Source: Bispira polyomma (Eukaryota). Taken from it: DNA of 64,000 bases. A program made the translations under genes and the position numbers. Under the pieces are notes generated by a model, which searched no databases, was not told where the DNA came from, and saw nothing but the letters and a program-made list of their open reading frames with translations. Below are positions 1 to 64,000 of the stretch, one piece after another. The stretch lies in contig OZ287752.1 in NCBI GenBank assembly GCA_965649765.1, positions 51,088,001-51,152,000 of the forward strand, in the 5' to 3' direction. Each line of letters begins with the position of its first letter. Position 1 is the stretch's first letter.

Positions 1-260
1 TAGGTATTCTCAAATTTCCACTTACCTCACACGTGAATTGTTTCTAAATATAGTAACTGAAGAATAAACATCCTGGTGTGTTTTTTTGAAAATAGATAAA
101 ATGGAATTAAAAAGTAAATAGAATTATACAAATAGAATTACAGTGAGAGTAATGCGAGTTCTCACTTGTGTGTGTAAGAAATGAAACTTCTCACCTCATT
201 AATACACGGCTCACCATTAGTCGTCAGAACTCACTTCACACAATTCTGCAAACAGCTTTA

Positions 261-597
261 AGGGTCTTACAAACCGCCGACTACACAAAACTAAATTACA
301 GGGGACAACACACCACTGCACGCCAGTTATATTCACACCAACCACGACACAGCACTACACAACATATATAAAATTTAAGGGGGGGGGGGTCAATTTATCA
401 AAAATGCCATTTGTGCACAAACAATATAGAAATGCCCAACAACATGACGTTTTTTACAGATTTCTCCAAGGCCAATTGATATGTCGTGAGGTGTAGTGTA
501 GTGTCGTGCTGGGACCAAACTGAATAATCAATATATGTTGTCTTGTTTATATTTGTATGCAGTGTTGTGTCTTGCAGTCAGCGGTCTGTAAGGCCTT
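261..597. mobile_element. Degenerate MITE (non-autonomous DNA transposon) with terminal inverted repeats
   Basis: Left end agggtcttacaaaccgccgactac matches the reverse complement of the right end gcagtcagcggtctgtaaggcct. Inner arms (cacgacacagcactacac / gtgtagtgtagtgtcgtg) are also complementary. Confidence 0.55.
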
Positions 598-888
598 TTA
601 GTGTGACATTATTTTATGCTTCCTTTCAGATTTTGTTAAGTTGATGAGCTAATCATATAGAAGATAAGGAAGGAGATCAAGCCTATTCAAAACTGTCAAT
701 TTTCCAGAACCCGCAGTATGATGTACACATTTCCATTGAACCAGTGGGAAATGTAAACTCTAATGAACTGATACACACTATCAGAAAATGTGATTAAAAA
801 ATCAATATCACAAGATATTTGTATAGGTATAATATTTAAATGTGTTATCATATTTCATAACTGTGGTATCAGTGTAATATAATTAGAC

Positions 889-1119
889 CTGGCACCGTAT
901 TCACAAAATATTTTAGTCTTAACTTAGTCTTAAAGCCTAACTATATATGTTACACTGTTATACAGTTATTCTTAGTGTTAATAGCAAAGTTAACACCAAG
1001 CAAAGACGTTTTGTTATTGTCACTGGGACTAACACAAAATGTTAACGTTTTTGGCCAAAATTAAAGACCAAAATGTTGAGTCTAAGTTAAAACCAAGACC
1101 TTTTCTAAATATGGCCCAG
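889..1119. mobile_element. MITE, PIF/Harbinger-like family with GGGCCGTATTCACAAAA-type TIR and CWG flanks
   Basis: ctggcaccgtattcacaaaa ... ttttctaaatatggcccag. Same body (ttagtcttaa motifs, gtgttaatagcaaagttaacac) as the copies at 21271-21492, 24696-24890 and 40381-40540. Confidence 0.7.
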
Positions 1120-1456
1120 TTCTATAATAATTAAGATTATATTAACAATATTGCAACCAGAATAAATGGTTTTTATTTCAAAAGGTCACTGATGGGCGAT
1201 ATTCACAAAAGGACCAAGACTTTGTCTTAAATCTAGTATACTTTTGTGCCAGATGTAGGATAGTGTCTAGACTTAGCCTTAATGTTGCTGATGTTTTAAG
1301 TTTATGTTTCAATCTTTTCACATTTGTAAAAATTTAAAACAAGCTATGATTCCTAAGAATATTTTAATATATTTTTTAAGCTTTTTTTTAATGTATCCTA
1401 TATATAAAACAGTCAAAGTTAATGTGTCAACATTGATTGCACATACATTTGTGATA

Positions 1457-2006
1457 CTGGGGCGAGGTTCACAAAAGGCCTCAAGTCTTACACATAATTT
1501 AGGCTTAGACCAGTCCAAGACTTAAGATTTTGTCTTAACTAAGATTTGTCTTAAATTGATATTCACAAAAAAAAACTGGATGTGGTTCACAAAAAGGTCT
1601 AAAGTATTGGCCTTAATTTATGCATAGATCAAAGAATGTATTAAATTGGAACAAGTTACAGTTTTCTGTTCAAAAGGGGTGTAACATTCCTTTGGGGGCT
1701 ATAATGTTTTACGAAATATACATTTTTATTAACGCTGTGAATATACAGAGGGAAATACCAGTTATTTGATAAATGAATAAAATGGTCAATTAATACATAT
1801 TTAAGACTTTTTCCAAAACTTAAGACTACTTTCTAGAGGTCTTAAAGTTACGATAAAACTTAAGTCTTAATTTTTTCTAAGGCCTTTCGTGAATCCCAAT
1901 TTTAGCTAAGTAAAAATGTTGTCTTAAGTCTTAAACAAAAACAAAGACTTGAGACAAACTCTAAGAATTAAGATAAGCTTTAGACCTTTTGTGAATTCCG
2001 CCCCTG
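1457..2006. mobile_element. MITE of the same TIR superfamily (GGGGCG..TTCACAAAAGG)
   Basis: ctggggcgaggttcacaaaagg ... ccttttgtgaattccgcccctg form inverted termini with CTG flanks. Many internal taagac/gtctta motifs. Confidence 0.75.
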
Positions 2007-2377
2007 GTCATTTTCTCTTGAACATTAAATGTGTACATTACAAGCGTATTAGTCTTGTAGAGCAGTACATTGTTTTCCTTTGCTGTAAATCTGTAGGTAC
2101 ATTCACTTCATTCTGAAGTGATGAACATATTGTTTTATTGGATGTACTGTTTTACTCACATAATGTGGATCTGTAATAAACACAATACAACACTGTGTAT
2201 TTTTCATTTATACATCACTGTATTATCAATCTAGCCCCCATGAAATTATTGTTGCATAATGTATACCAGAAGGTCACTCAGTAAGAATAACAATTATCAT
2301 TTGATATAGTGCAGTTATGAACATCACTGTTATCTATTGCACTGTGACATTACTACCCCAGTCTTTGTTCTTCTACT

Positions 2378-2608
2378 TGTTCAGTCTTAGCTCCCTCAGG
2401 GAGCATACTGGCTGTGCTGCCACATTCGGCGCATCAAAGACTAACACCAATGAGCGCCCAGGTACACATTTATACACTTGGGTAGAGACGGACAACTTTG
2501 TGTAAAGTACCTTGTCCAAGGGTACATTTACCAGGCCAGAAGCGAGGATCAAACTGGGATGCTCAGACCTTTGAGATCCAAAGTCTGCGCTCTAACCCCT
2601 TGGCTACA
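2378..2608 (-). mobile_element. tRNA-derived SINE with CORE-like central domain (family A)
   Basis: Minus strand begins gtagccaaggggttagagcg (A-box-like), then a B-box-like gtttgatcc, then cccttggacaaggtactttacac...tctctacccaagtgtataaatg. Second copy at ~11848-12080. Confidence 0.7.
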
Positions 2609-3013
2609 GAGACATACCACGAAATACCATAGGAACACAGTAGAGCATACCTCTGCCCAGGGTCATGAAATTAGGAAAATAAATCCTGAACCAGATCATC
2701 TACTTGGAACTTCTACAAAATTAAGCAGTTTCTTCCTTCATTCCTCTATCAACTTTATTGTAAATTGTTTCAATAGTTTTTGTGTAATTCTGGAGACAAA
2801 CAAACCAATCCACTCTTTGCCATAAGTAACTGGTATATAACCATATATGGGGACTTTGATTTTCCCTGTTACATTTGTTACTACAATATGTTGACATATT
2901 TTACACTATCTTAAAGTAGACCTTCTTCTAATAAAAGCACATCATAGCTGCTGGTAGTATTAATATCTAGGGTTCATACAAAAAAGTCCTCCCGATAGGT
3001 CTAGTTTGAAACT

Positions 3014-3132
3014 ACTGGCGAGGTATTGACCAAAGGGCTAAGCACAGACTTTGCCTTAGATCTAGTATACTTTTTGTGCTAGATTTAGGAAAATGTCTAA
3101 GCTTAGTAGCCATTCAGTGAATACCACCCCTG
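3014..3132. mobile_element. Short MITE, same TIR family
   Basis: ctggcgaggtattgaccaaagg ... gtgaataccacccctgg. Body shared with a partial copy at ~1193-1280. Confidence 0.55.
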
Positions 3133-3344
3133 GCCTTCAGCAGGTCTACTGTCAACTTACTCACTTACATGCTAGGGCCGGAATTTGAACTCTAAGTAAT
3201 AGGTTATATGCCTCAAAGTTGTACCTTCAGGACCATTACTGAAGAAAAATAATGCAGAACCAGGCTATAGGAATTTTAGAGCAAGTTAAAAGCCCCGGTT
3301 TACAAGTGAAAGACATATTAGGTACTGTCTACTTTATATTTAAA

Positions 3345-3522
3345 TTTATTAAAGTTTTATATCACTTTTTGTATGAGTCAGAATTATTGATGGAGGAAAC
3401 CAGTACTGTTTGAACTGGAAACCACCGGCCTACTTACTGCAAGCACCTGGTACTTTGTCCCACAGGTAAGAGGGTGGTGACATTAAAGCAACCATGTACA
3501 ACCACTAAGCAATCGTAGCCCT
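3345..3522 (-). mobile_element. Degenerate tRNA-SINE (family B)
   Basis: ggaggaaaccagtac...gaaaccaccggcc...accactaagcaatcgtagcccc resembles the better preserved copy at 53455-53690. Confidence 0.45.
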
Positions 3523-5792
3523 AATTCTACTGAGTAGACACACAGCGCTGAAATGACCTGGATTAAAACATCCCAGTCACAGCATATTATGATGAGGAAC
3601 AAAAGCCATCATATTAAGTGCAGCTGGATCTATCAGCAGCATTTGACACAAAAAATCTTAAATTCCTGTTGATTGACAATCTGACAGATGCACATGCAGT
3701 TGATGATGGTGTTTATATCAATTTTTATATAAAATCAATCTAATGGTTGCAATTTGGTATTTCATGCCATAAATTTATTAGTCAAATTAAATGTAAATCT
3801 AACCCTTTGCAGGTGCGCTATCTTCCTTAACAGAGTAACTCCAACGGTTGTTACACATAAAATTCAGGGATATAAAAGGGGTCATTGATTCAGCGAGATG
3901 TCACTGTTGATGATGAGGGAAGGTTTTAAACATGGCAGGCTAATCCAAATAGGTTGCTCTTCTAAAAGAGATATCAGAGGGACTGAATCTAATATGTCAA
4001 GTGTAAAGAATTCCAAAAAGAGGGAGACTAATAGCTAAAGAACTTGGTTAAGTACTTGTGAGACTTGTGAATGGTTCTATCAAATTTAAAAACCTGAAGA
4101 AACTTAAGCTGCTAAGTGATTTAATATTCTCTAGTCAGTATTTTGTCATATGTAAGCAAACAATACACAGCTAAGCAAGACCGTACATGTACAGCCAAAC
4201 TGTAATCTGTCTTATATATGCCAAAGTGACGTTGTGTTACAACTCTATTTAAGCGATTTAACCAAGTAATAAAAGGTGATATGTGTTTTGGGTACATGGG
4301 TATAGCCAAACTGCTACATAATTGAATAGATAAGAAACTAGGAAGTTGTAGACCAAAGTCACAAAATATGTCAGAAGAATATTGTCATTTTATGAACATT
4401 GCTGGTTATTATTTTTTTTGAAATACTAGGGTCCATAAAATGACTTCAAGAACAATTGAAACTCAAGGTCAAATTCCAGGTCTACAACTAGAGTGAAGCT
4501 AAGTATAATCTAATTTTATATGTGAATAGATTCAACCATTAAAACCTTAATCAATTAGATGGTTAAAAAGTCTAGTTTGTTTTAATTTACAATGAACATA
4601 GATGAACATAGCATGAAGTTAAGTGGAGTATGAGCCCGTGTTTATATATCAAATGGAATTAGAAACGTTAGAAATAGTTTCTCTTAATCATGCTTTCACA
4701 CAGCTTTTGAAGCTTTTAGTTAACCTAACCACCCAGGGTACAAACAATATTTACTGACGACTCTGACCTGATCAAAGACAACAATATTAAAATAACAGAA
4801 ATAATCATTAACATATTCTGAGGGACTACAGCGCCAGCAAAGAATAATAGCATAACATAGTGAAATAGCTTTACAGTTACCGATTGACAGTATCAAGACT
4901 AATCTCAGGCTAAGCCATAGCATTCCCATTCTGGGACTTAACATCCAGGTCAACTATATAAAGTGTAGTATGGCAGAAAATGTATTGTAATATGGCACCA
5001 AGTCACATTTAGTACACTAACCTTTGTGCATTGTCATACAATGTTAGAATAACTGTGTCTGTTTATCTGACAGATCCCAAACAATAGTTCAGAAAAGGTT
5101 TGTGATGAGCCACATTAATCTCTCTGGCCGTCAATAAGTAGTTATCTAAAGCCTGTAGGTTATAACATGTTAAGGCAGCCTTTAGGTACAATTACATGGT
5201 AATGATTGATTCTTTGGCTTTAACTGTGGTGAACTTTTGTGCTTGTTAAAACACTCCCTCGTGTCTTAATGTACTAGAAGATATTATAGCATAAATTGCT
5301 GATTTTTAGAATTTAATGATTATTTTGAAGGAGGTGACTGACTGACTTTGAGCAGAAAAGTAAGAGATAATTAGAATAAACATGATACATTACATACATT
5401 AAACTGAGTTTACAGATAAGATTCATATGGTTTTCCATTTGTTCCGTTTTAACACTGTCTACAGAAAGATTTATGACTTTAATAAAATAGATCGTCGGAG
5501 GATATCATGAATATGATTTCCCTTCATTGAAAGGTTGGAACTAGTCAAAACATAATTAATTATATGTAATTTAGTTTCATTTTTTTCCACTATAGGTAAT
5601 ATATGTATAATATGAATTACGTGTAAAACTATATTTGAAATGATTATAGAATTTGTTATATTCATCAATCATTTGTAAGCAGATAAAGTCTTATTGTACA
5701 AAGGAGGTTAGATATAAGTGATTATAAATCTTATGCTAAAGTAGTGCTCTCTGTTCTGGTGGATACGATTATATTAATAATATTTAATTTAC

Positions 5793-8700
5793 ATGGAGGA
5801 AGAAAGAATTGAAGGTGAGTTCATATCATTACTATTGGTACAGGTAGTTTAGTACAGTATGAGTTAAAAGTGTTGTGGTAGTACTATGTACTATGTATTG
5901 TAATACTAATAAACAAAAAAAATCTAAATAATTTTAATCCTAAACAAGTAAAAAGCCGAATTTCCTGAAGGCCAGATATTTTATTTTAAATTTTTTTTTA
6001 AAAGAAATATTGCTCAGATTAAAGTCTAAAGTCAAGTCTCAAATTTAAGACAAACTGATTATAAAATCTACTATTTCAGTCAAAGGCTCAAATAAAGTCT
6101 TTAAGTAAAGTCTCAAATTGAAAACAAAGCTGAGACCAACATCTACAGTTTTAGTCAAAGACTCAGATCAAAGTAAAGTCTCAAATTTGAGATAAAGCTA
6201 AGGCCAAAATCAACTGTTTTAGTCAAGGGTTCAGATCAAAGTCTTAACTTAAAGTCTCAAATTTAAGACAAAGCTGAGGCCAAAATTTACTGTTTTAGTA
6301 ATAAAATTAGATAAAGTCTTAAAATAAAGTCTTAAATTGAAGACAATTTTTAGAATGTGTCATTTGTGCAGAGTTCCAGGCGGCCTTCAAACTGTTTGAC
6401 AATGATGGCCGTGGGTATATCACTGTTGACCAGCTCCAGAGTGTGATGGCGTCAATGGGAAAGGTCCCTACCGGTGGGGAGCTGAAACATATGGCCCTTT
6501 GTATGCATAGAGAGGGTGAGTCCATCATCCGGATATCATATCAGTAGGAAATAGTAATAAATGTACTAACTACCATCAGGTATTCTTGGGACCATGTGGT
6601 ATAGACAGGGTTTCATGAAGGACTTGTTCACAGCCAATCTTGTAAACTGATGCAATTAGTATAATAAATATACTAATTACCATCAGGTATTCGTGAGACC
6701 ATATGGTATCCAAAGACATCCACAGGGTTTTATCAAGAAATTTTCATGGTTGACGACCAATCTTGTGAACTGGTGTAATTGGTGTAATAAATATACTAAT
6801 TACCACCAGGTATTCTTGAGACCATATGGTATCAAGGGACATCCACATGGTTTCATCATGGACTTTCTTTCATGGTCCCAAAAAAATCTTATAATTGTAG
6901 TTGTATTTAAAATATTTAGGTGTAATTATAACTGAGAAAAATCTATTTTAAACACTCACAGTGTTAAAAGGGGAACACTTATTACTGTCAGATAGCTTTA
7001 AATCGGGACCTTTAATTAGAACATAGTATAAAAGGCTTAACCTGAGGAAAAGACTGCACTTTGTATTACATATAAAGGTTCAATAAATATTTTTTGTTTA
7101 AGTTGTTTTAAGTCTACACCTCCGTCATTGTAATATTTCCAATCCCATTTATCTGAATTTCCCTGTGTTCATTTAAGGCAATGGTGAGATTGACTTTCCA
7201 ACCTTTGTGTCAATGATGACTGAAAAAATGAGGGAAACTGATGAAGATGTTGAGATCAAGGAAGCATTTACAGGTAAAATTCAGATGCACTAATGACTTA
7301 CTAACAGCCCTCTCCAACTGTTAAACAGGATTTTTGTCAAGAGATTTTCAATAAATACCTAGTCTCCATTTTTATAATTTTATTTTTTAACTGTGATATA
7401 GAAGTGTATTCTATAACTTAATTGCATCATATAAGAAACTGCTGTCAAAACGAACCCTTGGAATTATGAAAAGAAGGTACATAACATGGAACTCTTTAAG
7501 TAATAAGAGCAATTAATTTTTGTCGCATTCAAATTTATATAAATATTATAACATGTCTTTGGTAACTAGTTTTGTACCAAATGTACCAACAAACTGTTCT
7601 TACATGAGTTGATCACTCTACAAAAAATACACAAATAATTATAATGTATTACAATATTCGTATTCACATTTATCTACCTTTATCTTGTATTCAAAATACC
7701 AATTAAGTTTTTTTAACTGCCCCAGTACAGCCAACCACCAGCAGTAACTGTCATTCCTCTAACTGAAAGCTTAGAAGGCTGAGGCTTGAGGGTGAACTTT
7801 TATCAACATCCCTCAATGTTCTTTAGCCTGCCACTGGTGATAAGATGCAATCATGTTGCTATTCTTGTGTTGTGTATTACTTTGTGAGCCATACCCTTTA
7901 TTTTATTTAGGAAGACGTTAAAACCTTCTGAAGCTTGAATATGGTTAACTTTTCTCATAAGTTGACTCATTCAAATGAACTATTTCTGACAATATGTATT
8001 GAGAATTGTGCCATTTCTAGATTTGTTATGGGCTGAGGCATGTTCCTTAAAATGCTATAGGATCCAATGATGGCGAACGACCAGTTGGTCATATGTCAGT
8101 AACTAGTTACCCGAGACAGGGTACGAACCCAGGTCCTCTGTGTTTCTATGTGAGAGTGTTTAGCCACTTGGTCATTGTGGCAAATTATTGCTGGTCATAC
8201 AGAAAGTGTGTTTGTGTATTTCCCCCCAGTTTTTGATGAGGATGGTGATGGTTACATCAGTGTGTCTGAACTACAGAGTGTGATGAAGTTCATAGGGGAG
8301 ACACTGACAGATGATGAAGTTAGGGCCATGTTGTACGAGGCAGACATCAATGGTGATGGACAGATAAGTTATGACGGTAAGTCAACTTGGTATATATACG
8401 TTTATCTAAAGCATGTTTCAAGGGAATTCATAGAGTTTAATATAAAATAACAAGAAGGGCACTTATGTGGAGTGTGGAGTGGTGGCAGACAAATTAACGC
8501 CTGTATACCAATCGGCACACCTACCTTGCAAAGGATTTGCGAATATTGATTTTAACAATGAACTAAACACAAACAATTAAATCAATGATTCTATATTTAT
8601 GTTTTAATAACCAAAAATCTGTTTGAAACAGCTGTTCTTACAAGGATATATTCATTCTATTTAATCTGAGTGTGCGTCTTTTGGTAGCATTTGTGTTAAA

Positions 8701-9089
8701 TTGCTACCACTACCTCCGTTAAGGCGCCACCGTACCAAAAAACGAAAAATTAATTCCTATATTGGCCCTCTTGCTTACAACCAATCCATGAAGGCCTTAC
8801 ATATTATTTCTTAGAATGAAAAGAGTATCGGGTTGTGCCTGATAAAAAGGCAGCAAGTAAATATAAGTAGCGAGTAGGAGGGTGTTATATGGCAATTAGG
8901 TACACACTTCCTGTCACAGTATTAATTGTCAACAATGCAAAAGTCTCAGTTATATTGTGAAATTCTCAGGATCATTTCTCCATATATACATCTGTAGATT
9001 TTCAGCATCTAAACGAAGACAGAACTAATTTCATTGATTTATGTTTGTGCCTTTTAGAATTCCTTGGTATGATGATGCAGCGCAAGTAA
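5793..9089 (+). CDS. Calmodulin-like EF-hand protein G1 (146 aa, 5 coding exons)
   Basis: Exons 5793-5814, 6372-6515, 7178-7273, 8230-8376, 9058-9089; all introns GT-AG, phase 1. Translation: [146 protein letters not shown]. In-frame TAA at 5778 precedes the ATG; TATAAA at ~5723; AATAAA at ~9323. Confidence 0.92.
6010..6345. repeat. Tandem repeat, ~65-73 bp unit, ~5 copies, in G1 intron 1
   Basis: Recurring aaagtctcaaatttaagacaaagctgag(a/g)ccaaaatctactgttttagtcaaag. Confidence 0.75.
6560..6890. repeat. Tandem repeat, ~105-120 bp unit, ~3 copies, in G1 intron 2
   Basis: tactaattaccatcaggtattc(t/g)tgagaccatatggtatc recurs at ~6565, ~6671 and ~6794. Confidence 0.75.
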
Positions 9090-11847
9090 CGCCTGCAGCG
9101 GAAGTGACATCACTAGTGTCAGAAGTGACGTCAGAAGTCTCTACCTTACTACACTACCTATGAAGTTTTCTTTTCCCTGTGGACATGCCTTTAGTTTTAT
9201 TACACATGTATAGTAATTCCATATCTAATTAGCTATGTGTACATAGGCTTCATAACTTGTGGCACAGTCCCATATATATTGTCAGATTTGTTTCTGTATT
9301 GTGTTTACTGAATTGTATCTAAAATAAACTATAAACAATGTGTCTTTTTTTAAGTCTGATCTAGGTACAGTTTAATATTTATTTTTGTTGTACATTTGAT
9401 TATAAATGCACATTTCACCTATAATAAATAAATTTCTATCTAAGATATTTTAAAAACCGATACACTACTTACTTTAATCTGATTATGCACACTATCTCTG
9501 ACAATGGTAAGGGCATAATTGGACAATTGATTAGCATATTCTAGGTACTCTCATTGCATGTTTAACTGTACAAAAAAATAAAACCCTGCCAGAGCTTACA
9601 TTCATTTCACAGGAACCAATTTGTGACAGAAAATTCCATTTTAATGCAAATAAGTGATATAAATTATAGTAGTCTGGCCTATACTTGGGAATATTTTTAC
9701 TCATGAAAAGTCTTACACTTAACCAGGCCCTAGCCCCAGTTTTCAAATCTAGCACTTTTGTCTCAGCAAAGTTTCAGATTTAAAAGTTATTTACAAATAG
9801 TACCTTAGGTAAGATAAATGTCGTAGATTTAAGATATGGCTGGGACAAAAGTGGTTTCCCGCATTACACGACTATTTTGTGCATTAAACTTTCACTTTAC
9901 TTTTACTAAATGCTACTGAAAATACTTCCAACTTGAATTACGTATGTGGGACATTGGCAATGGCATGTCAGGTAAATGGAAAATAGGAGATAAATGAAAT
10001 ACTTGCAAATTACTCTACTAACGTATTTTCTTTGCAATGAAGTTGCCAGAGAAAAAACCCACATGCCAATTTGATGAATTTTGCTTGTGACAACTGTTCG
10101 ATCATATTATAACAATATTTGTCATTATTCGTCTGATTTTGACTACATTGTTGGCATTTTGACTTCGTGATATCCTTGAGTATTTATTGTAACATTATTA
10201 GGCTAATCCAGAACTGTACTGAGACAACCACTTTGGTGAGTCATGTGCAACCTCACTGAGAATTAGCAGAAGTCCAGCAAACACGCGAAGAAAATAAACA
10301 TTTGATAAGAATAATATTGTTTAGTGAGATATTGACAAAACATTTTCTGTTGAAGTTGTTGCATTTTTTTTATCACAGTCTCACCCATACACGTCAAACT
10401 TATTGTCATGAATTGCTGTAAATAAAAATACCATTGTTTTGAAAATTCATCAGTAACCCTGTACGACATAAAGAGTCCAAGAAGAGATGAACAAGATACA
10501 GGCAAATTCAGTAATACAATACAGCAATGTCCCAGTTAGTCAAGTCAATATAGTGATTGACCTAGGAATAATTGCATACATTTACTTAACGGTTCAATAA
10601 AACATATTAAAGATATAGGAAAATAGAATGGATAGAAATCTACATGTTTGTACATGTTTTAAAAAGGCTCATATGTGTACACAATGTACGACTGGTAATT
10701 GTGTAACTAAGCACAGCTGGTGAGAGCAAGAGAAGAAGAGGGGGTAAGCCACATGCAGGGTAAATGAGGGGGGGGGGAGTTTAAAGAGAAAGCAGGGTAA
10801 CAGGTGGAGTAATATAGAGGAGGGTAAATGGGGGGTGAAAGGAAAAGGAGATAGATAAGATAAAGGGTCAAGAAATGGGGTAAGAGATTGATGGGATGGA
10901 GGGGGTTGGATTAGGCAGCTTATTTCACCAGCTTCCTTACCCTTTCACCTTCACCCTTCCTTACCAAAGTAATGCATACATTTGAAGTTGAGAAACTGTT
11001 TAAATAATATGCCACATTAGTTAACTTATGGTTGTTAATGTATGAATAATTTCGTTGTTTTGTGCTTTGAATAATTATTTTAAATTCTTGCATTCATTTT
11101 CTCCTGTTGTGTCTTCGCAGAAAATCAGCTAAAGTAACCAAATAAAAAAAATACAGTATAGTTTTAAGCATCATGGGAAAAAAGTAGGAACACAGTATGA
11201 ACCTGTAATTGCTTCCTTAAATGGTTGATTTGATGTATGTCGATGTTAAAATGACACCTAACTCTTTTAAAAAAATTAAAATACATGTATTGGGTTGCCT
11301 TAGTCTAAAATCACATGGAACGTAAATTATTCATACCGTAGCCCCCATAACCACCATTCCCTCTCCTGACCTTACCTAAATTTATTAAACTAAGTGAATT
11401 CACCTGGATTTCAGTTTGCAACACAAAATTTTAACGTGTTCACAATCTGTGGCGCCTATGTTGAGACCATGTTTAGGCATATGGCCATCTCATAACACCT
11501 TCTCAAGACAAAAATGAGACCTTGGTCGGGTTTGACACAAATCCTATTCATGACAAATTGCAAATGTTTTTTGTTTTTTTTTGTAAAAGTGGAATGGGGT
11601 CTTTAGCAGTAATCACTATGTAATCACTATGTAATCACTATGTAATAATTTAAAAAAAAAAACAGAAAAAAATACGCGGTTTATAGATTTAATCTACTTA
11701 TTGGTAGAAAATGCATTAATATGTGTGTGCACACATATACTAATTATCACACATGATAATAATAATTATCACCTGATATGAACATCACTATTATCTAATG
11801 CACTTCAACATTATTACCCCGGCCTAGGTTCATTGACTTGATAACCA

Positions 11848-12080
11848 ATTGTTCACTTTCATCTCCCTAAGAGACCATCCTAGCCATGCTGCCACACATA
11901 TGGCGCAAAGACTAACCCTACTAGCATTTAAGTACCCATTTTTACACCAGGGTATAGAGAGACAACTTGGTGTAAAGTACCTTGTCCAAGGGTACAATCA
12001 CCAGGCCAGCAGAGAGGATTAAACCTGGACTCCCTGATCCGTCAGATCAAAAGTCTAACAGTTTAACCATTAGACCACAT
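11848..12080 (-). mobile_element. tRNA-derived SINE (family A, second copy)
   Basis: Shares tgtaaagtaccttgtccaagggtaca...ccaggccag and gctgccaca...ggcgca...aagactaac with 2378-2608. Confidence 0.7.
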
Positions 12081-13785
12081 TCTTTGCTATTTAGACAATC
12101 TGTATAATGGCAGATTATCATTCCAGTCAGAATATGGTCAAAGCTTGTTGTATTTTTTTTTTTTTTTTTTTTGCAAAATGCCAGGCGGCCACATGCATCA
12201 TACCAAATAGCTTATTTTACAGATTTAATTTAACTTGTGCATGTATTTTTGTTGATGCCACATGTATCTCTGACTATAGCCTTCATGTCAAACAGCCCAT
12301 ATAAAGTGGGCCCAAAACTCTGTGATCAATTTACAGACAGGCTTATAAAGGACATGTTATTTCTATTACAACAATTTAAAACAAACCCACCCAACCATAT
12401 ACACCACCATGTGCACCTCTTTGTCTTCTGGTGACAAACCTAAATACCTCCTCTTTACACCTATTATATGTCACAAAGCTAAAGAAAGTTTACAGTGTAC
12501 AAACATATCATTCACTGGTGATGACGTCAATTCTAAATCCCCTTTTTATTGCAATATACCAATAAACTAAAACCTAGTATTACCACCTCTCTGGAATATC
12601 TGCCACCTGTACTCCAGAAAAAGGCTATCTATTAATGTTGACTCTTCACACAGTGTTTTTTTTTTTCAAAAACAAATAGAAAAATACACGATTCTCAGCT
12701 TTAACATACTTACTGGTCAAAAGTGTAGTAAATGTGTGTATGTGCATATGTTCAGTCTGAAAAGCTTATAAAGGGCACTTTCACGTGGTAACCTAATTAA
12801 AGTTAATTCATTTTTTATTCTGAAAAGGGCGCCGCCATTTTCGAAATACGTTTACGAAATAATACATAAGGCTTTCATGGATTGGTTGGAACCTATTGAC
12901 CCATCTGAACTGAGGGGTGACAGATTAATATTTGTAGTGGTGCCAAGCGGGGCATGAGTATATAGTGGCTATATCAACGTTAGTGTATTTCACACTGTGT
13001 GGCTGTATCTATTTTAAAAGATAACTCTTGTTTTATCCATCAGCACATACGTGTAAGATTAAAACCACATCGGCCATATATCTCAGAGTTGGTAACTTCC
13101 TCAATCATGTGGTAATAAACAGCCATAAGCTATGACGTTGTTGTCTTGTCCAAAGAGATATTGTATCTCTGCTAGATAGATTTATATTTTAGCTGTTGTC
13201 CAAACTGAGCAGGGTCAGATTTATAGTTATCAGGTGCAACCTGCCTGAGTATATAGTGGATATGTTAACGTTAGTGTTTTTCTGACTCAGCGCTTGTGTC
13301 TTTTTTCAAAAGGCAACTCCCCCAACACTAAGGATATCTAAATTGAACCCTTCAAGTTAAAATATGCATTTTTCAACATTTTCATTTTAAACTATATGTG
13401 TAGTTAGAGCTTGCCGTACATTACTGTATGGTAAAGTCATTTTGTTGTGCTTTGGAGTCTCAAACTACTAACCCCTGTTCTAAAATTGGAGAGTTTACGG
13501 TATTATATGTATTGGCTTCTATATGAGCAGGGAAAAGAAGAAATCCCTCAATTTGGGTGTCTGCCCAATTGAGCAATTCATTAGGAGAAGAATATATGTA
13601 TTTAAGGCTTTCGAGTCTTTAGATCACTTATATTTGGCCTGTAGATACGGGGGAGGGGGGGGGGCAGAGGGGGGGTGGGGGGGTGGGCACTTTCTTGTAG
13701 TAACTTAATCCCTATCCAATTGGGAATTACTGGCTAGGTTTGGATATTGACTGATTTGATCATTATATTATTATATATGTGTGTT

Positions 13786-13965
13786 GATATCAGAGGTTGG
13801 ATGTAACTCTGTTTTTTGACCATATATGTACAAGTGTTTGGTGACATATAAAATTTGTAAACTAAAATAAATGGATATCAGAGATTGAATGTAACTCTTG
13901 TTTTTTTTACCACATATATATACACAAGTGTTTGGTGACACATAAAATTTGTAAACTAAAATATG
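13786..13965. repeat. Two-copy ~88-bp tandem duplication ending at the putative G2 ATG/donor
   Basis: gatatcagag...atgtaactct...caagtgtttggtgaca(t/c)ataaaatttgtaaactaaaata occurs twice. Confidence 0.75.
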
Positions 13966-16900
13966 GTAAGGCATGCTTTGTTTTCTACTGTATAAGTTGT
14001 ATGTTATTTCGTTTCTATATGTCTTCGTTTCAATTGTTTCTATATGACAATTGTTAAATAAATAAATTTTGTATTCAGTGTTTTGCTATCACATCTATGT
14101 AGTTTACTGATACTAGATATAACTGATCCAGTTTTGTTAACATGTCGATTACATAATCTTTGCACTCTGAATTTTCTAACTGAAATGATATTCAATCCTA
14201 TTTGCCAACCATGAAGATTGTGTGTTTGGCCGCCTCCGTTGGTTTGTTAACATGATTAAGGGGCAAATATACCTGTCCGATTTTGTTTCCACATCCGTTA
14301 TCAGACGTAGGTTTTTTTGTTTGTTAGCCGGATTACAATGCTGAACTGATTTATAAGAAATTTGGTACCGATGGGGCATGGGCAATATATGGTGGCCCTC
14401 TGTAAATGGGTCCTATCCCTAGTGCCAGACTAAAGAGGCGAATATACCTGGCCGATTCTGCTTCAGAATCCGAATCCAACGTCTGTTTCTGTCATCTGAA
14501 AACAATTGAAATATAATGAAATAAAGAAGTAGCCTACACTTGGCCGATGGCACCTCCGAATCGAGAGGGGAACTTTTTCGGATGACGGACGGAAATGTGA
14601 TGTAAATTTGGGTGATGGAAATAGACGTCGAATGACGGATTCGGAAGTAAAATCGACTAGGTATATTCGCCCCTTTAAACAACCTTGAGGACTGTAATGA
14701 ATGGTCATCGCCAAACCCCTCTTTTTCTCTTCAGTTATCAGAATACCAGTTGCATGTGCCTTTACTTAGGGGGCAGTCAGAAAAGTTTAATTAGTACTCT
14801 GAATAAGAAATAATGGTATATTATGCGTGATGACTGGTGCTTTCAGTCATTACGCATTATGATTGGTTTCACAGATTGACTGTAACATATGTATATATAT
14901 ATATATATGCACTGGGTAGGGATATTTTAATATATTATGATCAGTTGTGTCATTGTTGTAGGGTGACCAACAACTTACAGACGAACAGATTGAAGGTAAG
15001 TTTCGTAGAATCAGGGCTGGTATTCACAAATATTGTTACTCTTAAAGTTTTGTATCAAGAAATTTGATTGGTTGGGCAAAATGTATATTTCAATATGATT
15101 GGCTGAAACTAAGGAAATTCTCTCTCTAAGAATGACAGTCTAAGACTGTTTGTAATTATAGCCCCTGGTCTACAAAGACACATTTGTCAGAATAAATTTG
15201 AAAAGCCTAAAAGTATTAACTATGGCTGATAGAATTATATTTGAAAGCCTAACTTTGTATGTGAATACAATATTTATAGTCTTGTTGAGAAGGTTTACAC
15301 ATAAACTTAGACATACTGTAAGGTTATTCTGTGTATTCATTTCGTTAAAATCTATACTCTATAAGGTCCCTTTTCACATAGACGAATTGGCTTGGCGACA
15401 ACACGTGAAATTAAATATTTTGCTATGGCCAAGCTTTTCCCCCAAAAATATTGTTTTTTTTAATGGTTTATACTGTCGGAAACCATGTTTGAACTATAAT
15501 TTAATTTCTCCATCTGATTTTGCAGTTGATTGTTGATTATCAGACCTTTTTTCAGAACGACACTAGAATATTATAAGTCAAATGTTGTTTACAAATACTG
15601 TTCAGACCAGTTTACTGTTGTATTTAAGTTATTATTTTTTTTGGTATATCTATTGTGCACAGTCCCAAGCAGTGACACTGAAATTTGATCTTACTCTTAA
15701 CACACCAATAAACTTACTCACATTACTCAATTAGACCCACAATACAAACCAAGTAAGACGTACAGGAATAGAAAGTAGTACACAAACAGAAATAAACCAA
15801 CGTCTACAATATGCTACTTAAAATTTATGAAATAATTTGACAAATTCCCATATAATTGAATTATTGGTAGGTACCACACATTGAAATTGATCTTTATATT
15901 ATCAGTATGTCAGGGAATTATTAAATTTGTCAGCTAAAAATAATTTGTTTTTATCATTGTGGGTATATGCATTATTGGTCCCATATGTAAGAACTAAGAA
16001 CTATAACAAATAAATACCACAGTACATCTGCATATAACCATTGAAAATAGATGTTACAGTAAGTATGCATAATCAGTAAATACGTGAACTTACTGATTTA
16101 TCCAGTAAAAAATCGTATTTACTTAAATTAGGTCTCCATTATTTCACATGTTTACTGGTTGTCATTTCAGTAAACATTTGTAATATGAAAATTTTATTTG
16201 TTTAATTAAATGTTGAAATTAATTTGTTAAATTTAGATTAAAAGATAAATATCAAGATTTGGTAATTTCAGTGTTTCTCATGCATATGATGTACGTGTAG
16301 TATTTTTGGTGGTTTGTGTTCTACCAGTTATTAATGTATTTTTTAGGTCACTTTAAAGCACACTACATCATATGTATTTTGTACAGTTCTGTCTATTTTC
16401 ACAAGTGTAGTCATTTATTTTGGATTTCCCTGTTGGTTTCCCTATAGTACATAAATTATGCAGTGAAATTTCAAAACAAAAATGGGTATTACTGGATATC
16501 TAGTATATAATATTTATCTTTAAGGTTAAAGTTATGACAACTTCTTTATTAAATTCCTAATAATCATGATGACAAATGTAGTAGCTAAAAATACATAATG
16601 AACTTACCATAATAGCCATTTATACATGAACATATTTTCTGCAATAATCTAATTAATTAATGGTATTATTTATTATCTGAGTTGAATATACCACATTACA
16701 TGTAATGTAAAAGAAAATGTCATTGAAATTAACAAATCTATTTCAAAAGTCATTTTTAAAAGTCAAATTTTGAAAAAAATTGTAACATTATTAATGGTGT
16801 GATAAATAAAGATGGACTCATTAATAACTTGTAAAATCACCACCATCATATAATGATACATCATATGGATACAAACCACTTAATGTAACTAGTTAATCAT

Positions 16901-19900
16901 CACTTGAAGAAAAAGAAGAAAATTCAGTAAATACGTGAACTTACTGGAGTTAAATAGCAGTAAATTTACTGAAATTTTTAGGGATTACGCATATTTACTG
17001 ACCAAATCAGTAAGTCTGCGTATTTACTGAAATGTTTAGTAAGAACAAATATTTACTGCTTCACATATTTACTGTAACATATACATTAATGTACATATAC
17101 CAAGATGTTTCTTAAAATGACCAAGATGAATTGTAAAATACGTCACCTAGAAAACATAAGTGTCAATAAAAAGGTTATGTTATTTATACCAACCATTTCT
17201 TATACAGAGCTCAAAGAGGCCTTCTCCCTGTTTGACAAAGACGGTGATGGAACCATCACCACCAAAGAGCTGGGTACAGTGATGAGATCACTTGGTCAGA
17301 ATCCCACAGAACAGGAGCTAGAAGACATGGTGACTGAAGTAGATGTTGATGGTAAGCAGGTTCTTGGTTTTTGGCCTTTGTTTGACCTCTGGTAAGGTCA
17401 CTTCTTCAGAACCACAATTAAAGGACATGGCGGCTGAAGTGGATGTTGATAATAAGCAGGTTCATTGTTGTTAAGATTAGTTTGACCTCTGATAAGGTCA
17501 CTTGGTTGGAACCAGTTAAAAGACATTGTCACTGAATTCGATGTCAATAGTAAAATTCTTAACCCCTTTGACCTCTGATAAGTTCAGTTCGTCAGAACCG
17601 CTGTTAGAAGACATGGTGGTTGAAGTGAATGTTGATGGTAAACAAATTTTTTTTATTATAACCTTTGTTAAACCTTTGTTTGGCCCTGTGGTGATGTCGT
17701 TTGCCTAGTAGATAATTTATAATCACAGCAGATGAAAAACTATTGAACAATAATTCAAGTTTTCACATATTATGTTAATTACCAAGTTTGTCAACGTTTG
17801 GTAATTCAACATAATTGTGTAAGACAAGTTATAACTAAATGCATATACATGTAAATCTAAGGAATAGTTGCAGAATACACAAAAATATTCAGGTCTACTC
17901 TTTGACATGTGCCATTATGCTGAGAAAATAAAAGCACAAACCTATTTTACATGGCTTTAGTGAGCTCAATAAATATCATTAGTATGGAGATGAGAATCAG
18001 TGTAAAGAAGAGATTGTGTAAAGGTTTGTGGTCCTCAGGATCAAAGGCCTGTAAGGGTGGAGTTTTGATAGTCCTTTGCCAACAAAGAGATGAATTGATT
18101 GAATATATATGACTATGTCAACGTGAAAGATATCATTGAAAGGTAGACAATAAATGCAAGCAGGAAAAATGATTGATAATGGTAATATGTAAATTTGTTA
18201 ATGTACAAGAGAACACCTTTAAGCATATCAATATAATGGGCCGACCCATAATAAATACCATTAATAAGGCTGATATATGGCCAACACAAGAGCTTTTTTG
18301 TTTTAATCATTTTTTTGTGGGTTTGTTTTACATTTTATCCATGCTTTAAATTAATTGTGCTGGCTTATAATATACATTACTTTATATTACAGAAGCCCAT
18401 TTAGGACATGGTAGGAAAAAAAATTGGACAATTTATATATTGCTAAATCGCCGGGGCGATTTACAAACCGCCTGGGCAATTTACAAATCACCCGGGCAAT
18501 TTACAAATATATGTATACTGCTAAATTCCCTGGGCGGTTTCTAAATCGCCCGGGCGATTTAGCAGTATATACATATTTTGTAAATTGCTCGGCCGGTTTG
18601 TAAATTGCCTGGGTGGTTTGTAAATTGCCCAGGCACTTTGTAAATCACCCAAGCGATTTAGCAATATATAAATTGTTTAGATTTTTTTCTACCATGTCCT
18701 AAATGGGCTTCCGTATTATATCATCATATATTCAGGAATATTTATAAACTAAGATGAAAACACAAGATGTGGATTGAAATGGCCAGTTTATTCAACTCAC
18801 AAAAAATGTATAAATTAAACCAAGCATACAATATCTTTACAATTTGATTACATAACACTAATGACTTATATATACATTATTTATTTACAGAAATGTGGTG
18901 AGGACAATCTATTATATATGGTATTATTAGATCTAGACTGAAAACAAATGGTACAAATGAATACATTAAGCCTAGGCTTCTTTTCAGCATGTTTTTCTCG
19001 ACCGACGTCTGTAAACATCAGCCGATGTGGGCCGATTTTATCGGTCATTATTTAATATTAACAACGGCTTCCTTACAACATATTTCCCTCAGATCAGACG
19101 TCATCAGACGTCATCCCCAATCATATTTTATCATTCAGGGAGCGATACAATCGGTAGGTCTGTCCTATTTTTTAATAAAAATGAAGAAAAAAACATATTG
19201 GATGAAAGAAAGTGCTACATTGGCTGATGGCCAGATGTTTTTGTTCCCTGACTGATAAATTCTGATGGGTATACAGACGTCTACCCACGTCTGATCTGAT
19301 CTGCTGCAAATATGTTGAATGGAAGCACTTCGTAGTATTAAGTCATGACTGATAATATCGGCCAACGTCGTCCGAGAAAAACATGCTGAAAGGAAGCATA
19401 GGCCCAGAATACCAAACAATATTATTTTTGACAATAGTTCTTTGTAGAAGAATTAACTTCAATATCAATGCGCAAATAATGTCATCATCTGTTGAATATT
19501 CTTTTAACTCCTCCCATGTGAGTAACACTGTTTAATTTATTATTCCAGTGGTATTTGTCACCTTTGCTGTATTAGTCATTCATGGATTGGCTGGGAGCAA
19601 TCAACCCGTTCAAACTGAGAGGTGTCTAATGAGATTAATATTTGTTGCATATCAACGTTACTATACTTAACACTGTGAGACTGTGTCTTTTTTAAAGACA
19701 ACTCTTGTTTAAATATTTATCACTGTAATTTGACTGCATACAAAATTGGGACGGTTTATATTATATTTTTATTCAGGATTTTTTTTTCAATGTAAATATA
19801 TAAACATCACTTTATATTCTATTAATGAACAATTAAACAGGAAACAAAGGTTTCTCCTTTGCCACTAGAAAACCCCACACACATTATTACCTCCACAAGG

Positions 19901-21812
19901 TGGTTATGTTTAGTGTTCGTTTGTTGGTTAGTAGGATTATGGAAAGCTACTGAAATTATTTTAAACGCACTTGCTAGAGGGCTAGGGCATGGGCCAAGAT
20001 AGAAATAATAAAATTTTAGTGGACCGCGTACCTCTGCCAATGGGCCACAGGTCTAAAAAATGAAAAACATTTCGGGATCCGCACTTTTACCCGGCCTCAT
20101 TATAAAAATATAGTGGATGTTTTTTAGGCCCATGCACACATTTTTTTAGGGGCAAGATGTGAACACCTGTTGGGGTATGCTGTAGTAGGACAAAGGACAT
20201 ATGCAACATGAACTAATACCAGTTTTGTTTTGTTCTTTAAAAGGAAACAATGAAATCGATTTTGATGAGTTTCTCGTCATGATGGCGAAGAAAATCCATT
20301 CCTTAAGTGGCGAAGAGGAAATCAAGGAAGCATTTAAAGGTATGCTCACTTTGTAAAGTAAACTTTAATACTCATCATAAAATACATCCAGTTTATTTAA
20401 AGAATAACGCTTGACAAACCTTGTCTTGGTGCTTTTACATCTCCAATTGCGGTGAAATTTCCATGTATCCCTGGTTTGGAATGGGTTATTGGATTATAAA
20501 TCAATGTACCTTTTGATCTTTTAATAAAAGTGTCCCCTTTTTAAAAGAATGCCCTAGGGGACATCGGTGGCACAGTGCTAACACACTCGGTTCTTACCTC
20601 TATCGTCCCAAGAACGGGGCATTAAGTAGAAAAATTGCAGTGACTGAAGATGGTCACTGGTTCCAGTGTAGAATCTTGACCAACTAGAAAACATTGGTTT
20701 CCTTCTGCACTGAAACTGCCCATCGTCAATGTGTTAAAAGCGACGTTTAAACCAAGTAATTTTAGATCAAAAGAATGCCTTAATAATATTATTTTATAAT
20801 ATTCTAATACTGTTGTTTTAACTGATATACACTTTACATAATGGTGTGACATCACAGGTAAAAAAAAACATATTATAAGCTGACACATAACATCATATAG
20901 ATCATGCATTGCAAACTTTGCAAGCTCCATCACATGTTTTGTAGTGTTTGATCCGGAGAATAAGGGCTATATTGAATCCAATGCTCTGCGTCTTATTATG
21001 ATGACAAGAGGAGAGATAATGTCACAGGAAGAGGCAGATGAAATGATCCAAGAGGCAGACCAAGATGGAGATGGACATATAGACTATTATGGTATGGATT
21101 TGTCTACTTTATCTGTCTGGCTTTTTACAAATATTTTTTGGGTGATAGGTTATTCTGGTATGGATCTATCAGCTTTAACTCGCTGGCTTATTACAGATAT
21201 CATTTACTGATAGAGACTATGCCAGTATGGATCGCTCGGCTTTATCTGTTGAGCTGTCAATTTGATATATCTGGGGCCTTATTCACAAAAGCTCTTAGTT
21301 TTAACTATTTTTAAGTCTTAAGCTTAACAATTAAGCCTGAAATATTTAATACTGTCTTCTGTTTGTCCTAGTGTTAATAGCAAAGGTAACACTAACCAAA
21401 TATCTTCTCTTACTGTCACTTTTCGGCCAAAATCAAAAATCCAAATATTAAGACTAATTTAAGACTAAGACCTTTTGTGAATACGGCCTCAGATTTTTTT
21501 TACATATTTTCTTTGGAGGGGCGGTGGGGTCCATTTAGTTCTGTTCATACAATACCTTTGTGTTTCCTACAAACATGCACTTTTAGAATACAAAACAAGC
21601 AATGTGCATCACTTGGTGATAACAAAAATCATTTTTTCTTAGTACAGTACACTTTTAGGGTGTACAGCATGCTCTCATTATCCCATTAGTACATACATAT
21701 TTTTATATATAAGTGACAACAATATAAGGTTTCTCAGTGATAACAGATATATTGCTTTTTCCTTGTTTTTTTTTCAGAATTTGCTGCTATGATTATTAAT
21801 GACAACATATGA
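13963..21812 (+). CDS. Calmodulin-like EF-hand protein G2 (152 aa, 6 coding exons), closest to canonical calmodulin in the N-lobe
   Basis: ATG-only exon most likely 13963-13965 (ATG|gtaagg; alternative 14813-14815 ATG|gtatat), then 14962-14995, 17208-17351, 20244-20339, 20945-21091, 21778-21812. Translation: [152 protein letters not shown]. Confidence 0.9.
14431..14677. mobile_element. MITE with ~50-bp TIRs and TAA/TTA flanks (Harbinger-like)
   Basis: taaagaggcgaatatacctggccgattctgcttcagaatccg matches the reverse complement of cggattcggaagtaaaatcgactaggtatattcgccccttta. A further partial TIR lies at ~14257. Confidence 0.75.
15012..15167. mobile_element. Short MITE, GGGCTGGTATTCACAAA TIR family
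   Basis: cagggctggtattcacaaa ... tttgtaattatagcccctg, starting 17 bp into G2 intron 2. Confidence 0.6.
16051..17080. mobile_element. ~1-kb non-autonomous DNA transposon with repeated subterminal CAGTAAAT motifs
   Basis: atgttacagtaagtatgcataatcagtaaatacgtgaacttactg ... tatttactgcttcacatatttactgtaacat form inverted ends. Confidence 0.6.
17307..17645 (+). repeat. Tandem ~85-100 bp repeats (4 copies) of the G2 exon-3 3' end plus splice donor
   Basis: Unit cagaac...aagacatgg(t/c)g.ctgaagt.gatgttgat(g)gtaagcagg...tttgacctctg.taaggtcactt recurs at ~17307, ~17407, ~17508 and ~17593. Confidence 0.8.
18390..18713. mobile_element. Hairpin MITE with TA target duplication (Tc1/mariner-type) and internal 21-bp palindromic repeats
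   Basis: ta|cagaagcccatttaggacatggtag ... ctaccatgtcctaaatgggcttccg|ta. Internal AAATCGCCCGGGCGATTT-like units. Confidence 0.85.
18970..19403. mobile_element. MITE with long (~150 bp) imperfect TIRs
   Basis: gcctaggcttcttttcagcatgtttttctcg ... cgagaaaaacatgctgaaaggaagcataggc. Inner arms ggccgattttatcggtcat / atgactgataatatcggcc. Confidence 0.8.
20470..20755 (+). mobile_element. tRNA-SINE (family B) with upstream flank also present at ~22070-22370
   Basis: ggtggcacagtgctaacacactcg head; gatggtcactgg...cagtgtagaatcttgaccaacta...ggtttcc...gcactgaaactgcc body. Confidence 0.65.
21079..21250 (+). repeat. Tandem ~66-bp repeats (3 copies) spanning the G2 exon-5 donor
   Basis: atag...tat..tggtatggat.t.tc.(a/g)cttta.ct...tggctt.ttaca.atat at 21079, 21145 and ~21210. 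Confidence 0.7.
21271..21492. mobile_element. MITE, GGGCC(G/T)TATTCACAAAA TIR family
   Basis: ctggggccttattcacaaaag ... ccttttgtgaatacggcctcag. Confidence 0.75.
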
Positions 21813-21997
21813 TGATACACATTTTCAAGACTGTGATTGACAATAAGTAAGCCCTGAAAGGCTAACAGACTGTGATCAATCAACCTGCAGATGACATCAT
21901 ATTTTATTATTATTATAACTTGTATAAAAAAATTGTCAAAATATACCTGTTTAACTAGGATGCAGTAGAAGTAAATACTGTCCGCCTTAGAGACAAC

Positions 21998-22372
21998 GGG
22001 AGCCTTCGTGGCTCAGTGCTAACATACTCGCCTCCCACCTCCTGGTTCCTGGTTTGAATCTAGGCTGAGGGCTTGGAATGGGTTATTCTGATTATTTAAA
22101 AAGTATTAATCAATGTTCCTTTCGAGAAAAGGTGTCCCCTTTTTAAAAGAATTCCATAGGGGCCCTTGGCATCCCACCACTATAACCTCGGTTTGAATAT
22201 CGGCTGGGACTTTAAGTGGGAAAATTTTGTATTTCCTTGCCGATGGTCACTGGTTTCCAGTGTAGAATCTTGACCAACTAAAAACTACTGGTTTCCTCCA
22301 GCACTAAAACTGCCGGTCTGTGATATTAACATTCACCTATTCAATGTGTTTTGAAAGCAACATTAAAACCCT
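21998..22372 (+). mobile_element. Dimeric or duplicated tRNA-SINE (family B)
   Basis: gggagccttcgtggctcagtgctaacatactcgcctcccac...ggtttgaatc (A/B boxes), a second head at ~22160, and a body matching 20640-20755. Confidence 0.65.
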
Positions 22373-24695
22373 AAACCTTAGGGCCATTGCCGAATAATGC
22401 CCTCTTGTAAGACATCTAGTTTGCTGGTTAAAAGAGCAAACAAAGTTTGACATGTGTTTATATGAGTACTTCATCATTATGAGCATGCAACACTATAGTA
22501 GATTACCAAGCCACTACCAGGTCCATAGCTTTGCATTTTTATTTTCCTACATTCAAAATGGCATTAGCAGTCATTGGCCTTGAAATAATATTTTGTTAGT
22601 TTTTTTATAAAACTGAGTTGTTGGTTTTTTTTTATAAAACTATTGTTTATTTGTATAGGTGTTCATGTTGATTTAATATAGTGTATATAGTATTATCACT
22701 ATCATCTATTATACTATTAAACAATGATAAAAGGAAAGATTTTTTTTTGTACTTTTAGTGTATTAGTCTACCCATATATCAGTTCTTTAAAAAGTTAGGC
22801 TGAACTATAACTCTGACCATAGTTTGCGAGCCCTACAAACCCCACCCGATAATAATAGGAACACCATGATTGTGTCAGGTTTTATAGACTTAAGAATTCC
22901 TCCATGAGTCACTATGAGCCCTTCGCCATTAACCCTTATAGATTTTGACCATTCCTCCATCAATACTTGAATGATGGAGAAATACTGGAAACCTGTACAA
23001 AAAGTTAAAGTAGCATCATCATATCGCACCAAATTTTACGTGAATCAGTTCAGTAGTAACCTTGGTGACAAACAAGCAAACTGATACGGGTGGAGACATA
23101 ACCTCTTTAGGGGCAACTACTGCAAATGGAGTCTGACATAATGATTGCTTTGACTTTAACATTTTTTTTATCTTGGTTCTTAAGAACCTATGTCTTTCAC
23201 CACAATATCTCACAGCTGAATTATAGACAAAAGATTTTACCGAAATCATACCAACCACAAGCCAAAGTGGTTCCTGACTGCCCTGATAATGCCAAGAAAT
23301 ACCAATAGCATATGCATAAGGTTGCCTTTATTTGTGAACCACCACAGGGTAATATATACAGTAGATACCTCTAGTATCTGAATATGTTGAGGGGCTAGGT
23401 AATTTCGTTCGGATAAAAGAATTTTTAATAAAATAGAAAGAAGCATTTTTAGAGGTAAAAATGTAAACATTTGTGAGCTGACACAGATCGGTTTGGAGAT
23501 TACAAAAATAAAAAGATCAATAATCTTTGTACGTTTAACGAAATTTCCAGGGAGTTTTTCCAGTCAGAATTTGTTTTAATTAGGAACATGCTCGGTTTTT
23601 TGGAAAAAGGATTACCCCTTTCCAAACAGGGAAGCCTATGTTTACAATGAATCATTGAGAATCCTATACAGCAGTTGAATAATTTTAAATATTCATGTTC
23701 AATCTGTGAAACAATACACAAGGTTATGATTGATGGACTTCTTTGAATAGCAGAACAATGTTTGTGTATAGAAGTTTTTTGTATAGTGCGAGATTAACCA
23801 ATTTTTTCATGAAAAAAATGCTGTAATATAAAATAATGTACACATAGTTGGCATTTACATATATGTTGCCGTTATGACGAGCATTTTGGTAAAACACTGT
23901 AAAGCTGTTATTTTTTGTGTATATGTATATACACATTGTTTCATTTTATTATTGCATATACATGTGTCATTCATGTTGAAATCCCATTATTGTATATCTT
24001 GTCTGTAGTTCTGATGGCATGAGTACCTTATCTGTGACCATTGACCTTGCTATGCATTTGACCTTGATGTCTAATTTGAGGTCAATGAAGTGAATGAGGA
24101 CACTGGTATTGGGCATAGTAATATGTATTCTGTTAGATAAACTACAGACTACATACAGACTAAAAGTTAATAAAATATTTTAAGGTTATCTTAATCTGAG
24201 GGTTGACTTAAGGTCCAACCCCAGATTAATCTGAGTAAAGTTAAGGTGGCCCTAAATATTTGTGGATTTGAGTATAAGTTTAAGCTTAACTTTAAGTGGT
24301 GATTTGTTTAATCATATTGACTAGACATTTAAAAAAACAAAACACCAAACATGACATAATAGTATCTCTTTTCTATATCTGTGATGGCATCTCGGGAGAA
24401 CCACTATCCCTTTAAAGTATCATTACTGCAGGAGAGAAAATTGCCTGCATATAATGCTTATGTTTGTGGCTTTGTGTACAGATTATAGTGTAGTGGCATG
24501 ATATGTTCTTACCCTACCGACAGAAATGGGTTTCAGTGTATTTTCCATACCCAAGATCAGCTGGGCTGGCATTTTCCATATCTGGAATAAATCTCAGGAA
24601 CCACTTGCTACAGAATGTCACATTTTGGTACGAATATTCATTTGAAGGTGTACTTTGTCTGAAATTCATTAGACGGTAGGGTTTTGTAACCCTGT

Positions 24696-24890
24696 AAGCT
24701 CTTAGTTTTAACTTAATGTTATGCTTAACATTTCAGTCTTTAATTTTGGCCCAAAAAAGGTTAAGATTTAGGGCTTAATCCTAGTGACAGTAAGTAATGA
24801 TATTTGGTTAGTGTTAACTTTGGTCCTAACACTAAGACTAAAAGTAGGCAGTAAGCTTAAGACTAAGATCTATTGTAAATATGGCCCCTG
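24696..24890. mobile_element. 5'-truncated MITE of the GGGCCATATT(C/T)ACAA family
   Basis: Right TIR ttgtaaatatggcccctg; body homologous (inverted) to 889-1119. Confidence 0.55.
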
Positions 24891-25484
24891 TCCAACTAAA
24901 TTCATGTAACTATTATCAGTGAAAGTTCATTTATCTTAGGGTGTATATATGTGAAATGATATAATTTTTTATCCATTTTGACTTTTCACCTTGGATTTTT
25001 AAGGAACTATATGTCAGCGTACGTTGATATTTGTAATAAATATTAGTTAAAGGAGGCAGATATGCAATACCATAATCTGATCCAATTTTGAAATTTGTGA
25101 CCTTGAAGTTGACCTAAACTTGACCTAAAATATTGTGCACTTTATCAAAGTAAACTACTTTCTATAGGTCATTCATATTAGTTCCACGTATGCACAGAGA
25201 AGTTCAGTTGTGCAATATCATGGTCGAGTTCCATATTTATATTTGACCTCGGAATTATGACCTTGACCTCCAAAAATCTTTTACACCTCAAATTGATTAC
25301 CAATTTGTCATTGGAAGTCATTTTATAGATTTCTTAAAGCGATTTGGACTGATTTAACAAAGATAAACCATTAAAAGATACCGGTGGTGCTGCCATTTGC
25401 TGCTGGCACCAGACTACTATTCTATATAATTTAAAGATTGATAGCATAAAGGAACAAAAAAAAAACAAGGGCATTACCAGCATC

Positions 25485-26545
25485 AAAGAGTACAATGAGT
25501 GGGCCTATTTAACAGAGCAATGAGAGGTCCTATCTAACAGTGCCATGAGATGGTCTATCTAACAGTGGCATGAGAGGGTCTATCTAACAGTGGCACGAGA
25601 TGGTCTATCTAACAGTGTCATGAGGGGGCCTATCTAACAGTGCAATGAGATGGTCTATCTAACAGTGCCATGAGGGGGCCTATCTAACAGTACCATCAGT
25701 GGGCCTATCTAACAGTGCAATGAGAGAACCTATCTAACAGTACCATCAGTGGGCCTATGTAACAGTGCAATGAGAGAACCTATCTAACAGTACCATCAGT
25801 GGGCCTATCTAACAGTGCAATGAGAAAACCTATCTAACAGTACCATCAGTGGGCCTATCTAACAGAGCAAGGAGAGGTCCTATCTAACAGTGCCATGAGT
25901 CGGCCTATCTAACAGTGCAATGAGAAAACCTATCTAACAGTACCATCAGTGGGCCTATCTAACAGAGCAATGAGAGGTCCTATCTAACAGTGCCATGAGT
26001 GGGCCTATCTAACAGCGCAATGAGAGGTCCTATCTAACAGTGCCATGAGTGGGCCTATCTAAAAGTGCAATGATAGGTCTTATCTAACAGTGCCATGAGT
26101 GGGCCTATCGAACAGTGCCATCAGTGGGCCTATCCAACAGTGTCATGAGTGGGCCTATCCAACAGTGCCATCAGTGGGCCTATCTAACAGTGCCATGAGA
26201 GGGGCTAACAGTGCCATGCGGAGGCCTAACAATATCATGAGGGGGCCTATCTAATAGTGCCATTAGGGGGCCTATGTAACAGTCCCATGATAGGGCCTAT
26301 CTTACAGTGCCATTAGTGGGCCTATCTAACAGTGCCATGAGAGGGACTATCTAACAGTGGCACGAGATGTTCTATCTAACAGTGTCATGAGGGGGCCTGT
26401 CTAACAGTGCCATGAGGGGGCCTATCTAACAGTGCCATGAGAGGGGCTAACAGTGCCATAAGGAGGCCTAACAATGGCATGAGGGGGCTTCTCTAATAGT
26501 GCCATTAGGGGGCCTATCTAATAATGCCATGAGGGGGCCCATCTT
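25485..26545. repeat. Minisatellite, 25-bp unit (GGGCCTATCTAACAGTGCCATGAGT), ~42 copies
   Basis: Directly visible tandem array with variant units. Confidence 0.95.
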
Positions 26546-26654
26546 TAGAGCAATATATTAAAGAGTCACATTTACAGTGGTGTGAAATTGAGTTAAGAGG
26601 TTACATCACCAGCGATGATTTATATCAATTATCTAAATGTGTTTATAGTAGAGC

Positions 26655-27030
26655 TGACAATACCAGAGTTGCCTTATCGGAAGAGAGGCTTGCCAATCTT
26701 CCAACAAGCATGTCCATAAGTGCCAAAGAACTCCCACCTGGTGCTTACTCTAACTGGGCTGAATGGAAATGTCTAAATAGACTAAGATCCGGTGTTGGCC
26801 GCTCAAAAGTGACACTGAAGAAATGGGGATATCTGGACATTGAAGATGTGACCTGCGAAAGTGGCAATGAACCACAAACCATGGAACACTTACTGTGCTG
26901 TCTGGCCACTGCTCGAGCAGCAATGCAAAGCTAAAGACCTTGCAGAATACAATGATAGAGATAAAGACTGTGTTCAACTATGGCTGAAACACAACATACA
27001 GCTTGTGTCTGTGAACACAAGAGGAAGAGG
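26655..27030 (+). mobile_element. 3' fragment of non-LTR retrotransposon ORF2 (C-terminal Cys/His knuckle region)
   Basis: WKCLNRLRSGVGRSKVTLKKWGY...TCESG...QTMEHLLCC is a degenerate form of the C-x-CG...QT-x-x-H-LL-x-C C-terminus of LINE ORF2; frameshifted. Confidence 0.65.
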
Positions 27031-28472
27031 AATAATGTGTTTGTAAACACCAATTTGGTGTAAACCAAAATCAATGTTGCTATTGAATATTAAAATGAAA
27101 GTATCTGTCACTGACCCACACCTCACTTTTTTAAAAATAACAGTTAGCAATGGTTTCTTCTTCATTGATGTACTTTAATGAAATATAACAAATAAACAAA
27201 TATAACAAATAAACAAATCATCCAACAATTTTTTGTAAGGGTTTATTAAGAAAATAACAAATGACTACAGTTGTAAAGAAAGTAAGAGTATCTTATTGTA
27301 TATAACATTGTAAGAGCAGTAGCTCCAAATACAATTTACACAAAGTATAAATACATAAGAAAATACAAGCTAAAATGACTTTACAACAAAATACCATTTG
27401 TTAGCCGATGTGTGAGCAACTTGAGCCTGGAGAGATACAATAAATACTAAGAATGATGTCCATTCATCATACCTATGTTAAGCCTATATTCAACCATATC
27501 AACGATTTCAGGACCATATATGTACTTCAAGTAACTGTTGTTATATATATTAGATATTAAATCTTGACTTAAAGTTTGTCCAGTGAAATACTTTTAACAC
27601 CAAATTTAAGCAAAGCTAAGAAATGTTTTAGAATAGCTACATCTTCAATAGTTTTATCAATTTATTGGACAACTGTATCCACACTTGGAAAGGGTTAAAT
27701 TTAATAAATTATTTGTTGGACAATACTGCATCTAAAAGCATGTAAATGACATTCTTGTATTGGGATTCATATATTTGACATGTAACAATGTCTTTAGACA
27801 ACATTATTAGTACATTGCCATTACATCGATTGACACATTCAAATATGCTTGATATAATGAATTTAGAACAATAATTCTGATTCAAATAAGATCAGCAAGC
27901 TTTACACAGATTTAACATTTAGTTTTTACACAAGGCTAATTTATTTTAAATACCCAGAAATGACTAAAATAGATCCATTTTTTTTCTGGGATAATTTGTC
28001 GTATATACACCAATAATATCTAGAACCCTAGAAATTTACAGACCATCTAGTAGATCCACACATAACATTACCAAACTGATAAGTCATTTGAAATTATAAC
28101 CATACCTTCTTTATGTACTGGCTAATAGATTAATATACTGCAAGTGGAAATTTTAACTGGAAGACCAATCTTCACTGTTGGCTCATTTTTAGTTAAAAAT
28201 ATCAATAAAATTTCAAATGTTCAATTCATTAGCTAAAATTAAGTTTTTTTCCAAGAGAAAATTTTCGCTTATACAGTATAGTTTATTACGAAGTTGAAAG
28301 ACTGTTTATTCAAACTTTGACACTTAAACATTGATACTGAAGCGTGTCTGATGTGTTGCTTCCTGAAGTGAAGGTTTTTTTCCTTGCAAGATGTCATTGC
28401 TTCATGTAAATTTTAAATATAATAATTTATCCATAAATATCTATAATATATACACAAAACGTTTGTTTACTA

Positions 28473-28550
28473 CGGAAGCCTATAAGGATCAATTAAGAAA
28501 AAAAAATCTCGTTAAAACAACATTATTTTTTCTTTCTTTATAGGCTTCTG
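28473..28550. mobile_element. 78-bp miniature TA-flanked MITE related to 18390-18713
   Basis: ta|cggaagcctataa ... ttataggcttctg|ta. Confidence 0.6.
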
Positions 28551-28934
28551 TAGTTTTACTACTAAACAGAAATCAGGTTGACAAAGAAGTACCAGGTAGA
28601 CGTTAATCTGGTCCAGAGTTCAATCTAAAAGAGAAACATGGTAAATATGTTTAAAAATTGCACATTATAACACTTTTAATACATAAGTATGAGGTACAAA
28701 ACAGATTATACACACTGACTGTCACATAAAACATGTCAGTATAACATCATATAATAATCTAACTACTTTAAAATGTTTTCTGATAATATGTTACAAAATT
28801 TTGATAATATGTCTTAGTTTAAAGTATTAGAGTTTAAAGTATTAGGCAAGTTTGCCACAAAATGTGTCACCTGAGATAGATATAGATATTTTTATACTTA
28901 CAAAGACATTCTACTCAACTTTTTCTTCTAACAT

Positions 28935-31900
28935 TCACTTTGACAAAAGAACCTTGCAAAATTCTGAAAGAAAAATATATATCTATTTGACATATGTGAT
29001 TGTTTTAATGACATCAGGCAGAAAAGTCTGTTAAATATTGGGTTATAGTCTGCTAAATGTGAGGTTATCGTCTGTTAAATATTGGGTTATAGTCTGGTAA
29101 ATGTAAGGTTACAGTCTGTTAAATGTTGAGTTATATTCTGTTGGGTTATAAGCTGCTAAATATTGGTTTGTAGTCTGTGAAATGTTAAGTTATAGTCACT
29201 ACAAATGAGGTTTAACCACACATATTTTCCCTACCTCTTCACTGTGCATTGTCTTAATGGTTAACCTCATGGCTATAAACCAGCTAAAATGTCATCTGGA
29301 AATATGCCATAACAGTTTAAAAATTACAACTTTCTGCATATACGTTACAATAGAACTAAGTCTTACCTTTATAATCAATTCTCCCATCGCCATCCATATC
29401 GGCAACTTTAAACATTTCATCAGCTTCTTCTACTGTCAGTTTTTGATCCCCGAGCACAGTCAAAACATCCATTAGTTCCTCCTTAGATATGAAACCATTC
29501 TGATCCTTATCAAAAACTAAAAAAAGAAACAAAGAAATAATGAAATAATTTGTATTATATTTAGTATTGTATTCAGTCTCAAACAACCAGTAAAAAGTAT
29601 ACCGACTATGTTTTATCTTATTCGAACAGTGACATTCATTGTAGTCTTTAATATCAACCTCCTAACAATAAATGTCTCCAATTTAAAATAGCATAACATT
29701 ACTATGAGATGCCAATTATTAACGGTAGACAAAAATTAACACTATTAAACCGAACTAATTTTGTTTGTTATCACAGGTAGTAAAGTTCCCCTCCCACCTT
29801 CGCCTTTGTAGCTCAATTTTGAATTAGCACCTCTGCTGACAACATCTAAAATTGGATAAGTTTAAAACCTTTCCCACTAACTAGATTAAAACACTATACA
29901 AATTTTGACATAAAATTTTATCTTTTAAGTATTGCCTTTATTACATGAGTTATAGATTGTGCAAAATAGCAAATTTCGAAGACAGTTGTTCTTAAACATT
30001 GTTTTAAGAAAAAAATTAAATCTTAGAGGATAAATAGAATTAAATTGGTCAGAAAAATCTGACCAGAAATATCCTAAAGTTTAAAATTTAGAAGGAAAAA
30101 AAAAACGAGCCTGTAATTAAACATTAAAAAAGGTGGATTAAGATAGATATTAACTTTACAAATATGACCATACACTGACGCATATAATGCAAGTTTGTCT
30201 TGTTCTTTTTTGTTGTTTTTTGTATGACGAAATCCTTAAATGTAGTCCCCTCCTTATGGGGATCAAACTTAAATTCACGGTAACAATTGCATTCTCAAGA
30301 TATATCTATATCTACCATGTCATTTTGCAAATACATTTCTAGATTAAGCAAAAAACAAACACACTTTACATCACATGTACAAGGCAATGACACAAACCTT
30401 TAAAAGCATTCTGCAAGTCCTTTTCTGGATCCCTCTTTTCCCCCTTGTTTGCCGCCATCATAAGGCGAAATTCTTCATATTCAATTGTACCATTCTCTGT
30501 AATTAAACGAAATCACATACATACATACTTAAATACATTCACTAAACAGTGGTAATTAAGGAAGAAAAAGTACATTCAATTATGGTATAGTAAAAACAAC
30601 TTTAATTGTGTGACAATAAAGATTACATTTGTTGGATTTTGTTTCTTCGGTCATCAAGACTATAACATTTTGACATCTTACCATTTAAATCTTGCTTTGC
30701 TATCATTTCCTCTAATTCTTTATCAGTGGGATCTTGTCTAAGTGCTCTTAACACTGTACCAATCTCAGTTGTGCTGATTGAACCATCTCCGTTTTTATCA
30801 AACAAGTTGAAAGCTTCTTTCAATTCTGTAACAAATTATAAGAAAGAGGACATTTTACTAATCCAATACATAATAAATATTTAAATCTATATTTCAATTT
30901 ATACATAGATTATTATAATACATGTATAATTTTAACAAAAAGTGTAGAATGAAAATTTTACAAGACATAATTTTTATTTGGGAGGTATTTACTAACTGAT
31001 AGCTCCAGTCCCCGTTAGTAAAGTTGAGATAAAGGTCCAAGTTATCCAAGTAAGGTCAAGTTATGATTATGTTGAAGTTTGAAAGTAAGAAGTAATAAAA
31101 GATTTCACTTTGAGGTTTTATTTTTACATGTTAGTATTTTATGTACATGAAGTTACAGATAAAATAAATGCTTAAAATTTTTTAAACATAACAAATTTTT
31201 AAAGCCCCAATCAGGCCTCCATAACAATCATAAAAAAGGACTAGCCAAAACAGGACTAGCCATAATAAACCATAGCATCTTAAAGAGCATATTATTATAA
31301 ATAATAAAGTTTTAGCAAATAACTTGCATCAACACATTATTACGTACATCAATATAATTCTGACAATGATGTAAAATATATATATCATAATAAAACGTTA
31401 CAGACTAAAATACCAATATTCTCTTTACCAATTGAACAGTGCTATGTGTGATAACAATACTTTTGGGGCAGCAGCTCCCAATAGATCATAAACCACCCAT
31501 AAACGGTGTTTTTGGTTACATTTACCACGTCTCATGTTATACCATTTAGTGCCTATAATTAGGCCATAAATGTCTCTATAATGAAACCCTTAATTCTGCT
31601 GGTTCCAGTCACACGTTTGTAATTTATAACAAGGTTATACACATATGTCCCAATCAATTATATGACAGAACTTTTCATTTTTCAACAGTTTTACTAACTG
31701 ACTTTATACGAACATAGATTGTCAAAAAGTTTTTTCAATATCAGAAACCATCCCTCAATTTAAATTTTTTGACTTAATTGATCAAAAACAGCTGCATTTG
31801 GTAACCCCTGGCTTTGGACACCAAATCGCCTAGCAGACGAGAGTTAAACCTCTTAGAGCTTCTATTCTACTCTGGAACCCTAGACATGAACTCAGAGGAA

Positions 31901-34900
31901 AGTATAAGAAGGCAGAACCCTCATTCCACACAGTCAGAGGAGCATTACAGCAACCCTTTTTGTATTAAGTCAAGATGACTCCCTAAGCAATCAATACATA
32001 AAACTGGTTTCCTTTTAGTTATTACACTTAACATGAGCAGCTTCAACCATTGTATTTGGATTCATTTCCAATATGCCCAAAGAGTGCCAATTGGCCCTCT
32101 AGTTAACCTAGCCCCAGCTGTGGTATTAGGGGAGGTGGTGGGTGTTAAAATATTTTTGGTTGTTGTTTCTTCAATGTCGAATTTCAATATGGAGGTGTAG
32201 CCCCAGAAAAACCGGGAATAGCTAATTAACTAAGGAATTTGATTGGCCCTTGTAGTTATGATAGAATGCACTGAGGATATCTATCAAGTGATATAATTAA
32301 CGTGTACTGAGATAGCAGTCCCCTGAAGTAGACGTGCTTCACACAGTCCCCGTTAGTAAAGTTGAGATAACGGTCCAAGTTATCCAAGTAAGGTCAAGTT
32401 ATGGTTATGTTGAAGTTTGAAAGTAAGAGGTAATAAAAGATTTCACTTTGAGGTTTTATTTTTACATGTTAGTGTTTTATGTACATGAAGTTACAGATAA
32501 AATAAATGCTTAAAATTTTTTAAACATGACAAATTTTAAAGCCCCAAGCCAAACCTAAGTAGAGTGTGAGATGGCAGAGGCAAATGTTAAAGGGACCACG
32601 GATGCTGCCTGAGATGTACTCTGTAGATATGTCCACACTGCTGAGGACCTCCAAAGGCCATGGGCCATAATGTTCTTTAGAGAAACGTTCTTATTAAATA
32701 CAAAAGAGGCCCCCGACCTTCTAAAGGCATGAAACCCATGTGAGCTATATTGAATGCCGATATGTTGTAAAACTGTTTGTAAAGCTGATCTTACATGTGA
32801 TTCGACAATTGGGTGATATGGTGTAGTTTTTGAAGCAAACAGTGATGCCTTGTCCGAAAGTTGTCTAGACAAAAGCAGTTTCTTGAGAGCTATAACTGGG
32901 CAGATGTGTGAATTATCTAGCACTGGGATCTGTCTGATGTGAGTATCAGTTCTATTTTGCAAATTCTTAGCTCATTTTAGAATCATTTGGGCACCTGGGT
33001 GGCCAAAAATGACATCCTGCCTAATAAAGTGCCTTGTTGGATCAAAAGCTGGTTTTGAATGGGAAGCTATGTTTGAAAGCCTCAAGAAACCAAAAAAGGG
33101 CACTAAGAAAATATTGGATCTTCAAGTATGTCACAGGCCTTAGATATGAGAATCAACTGTTCTATGGTAAAGATTCCTTTAGGTTTTGGTCTGAATACTG
33201 AGTTGTGTGTCAGACTTCTAGTGAAAAGTGCTACTGAGTTGTGTACAAATGGAGTAAGATTCCAGTTTAACTTGGAAGCTACAAATTTTATTGCTGCTAA
33301 ATAATTGTTCACTGCCCCAGGTGATAACCGGTTTTGCACCAGGTATTCCAGGAATGCAATCACTGCCTGTATGTTTACAGTTGTAATGCCTGTAAATTCT
33401 AGGAAGGCTAAGAAAGTTCTAAATTGAGCATTATAGGCTGTCGTTGTCTTTGGTCTCAAAGATAAGTCAATCCTAGCACTGGCTGAAGACATCAGGATTT
33501 GGCTGATGTATGTGGAACCTGAAATTATATTGACAAATCCAGGTTGAAGTATTCAATTGGTATTTGTTTCCACTCAAAATCACTGTCAATCTTGTTTATG
33601 AGATCTTGGTCAGAAGCTTTGTCTGAATATAGTCTAGACAGAGCATCTGCAATAACATTTTTCTTACCAGGTATATGTCTAATTTGTAAAGAAATATCAT
33701 AAGTAGCTGTTAGTAACCAGATGTTTCTCAAACACAATGCTAAGAAACTATCTCTGGTTTTGTGTGATTCAACAACCAGAACCACAGCCATGTTGTCACA
33801 GTTGATCATAAGACTACCATGTCTCCACTTCTCCGCCCATACACGTAGCGCAATCACTATGTTCAGCATCTCGAGATGTGCAATTGTTAATTTTCCATCG
33901 AATAAGTCATGAAATGGGGTGGCATATACTTCTCCGTTCCAAACGCCCCCAAATCCTGTGAGGCAAGCGTCCAGATGCAGCTCGTCTGCATATGGTATAC
34001 TAATGTGATTAATAAAATTAATACCGTTATATTTTTCTAAAAATTTTATAAACCATTCCAGGTCATATTTCATTTCATTAGTAACTTTAAAGCGCTTGTT
34101 GGCGTGCCCAGCTCTAAAAGCAGCGAGTAATCTATTAATGAAGATGCGTGCAGGTGTCACACATTTGTGAATGTATAAAAGCTTTCCTAGAAGTGATTGA
34201 AACTTATTTTTAGATATATATTGTTTGAGCAAAACTTCTACGCAAACGTCATATACTTCCTTAAGCTTTTCTGGTTGAATACTTATAATGCCCTTAATGA
34301 TGTCAAAATCAATGCCAAGGCATGTAAGTTTAGTAGTAGGGGGAGTCAATTTGTCTTGGTTCATTGGAAGACCCAGCTTTTTAAGCAATGTGTAGAGTTT
34401 GTTGAAGCCCTCGTTGGCTGTTCTTTTTGGCGCGACGCAAACGTAGTCGTCAATGTATCCGAATACTTTAAAGCCCTGTTTACACATGTGAGCAGTTAAT
34501 GCGTCCATGCAACACTGCCATGAACCCACCCAAACGCAATAACAGGGTCCACGTAATATTCGCCCTGCCAAGAGATTCCTAGCTTAATTGCGTCCACAGG
34601 GTCAACTCGTAGATTCCTAAACACCCTGGCCACGTCAATTTTGAATAAAGTGGCGTTCTCAGTATCACGTATGGCTTGTGTTATATCATCAATTGTGGGG
34701 AACTTTAATGCGAATGCCACGCCATCAAATTGATTCCTATCAACATTTTCATTCAGCGAATCGCCATACGGATGAGACAGGTTCAAAATCACTCGACGTT
34801 TATCAGTATCTTTGGGTCTTGTAAAAAGTGGAGAACAATGGTAGTCTGGAGTTTTAACCTCCTTAACTGGCCCTAACATAGCACCTAAATCTCTTTCTTT

Positions 34901-37900
34901 CTTAAGATATTCACCCACCTCATAGGGATACTGCAAAGCAGAGTAATGATTTTTGACTTTAACATTGCCTAACCTATCAGGTGTTCTTAAGCATAGTGGA
35001 AATCCAAATGTGATGTATTGAAGTAGTAACTTGTCAGGATAATCCTGTAGTATATATTGCCAAGCTTGTGTGTTTAAACCAGAACTCAATGGTATTCTGG
35101 CTTGTTGTAATTTGGTACTCCTGTTTGCTTTATTACTTGTGCAATTGCAATCATGTCTTCTACTGTTCTAATATGTACTGGTTGCCTATCTGGACCTCGA
35201 AATTTGAAGTCAGTGTCTGATAAAGCAAGGAACCCTACAGTCTTATTTTTGTCATGTATGTCTGTGATATTTCTGTTCACAGGTTCACTAGCCTTAAGCA
35301 TATATGTCATTTGGGAGAAGAATTCGGACGACGCAGGGTGAGTATATTTTTCATCGCAATAACTTACCATGCTCTTAGTAGGTTTTACACTACTATCTTC
35401 AGTCTGTGCCGAGTTGTCTGTCACATCTACGTTTCTAACATTACAATCTGTATTTTTACCCTCACAGCATCCAATTAATTTATCAATTAAATCTTCTAGA
35501 TGCTCAGTATATTTTTTACCACTAGACTTTAAACACTCCATATCTTTCTTGTAGTAGTGGAAAGCATTACTAGCTTGTTTCTGTTGTTGCACTGATTTAC
35601 ATGTGATTTCATCAAATTTTACATATGCCAGGTCGTTAACTCTGTTGACTCAGATTTCAAAAGAATTAATAACAGATAACATACCGTTAGGTTCAAATTC
35701 AAAAGGAGTGTAGCTTTCTTGTCCTGTCACTTCATCAGTCTGGCTATAATAAAAGCCGTTTTTAAAATTTTTATGGCCCCCAATGTAAAGTACTGGCAAG
35801 CTTTTTGATGTCTAACAAAATAAAGTACCAATTGGTTACATTAAGTTTTACCTCTATTGGTCCCCATTCATGATTGCCACTCTGAATGTGGACTGCATGA
35901 TTTTTATTTTTACAATTTTTTATTTTTACACAGGTGGTCGAGCTACACTCCCCTGTGGTCAACTTGACCATTCCTTGTCCCCTGCTATGTGTAAGCAATT
36001 GCTGCTGACTTTGGACAGCTCCAACGTCACCATACGTGCTTCCTGAAATGTTCTCACATAATACATTTGACATGACATTAGTTTTATGAATATAATTTTC
36101 TCTTACATTGGCTTCCCTAAATGATACCTCAGTTCTCTTACTATGGCTATATTTGTCATTAACCTTATTTGCACTTTCATAGTTCTCATTAACTCTAGTA
36201 TTTACAGTATCTTTCAATGTTCCATATTGCTTAACTGGTTGTCGAATCAACAATTCCTAACTACTTTTTACATTTTGGTTATCAGATTGCTTGCTGGAAT
36301 TTGCCTTAAAACATTTAAATTCAGGGTGGTTAGATTCTTTTCCTAGGACTTTGGAACAGTACCAACATTGATGTTTGTAGTTTCCATGGTCATTTTTGTG
36401 ACTGCATTTACCGTTGTTAAAGAGCTTACATATTGTCCTGTGTTCAGTGGTCTGGGAGGTACCTTGATGGTGATTGTTAACCATGGCCAATTGGGACGCG
36501 CTCATCTGGTTCAGCGCCCATTGCGTGTGATCCTGCCACGTTAAGCGCCCCTCCTCAACTTCATGCATATTAGAGGCCCATGCGGTTCTCACTACCGGCC
36601 ATGGAAGCAACGAAGCGTCTCGCAGTGCGAAAACAATCTGGGTCATCATATCCCTCATTGCTGTATTGTCTGCAACCAGCAGAGCGTTAGATATTTGGCC
36701 TGCTGCCCATTGTGGGAGTGACAGATCGTCATAGGCAGGGCGTTTGCGAGCAGAAGTGGAGACGTTGGTTGCTAAGCAGCCCTCGTTCAGCCAACGATAC
36801 CTAGGGTTGACTGTGGCAACATCGGTAGAATTAAATCTGCCAGACTTAACTCTCTGGGTGGTCTTACCTTGAGATAGTTCTCTCTGAGCTAGAGATTCGT
36901 AGCTAGCCAGCTGCCATGTAACTGCTGACTGAACATCAGGCATAGAGCGTAGAGTGTCTAAATTGGGAACAATTCCATCCCTGTTATACTCGTGTGGTGT
37001 AGGCCCCAGTTGTGGCTGCGGAAATCCCTGACCATCGCTGAAACCGACATCTGAAGGGGGAGTGTATCTGGACAGTAGTAAACTGTTAGCAATATTGCTG
37101 GCCCGTCCGAGAACAGAAGCACTGTTCGTGGTTTGACTAGTACAGGTACCCGAGTTACTGCCCGAGGCCGTTTTCGCCTCTACTTTCTCCAGCCTGGACT
37201 CTAATCGTCTTAGAATTGCCAACATCTCATTGGGAGGATCAGCCCCTGCGTGGGATGTAGCCGGTGGTTGTATGAATTGTGAATCTACCTGGAACGAGTC
37301 AGCACTCGACGGTCGAGTTATAGGTTCCTCTACTTCATTAAGGTGGCTATGAAGGTTGCGAACAATATTGTTAGTTATCTGTAGTTCGTCTGTCCCAGTG
37401 GTAGGTTTTGACACCTTTGTTTTACGGCTCGCTGGTTTATTTGGCTGAATGGGAGTCTTTCTTGTTCTACCCATTTCAATTCACACAAATCCAATAGCAC
37501 CTTCCTTATAGTATAAAACAGGCTAAAATGTAACTATTAAAAACCAAGTTCATATAACTTTCCATGTATGTTAAAATATTTTTGGTTGTTGTTTCTTCAA
37601 TGTCAAATTTAAATATGGAGGTGTAGCCCCAGAAAAACCGGGAATAGCGAATTAATTAAGGAATTTGATTGGCCCTTGTAGTTATGATAGAATGCACTGA
37701 GGATAGCTATACATAAAATTTTTATTAAGGTCAAGTGATATAATTAACGTGGACTGAGATAGCAGTCCCCTGAAGTAGACATGCTTGACATAATCTGTCA
37801 ATCAATACAATTTATAGCTTGAAACTAATGAAGGAAAACATGTAGTAACTCAGATGATCAAGAAATTCTGTACTGTTAAATGATTCAGTCCAGTGCTTCA

Positions 37901-38975
37901 TCATATAAATCTACATAAACATTTTTAGGAGTGTGATGTCTCAAGAAATAGTATTTGTTCCCTACAATGATTGATTAGACATCCTTTTGTCAAAGAGACG
38001 AAGGCATATAACGATCTAGTAAGACAGCAAAAGGGCTTTAGCAATTAATTTTATGTGGTAGAATACCATTAACAATTTACAAATATTTAACAATTGTTGA
38101 GACCAATTACACAACCACACAGTCACAACCGCAGAAGAAGACTGACAGAGTGTAATACACCAGCAAATTGTCTAGGGCGCCTACAAACCCACTGACTACC
38201 ACTTCCTCATAGATCATTTAAAGGTGAGAAGCAAGAGAAAGAGTAGCAAGAAACTGACATCTAGACACTATGGTAGCATATTAAAGTGTGGTAGGAGAGT
38301 TTGCGGCTATGACAATATATGTTTTCAGGTGAATGCCAAAAATGAATATGGAGAGTTTCTAAAGGATGCTTGGTAAACAGAACATGTGAAAGGAAAATGT
38401 GATTTGACCAAAAAATATGAATAGGCAGAACGACGTAATGGGGTGGAAGGTATATAAAAGTGAATGTTGGATGATACAAATATATGACCTAAACTAGCAG
38501 TCACCCGAAGATGCCTTCATGTGAATACTACTCTAATTCAGCACTTTTAGACCAATAAGATTAAAATTAATCTTTGTTTTAGATATATTAATTCAATATA
38601 TGTACTATATTGACATGTGTATAAACTAAACAACATACAATAAAATTGTAAAATAAATACAGAGAGCTAATAGGTCACTTTAAACTGATACAATCAATAA
38701 TGTGTGTGGTGATACATAAAATTTAGACAAAATAGAATAATTAATTTACTTTTAAGAATATATACTTCAGCTTTTTTTTTATATTCCATGCTTTTTCAAT
38801 ATAAATATGTAGAGATCCAGAATTTAGCTGCATAAGTTTTATAAATTTTTCTTCTGAAATTAAACTGAAATCATTTACTTATATCATTACGACCAGGGAA
38901 CAGGGTTAAAGCACATTAAAAGCAATAACAAATACCTGCTTCCTCCTCCTCCTCAGTCAATGTGTTGTTTTCACT
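28935..38975 (-). CDS. Calmodulin-like EF-hand protein G3 (~154 aa); ATG exon not located
   Basis: Minus-strand exons 38975-38936, 30825-30682, 30496-30398, 29516-29367, 28963-28935, all GT-AG. Translation: (M)[153 protein letters not shown]. The phase-0 start of exon 2 implies an upstream ATG| exon (candidates 39738-39736, 44151-44149). Confidence 0.9.
29020..29205. repeat. Minisatellite, ~22-bp unit (TTATAGTCTGTTAAATRTKRGG) in the last coding intron of G3
   Basis: About 8 visible copies. Confidence 0.7.
32555..33492 (-). pseudogene. Tyrosine recombinase of the DIRS element (frameshift plus premature stop)
   Basis: N-terminal SAM-like part [16 protein letters not shown]...FLEYL...[10 protein letters not shown]; FGFLRLSN (catalytic R); CPVIAL; HAFRRSGAS; [13 protein letters not shown] (catalytic Y). 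Frameshift near 33100 and TGA at ~32972. Confidence 0.88.
33525..35089 (-). pseudogene. Reverse transcriptase / RNase H of the DIRS element (frameshifted)
   Basis: SPLFTRPK...[29 protein letters not shown] catalytic motif; RNase H motifs [38 protein letters not shown]. Frameshift near 34510. Confidence 0.9.
36257..37474 (-). CDS. Gag-like ORF1 of the DIRS element (405 aa)
   Basis: Open ORF just inside repeat A1; short coiled coil ([12 protein letters not shown]); C-terminal Cys/His cluster CKLFNNGKC...H...HQCWYC...H...C typical of DIRS/Ngaro gag. Confidence 0.8.
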   Translation of the reverse strand: MGRTRKTPIQPNKPASRKTKVSKPTTGTDELQITNNIVRNLHSHLNEVEEPITRPSSADSFQVDSQFIQPPATSHAGADPPNEMLAILRRLESRLEKVEAKTASGSNSGTCTSQTTNSASVLGRASNIANSLLLSRYTPPSDVGFSDGQGFPQPQLGPTPHEYNRDGIVPNLDTLRSMPDVQSAVTWQLASYESLAQRELSQGKTTQRVKSGRFNSTDVATVNPRYRWLNEGCLATNVSTSARKRPAYDDLSLPQWAAGQISNALLVADNTAMRDMMTQIVFALRDASLLPWPVVRTAWASNMHEVEEGRLTWQDHTQWALNQMSASQLAMVNNHHQGTSQTTEHRTICKLFNNGKCSHKNDHGNYKHQCWYCSKVLGKESNHPEFKCFKANSSKQSDNQNVKSS

Positions 38976-39780
38976 CTGAAAAAATTGTAAAAAAATTCAT
39001 AAAAAATGGTTGGACGGTATGGAAACCAAATTTTGAAGCTGGCTAAAGTGTTTAGTTGTACTTTCCACAAAGATGAACCTAATGAAATACCAATTTATAT
39101 ACGTTGATCTATTACAAAACTGTTATTTCATATGATAGTTTCGTTATTAATATGTTACAAACTATGCGTCAAACTATGTGTCTTAATTTTGAATAGTTTC
39201 ATCGAATGTTGAACAGTGGAGTATGCTACAACTTAATTTTTACGTTTAAGATCAAACAGAGCATATTAGTAATTGTTATGTTGTGCAAATGAATGTGTGA
39301 AATGGTCATTTTCTTTTGTTTTATTATTGTTATTTTACACATATGTAAAGAGGAAATAAAATGATATTTTCAGCAAATCATAAATTAATATATTAGTTAG
39401 AATTACATTTGATTTCTATCCAATCTAAAGTTTCATGTAATCATTTGCAGAGATATAGTCTTTTTTTATGAGCAATTTGTTTTTGCGAACAAAGAATTAA
39501 GTTTGATTGGACAGGTGTTTTCTGATTCTCTTGAGGTCGTGAATATAGAGGTAGCAAGATCGACATACATTAGAGATATGATCATCGAAGGAAAAGAGGG
39601 AGTCAAAAGTTACCTTTTTTGAGTTGAGAACAAGTTTAAGTTTTGTTGGAGAATGGGGTATTTGGAATTACATTGTATGAATTCAAGTAACAATGTATAT
39701 TTTACAGCATCTCTATCACAGACATTATTAGTTACCATCTAATATTATTTCAATTATGGTATAAATAAGGTTAAAGTTAC

Positions 39781-40295
39781 TACTTCTGTAGCGCCACAAT
39801 TGATGACCAGGCATCCTCTGTGGTGCATATCCTAATAAGTGTGCAAAAGGATGTTTTGGTAGACAGAAAAAGGTTTGTGATCAGAGGTCAGTCGTGACCA
39901 ACAGATGAATAATAAGGCGGGAAAGCGAGCTTATACAGATGTGTTTTGAGCTTTTTTTCTAAAGCCTGTGATGCTTGTCTTAGTCCAAAGACTAGTAGGG
40001 AGACTATTCCACTCAGCAGGTGCTGCAACTAAGAATGAATTTAAACCAGCCGATTTTTTTAGGCAGGAAACCGTAGGTGGAGAGACGATTACTTCTGATG
40101 AGATTGCTGAGACAACATTGTGGACAGGTTGTTGTACACATGGACTGTCTTAAAAATGGGAACAATTACCTTAAATTTAATACGGAACTCAATAGGCAGC
40201 CAGTGTAATTGTTTAAGCAGAGGAGTTGTGTGAGTGTGAGGACCTGCATGGCATACAATTCTGCATAGGTTATTTTCTGTAACTTGTTCAATCAA
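39781..40295 (-). mobile_element. LINE (CR1/L2-group) 3' end fragment
   Basis: HTTPLLKQLHWLPIEFRIKFKV and a LKTHL-type C-terminus; the 3' tail matches 45880-46140 in the opposite orientation. Confidence 0.75.
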
Positions 40296-40380
40296 GACTC
40301 ATTAATTTATTCATTAATTTGCAACAAGATATTAAATACTGAATTAACCAGATAACAAAAATGTATACGCGACTTCCCAA

Positions 40381-40540
40381 TGTTGATTTTAGTGTTAAAG
40401 ACAAAGTTAACACCATTATAAATAGCCTTTCTTAACTGTTACTGGGGACTAAGACTAAAACCTTTTCGGCCAAAAACAAAGTCCAAAATATTAAGCCTAA
40501 GACTATGTTAAAGTTAAAGGCCTTCAGTGAATATGACCAC
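40381..40540. mobile_element. Truncated MITE of the GGGCC(G/A)TATTCAC family
   Basis: Body matches 960-1110; right TIR gtgaatatgacc. Confidence 0.5.
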
Positions 40541-42484
40541 ATTAGCCTTGGAAATCAAATGTATGCTGAAGTAGTAAAACATTTTCTGCCTCTGTTTTGT
40601 GGCTTTTTGTAGCCACTGGCGACCGAACGGGTACCATTACCAATAATTACCAAATCTGACAGGAGCCTTGTAGAGGCTATACCCAAATACTAATCATATA
40701 TGTAGAACTACACCATGGAAAAGTTAGTTGACAGAATTGATCTTTCAAGACAGTGGACAGGCTAAAGACAGATCCTACAGGGATTTTATCTCTAATTTTA
40801 GGCTGATCCGGATCCTAACCAAGCAACTCTAAAATTTCACATGATTCGGACAAATTTTTCGTCCAGTGTGAATAGAAAACACACATTTTTAGATAATTTC
40901 ACAGATCCATATCCGGATTTGCTGGAATGTAGATCTACCTTAATGGTACTCACTTTATACCAAATACTTAATCTACTTGTAAATATGCCACTTAATCTCC
41001 CAATCACAGCTATTGTGGGTTATATTTACATATTTAAAGTTATTCTACACCATACACTGCTACATATAAAATATCTATTTATATATATATATATATACCA
41101 CCAGAACATTATCTATATTGTTAAATATTATTATTTTGAGAACATTTAATAAATTGGTACATACCATTATGAACGATTATATGGTGTGGAATTATCTTAT
41201 ATCTCTTTAAATCCCTCCGTTTTTTTAATATCCCTCTGTCTTTGTAACTACCCACTGTCAATTAATATAATAACTCTTCACTTATTTTACTTCTTCTGTT
41301 TATTTGTGTATCCAGGTACGGAGCCACGGGATCAATACCTAGTATTAATGTGTGGTGTGTGTGTGTGTGTGTGTGTGTAGTGTAATAGGGGGGGGGGGGG
41401 ATCACCAAAGTCCCGTGATTTCTTTGTAGACAACGGAATATTCCCCCTGGTCTGACTTTGATCATGTTTTAAGAGAGAACGCCCAAGCTGTGTTCAAATG
41501 TATGGATCTTGCCCACAGCGTCACAAAAACACCTGGACAGACGTTCGTGAAAAGCTTATATAGATATCTATTTAAGGCAATGTTTTAGGTCATTTTAAGG
41601 TAAGTAAATATACACAATATGTCAATGTAAGGCCCAATCTTATACTATATTATGGTCTGCTTGAACTTGAGCACAACACAGGTTAAGTGTGGGGGGATCT
41701 CCAGGATCGAATCCATTGTCAGTAGACTGGGGATGGGGGTGGGGGGTCTTTGAATGGATACCTTGTGTTTAGTTATATAAAATCGAAAGGCTGTCACTAC
41801 ACAAAAGCACTTAGTATGGCTTGTCAAAGAGAAAGAGAGGAAAAGTGGGTTTCCATTTCACTGAAGTAGATCTATACTGAATATACGATCGCACAAACAG
41901 TGTTATGTATTAGTGAATTAGAAGTATTTTGTTCTTTAGAGTAAAACATGACGAGATCAATGCATAAACTACCAGATTGAGAGTGCAGTAATAGATATTT
42001 AGAGCACTTCCCTTTTTGTTCTTTATTTCAATGTTGAAATACTTTTTATAAATTCTAAATAACTGTTGATTAGATCAGTAACGTGCAGACTATGATTGTT
42101 TACTGGTTGAAATCACCTGAAATAAAAGATAAAGTCTTAAACATAGACGGACGTAAATTTAAAGTATAAAATCCATGCACTGGATAAATAGCACAGTATC
42201 CATAATTGTAAATGAAATTTTATTTGGTTAATATTTATTCCTTTATCAATATTGCTCCACGTTAAGAGTGATATATAAGCGCTATATAGATGGATGACTG
42301 ATCATTTTCTACTGTTATTTAACAAAATTGTGGTATTCAAAATAAATATGTGTAACTATTATAAAATGTATAGATAAATAGATAACAGATACACGTTTGT
42401 TTAACTTTTCTTTTCTGATGTTATCCACACCTGTTTTGACGTGGTCAACCAATAAATCTGTTCATTAAAAAATACAACAATTAG

Positions 42485-43590
42485 GCTGATGATGCACAGT
42501 TGTACATCCATCTATCTTCAGATTACCCCTCTGCTTTGATAGTCTGAAAGGGTGTCTTAATGATGTTCAGGAATGCTTTCCATAACAATTAAACCTAAAT
42601 CCTGATAGGACAGGAGTTCAGTCGATTTGGCTCCAAACCCCAACAAGAAATATTAGCTCAATATTTCACCAGTGAAAGCTTCTTAAAATAGGAGTAATGT
42701 GAGTATACTTGGTAGTTTTGTTACTAGGTTGTGTCTGGCTAGACTGTGTGTGACTTGGCGGTCTTGTATGCATTGCAACTTTAGATATAACCTGAAAAGG
42801 GTTCGAAAAGAGAATAGCAGTTTTAGAGGCGACTATTAACCAAGGCATTTGCAGCCAAGGTAGCAGTCCATGGAGTCATGTCAGATAACGTGGAATCCTT
42901 CTATGATCTGTCAGCTGAAAAATACAGGCCTAGCACACTATCTGGACATGGTTAGCAAATGATAAATTAGAGTCAAACATCACCCTAAGGTTTTACAGGA
43001 TGGAACATTTTGCCTACCTAGTTAACTTAGACTTAATTATCATCAAGTTTATCACACCGCAACTTAAAGCTAAACACAATAATTTCAGTCTTGTCTTGAT
43101 TTAATTTCAGCCTATTTGCAAACAACCATTTTTATATAAAAACATCACAGAGTATCATTAGATTATCAAGGATAGCAGCAGCATTCTTTTAAGAGATATG
43201 GACGAACAATTGTGTATCATCTGCATACAAATGATAATTGATATGGTTGTATTTACCATTGATTTTACAAAGAGGAGTGGTGTATGTGGAGAAAAAGATA
43301 TGTCCCAATGCAGACCATTGTTGAGTAACATACTGTAGTCTCTATAAATAGAACAGCGTATAACCTGAACCCAATCTGACAAGTATGAAGTGAACCACTC
43401 CCAAACAGTGTCACTATGCCCAAAAGAGGATGATAAACTCTCAAATACAGTGCTATGATCAATTGTATCGAAGGCAGCACAGAGATCAAACAAAACTAAA
43501 GCAGTAGGTTCACTCTTGGGCAGATAAATATGTATCTCATTTTTGATTAACAAAAGGGCTGTTTCAGTTGAATGACCCTGCTTATGTGTT
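42485..43590. mobile_element. LINE (CR1/L2-group) RT fragments in opposite orientations
   Basis: Plus strand 42485-42660 gives ADDAQLYIHL and LNPDRT. Minus strand 42666-43590 gives LVLFDLCAAFDTIDH, YADDTQL and HITPILRSFHW. Confidence 0.75.
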
Positions 43591-44699
43591 GTAGTTTGGT
43601 TGTTAATTTGGTTGATTTATGTTCTACTACTACAGTCTAAAATATCTTTACATGTATAACTATTAATAATGAATTTTATAAGTACAGCTCTGATTAGGTA
43701 ACAAGACTAATAGTATACTAAAAATAATAGAACTGATGCGTAGTCAGGGCGACATGTATTATTGTCTCAGATAATGAAAACAATGTTTCTACGTAGCTCA
43801 TCATATTAAAATTTGGGTTATCCTAAGACTCTACTAATTTAATCTTTTCATTTTTGTATATTTCTATTAGATGTTTACACTAGTGTCTTTTGGTTGGTCT
43901 GTTTGTCACCATTAATACACACAATTGACTAAATCGATGTACAACAAAACTTGGTTGAGGGATGGCGCTTGGGTGAAGGCAGACCCAGGAATGTTATATT
44001 ATTCTTTTTGACACTGTGGCTCCTTTGTAAAAATATGCACCTCAGTATAATGCCCATTTAGTTTAGTGTGGGATTAGTAAACAATTACTAGAGGATTTAT
44101 TCAGATTAATAATTCACATGTTTAACAACAGACTTCAAGTATATTTACCATGAAATCAATTGACCCTTACTTGTGTAAATACACTAGATCTGTGGAAATG
44201 ATCATTATTTGATTGGGAATTAATGTATTTAACTATTTTTACCAGTGAGTAATTAGTAATGGAAATTAGTAAGTGACCATTACTGACCTTTAATAATGAC
44301 TTGCAAAGTATATTTTGGAAGGTGATAATGGTTTCTCAATCATAACCAACATGTGTACAATGCACTACATACATGCTTATACGTCACTATTAACTTGAAC
44401 ATGAACTATATATTTTAAACAATTCAAATAAAGTTTACAGTGAAATAAAATATTCCTGGCTTTTGGGCATAAGGCCATTGCCCTAATGCTTTAAGAGGGA
44501 CCTCACCTCAAACTCTTCCAAATCTTAAAAATAAAATTTCAAGGTCACCTTTATTAAAATTTTACTATTTTAAACTCAAGATAGGGTGACCTTATACTCA
44601 GCTTAAGGTGACCTTATACCCATCTTAACTACAACTGTATATACATCAATAATAGTTTTAATATAGAACTAATAAAAATTTTAACCACACTTCCTGACT

Positions 44700-45671
44700 T
44701 GCTTTTGTAATTTATTATACATATGATATCTATGTTACAATTTGATTTATATGTTTTGTTACTAGTTAAGTATTCTGTATGCGGACATTCTGATGTAGTT
44801 CATTTAGTTCTTGTTTGAAGACGAGGCAGAGAATGAATTGCTTGAAATGTAGTAGTGGAAGTAGTGTTGGATATGAGGGCTTGAGAGTAAGAAAGCCTAT
44901 TCATCTTCCATTTGGTGTCATTGACCCAACTCAAGCGCCCCTCTTCAATATCATGCTTATTGCTAGCATAAGCCCCACCGGCAATCTCCCAGGAGATGTT
45001 GGAGGCATCCTTAAGGGTGTCTGCCAGTTGGGAGAGCATGGCTCGTGAAATGGCAGAGTTTTTAACTTCGAGAATGTTTTGGATCTGGCCAGCAGCAAAC
45101 TGTGTGACTGACAACTCATCAAAAGAAACTAGCTTTTTGCTAACACCAGATAGACAGGCCTCGTTCGGTTAATGCTTCATGAGGTCAGATACATACACTT
45201 CAGAGGTATTATAATGTCCGATTTTTGTAGTAGTAGTAGGCCGATGTAGAAAAATCTGCTGCGAGAGGCTGAGTCGAAAACGCGCTGGCAGTGTTACCTC
45301 TGTGTGTGTCATAAAGCCCTAGTGAAGTGGGTAACCCTGTATGAGAACCTCGGGGTGCGTGATGAGTAGAAACAAGGCTAGTCGCCATTTTTTCAGATTT
45401 TAAGTTGGACACATCTACTTGTAGTTTGGAAGCTGTAGTTAACAAGGTTTTGGGTGGTGTATGCCTCACAGTAGAATTTTTCACTGCTAGCTTGTCCACT
45501 TGCCTCAGAAACTCTGCTAAGGTCATCACTGTCAAGACAGGGTTGATGAAGATCAGTATTCCCTGTGTCTGCAGTGCGTTTGCATTGATTTCCAAATGGT
45601 CGTGTGTGAAAGATTTTACATCTGGAGCACGAGGCTGTTTCAATAGAGTTTCTCTTTTTTCCTCTACCCAT
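44700..45671 (-). pseudogene. Degenerate DIRS-type gag ORF (no pol follows it)
   Basis: Starts MGRGKKR...CSRCKIFHTRPFGNQC. The segment QFAAGQIQNIL...LKDASNISWEIAGGAYAS..HDIEEGRLSW aligns with [11 protein letters not shown]...[28 protein letters not shown] of the 36257-37474 gag. Several frameshifts and stops. Confidence 0.8.
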
Positions 45672-45879
45672 TTTTAAGAAATATCCACACAAACTAACAC
45701 AAAAGGTGCACAATATTGTTTTCTGCATGAAAACTATTGTAATTTTGTAAAATAATAAACACTTTAGCAGGCAATTGGATTTTAAGTAATATTTTTAAAA
45801 AATTTCCAATGACCGCTGAGTTCTTAAGATTTTTGATATTGGTAGTTTGACTTCTGACTTAATAATGAGCTTATCATGG

Positions 45880-46140
45880 AAAGGGCGCGAAAACGCTGAG
45901 GAGAGTAAGGGAGACTTGTCTTCTGACTTATCAGTGACTGATCAAGCATCATGGGTTTCAGAAAAAGGCTCAAAACACATTTGTATCAGCTCGCTTTTCC
46001 ACCTTAGCAGGCCATCTGATGGTCACGACTGAATCTCTGATTCGCACCTTTTCTGTCTACCGGACTATGCTCTTGCACACTGACTAGGATATGCGCCACA
46101 GAGGATGCCTGGTCATCGATTGTGGTGCTATAGAAGTAAA
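45880..46140 (+). mobile_element. LINE (L2-like) 3' tail fragment
   Basis: RLKTHLYQLAFPP* followed by a tail (gcgccacagaggatgcctggtcatc...tgtggtgctatagaagta) matching the reverse complement of 39781-39960. Confidence 0.7.
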
Positions 46141-47951
46141 AACATTAACATCAGTGAGATTAATGAAAAGAAGAGTAAGAGGGTTATTTGTTGCTGATAT
46201 CTAGGTGCAGCACTGTGGTTGTAGTGACTGTGATAAGCAAAAAGTTTTGAAATAGAAGGTACTGTAATGTATAACATTTTTGTGGCTGACTAGCCATGCT
46301 ACTTTGTGGCAGTGATGAAGAATAGCAATAAGCTTAGTAAACTTTAGAACGCTCTTTTACTATCTTACTATCTACAAAGCACTATACAATCAAAGCGTAA
46401 CAATCTGAAACCCAGGACAATGGCTTCATTTAGATTAACATATACATTTTATTGGATTAAAGACCCCTACTAATTATTAGACCTAGTGCAGACTGATGTG
46501 TAATTTTACACCCAAATTTCATGTTATCTTTTCCAGGTTAGCCCTGGCTTCTTCACTAGTTTATTATTGAAATCTAAAATTAATAATAACCTAAACTGAT
46601 TAATTTGGCCCTTTATGACTTAGTCTCCCGCCAGAAGCTAATTATCTTAAATAAATAATAAAAATTGGAGAGGGCACAACACCATTTTACTTTTTTTTTA
46701 CAAACTTTTTCTTCAATCACCCACATCCCCATCTGACAGCCTAGTTTGTTCTCTTTTTTTGGTCGCGCGGGGAGCAAGCTCAGTGCTATATTTTATATGT
46801 ATCTTTTCCTTGTAATGACTTTTCTTTTGATGAAAAGACTTATCCATTTCTTCCAACCACTTATCAAACTAATATCTTCGAAAAACTGACAAAAATTAAA
46901 AAATTTCTTTTTAAGGTTAAGACTTATCTTTTCAATCTTAACATACACATTTTCCCGCCTTTTGGAGGGCGTGGACATACAGCTCACACAAAAGCAAGCA
47001 GCACAGCATCACACAAATGGTCCTCACAAGAATCACAGTTCTAAAAGCATACATAACCATGCATGTTGTTTTTTGTACAAGCCCATTGTATTTTGTATGT
47101 AACAAGGTAGCATCTAAGGCACGAGTGAGCTTTTCTATAGGTGCTGGGAAATTATTAACTCTATAGAATCAATGATACATGAACAAAATGGTTGCAACTC
47201 TTATTTTTAGTTTTTTAGCTTCAGCTAGTCAATGTTTTTGTATTTTTTTATCACTAAAACTTTTTCATTTTGCATATAAATTCTTTCATATTTCTATATT
47301 AGTGATATCTTTATCTTTTATAAACATTAGTAATAATTTTATATATCTTCAACAATTTAATTCCATATTTTAAAACTATTCTCAAAATTTAAGGCCATCT
47401 TATAAATTATAAATTTACGGTAATCTCAACATCTCCTAATCTTAGGCTAAGCTCAGCTTACTTTCAAAAGCTTCAGGTTACTCTAACTTTAAGCTAAATG
47501 CAATAATTTATAAATCCTTAAGTTAAGATAAAACTTAAACTGAGGTTACCAAAAACTAATAGTAAACTAAATTTTAGATTACCTTAAACTAGTTTAGGTG
47601 GTCTTATTCTCAATTATATTTTATCCAGTATGTACATAGGGTAAACTTATATATATATCTCAACTACTAGTTTCCTTTCAAGATCAAACATAACATCCTA
47701 ACGAATGAGGCACTGGGTCCCGTTTCTTCACTAGTTCAATATTAAAATCCAGAATTAATATTAACCTAAACTTATGGAATTGGCATGTTATAACTTAGAC
47801 TACTAGTTATACCAAAGAAAATCATAGTGGTATAATGGTCTTCGCTTTGCAAAATGTGATTACTATATTTTAGGATTATTGTGTTATATGTATTAGACTA
47901 TACATGTTATATACAACAAGAAACCCTTAGCTGTAGCAAGTAAAAAACACA

Positions 47952-48104
47952 GACATTATTGTCAAGAGTTACAGATGCATTATGTCCACATGGAAGATAT
48001 ATTTTCTGATATTTGGCTTAGTATATGAGGACATTGTTTTCAAAAGTTACAGATGCATTATGTCCACATGGAAGATATATTTTCTGATATTTGGCCTAGT
48101 ATAT
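47952..48104. repeat. ~78-bp tandem repeat (2 copies; a third copy resumes at 50681-50750)
   Basis: agttacagatgcattatgtccacatggaagatatattttctgatatttggc(t/c)tagtatat at 47967, 48045 and 50681. Confidence 0.85.
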
Positions 48105-48535
48105 CAGCCTCTCACCCAAGAGGGGCTGGCAGGCCAAATTTGCCCAGCCAGCCAAAAGAAAGATGCACTATAAAAAGCAAACAAGTTTGTTACACATTTG
48201 GGTTGTTTATTCACACATAAAAACACATGTTAGTAACTACTATCTCTCAAGTTGAGGTTACCTTAATAATGCACCTGCTAAATATGAAGTTACTCCTTAA
48301 TCCTCCCACTTTAAGGTGGCCTTAACCTAAGCATGTTCTTTTACATCTCACACTTAAGGTTGCCTAAAGCTGGGTTAAGGTATTCTTAAAGTGATAGCAC
48401 CCTTGCATGTTGTTAGTTAAGGTGACCTTTCCCCTGAAGGGCCTCTACAGTCTATTTGTTATGCTAAACCTAGTTTATTTACACTACTATATAATTTGAT
48501 ATAATGTATGATATAACTTGCCAAACCCAATGTAG

Positions 48536-49537
48536 TTATTTGTAGGTGTGTGCTGTGGTTAAGTGTGTGTGAAAGGCAGCTGCTACTAGTCCTGCTGTTT
48601 TTGGAGTTTTCACCAAGTAACGCCAGATGGCATCTGAACGCCAGCCACCATGTACCTTAATGTGTTGGAGGTCAACGTGATGGTCAAAAGCCTATGAAGC
48701 AGCCGACCTTCTAAGAGCATGGAAGCCATATTCAGCTGGGATGAGGCCTACTTGCTGCACTAGGGCAGAGAAAACTTTACGTACGTGGAAGGCTGTAACC
48801 ACCACGTGTGCACCTAAGTGTGTGTATTGAAAAAGGGGGGTTTTGTTTGAACAGGGGTTGGGGGGGCAAATATCATGCAGAGCCTGTACTGGGCATAATG
48901 GGGAACCAGGGAGCCTGGGTACCTGAACCACTTGCGCTTGCCCTGACACCTGCATGTTCTGTGCACACTTAGTTATTATGTGTGCCCCGGGGGCCGCCCA
49001 TACTACGTCCCGTGGTGTGGGAAACCTTGAGGGGTGATAAAGAGTCGCTTTAGACGGAACCAAGGTTGCAAGCCTAAAGAAACCAAAGAACCCTAATAGT
49101 ATGATAGCTTTGTGTACCTTAGCCCCTGGAAACTGGGATACCAGTGATATTATCTGCATAAGTTTGTCTATAGACAGAACTCCTTTTACTTTTTATCTGA
49201 GGGGTGCATTATGAGACACCGCCTTGATCATGAGATGAACTTTTCTATGCTTTAGCACCTGCAAGGGGAAGTCGTACATCTGGAAGAAGTGGTTAAGTAC
49301 AGCTAAGTAGCCTTGTAGTGTCTGGGATCTGAGTCCCTGCTGGGCCAGGAACTCGAGGAATAGTAAGACTGGATTAAGTTCGTGGGGGACCTGAATTTTA
49401 AGGTGAGACAGAAAGGCTATGTACAGCCTGAATTTAGATTGGTATGCCATGGAGGTCTGAGGCCTAAAACCAGTAGAGATGCGTGTGTGGACATCTTGCA
49501 GTAAACGTCTGGAAAGGCTGTTACCTACAAGAATCAA
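48536..49537 (-). pseudogene. Tyrosine recombinase (single frame, two in-frame stops)
   Basis: GFRPQTSMAYQSKFRLY, FFGFFRLA, CPVQAL, HALRRSAAS*, HGGWRSDAIWRYL. Stops at 49195-49193 and 48694-48692. Confidence 0.85.
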
Positions 49538-50680
49538 ATGTCATAATTAGGTTTTGACCATTGAATGTCCACAGGGCACCAATTACATGTCTTCAGGTAT
49601 AGAACCTCGGCCTTATTTGTGCTGTAAAAATGTTGCCAACTTGACAATATATCTGCATATGTATTGTTACTTCCACGAACGTGTTCCACTGAGATGTTTA
49701 TGTTAAACTTGGCCTGAATTAACCATAATGTCCTGGCACAAGCATTCAGAAAGACATCTTTACCTTTTGACTTATTAAGTATATGGACCACAGCCATATT
49801 GTCGCAATGGACACAAACGCTTGTATCCCTCCAACAATCACCTCATAGTCTAGTCTGAAGGCAATCAATATGTTACACATCTCGAAATGTACAATACCTA
49901 GGTGTTGTTTATACTCTTGGGGAATATCCACGCTATATATTTGCCCTTCCCAATACGCCCCTAAATTTTGCAGTGAAGCATCTACAAACAATTGTTTTCT
50001 AGGGAAGTTAATTTGGTGAATGGCTGTAACCCCATTGTACGCTTGTAAAAATACACAAAACCAATTAATGTCTTTGTGAAATGAATCATTTAAGGGGACC
50101 TTAGTATGAGGGGGAGTGCCTCTTAACACCCCCAAAATCCTGTTAACGAACAGCCTGGTAGGCTTAACACAACGGTGTATGTAGATCAATTTGCCTAGCA
50201 ATTGTTGTAACTCTCTGTGTGTGGCCCAGGACTTGTGAGTCCATTGTTTACATAATTGGCTGATTTCGCTAAGTTTACCCGCTGGTATCGTCAGGACCCC
50301 CATGCGAGCATTTACATTAATCCCCAAACATGTAACACTTTCTGAGGGGGAATTTTTCGTAATTAATTGGGAGGCCTAATTCTGTGATTAAATTCTTGAG
50401 GGAGTTAAACCCAGCACTACCCTTTCTGGGAGGCGCAACGCCCAAAAAGTCGTCTAAATGCACGCACGTCCAGTGGCCAATCCGACGCAACTAGTGAGTG
50501 ACGCAGTCTGACGTCATCTAACACACGCTGGCGCCCGAGGAGAGCCCAAAGGGCACACTTACGTCCACATAGTAATCACCCTCCCAACTTATCCCCAAGG
50601 CCCCATAGTCATATGGATCACTCCTCGAATTACGATATGCTCGTTTTAGGTCGATTTTATATATAAGGGCTGTAGGGCCT
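49534..50680 (-). pseudogene. Truncated, frameshifted RT/RNase H
   Basis: Homologous to 33525-34700 (LLGKLIYIHRCVKPTRLFVNRIL vs [23 protein letters not shown]); contains stops and frameshifts. Confidence 0.85.
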
Positions 50681-52664
50681 AGTTACAGATGCATTATGTC
50701 CACATGGAAGATATATTTTCTGATATTTGGCCTAGTATATGTGGACATTGCTTTTTGCAATGTTTTTTAAAGATAGATGTATCTACAATTGACATAAACT
50801 GTAAGGTACTATTTATGTTGAGCATGGTCAATTTAACATTGATAATGGTTTCCTTCACAGGGTAGAATTCTATTTCTAACAGTCTGTCAAAAATAAGCTT
50901 TTATGATATCAATAAAAAGTGTTCAGTTTCTTTATAACTGACAAACTGTCATAAAAATATATTCTACAATGCCAGAAACATTACGATGATCAGCACTTAT
51001 ATCCTTCTTCTAGTAAAAGTTTTAGCGGATATTGCAGCATTCATTTTTGACCTTTTCAAAACGATTGATACAACTGACGGTTGAGACCTAACGAACAAAT
51101 AGCAGTTAGGGAGTTGGTTAGGACATTATGGTTGCTAGAGAATAACATCCTTGGGTAAGATATGAATACACCATTACTTACTAATAATGTTATCGGAGAT
51201 TGAGCAACTTAGAGGATGAATTGATCAATTTGCCTGTATAAATGCTTCAAAATAAAGGTATAATAAATCTAACAGTATCTGTACAGAAATGAAAGCCTTA
51301 CTGGCCTTAATTAAACAGTCATTGGCAGGTAATAAACATGATTTGGAGTTAATGTTTTTTTTATGCATAAAATTGCTTATTTTAAGCAAAATAACAATAA
51401 AAGCTATTTTAACTCATGTTGTGACATTTTTATGGAACCTAATATTAGTGGCATAATCTGTTATCTTGTTTTACAGGCCTGGGTAGTTTTTACTTAAACC
51501 CTGTTTAGCCTGATCCAGATTGTTAGCGTTCAGATTAACCCTCTATCGGCGTCAATACGGATACATTTTATAGTGTGATAACGTCGAATAAAAATTGTTA
51601 AGTAATGCCAAATAAATTGTCATAGTTTAACATGTAATGGAAGTAACAGGAAATATATAAGATAAAATCTTTATTTGTCTTAAAAAAATAGATATATATC
51701 ATATGTATTTACAAATAAATAACTTTTATTATACACCCAAACTTCTATATATTAATAAACAAAGGTTTCTGCTAAACACAATGCTTGATTTAACATAATT
51801 TTATACTGGTAGTTTAAATGTTTTGTGTAGCTTTTTATTGGTGTTCTGCCAAAGTGTCGAAATATATTAAATAAAACAAGAACCATTTCACCGTCGTCAT
51901 AAACTTGTCTACTTTTTGTAGCTTAAATATCAGCAAAAATTAATCCTTTATGAATATTGTTTCAAGAGAATTAAATCTGTGATATTTCATTGTAACCACA
52001 ATTTAAGACAATTAGTTTTAAAGAACTGAATCAAATGGACGAGTTTTCGACAACCTGTCTATATTAAACTAAAAGACACAAAGACATGTCTCTTTGTGAC
52101 ATGAATGACTCTATATTAAGCTGTATAATCAAATGTTACACCAAATGTTTGCATTTTTTTAACACATACCAGAGTTACCTTATTTTTTCACTCGGCTACT
52201 TAGCGATATTTTAAGTCGTGAGACATGATAAAGACGTCAAAACCTAACCAGTATTAGTCCATAAACCCACTGACAATGCAAGTAATTGCTACATTAAATA
52301 TGTCATATAGTTTTTGGGGTGTAAGAGCAAATATATCATAGTTTTTGTTTGCTGCAAACCTCATGTTTGTTCTTCTAAATTGATTTCTGCAACCCAATTA
52401 GATTGTTTATTTTTTGAGACTTTAGTGTCATGCACCTGAGAGAATAGATTATTTGCTTAGATATAAATGTCACCAGTTAATAATCAGGTGCACACTTAAA
52501 ACGAAAATTATGTGTCTGAAAACTCTCACTTTGTGGACAAACAAATACGCTAGATATTTACATGAATATTATGTTTAGGTACAATTCAGCTACTATTTAA
52601 ATGTATACTTTAACCAATTGTTGGTAAAATATATACAAAAATAATTCCATTTCTGACAGAATTC

Positions 52665-52706
<42 letters not shown>

Positions 52707-53091
52707 ATATATATATAAACCTTTCTCAGATATAAGACCTTCAACCTATGAAAGGATTTTGCAACAGATTTAAGTACAAACGAAGACTACTATCTACCTA
52801 TTTATGGAAAAATATATTTTATCTGAAACATTTAGTTACCAGTTTTCAGTTTTTAGCCAACCATAAAAAGTAATTATAATTTGCTTTCACACAGCCCTTG
52901 AAAGCTCAGATCGATAAAAACTATAATAATTACTTCACAGATATTTACAAGAAAATCAAAGATACTTTATGAAAACATGCAGAAATATTGTGCTACTTCC
53001 AAACAAGCCACAGTTGATATAATAATTAACAAAAGCCTCAGGGACCCTGCTGATTGACAAGTCTGTAGAATCTCTGCCTCTGAGGTGGGTA

Positions 53092-56000
53092 TCACATGGA
53101 TAACATGATGGTGACAAATTCTGAAAAACAAATATAAAACATGACTAGAATAGAAATAAACAATAAAATAATCAAAGCAATAGTTGTTTTAAATAAATAG
53201 AATGATGGAAACTACTACTGGTGTGGATGTAAGTATATTTGTATTGTATTGTATAAAGGATCATTTGTAACACGCCTTATTGTTGTGAGGCATCTTCTAA
53301 AGCTCAAAAACAAAATCAAAAATCTATTTGTCTGAATCACTTGTTACATATTTTTACTATGGCTTAGTATGTCACAGTGAAAACAATGACAAACGGGAAA
53401 TATGTTTTCAGCCCACCCTGGGACATTTTTTTTTTTTTTTTTTAAATTTGGATATTTAACATCCACTCTAGTACCTGTTTAGGTTATATTGGGACGGGTA
53501 GTTGGAAACACTGGAGGAAACACTGCATACAGTTGATCAAGGTTCTGCACTGAAACCAGCGGCCCACAGTAAGGAACTACCACCTTTCCCACATAGGCAT
53601 CGACGGGATTCAAACTCACGCCGCCCAGAGGTGAGAGACCAGTGATTGTGAAGCGCAATGCTTGCTAACCACTAGGCCACCGCGGCCCCCCCCAGCCTGG
53701 GACAAACAGGTACCGGAAGATACATAGTGGGTCGGATAACCACTTAAAAGAGTCCTATCCTTAAATGGTCATCCTCAACTCCCTGTCTTAAGCTAGGGGA
53801 TGATAATTACTGGTGCTGTTTGGCTGTATATGTGCAGTTCACAAAATGTTTAATTACAGCTTTGAATATCAGATGAAAGTATATAAATATGAATAAATAT
53901 AAATTTGAATACAATGCAATGTTATACTGAAAAGTATGTCAAGTACATTATATATTTACTGGCTTACTGGCCTTTAATACATACAATAAAGAGGGCTTGC
54001 ATCTATAAAGACTAAACCATTTTAATTTTGATTTATTCACTTAACGACCATCATACAAATTATGAAATAATTACACATAAGATATATTTCACTGAAAACA
54101 AGATTAATCTTTGTAAAGTTTAATAAGTAATATCTGTAACAACAACATCAATTATTGACCACTAAAATTTAAAGAACATAATTAACTTGATTTCAGCAGA
54201 AGATCTATTTAAGCCATATGACAATGAGTATAAGCATTACTAACTCAGTGCCTTGTATGTGAACATCATGGTACTTTAGCTAAAAGTAAAGTCACAGCTC
54301 CCAAAACTAATTAGTGTAGATATACTGATCTTAATACACAGCCAATTGCCATAATCAGTAGGCAATAGTGTGGTCACATCTTGGTCAGGAATATTATTTC
54401 TCCAAATGGCTAATATGGTGTTACCTGGAATCGAAGCAGAGACCTTCTAATCACCAAACCAACTAAGTAACTACTACACCACAGGAGACCACCAAATCAA
54501 TGCATCTCATTAAGTCACGGTCCATCCAGTACGTCACCAATACTCACCTTCATAATTGATCACCCCAGTTCCCTCTGAATCTGCATCTTTGATCATTTCA
54601 TCTACCTCCTCAGTATTTAGCATTTCCCCCTGTGACATCATTATTTGACGAAGATCTTGTGCCTTAATGGTCCCATGTCCTTCTTTGTCAAAGACTAAAT
54701 AAAAGGTGCATCTCACATAATACTCAATAGATAAATTTTTATTTGTGTATAAAGCAAAAGAATAGTTTAAGTTTGAGAATACAAATTTAAATAATAATCC
54801 CATTTAAGTGAACTGCAAAAAAACCCCTAAGGCATTGGATATTATGCTCAGTTAAATATGTCGTGATGCAACAAAATTGTGGGTATTTACATAACCTATG
54901 TAAATATTTAAAAGTAAATATGTGTAATCAGTGATTTGGCCACTGATTATGGGTGTTAGTAATCACAGAAATATTTAAAAAATATAAGTAATCACCGAAA
55001 TTTCAGTGTCAAAATTGCACAATTTTAGTTCAATGTAGAGTCAGTGTCAATTGCAAAATAATGACTGAAAAAGGTTTTAACAGTTATATGAAGAAGCTTT
55101 TATGGTGGATTGTGTGGTTTAGGTTAAGCTTGGTTATATAGACTTGTAAAATACATATTCTGTAAACATAGTAAACAAATTACAAAATCCTCTTACATCT
55201 AAATGCCTGTCTGATTTGATCTTCTTGGTCACTGCCTTTTAATTTACTACGTGCCACAATCACAAATTTCTCGAAGTCAAGTCCACCGTCATCTGAAAAT
55301 ACAAACACAGCTTAGCCATGGTTATGTGCATTTGTTTTAAAGCCCTAATAATGTTCCAGATAAAATACTGCATAAGTGAAAATTGTCACTTGGAATTAAT
55401 TTTAGCTATTTTAGTAAATGAGTTAGGATAGTGAAAATAGATTCCAGTGCAAACTTTGAAACTGGTATTTGATAGTTTAACTAAAAATAGTCAATGCTGT
55501 AAATCACTTTAATATTTGAATATTGTGGATTAGTAAAAAAAAAAGCTTACAGCTAAAATTGCCACTTCTACAGTAATTTACAAGTAATCTATCTTGGGCA
55601 TGATAAAATAGTTCAATATACATGAGAAAGCCATTTACAATAAAGTTTTAAAAAAAATTTGTAAATTAGATAGCACCGCCAAGCCGCTTCAGTGTCAGAA
55701 ATTGATCAAACATTACGGGATCTACCCCTGTACCAAGATCTCACCAATGATTGATTGGTGCATACTCTATCCCTCTATCAAAATTAAAATAAATCAGTTG
55801 AGTAGTCCTATGGAGTAATCTTGGTGAAAAACAAACAAAGCAAACAACAAGCACCGGTAACAACATAACAATAATACTCAATGTTTTAATATCTTGGCCC
55901 ACTAATATTTTTCGTTTCATTCGAGCTAGCTTTATGCCTAATAAAATTTCTTGGCCCAATGAAATTGTTCGTTTCATTTGAGCTAGCTTTATGCCTAATA

Positions 56001-57731
56001 ACATTTCTTGTTTTAGTCTATACATTTTTTTTTTGTTAATTATTATTTATATTTGTTTAGACCCAACTAACCATCAGTCTCTGTACTGTCTACAATAGTC
56101 TTTAGCTCAGCCTCAGTTGGACAGATACCTAGTGCCCTCAAGGCTGAGCCCAGGTCCTGAATGTCCATAACACCTCCCTTCTCATAGGTGTTGAAAACTT
56201 CTTTGAAATCTACAAAACAAATATATGTAATATTTCTGCAGTGCCTACATATTCTTAGCTGCTATATTATATAATAAGCACTGGGACATTATTTGTTAGA
56301 TTAGATCTCATTTAATAATCTAACAACAAAGAAAGTAAGGCTTGCATTGATCATAACATATAACATAAAACACAATCGTAAGGCACATTAACCCGCATTA
56401 CATTAGTCATAGAGTATAAGATAAAAAAAATACATGGTACATTTAATAGCATTGCATTGATCATATAGTATAAGAATGATGCATATTGAGCAGCAGTGCA
56501 TTGATGATATGGCATGGGATATAAAGGAAATCATAGAATATATTTAATAGCATTGCAATGATCATGTGGTATAAGATAAATATGGTATATTTAACATCAT
56601 TGCATTGATCTTGTGGTATGACATTAAACAATCATAAGGGAAATTTAACAGCATTGCATCGATCATATGGTTTGAGGTAAGAAAAAATCATAGAATATCA
56701 GTAATACCATTGTATTGATAATATGGTATAAGATAAGAACAACCATATGATATATTGTTAAGGATAAGTGTAAGAACAATATTCTAAGAGTGTATTGTGG
56801 CTAAATATTTATTTGGCATCTGTTTAGAAACCAAACCCATTTACTTGTGGCTTGTGGGGTGAAATTGTTTTCTACCTTTTTCCATATTGTTATGTAAACA
56901 GTCGTTTCTCAGCATTCCATAAAATGCACTAATCTTAACAGAGATAAAAATGGACAGTTTTGTTAAGTGCCGATTTCAAATATTTGTAAACCAGTGACAT
57001 ATTTATTTAAAAATCAGAACTTCCAACTGTCACAAACAAACAATATCTAACCGACTATATTCTATGATTAGGTTAATATTAGCAACAACGATATAGACGT
57101 GTATGCCGTGTTGACAAAACACTAAATGGTACACATAAATAGTCTATTTACCTGCCACTTGGTCATCATCTATTGAGAGTTCCTAAAATTACAGAAAAGT
57201 TGATTAGTACACCCCCTTATCCATACTATTACGCGGACAGTTGAGGTTTCCAAGGGCAGACCAAAGGAATTCTTAATATATAGATTTCATAGAATTCTAA
57301 ACAAATGTAAAGCTCGAACACGCTTTAATGAAGGGCAACACACAATGTTAAACAGTTTTGTTTTGTCAGTGAAAAACTATATAAGCCAGTAATATGAAAT
57401 GAACTGAATGTACAGATTACTTTTAACGGGGTTAATCTCATTGCAGAATATAACGACCATTAGAAGTCTCATCTAGTATATTATAGTTTTCTACATTTAA
57501 TATTGTACATTTATATACCATAGTGACACACATATCACCAATGGAACACAAAGTGCCTTATAAGCCCAGATCGTATGGACTGGTTGCAATGTCAAGCTTA
57601 AATTTTTAGTATCATTTACTGTGTGAAGTAGTTATATAACATTTTAACACTGTTTTTATTACTGTAATGTTCTGTTGTCATTTGTTCAGGTGACACTTAA
57701 ATAGAATATATTATCTCTTTCTTTCTCTCTG

Positions 57732-57769
<38 letters not shown>

Positions 57770-59657
57770 CATGGGTGGCATTAAGTCTTCTTACAGCATT
57801 TGCATATTGACATATTTTCTAAGCAGACATATTTTAAGCAGTTGAACAGTAGCCTTAATCCTGGCAAAAAAATATGACAAGGCTTCTTCATCCCAAATAA
57901 AATGTTTACATATTTTGATATATTTTCCAGTTGGATGGGACTTGCTTGACACATAAAACACCAAAAAGACTCGGTAAATCTATCTCTTTGTTTAATAATT
58001 TTGAATTTTTTTAAAAAAATATTTATATGTCACTGTAATGAATCAAATAGAACCATTTTTATAATGTTTCTTTGTGGAGTTTTCATATTAAGTTTAACTT
58101 TGTTTTAGTCAATTGAAATAAAATAATGAGTTTACATAAAGATCTTAACAAGTATAATCTTATCTTGTATATAAGGGAACTTAATTTCCAAGTAAGCTAG
58201 AACACATCCTTACACCATTTAATGTATTCAGCGATATAAAATACAGGTGGCCAATAAATGTTGACAACCGGAAATAATGACTACATCTTTTTTATGAACT
58301 GTACTCAAATAGTCCATCCTAACTTTGAGACTTAACTAAATGTGTAGAGATTACATATATAAAAGTTGCAAGTACAGATAAGGGGACTGATTATTAAACA
58401 TAATTATAGATTTAAGAGCAGTTATCTTTAACATTACCATTTTTACTAATATATTACTACAAATACAAGAGGAATGTGTTTTCGGCCTTATTTGTGAGTT
58501 GAGACTAAGGTATTAAATATGTCAAAAAAGACAGTTCCCATTCTAAAGGGTTATTGATAACTTATACACAAAGGTATCCTTTACTAGGTAGTATTATATA
58601 TACACTGATTGATTCATACTATGTCGCTTTTAACAATACCATGTACTCTTAACGTTCCACTTAATGAAAAAAAATTTTCTTCAATAAATGAAAAAAGTCC
58701 CAAACTAAACAAATCACGAATGTATTTCTTTGATGACTTCACTACTTTGTGTTATCATACTGGTAAAACTTAAATGGTTTATTGTCATGTATCTTATCTA
58801 TAGCTAGTGTCATTCTGGCAGATTTATTGTGAAGTAAGTCATAAAATAATTGGGGTTTAATTTGATGTAGTTCTTTTTAGCCTCTGGCTCATACGTGGCT
58901 ATTTAGTGTATCTATAATAGATAACATCAATAGCCCATACCTCCAACAGATTAAAACTAGTCAAAGCTTTAAAGAAGAGAACTTATTAGAAGTCCAGTTT
59001 ATATGTGAATTACATCTTTAAGGAGGGACAGGAAATAAAGCTAGCATAGGAAAAGTAGGCCAAAATTCATAAATTATTGTCAAGTAATATCACACTGTTG
59101 ATACAAAATTAGTTTAACTTTATTTTACAACGAATAGTTTTATTTATACGTATGTTTCTTTAACGTTTAACAAAGTTTCTTATTTATATTTTATTTTAGA
59201 AATTTAATTAAAAATTGTTCACTGAAAAGATTTATGCATATTTAAGATATACTAAAATAAGCATACAATATGTTACAGGCTTTGAGTTCTGAAAAATAAG
59301 CTACTATGTCATTAATCAACAAGAACTGTCATACAAATAAAACAAATAATTTAAGTTAAACTTCAAAGCATAGTTCATAAGCTTATTTTTACACCTTGGT
59401 TACCATGGGACAAACCATAGAATGAATGAAATTGCTTTATTCCAATTCCACAAAAAAATGATAAAAAAACTTAATAAGTACATAAAAACACATATTTGTT
59501 ATCATTCTTACAATTTTAAAATTATAGGACATGATAATTATCATTGCAGTTTTATTATCACTGTAAAATAAAACCTAATTACCCTTTGGGAAGAACATAT
59601 CTGATCACTAATAAAAAGCCAATTATAGGCAAATACTGGACATGCAACACTTACCAT
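53092..59657 (-). CDS. Divergent calmodulin-like / light-chain-like EF-hand protein G4 (147 aa, 6 coding exons)
   Basis: Exons 59657-59655 (ATG|gtaagt), 57182-57152, 56209-56072, 55292-55197, 54694-54548, 53120-53092. Translation: MELSIDDDQVADFKEVFNTYEKGGVMDIQDLGSALRALGICPTEAELKTIVDSTETDDDGGLDFEKFVIVARSKLKGSDQEDQIRQAFRFFDKEGHGTIKAQDLRQIMMSQGEMLNTEEVDEMIKDADSEGTGVINYEEFVTIMLSM*. Confidence 0.92.
53455..53690 (-). mobile_element. tRNA-derived SINE (family B), well preserved
   Basis: Minus strand ggggccgcggtggcctagtggttagc (A box) ... gagtttgaatccc (B box), followed by the ggtttcagtgcagaaccttgatcaact...gtttcctccagt body. Confidence 0.75.
56335..56745. repeat. Degenerate ~50-bp tandem repeat in G4 intron 2
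   Basis: Recurring gcattgcattgatcatatggtataagataa. Confidence 0.65.
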
Positions 59658-59743
59658 TTTCAATATGTTTGAGTATCCTTATTTATTGTTAAAATGTAAA
59701 TACTTCACACACTTGTCAATGTATGCTCTATCCTAGACCTTTA

Positions 59744-59749
59744 TTTATA
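59744..59749 (-). promoter_or_regulatory. Candidate TATA box of G4
   Basis: TATAAA(TAA) on the minus strand ~90 bp upstream of the ATG|GT exon. Confidence 0.4.
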
Positions 59750-61254
59750 AAAACTTCGTTCTCGCTGTTAGAACTTGTTTTAAAACAACCCCCCCCCCAA
59801 ACCAAAGCTTTCCTTTGGCAATAACAAATCACTTTCCTGTCCACCTTTATTCCATGTTTTCCGTGTAGTTAGGTTAGGGTGACTGGCACACACGCTAATG
59901 GTCTGTCGTACTGCTTGTCATACACCACTGACAAAAAGGATTAATCAGGCATTAGATTACAAACAGAGATTCTTGTACCAAATTCCAGGACACACACATA
60001 CATACACAAAAGATGTCTTTCTCACCAGAGCCTGGTCTAAGGCGTAAGTAGCTGAAAAGTAAATGTAAATGTGTGTAGGTTTATAATCTGTTATCACCAC
60101 TATCAAGGTTATCCAATTTTACAATTTACACCCTCCAGCTTGGGTTCTTCCACTTGTCAACCAATTGTTCAGTCTCACATCTCCCAGGAGGTGTAGTAGA
60201 CATTCTCCCACATATGGCGACGTACAAAGACTAACGCCCATCAGCGGCCAGGTACCAAAAAAGCTAATTAAGGAATCAAGTATCAGGTGAATACCCATTA
60301 CAGTACACATTACTTGTATCCAGATCTGTACCAATGGTTTTCTCCTTAGCCTTTGCTGTAGCCTTTTACAAAGGTTGGACAAAATCGTTTTTGTATCATC
60401 CTGCTTTAATAGTTTTGGCCAGGAACAAACAAACCAGTAAAGATACCAAGAAGCACCAACAGGCTTTGGGACTTGGGACTTCACTGTGACAGAACAACCT
60501 CAGGCGTTGGGAATCTAGCTTAAGAGACATTAACAATGCCTGGTTTTTTGGAAAGGTGTAATTTTTCCCTTTTAGTTGTAGTGTCAACTTTGTCGTATAG
60601 TTGCTTGTAAAAGTAATGTTTACTTGCTGTTTTATCTGTTAAACCCACCGAGAGGTTGATCTAGAGCTTACCTAATCACTGCCCCTTTCCTATGAAATTG
60701 TCTACCAGTTGATATATTTAAATGTTTAATATAGAATAGATGTATCAATATATTACATCTTTCCTACATTTCCACCTATTCAATGTCCTTTCAAAGTCAA
60801 TGCTGTTTTAGTATTTTGCTAACGATACTAATGGCGGAACAACTTAAGAATGTCATATTTCATTCTGATCAAGTGACAGAGAATAGTGACTATCCATGTA
60901 TATATGCATGTCCTATATAGATACAAAGTCTAAGCATTAATGTATCAATTAGACATCCAATGTTGTAATAAATTTACATTGTGGTATGGCCAAGAAAAAT
61001 ACTTTACAGCCAAGTACCATTTTTTCCAAACCATGTACGAGATGCAATGGCGATTTGTTTCCTTCTTATGTTATATAGAACTGTCTCCACACACACAAAC
61101 CCACCGGACTGTTTGTGATTGCGAAAAAGGTTTTTGCTCCTGGTGCAGAAATTTTCTCATTAGATAGAAAAATTGCAGAGAAGTGGTGTCATAAACAATA
61201 TTAAATTAATTAAATGTCATGTAATTCCTGTACTAAATCACACTGTAATTGTAA

Positions 61255-61830
61255 TTAGACTTTTATAGCGCTTAATCTCCCCTTAACGAAAGGGACTCTT
61301 AGGCACAACAGCACAAAAGACAGTAATCCAATTTCCAATATCAAGGGACAGAAAAGGGTCGAGCACCACAGAGGGCGCCGGGGGATGATTGAGATTAAGG
61401 TAGTTATGCTTTGGTGTACAAGTGGGTTTTAAGCTGCTTTCTAAAACAGGCTAGTGAGGTCGAAGCACAAATCACACCAGGAACAGCATTCCAAACAATG
61501 GGTTTATCAAAAGCAAAGCTGTGACCAAACTGTTTAACTGAATTTTGAGTAGACAGGTGGAACTTTGGAACTACAAGGAAATTACTACCACTCTGACTGT
61601 GTCTGGTATTATAGGAACTACTGAAAGAGGAAAGATATGGGGCAAAAACAAGTGTAGCTGTTTTAAAAACTGAACGCTGTTCAACAGAGTGCCAATGCAA
61701 TTTCTTAAGAACAGGAGTTATACTGGTGTATCGACTGGTGTTTGACACAATTCTAGCTGCACTATTTTGAATGCATTGTAATTTACATAAATTAAACTTT
61801 GAGAGACTCCTGAAAAGTGAATTGCAGTCT
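61255..61830 (-). mobile_element. LINE (CR1/L2-group) 3' fragment
   Basis: KLQCIQNSAARIV...SITPVLKKLHW...AFD..IVWNAVP...FRKQLKTHLY, followed by a 3' tail. Confidence 0.8.
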
Positions 61831-63184
61831 ACTACTGACAAAAGCATTGGCCACAAGTATAGAAGCATCATAAGTGAGAATATGATGTATAGACACAAAC
61901 CACAAATATGTAACGCAAATGGTATGGTCGTACATCGCCAGATGGTACTTGTGGAGATGTACACTTAGTCTAATATCCTGTATGAACTGATGTTCTACTT
62001 TATTTGTAAAATATAATATTGATTTTTACTACTACTACATACCATTTAGTCAAATAGATATAAAGACCATGTGAACAAATGACTTATACCAGACACCACA
62101 ATATTGAGCGAGGTTAATTAAATACTGGGAAGGATGTGGGGTTTTTCAATTTGTGCCCCTTACTTTTGAAGCTGCAACTTAATATACATTGCATCTGTAT
62201 AGCTTGGGTATACATTAGTGTTCTCACTTTGAAAATAGATTACATTCAAGGCCATGCTACAATCTACATTTGTCTATGTAGATTTGTCACATTAAAAGGT
62301 TAAAACTGAAAAATATTTTAAATATATCCAAAATTGTGTATACCATAGGTGGTGTATAACTGATCCCTAAAACCAACATGTTACTGCCATCCCAATGTCC
62401 CAATAAGATCTTAAAGGTCTAATCTTCTCAAACTTATGCCTCTCCTACCCCTTTTTAAAGTGTTTCTAGTATCTATATACTGCTACCAAAATGTATAACA
62501 TCTTACGACAGATTACATAACATTAGATAAAGCTTGAGTGTTGTTAAAAATATGAACATGTTTTCCTGATAATGTATGTTAAGCATTCAAATACCAATAT
62601 TTCATAATACACAACACATAATAATGTAAGTAAAAGTTGAACGCCTAGACAAGACTACTACAAGCATTAACTTTCAGTTAGGTGACTCTGGTGAAAAGAC
62701 TCGAGTGTAAACATAGCTTTAATGGCTGCACTTGTTGAACAGACTGCTACTCCTATGAAGCAATGTGTTTATACTTGTGGGGGCAAATGTCATAATCATT
62801 CACACAAACATGCTTCAAGAGGGAGAGTTCATGATTATCATTAAACTCTGGGAACTAGATCCATAAAGTGGAAAGAAATAAACTACGAGAAAAACATGAT
62901 ATATGTGCCATAAATGGTTTCATATGTAGGTGCGTAATGTTTCCTTTGTAAATTATGGAACATTCTTCTTCAATAATTGGCGATATTATTTACACAATAG
63001 TAAAACTACCCAAAGTGACACTGTGGCCCAGTCTGGGTTCCATACCACTCTGGAAATATCAAGATTTGGGAGATATTTAGTGGTTCAAGTCACTATTTAT
63101 TAATGGCGCACCTCTGTCACTGGATACTATCTCCAGTGGCAGGCTAAAGAAGCTTGGAATCTTGATAAATAGCCATTCTCAAGT

Positions 63185-63510
63185 CTCTGTCAGTCGTATG
63201 CCATGCTGGTCCACGTTCACGTACAACTCTTTTTTTTTAAAAAAATGATCTGGTTACCGATTGAGTTCTGTATAAAATTTAAAGTAAATGTCGTCATATT
63301 TGAGATTGTCCATGTGCAGAAGCCAGCCTACTTATCATCCAAGTTATATCTCAGATATCTCACCAGGGGAAATCATCTCTCCACCTCTGACTTCTTACCC
63401 ATAAAACTAGCAGACTCAAAAGCGTCTAAATTTGCTGCACTTGATGAATGGTATAGTCTCCCTGCCAGTATTCATGCTGAAACAAGGATTACAAGCTTCC
63501 CTGTCATCTG
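63185..63510 (+). mobile_element. LINE (CR1/L2-group) ORF2 C-terminal fragment
   Basis: WLPIEFCIKFKV...PAYLSSKL...WYSLPASI; related to 40089-40295. Confidence 0.6.
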
Positions 63511-64000
63511 TTTGTTGTGATGATGAAACTTTCATCCTATCGGAATATTCTTTTGGTTATTGCTTACAAAGTGCTAAAGACTGTGTATATGTATACGTCT
63601 ATGTTTTAAAATACCTGATTCTTAGAAAAATATTGTTTTTTTTGTACAATATATAAATATATTAAGACCAGTTAACTGATGTGTCACTTATTCTGTTGTA
63701 CAACAAGCGTGAAACCCTTACCAAACCTATGTCCAGCAAATCATGCTGGAATATCACAAAATTCCATTCCATTTTATACTAAAAGATATGGGCTTTTGTC
63801 ACCTTTGTTTAACCTAACAAAAGTTTCATTCATTGTAACTGTCCTTACCAGAACTAACCTGACCGATTAGTGTAATAATAGAGCTTTTAATGTTGAACTC
63901 AAATATGCAGTCACATTAAAAGGATGTTTGTTGCTCTTGTCCGGGACAATGATGAAACAAATAACTCCCCCATGTAAGGATCTAACAAGTATTGTGACAG

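Follow-up and report, generated by a model that had tools for sequence, protein, structure and literature searches.

Four diverged calmodulin-like genes at the distal end of a twelve-gene tandem array in Bispira polyomma

Do four calmodulin (CaM)-like genes lying side by side on chromosome C5 of Bispira polyomma form a unit of their own, and are they working genes? We analyzed a 64-kb stretch of DNA (64,000 nucleotides, hereafter the window) together with the rest of the genome. The four genes, G1–G4, are real, intact and evolutionarily constrained. They are not the discrete four-gene cluster of the initial annotation: G1–G4 make up the last third, at the distal end, of a tandem array of 12 genes covering roughly 200 kb (C5:50.95-51.15 Mb), and the 1.04 Gb genome holds about 40 CaM-type genes, with as many N-lobe exons of this type found, mostly on C5. 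Eight more collinear genes (U1–U8) are annotated in the upstream flank, giving the order U1–U8, then G1–G4. The center of the array consists of near-canonical CaM copies, U2–U5, all upstream of the window, and G1–G4 are its most diverged members. Exon searches across the genome returned at least 94 matches, with a dense run immediately upstream of the window; the array is one among several CaM-type arrays on C5, and a fully canonical CaM gene lies on another chromosome (C2:100.785 Mb). The window contains no CaM-type gene beyond G1–G4, except for a candidate terminal exon of U8, the member directly upstream (630..652, + strand; DFVKLMS and stop). Assigned by homology only, it has the best polypyrimidine/AG acceptor after U8 exon E4 (C5:51087824-51087970), and its split codon yields D.

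EF-hand loops were sought by six-frame translation and then on joined exons. Seven of the 15 twelve-residue loops originally quoted are uninterrupted in six-frame translation, and the other eight are split by introns and were recovered after exon joining, which places all 15 in the sequence. Every exon border in G1–G4 is AG/GT, each model has one terminal stop, the internal introns all occupy homologous positions and are in phase 1, the terminal exons contribute 9-11 residues, and the protein models measure 146-152 aa. The description of four intact, highly diverged CaM-like genes is thus borne out, with G1 complete and the ATG exons of G2–G4 being candidates; the outer limits first reported for the locus are the G1 ATG (5793) and the candidate G4 ATG (59657).

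The complete G1 model (+ strand, 146 aa) begins with an exon encoding MEEERIE (5793..5814), with in-frame stops before the ATG and a phase-1 donor (G/GTGAGT, a slash marking the exon border here and below). The N-lobe exon of 144 nt (6372..6515) carries loop 1 and the first third of loop 2, exon 3 of 96 nt (7178..7273) the remainder of loop 2 (HREG/NGEIDFPT) and the central linker, and the C-lobe exon of 147 nt (8230..8376) loops 3 and 4, with the final E across the intron. The counterpart of the terminal exon (9058..9089) in another species (ENA contig L032) reads EFLSMMMQRK and stop. G2 (+ strand) has a small exon of 34 nt with AG/GT borders (14962..14995), homologous to the ADQLTEEQIA exons of U3 and U4, an N-lobe exon with loop 1 and the start of loop 2 (17208..17351; DVDG/), an exon with the end of loop 2 and the linker (20244..20339; /NNEIDFDE), a C-lobe exon whose final loop E lies across the intron (20945..21091; /E) and a terminal exon (21778..21812). 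A candidate ATG-only first coding exon (13963..13965; ATG/GTAAGG) is one of two upstream candidates, the other lying at 9504. The candidate at 13963 adjoins a 94-bp tandem repeat in two copies.

G3 and G4 lie on the opposite strand (−). In G3, the N-lobe exon of 144 nt (30825..30682) holds loop 1 and the start of loop 2 (DLN/), and is followed by a 99-nt exon with the linker (30496..30398; /ENGTIEYEE), a C-lobe exon of 150 nt with the final loop E across the intron (29516..29367; /E) and a terminal exon (28963..28935; EFCKVLLSK and stop). A candidate small exon of 40 nt (38975..38936; AG/GT, phase 0 to 1, LTEEQ-like motif) is separated by 8.1 kb from the N-lobe exon downstream of it. The putative first long intron of G3 contains open reading frames of a DIRS-like retroelement (32555..37474, −), which match RVT_3 (RNase H-like) and a tyrosine recombinase (Phage_integrase) and are not part of G3. 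DIRS-type retroelements occur both between and inside the array genes of the window. G4 has a candidate ATG-only first coding exon (59657..59655; AAAATG/GTAAGT), the only ATG with a 4/4 consensus donor in the 4.3 kb of 57183-61500. A small exon of 31 nt follows (57182..57152; ELSIDDDQVA, phase 0 to 1, tttag/...G/gtaaat), which is also the second-exon size of vertebrate CaM genes; the canonical-type copies of the array encode the same ten residues. The remaining exons are the N-lobe exon of 138 nt (56209..56072; ETD/), an exon with the linker whose donor leaves T to give F, not V, before FDKEG (55292..55197; /DDGGLDFEK), the C-lobe exon with loops DKEGHGTIKAQD and DSEGTGVINYE/E, whose best PDB match is CaM at 70 bits (54694..54548), and a terminal exon (53120..53092; EFVTIMLSM and stop). 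Loop 1 of G4 is two residues short, as first reported, in alignments both to troponin C and CaM and to the paralogs.

From U2 through G4, the array genes follow a common exon plan: a small exon, then exons of 144, 96/99, 147/150 and about 30 nt, with a phase-1 intron between K/R90 and V91. A single intron-bearing CaM duplicate is therefore their common ancestor. This E3/E4 intron sets G1–G4 apart from the canonical CaM on C2, which lacks it. The abalone CaM A–D genes have five exons, the fourth without an intron, and likewise differ from G1–G4 in that the K/R90–V91 intron is absent (PMC6171432). Other features of G1–G4 resemble canonical CaM: four EF-hands in about 147 aa, an ATG-only first coding exon (candidate in G2 and G4) with a small exon of 31-40 nt after it, and CaM as the best solved-structure match of both lobes. 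The proteins are CaM-sized, comprise two EF-hand pairs only and have CaM as their closest characterized relative; the lobe exons match Pfam EF-hand_7/EF-hand_1 as EF-hand pairs, with the exception of the G4 N-lobe exon. The latter has no Pfam EF-hand match, is unique in the genome and shows its EF-hand likeness only through PDB alignment, in which troponin C heads the list by a small margin (E 1.6e-7 vs 1e-6 for CaM); the nearest ESM-Atlas cluster is also auto-named 'troponin C-like'. An origin of G1–G4 from another EF-hand subfamily (troponin C, myosin essential or regulatory light chains, centrin) is nonetheless extremely improbable. The C-lobe exons of both G4 and G1 match CaM best (60 of the top 60 PDB matches), G1–G4 have the exon plan and intron phases specific to the array in common with the neighboring near-canonical copies, and the N-terminal extension typical of troponin C and centrin is missing, the second exons encoding 10-13 residues as in CaM. 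Troponin C was rejected as the closest relative of G4, since it leads marginally in the N-lobe exon only, next to an all-CaM C-lobe list and a short second exon of 10 residues; myosin light chains were rejected as well, with a single regulatory chain far down the G4 N-lobe match list.

Which Ca2+ sites would these proteins retain? Occupancy was predicted from loop residues only, using a PROSITE-style pattern. By this test two of four loops pass in G1 (−−++), three in G2 (++−+), all four in G3 (++++) and none in G4 (−−−−). The occupancies of the initial annotation are reproduced for the first three genes; its −−−(+) for G4 is not, as EF4 with E at position 3 and T at position 5 fails both the rule adopted there and the PROSITE-style pattern and is at best one weak site. 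EF2 of G2, also ambiguous, was scored as live in conflict with the same rule, which calls for G at position 6, where this loop has N. Weak binding of Ca2+ or Mg2+ can still occur in loops that depart from the canonical pattern. Canonical CaM differs from these genes, which have 0 to 4 degenerate loops per protein. G1 keeps nine of nine pocket methionines and, to judge from its residues, would in effect be a natural 'N-lobe-dead' calmodulin, in which the C-lobe senses Ca2+ and the N-lobe stays apo. G2 is predicted to lack site III. In G3 the four predicted Ca2+ sites are kept while six of nine pocket methionines are replaced, which suggests altered targets. G4 retains eight of nine hydrophobic pocket positions and a C-lobe 58-60% identical to CaM; lacking a canonical site, it probably works independently of Ca2+, as a subunit of apo-CaM or light-chain-like type, and may bind no Ca2+ at all.

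The initial annotation took G1–G4 for a co-retained and co-regulated toolkit serving one tissue program, such as cilia or sperm motors or biomineralization. The genes are indeed adjacent, intact and different in their predicted sets of live and dead loops, and the mollusc literature ties CaM and CaM-like proteins to the mantle and shell formation (PMC5040781). Against this stands the structure of the array, whose 12 members run on from U8 to G1 without a break, gene orientations +,+,−,− in the window, DIRS-type elements between and within genes, and live/dead loop mixtures of the same kind in the diverged upstream members U6–U8. Nor do the four genes group together in the phylogeny: the tree is star-shaped, its terminal branches measuring 0.39-1.13; U6–U8 and G1–G4 each leave the canonical type singly on a long branch, and G1–G4 form no clade. 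We therefore regard the toolkit as improbable. Identity of G1–G4 to the canonical-type copies U2–U5 is 46-65%, below the minimum of approximately 85-90% to the universal 148/149-aa CaM sequence that marks a canonical CaM, against 32-47% among themselves; four canonical loops are found in G3 only, and the earlier statement that none of the genes is canonical calmodulin holds. The U5 core, by comparison, is 95% identical to a library CaM (P0026). No closer paralog of the G1, G3 or G4 exons was found anywhere in the genome. G1–G4 are thus very probably the most diverged members of a 12-gene CaM-derived array, sub- or neo-functionalized after duplication. Their exon sizes and intron positions are those of the adjacent near-canonical copies, with which they join in one star with CaM. 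Under this scenario, tandem duplication of one intron-bearing CaM copy would have produced the array, in which U2–U5 stayed near-canonical and U6–U8 and G1–G4 each diverged singly, and individual EF loops would have lost Ca2+ ligands with the helix-loop-helix scaffold kept.

An alternative is that at least one of the genes, most of all G4, is a relic without expression or a recently dead pseudogene whose frame stays open by chance. G4 has diverged furthest (46-48% identity to the canonical type), its N-lobe escapes Pfam, no loop passes the PROSITE-style test, its ATG exon is a candidate, and protein searches found no G4 ortholog, nor one of G2, G3 or the G1 N-lobe. Its splice dinucleotides, however, are intact in 10 of 10 cases over five introns (candidate ATG exon included), about 147 codons run without a stop or frameshift, the 31-nt second exon is well formed, and the pocket and C-lobe are preserved as described above; pN of 0.34 is half of a saturated pS of 0.72. 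Substitution-only neutral walks to the divergence of each gene remain stop-free in only 1.7-6.6% of runs, with G4 at 1.7% before indels and splice sites are counted. Across the paralog comparisons pS reaches 0.56-0.72 (saturated) vs pN 0.23-0.34, and dN/dS is 0.15-0.27, far from the value near 1 named at the outset as the mark of decaying duplicates; for G2–G4 and the G1 N-lobe these saturated comparisons, together with ORF integrity, make up the measure of constraint, which is compatible with recent inactivation. pN is higher in lobes with dead loops. The G1 ortholog in the other species has identical splice sites, unalignable introns and canonical loops in both C-lobe positions, and the orthologous C-lobe exons give dN 0.056, dS 1.85 and omega of about 0.03. 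Decay is accordingly a shade less probable even than the toolkit, and on the sequence evidence G1–G4 are old, single-copy genes under purifying selection.

Animal CaM-like proteins such as human CALML3-6, Drosophila Androcam and CaLP often have some inactive loops and specialized partners, and a few, among them CALML4 and Androcam, function as light chains of myosin. G1–G4 resemble them as CaM-sized, EF-hand-only paralogs from CaM duplication, and differ in sharing one array with near-canonical CaM copies. Pearl-oyster CaLP, cited among these proteins (PMC5040781, PMC6171432), has a hydrophilic C-terminal tail that is absent from G1–G4. Plant CaM/CML families offer a parallel in their large tandem or segmental expansion and in CMLs with 1-4 functional EF-hands as graded sensors. 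Many plant CMLs are intronless; the C5 expansion, by contrast, is independent, animal and intron-rich with a conserved exon plan. In barley, 5 CaM and 80 CML genes are described (PMC9439640).

A further parallel is found in CaM12, CaM34 and CaM1234, the engineered lobe-dead calmodulins used in ion-channel physiology. In predicted occupancy G1, with dead sites I and II and intact methionines, is similar to CaM12, and G4, with no canonical site, to CaM1234, although both genes occur naturally and carry many other substitutions, and their occupancy is predicted from sequence. It is conceivable, if rather unlikely, that the array is a natural 'lobe-knockout' series, retained over tens of millions of years as the in vivo counterpart of these constructs, whose products would compete with CaM for IQ and channel targets, or partition them, in a Ca2+-independent or lobe-specific manner.

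The array is an ordinary, though neat, lineage-specific gene-family expansion, of the kind expected from EF-hand and CaM-like expansions already described in molluscs. It also holds a lesson for annotation: at loci of this type, gene models readily merge several CaM genes into one, and among the proteins retrieved from the library many were 270-1500 aa long and had 4-11 matches to a CaM lobe. If expressed, the array would be a compact natural experiment, in which near-canonical and seven progressively diverged CaM copies stand side by side and combine differently inactivated Ca2+ sites with altered target pockets. G1, conserved across species with a predicted dead N-lobe and intact methionines, could reveal how a half-sensing calmodulin is used in vivo.

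The sequence contains four calmodulin-like genes (G1-G4), which confirms the central observation of the initial annotation: its EF-hand loops are recovered, seven of the 15 quoted loops uninterrupted in a six-frame search and the other eight halved by introns, and each gene can be modelled with a single terminal stop. The exon models were fixed by coordinates, from stop-to-stop segments and junction sequences. On the forward strand, G1 comprises exons at 5793-5814, 6372-6515, 7178-7273, 8230-8376 and 9058-9089, and G2 exons at 14962-14995, 17208-17351, 20244-20339, 20945-21091 and 21778-21812. On the reverse strand, G3 is modelled at 30825-30682, 30496-30398, 29516-29367 and 28963-28935, and G4 at 56209-56072, 55292-55197, 54694-54548 and 53120-53092. 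All internal borders follow the AG...GT arrangement, and the introns, all of phase 1, fall at the homologous codon in the four genes, giving exon sizes of 144 (138 in G4), 96/99, 147/150 and about 30 nt. The G1 model is complete, with an ATG preceded by in-frame stops. The second exon of G2 is secure, and a candidate for the ATG exon lies at 13963 (+). For G3, both the second exon (38975-38936, -) and the ATG are candidates only. G4 has a well-formed second exon of 31 nt (57182-57152, -), encoding ELSIDDDQVA, and a candidate ATG exon at 59657 (-); the 4.3 kb upstream of the second exon contain no other strong ATG|GTAAGT, and the initial annotation ended the cluster at exactly this position. 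The spliced proteins were joined locally and used for alignment, dN/dS and tree building only. A tblastn search with the four models revealed no fifth calmodulin-type gene in the window, which is free of N runs, and uncovered only a degenerate copy of the final part of the G2 N-lobe exon, inside an intron of G2 itself.

The window corresponds to C5:51,088,001-51,152,000, and the cluster is part of a larger array. In the 1.035 Gb assembly the G2 N-lobe exon has at least 94 exon-level matches, about 40 of them of the N-lobe type and mostly on chromosome C5, where a dense series of matches immediately precedes the window. We annotated the flanks (C5:50.938-51.088 and 51.152-51.172 Mb) by the same logic and found eight further calmodulin-type genes (U1-U8), all on the upstream side, the downstream flank having no such gene. 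This gives an array of 12 genes in about 200 kb, in the order U1(-), U2(+), U3(+), U4(-), U5(+), U6(+), U7(+), U8(+), G1(+), G2(+), G3(-), G4(-), so that the orientation of G1-G4 is mixed. The last exon of U8 (630-652, +) falls within the window. Four genes, U2-U5, encode near-canonical calmodulins with all four loops canonical and a mutual identity of 87-94%, U5 being 95% identical to a library calmodulin, and the diverged members are U6, U7, U8 and G1-G4. A fully canonical calmodulin gene is located at C2:100.785 Mb (C2:100785058-100788195, stretch L006); it encodes residues 60-139 in one exon that combines the E3 and E4 parts, as is reported for abalone calmodulin genes (PMC6171432). All genes from U2 to G4 possess an extra phase-1 intron at K/R90|V91, and sharing it identifies them as descendants of one duplicate. 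This intron is also present in a copy at C5:8.43 Mb. The copies at C5:75.9 Mb and U1 have an intron situated further 3', and subfamilies of the roughly 40 calmodulin-type genes may be definable by intron position.

The loops were scored by the standard rules for Ca2+ ligands and by a PROSITE-style EF-hand pattern. The predicted live and dead loops are --++ in G1, ++-+ in G2 and ++++ in G3, as initially called, and all four loops of G4 are predicted dead. The exception to the earlier calls is EF4 of G4, scored there as possibly live: glutamate at position 3 and threonine at position 5 fail both rules, and the loop would be at best a weak Ca2+ site. EF2 of G2 was likewise called live against the ligand rule used for that call, which its asparagine at position 6 breaks, although the PROSITE pattern allows N. 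The shortening of G4 loop 1 by two residues is seen against both troponin C (TnC) and calmodulin (CaM) and against the paralogues. Similar loop mixtures are predicted in the upstream diverged genes (U6 ++-+, U7 -+-+, U8 ++--), so the combinatorial pattern is a property of the whole array. The initial interpretation is partly supported, and the surroundings of the four genes change the picture from four genes to twelve. The target pocket is a second axis of divergence: G1 keeps 9/9 of the methionine positions of canonical CaM, including those in its Ca2+-dead N-lobe, while 7/9 are kept in G2 and 3/9 each in G3 and G4, with mostly hydrophobic replacements.

G1-G4 are more similar to U2-U5 (46-65% identity) than to each other (only 32-47%). 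The maximum likelihood tree is a star with the canonical copies on near-zero branches and terminal branches of 0.39 (G2), 0.75 (G3), 0.98 (G1) and 1.13 (G4); it does not support a clade of G1-G4. Across the genome, the closest paralogues of the G1, G3 and G4 C-lobe exons are of the canonical type, at 60-67% identity, and the G4 N-lobe exon has no paralogue match. The lack of closer paralogues implies that each of the four genes is an old singleton. Pfam EF-hand pair models match seven of the eight lobe exons, the G4 N-lobe exon giving no EF-hand match. Calmodulin is the best solved-structure match for the G1 N-lobe and G4 C-lobe exons. The G4 N-lobe exon matches TnC and CaM about equally, but assignment of G4 to TnC was rejected, as its C-lobe and gene structure point to CaM; ESM-Atlas look-alikes of both G4 lobes belong to generic EF-hand, CaM or TnC-like clusters.

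If G1-G4 were decaying duplicates, as the initial annotation had considered, dN/dS would approach 1. Against U5, it is 0.15-0.27 (pN 0.23-0.34, with pS saturated at 0.56-0.72). Higher pN is found in the lobes with dead loops: 0.32 in the N-lobe versus 0.24 in the C-lobe of G1, 0.34 in the C-lobe versus 0.11 in the N-lobe of G2, and 0.39 in the N-lobe versus 0.29 in the C-lobe of G4. The low value in the G2 N-lobe could suggest recent gene conversion by canonical copies, but its pS of 0.50 argues against this. In substitution-only neutral walks that start at U5 and run until the observed identities are reached, with indels and splice sites uncounted, stop-free outcomes amount to 6.6% for G2, 3.9% for G3, 3.0% for G1 and 1.7% for G4, jointly about 1e-6.

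A word search with the G1 C-lobe exon returned one useful fragment, P0002, whose ORF occurs on two short metagenome contigs in ENA. The C-lobe and terminal exons of G1 are present there with the same splice sites and unalignable introns, and both C-lobe loops are canonical, as in G1. The comparison yields dN 0.056, dS 1.85 and omega of about 0.03; G1 is thus conserved across species. Protein searches found no orthologues of G2, G3 or G4, and the evidence of constraint on these genes is therefore indirect. Word-index searches with the G4 C-lobe and G1 N-lobe exons gave no matches, and no record was an exact match to the open frame around G4 exon 4. In an exhaustive search with the G4 C-lobe exon, the matches were mainly long multi-CaM fusion models; among proteins of normal size the best was P0019 (54% identity), an unusual protein with a duplicated C-lobe, which was rejected as an orthologue. 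Many public proteins of 270-1500 aa (P0004-P0018) carry 4-11 CaM-lobe matches and are probably gene models fusing neighbouring tandem CaM genes, a risk to be reckoned with in annotating such arrays.

Three genes of the array contain short tandem duplications that extend over exon borders. In U7 (L028:7195-7680, 85 bp x5.7) the unit includes the acceptor and ~55 nt from the start of the N-lobe exon; in U1 (L016:494-1161, 124 bp x5.4) it carries part of an exon of the '...AEIAEAxRVFDKENK...' type; and in G2 (17324-17503, 100 bp x1.8) it spans the end of the N-lobe exon and its donor, while a second G2 duplication (13786-13963, 94 bp x2) ends at a candidate ATG|GT. These duplications could be a source of alternative splice sites. 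A 25-bp minisatellite (42.6 copies, 78% matches) occupies 25495-26544 in the convergent G2/G3 intergenic space. A second DIRS-like retroelement (32555-37474, -) resides inside the putative 8-kb first intron of G3, on the same strand as G3, with RNase H-like RVT_3 and tyrosine-recombinase matches on neighbouring broken ORFs. ORFs of 131-193 aa at 61404-61964 (-), 43158-43553 (-) and 48692-50327 (-) have no Pfam match; the pair at 48.7-50.3 kb lies within the DIRS region between G3 and G4. Elsewhere in the genome, about a dozen 62-aa open frames match the CaM N-lobe exon at 48% with identical scores; they are dispersed over many chromosomes (for example, C1:99714057, C3:98824677, C4:77726574 and C6:51845858) and may represent a piece of EF-hand sequence within a repeat or retrocopy family.

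We propose that an intron-bearing CaM copy was tandemly duplicated and that its descendants then specialised. In G1, the C-lobe would sense Ca2+ while the N-lobe stays permanently apo, which would make the protein a half-sensor. G2 would sense Ca2+ through three sites and G3 through four, the latter with an altered target surface, and G4 would be a Ca2+-independent subunit resembling apo-CaM or a myosin light chain. We found no description of this particular array in the literature. Molluscs are known to have multiple CaM genes and CaM-like proteins, and EF-hand counts are high in the genomes of bivalves (PMC6171432; PMC5040781); in plants, comparable CaM/CML expansions in which 1-4 EF-hands are live are textbook knowledge (for example, PMC9439640). 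The B. polyomma genes form a tidy calmodulin-family array of an ordinary, lineage-specific sort, a further case of a kind of expansion that has been described before.
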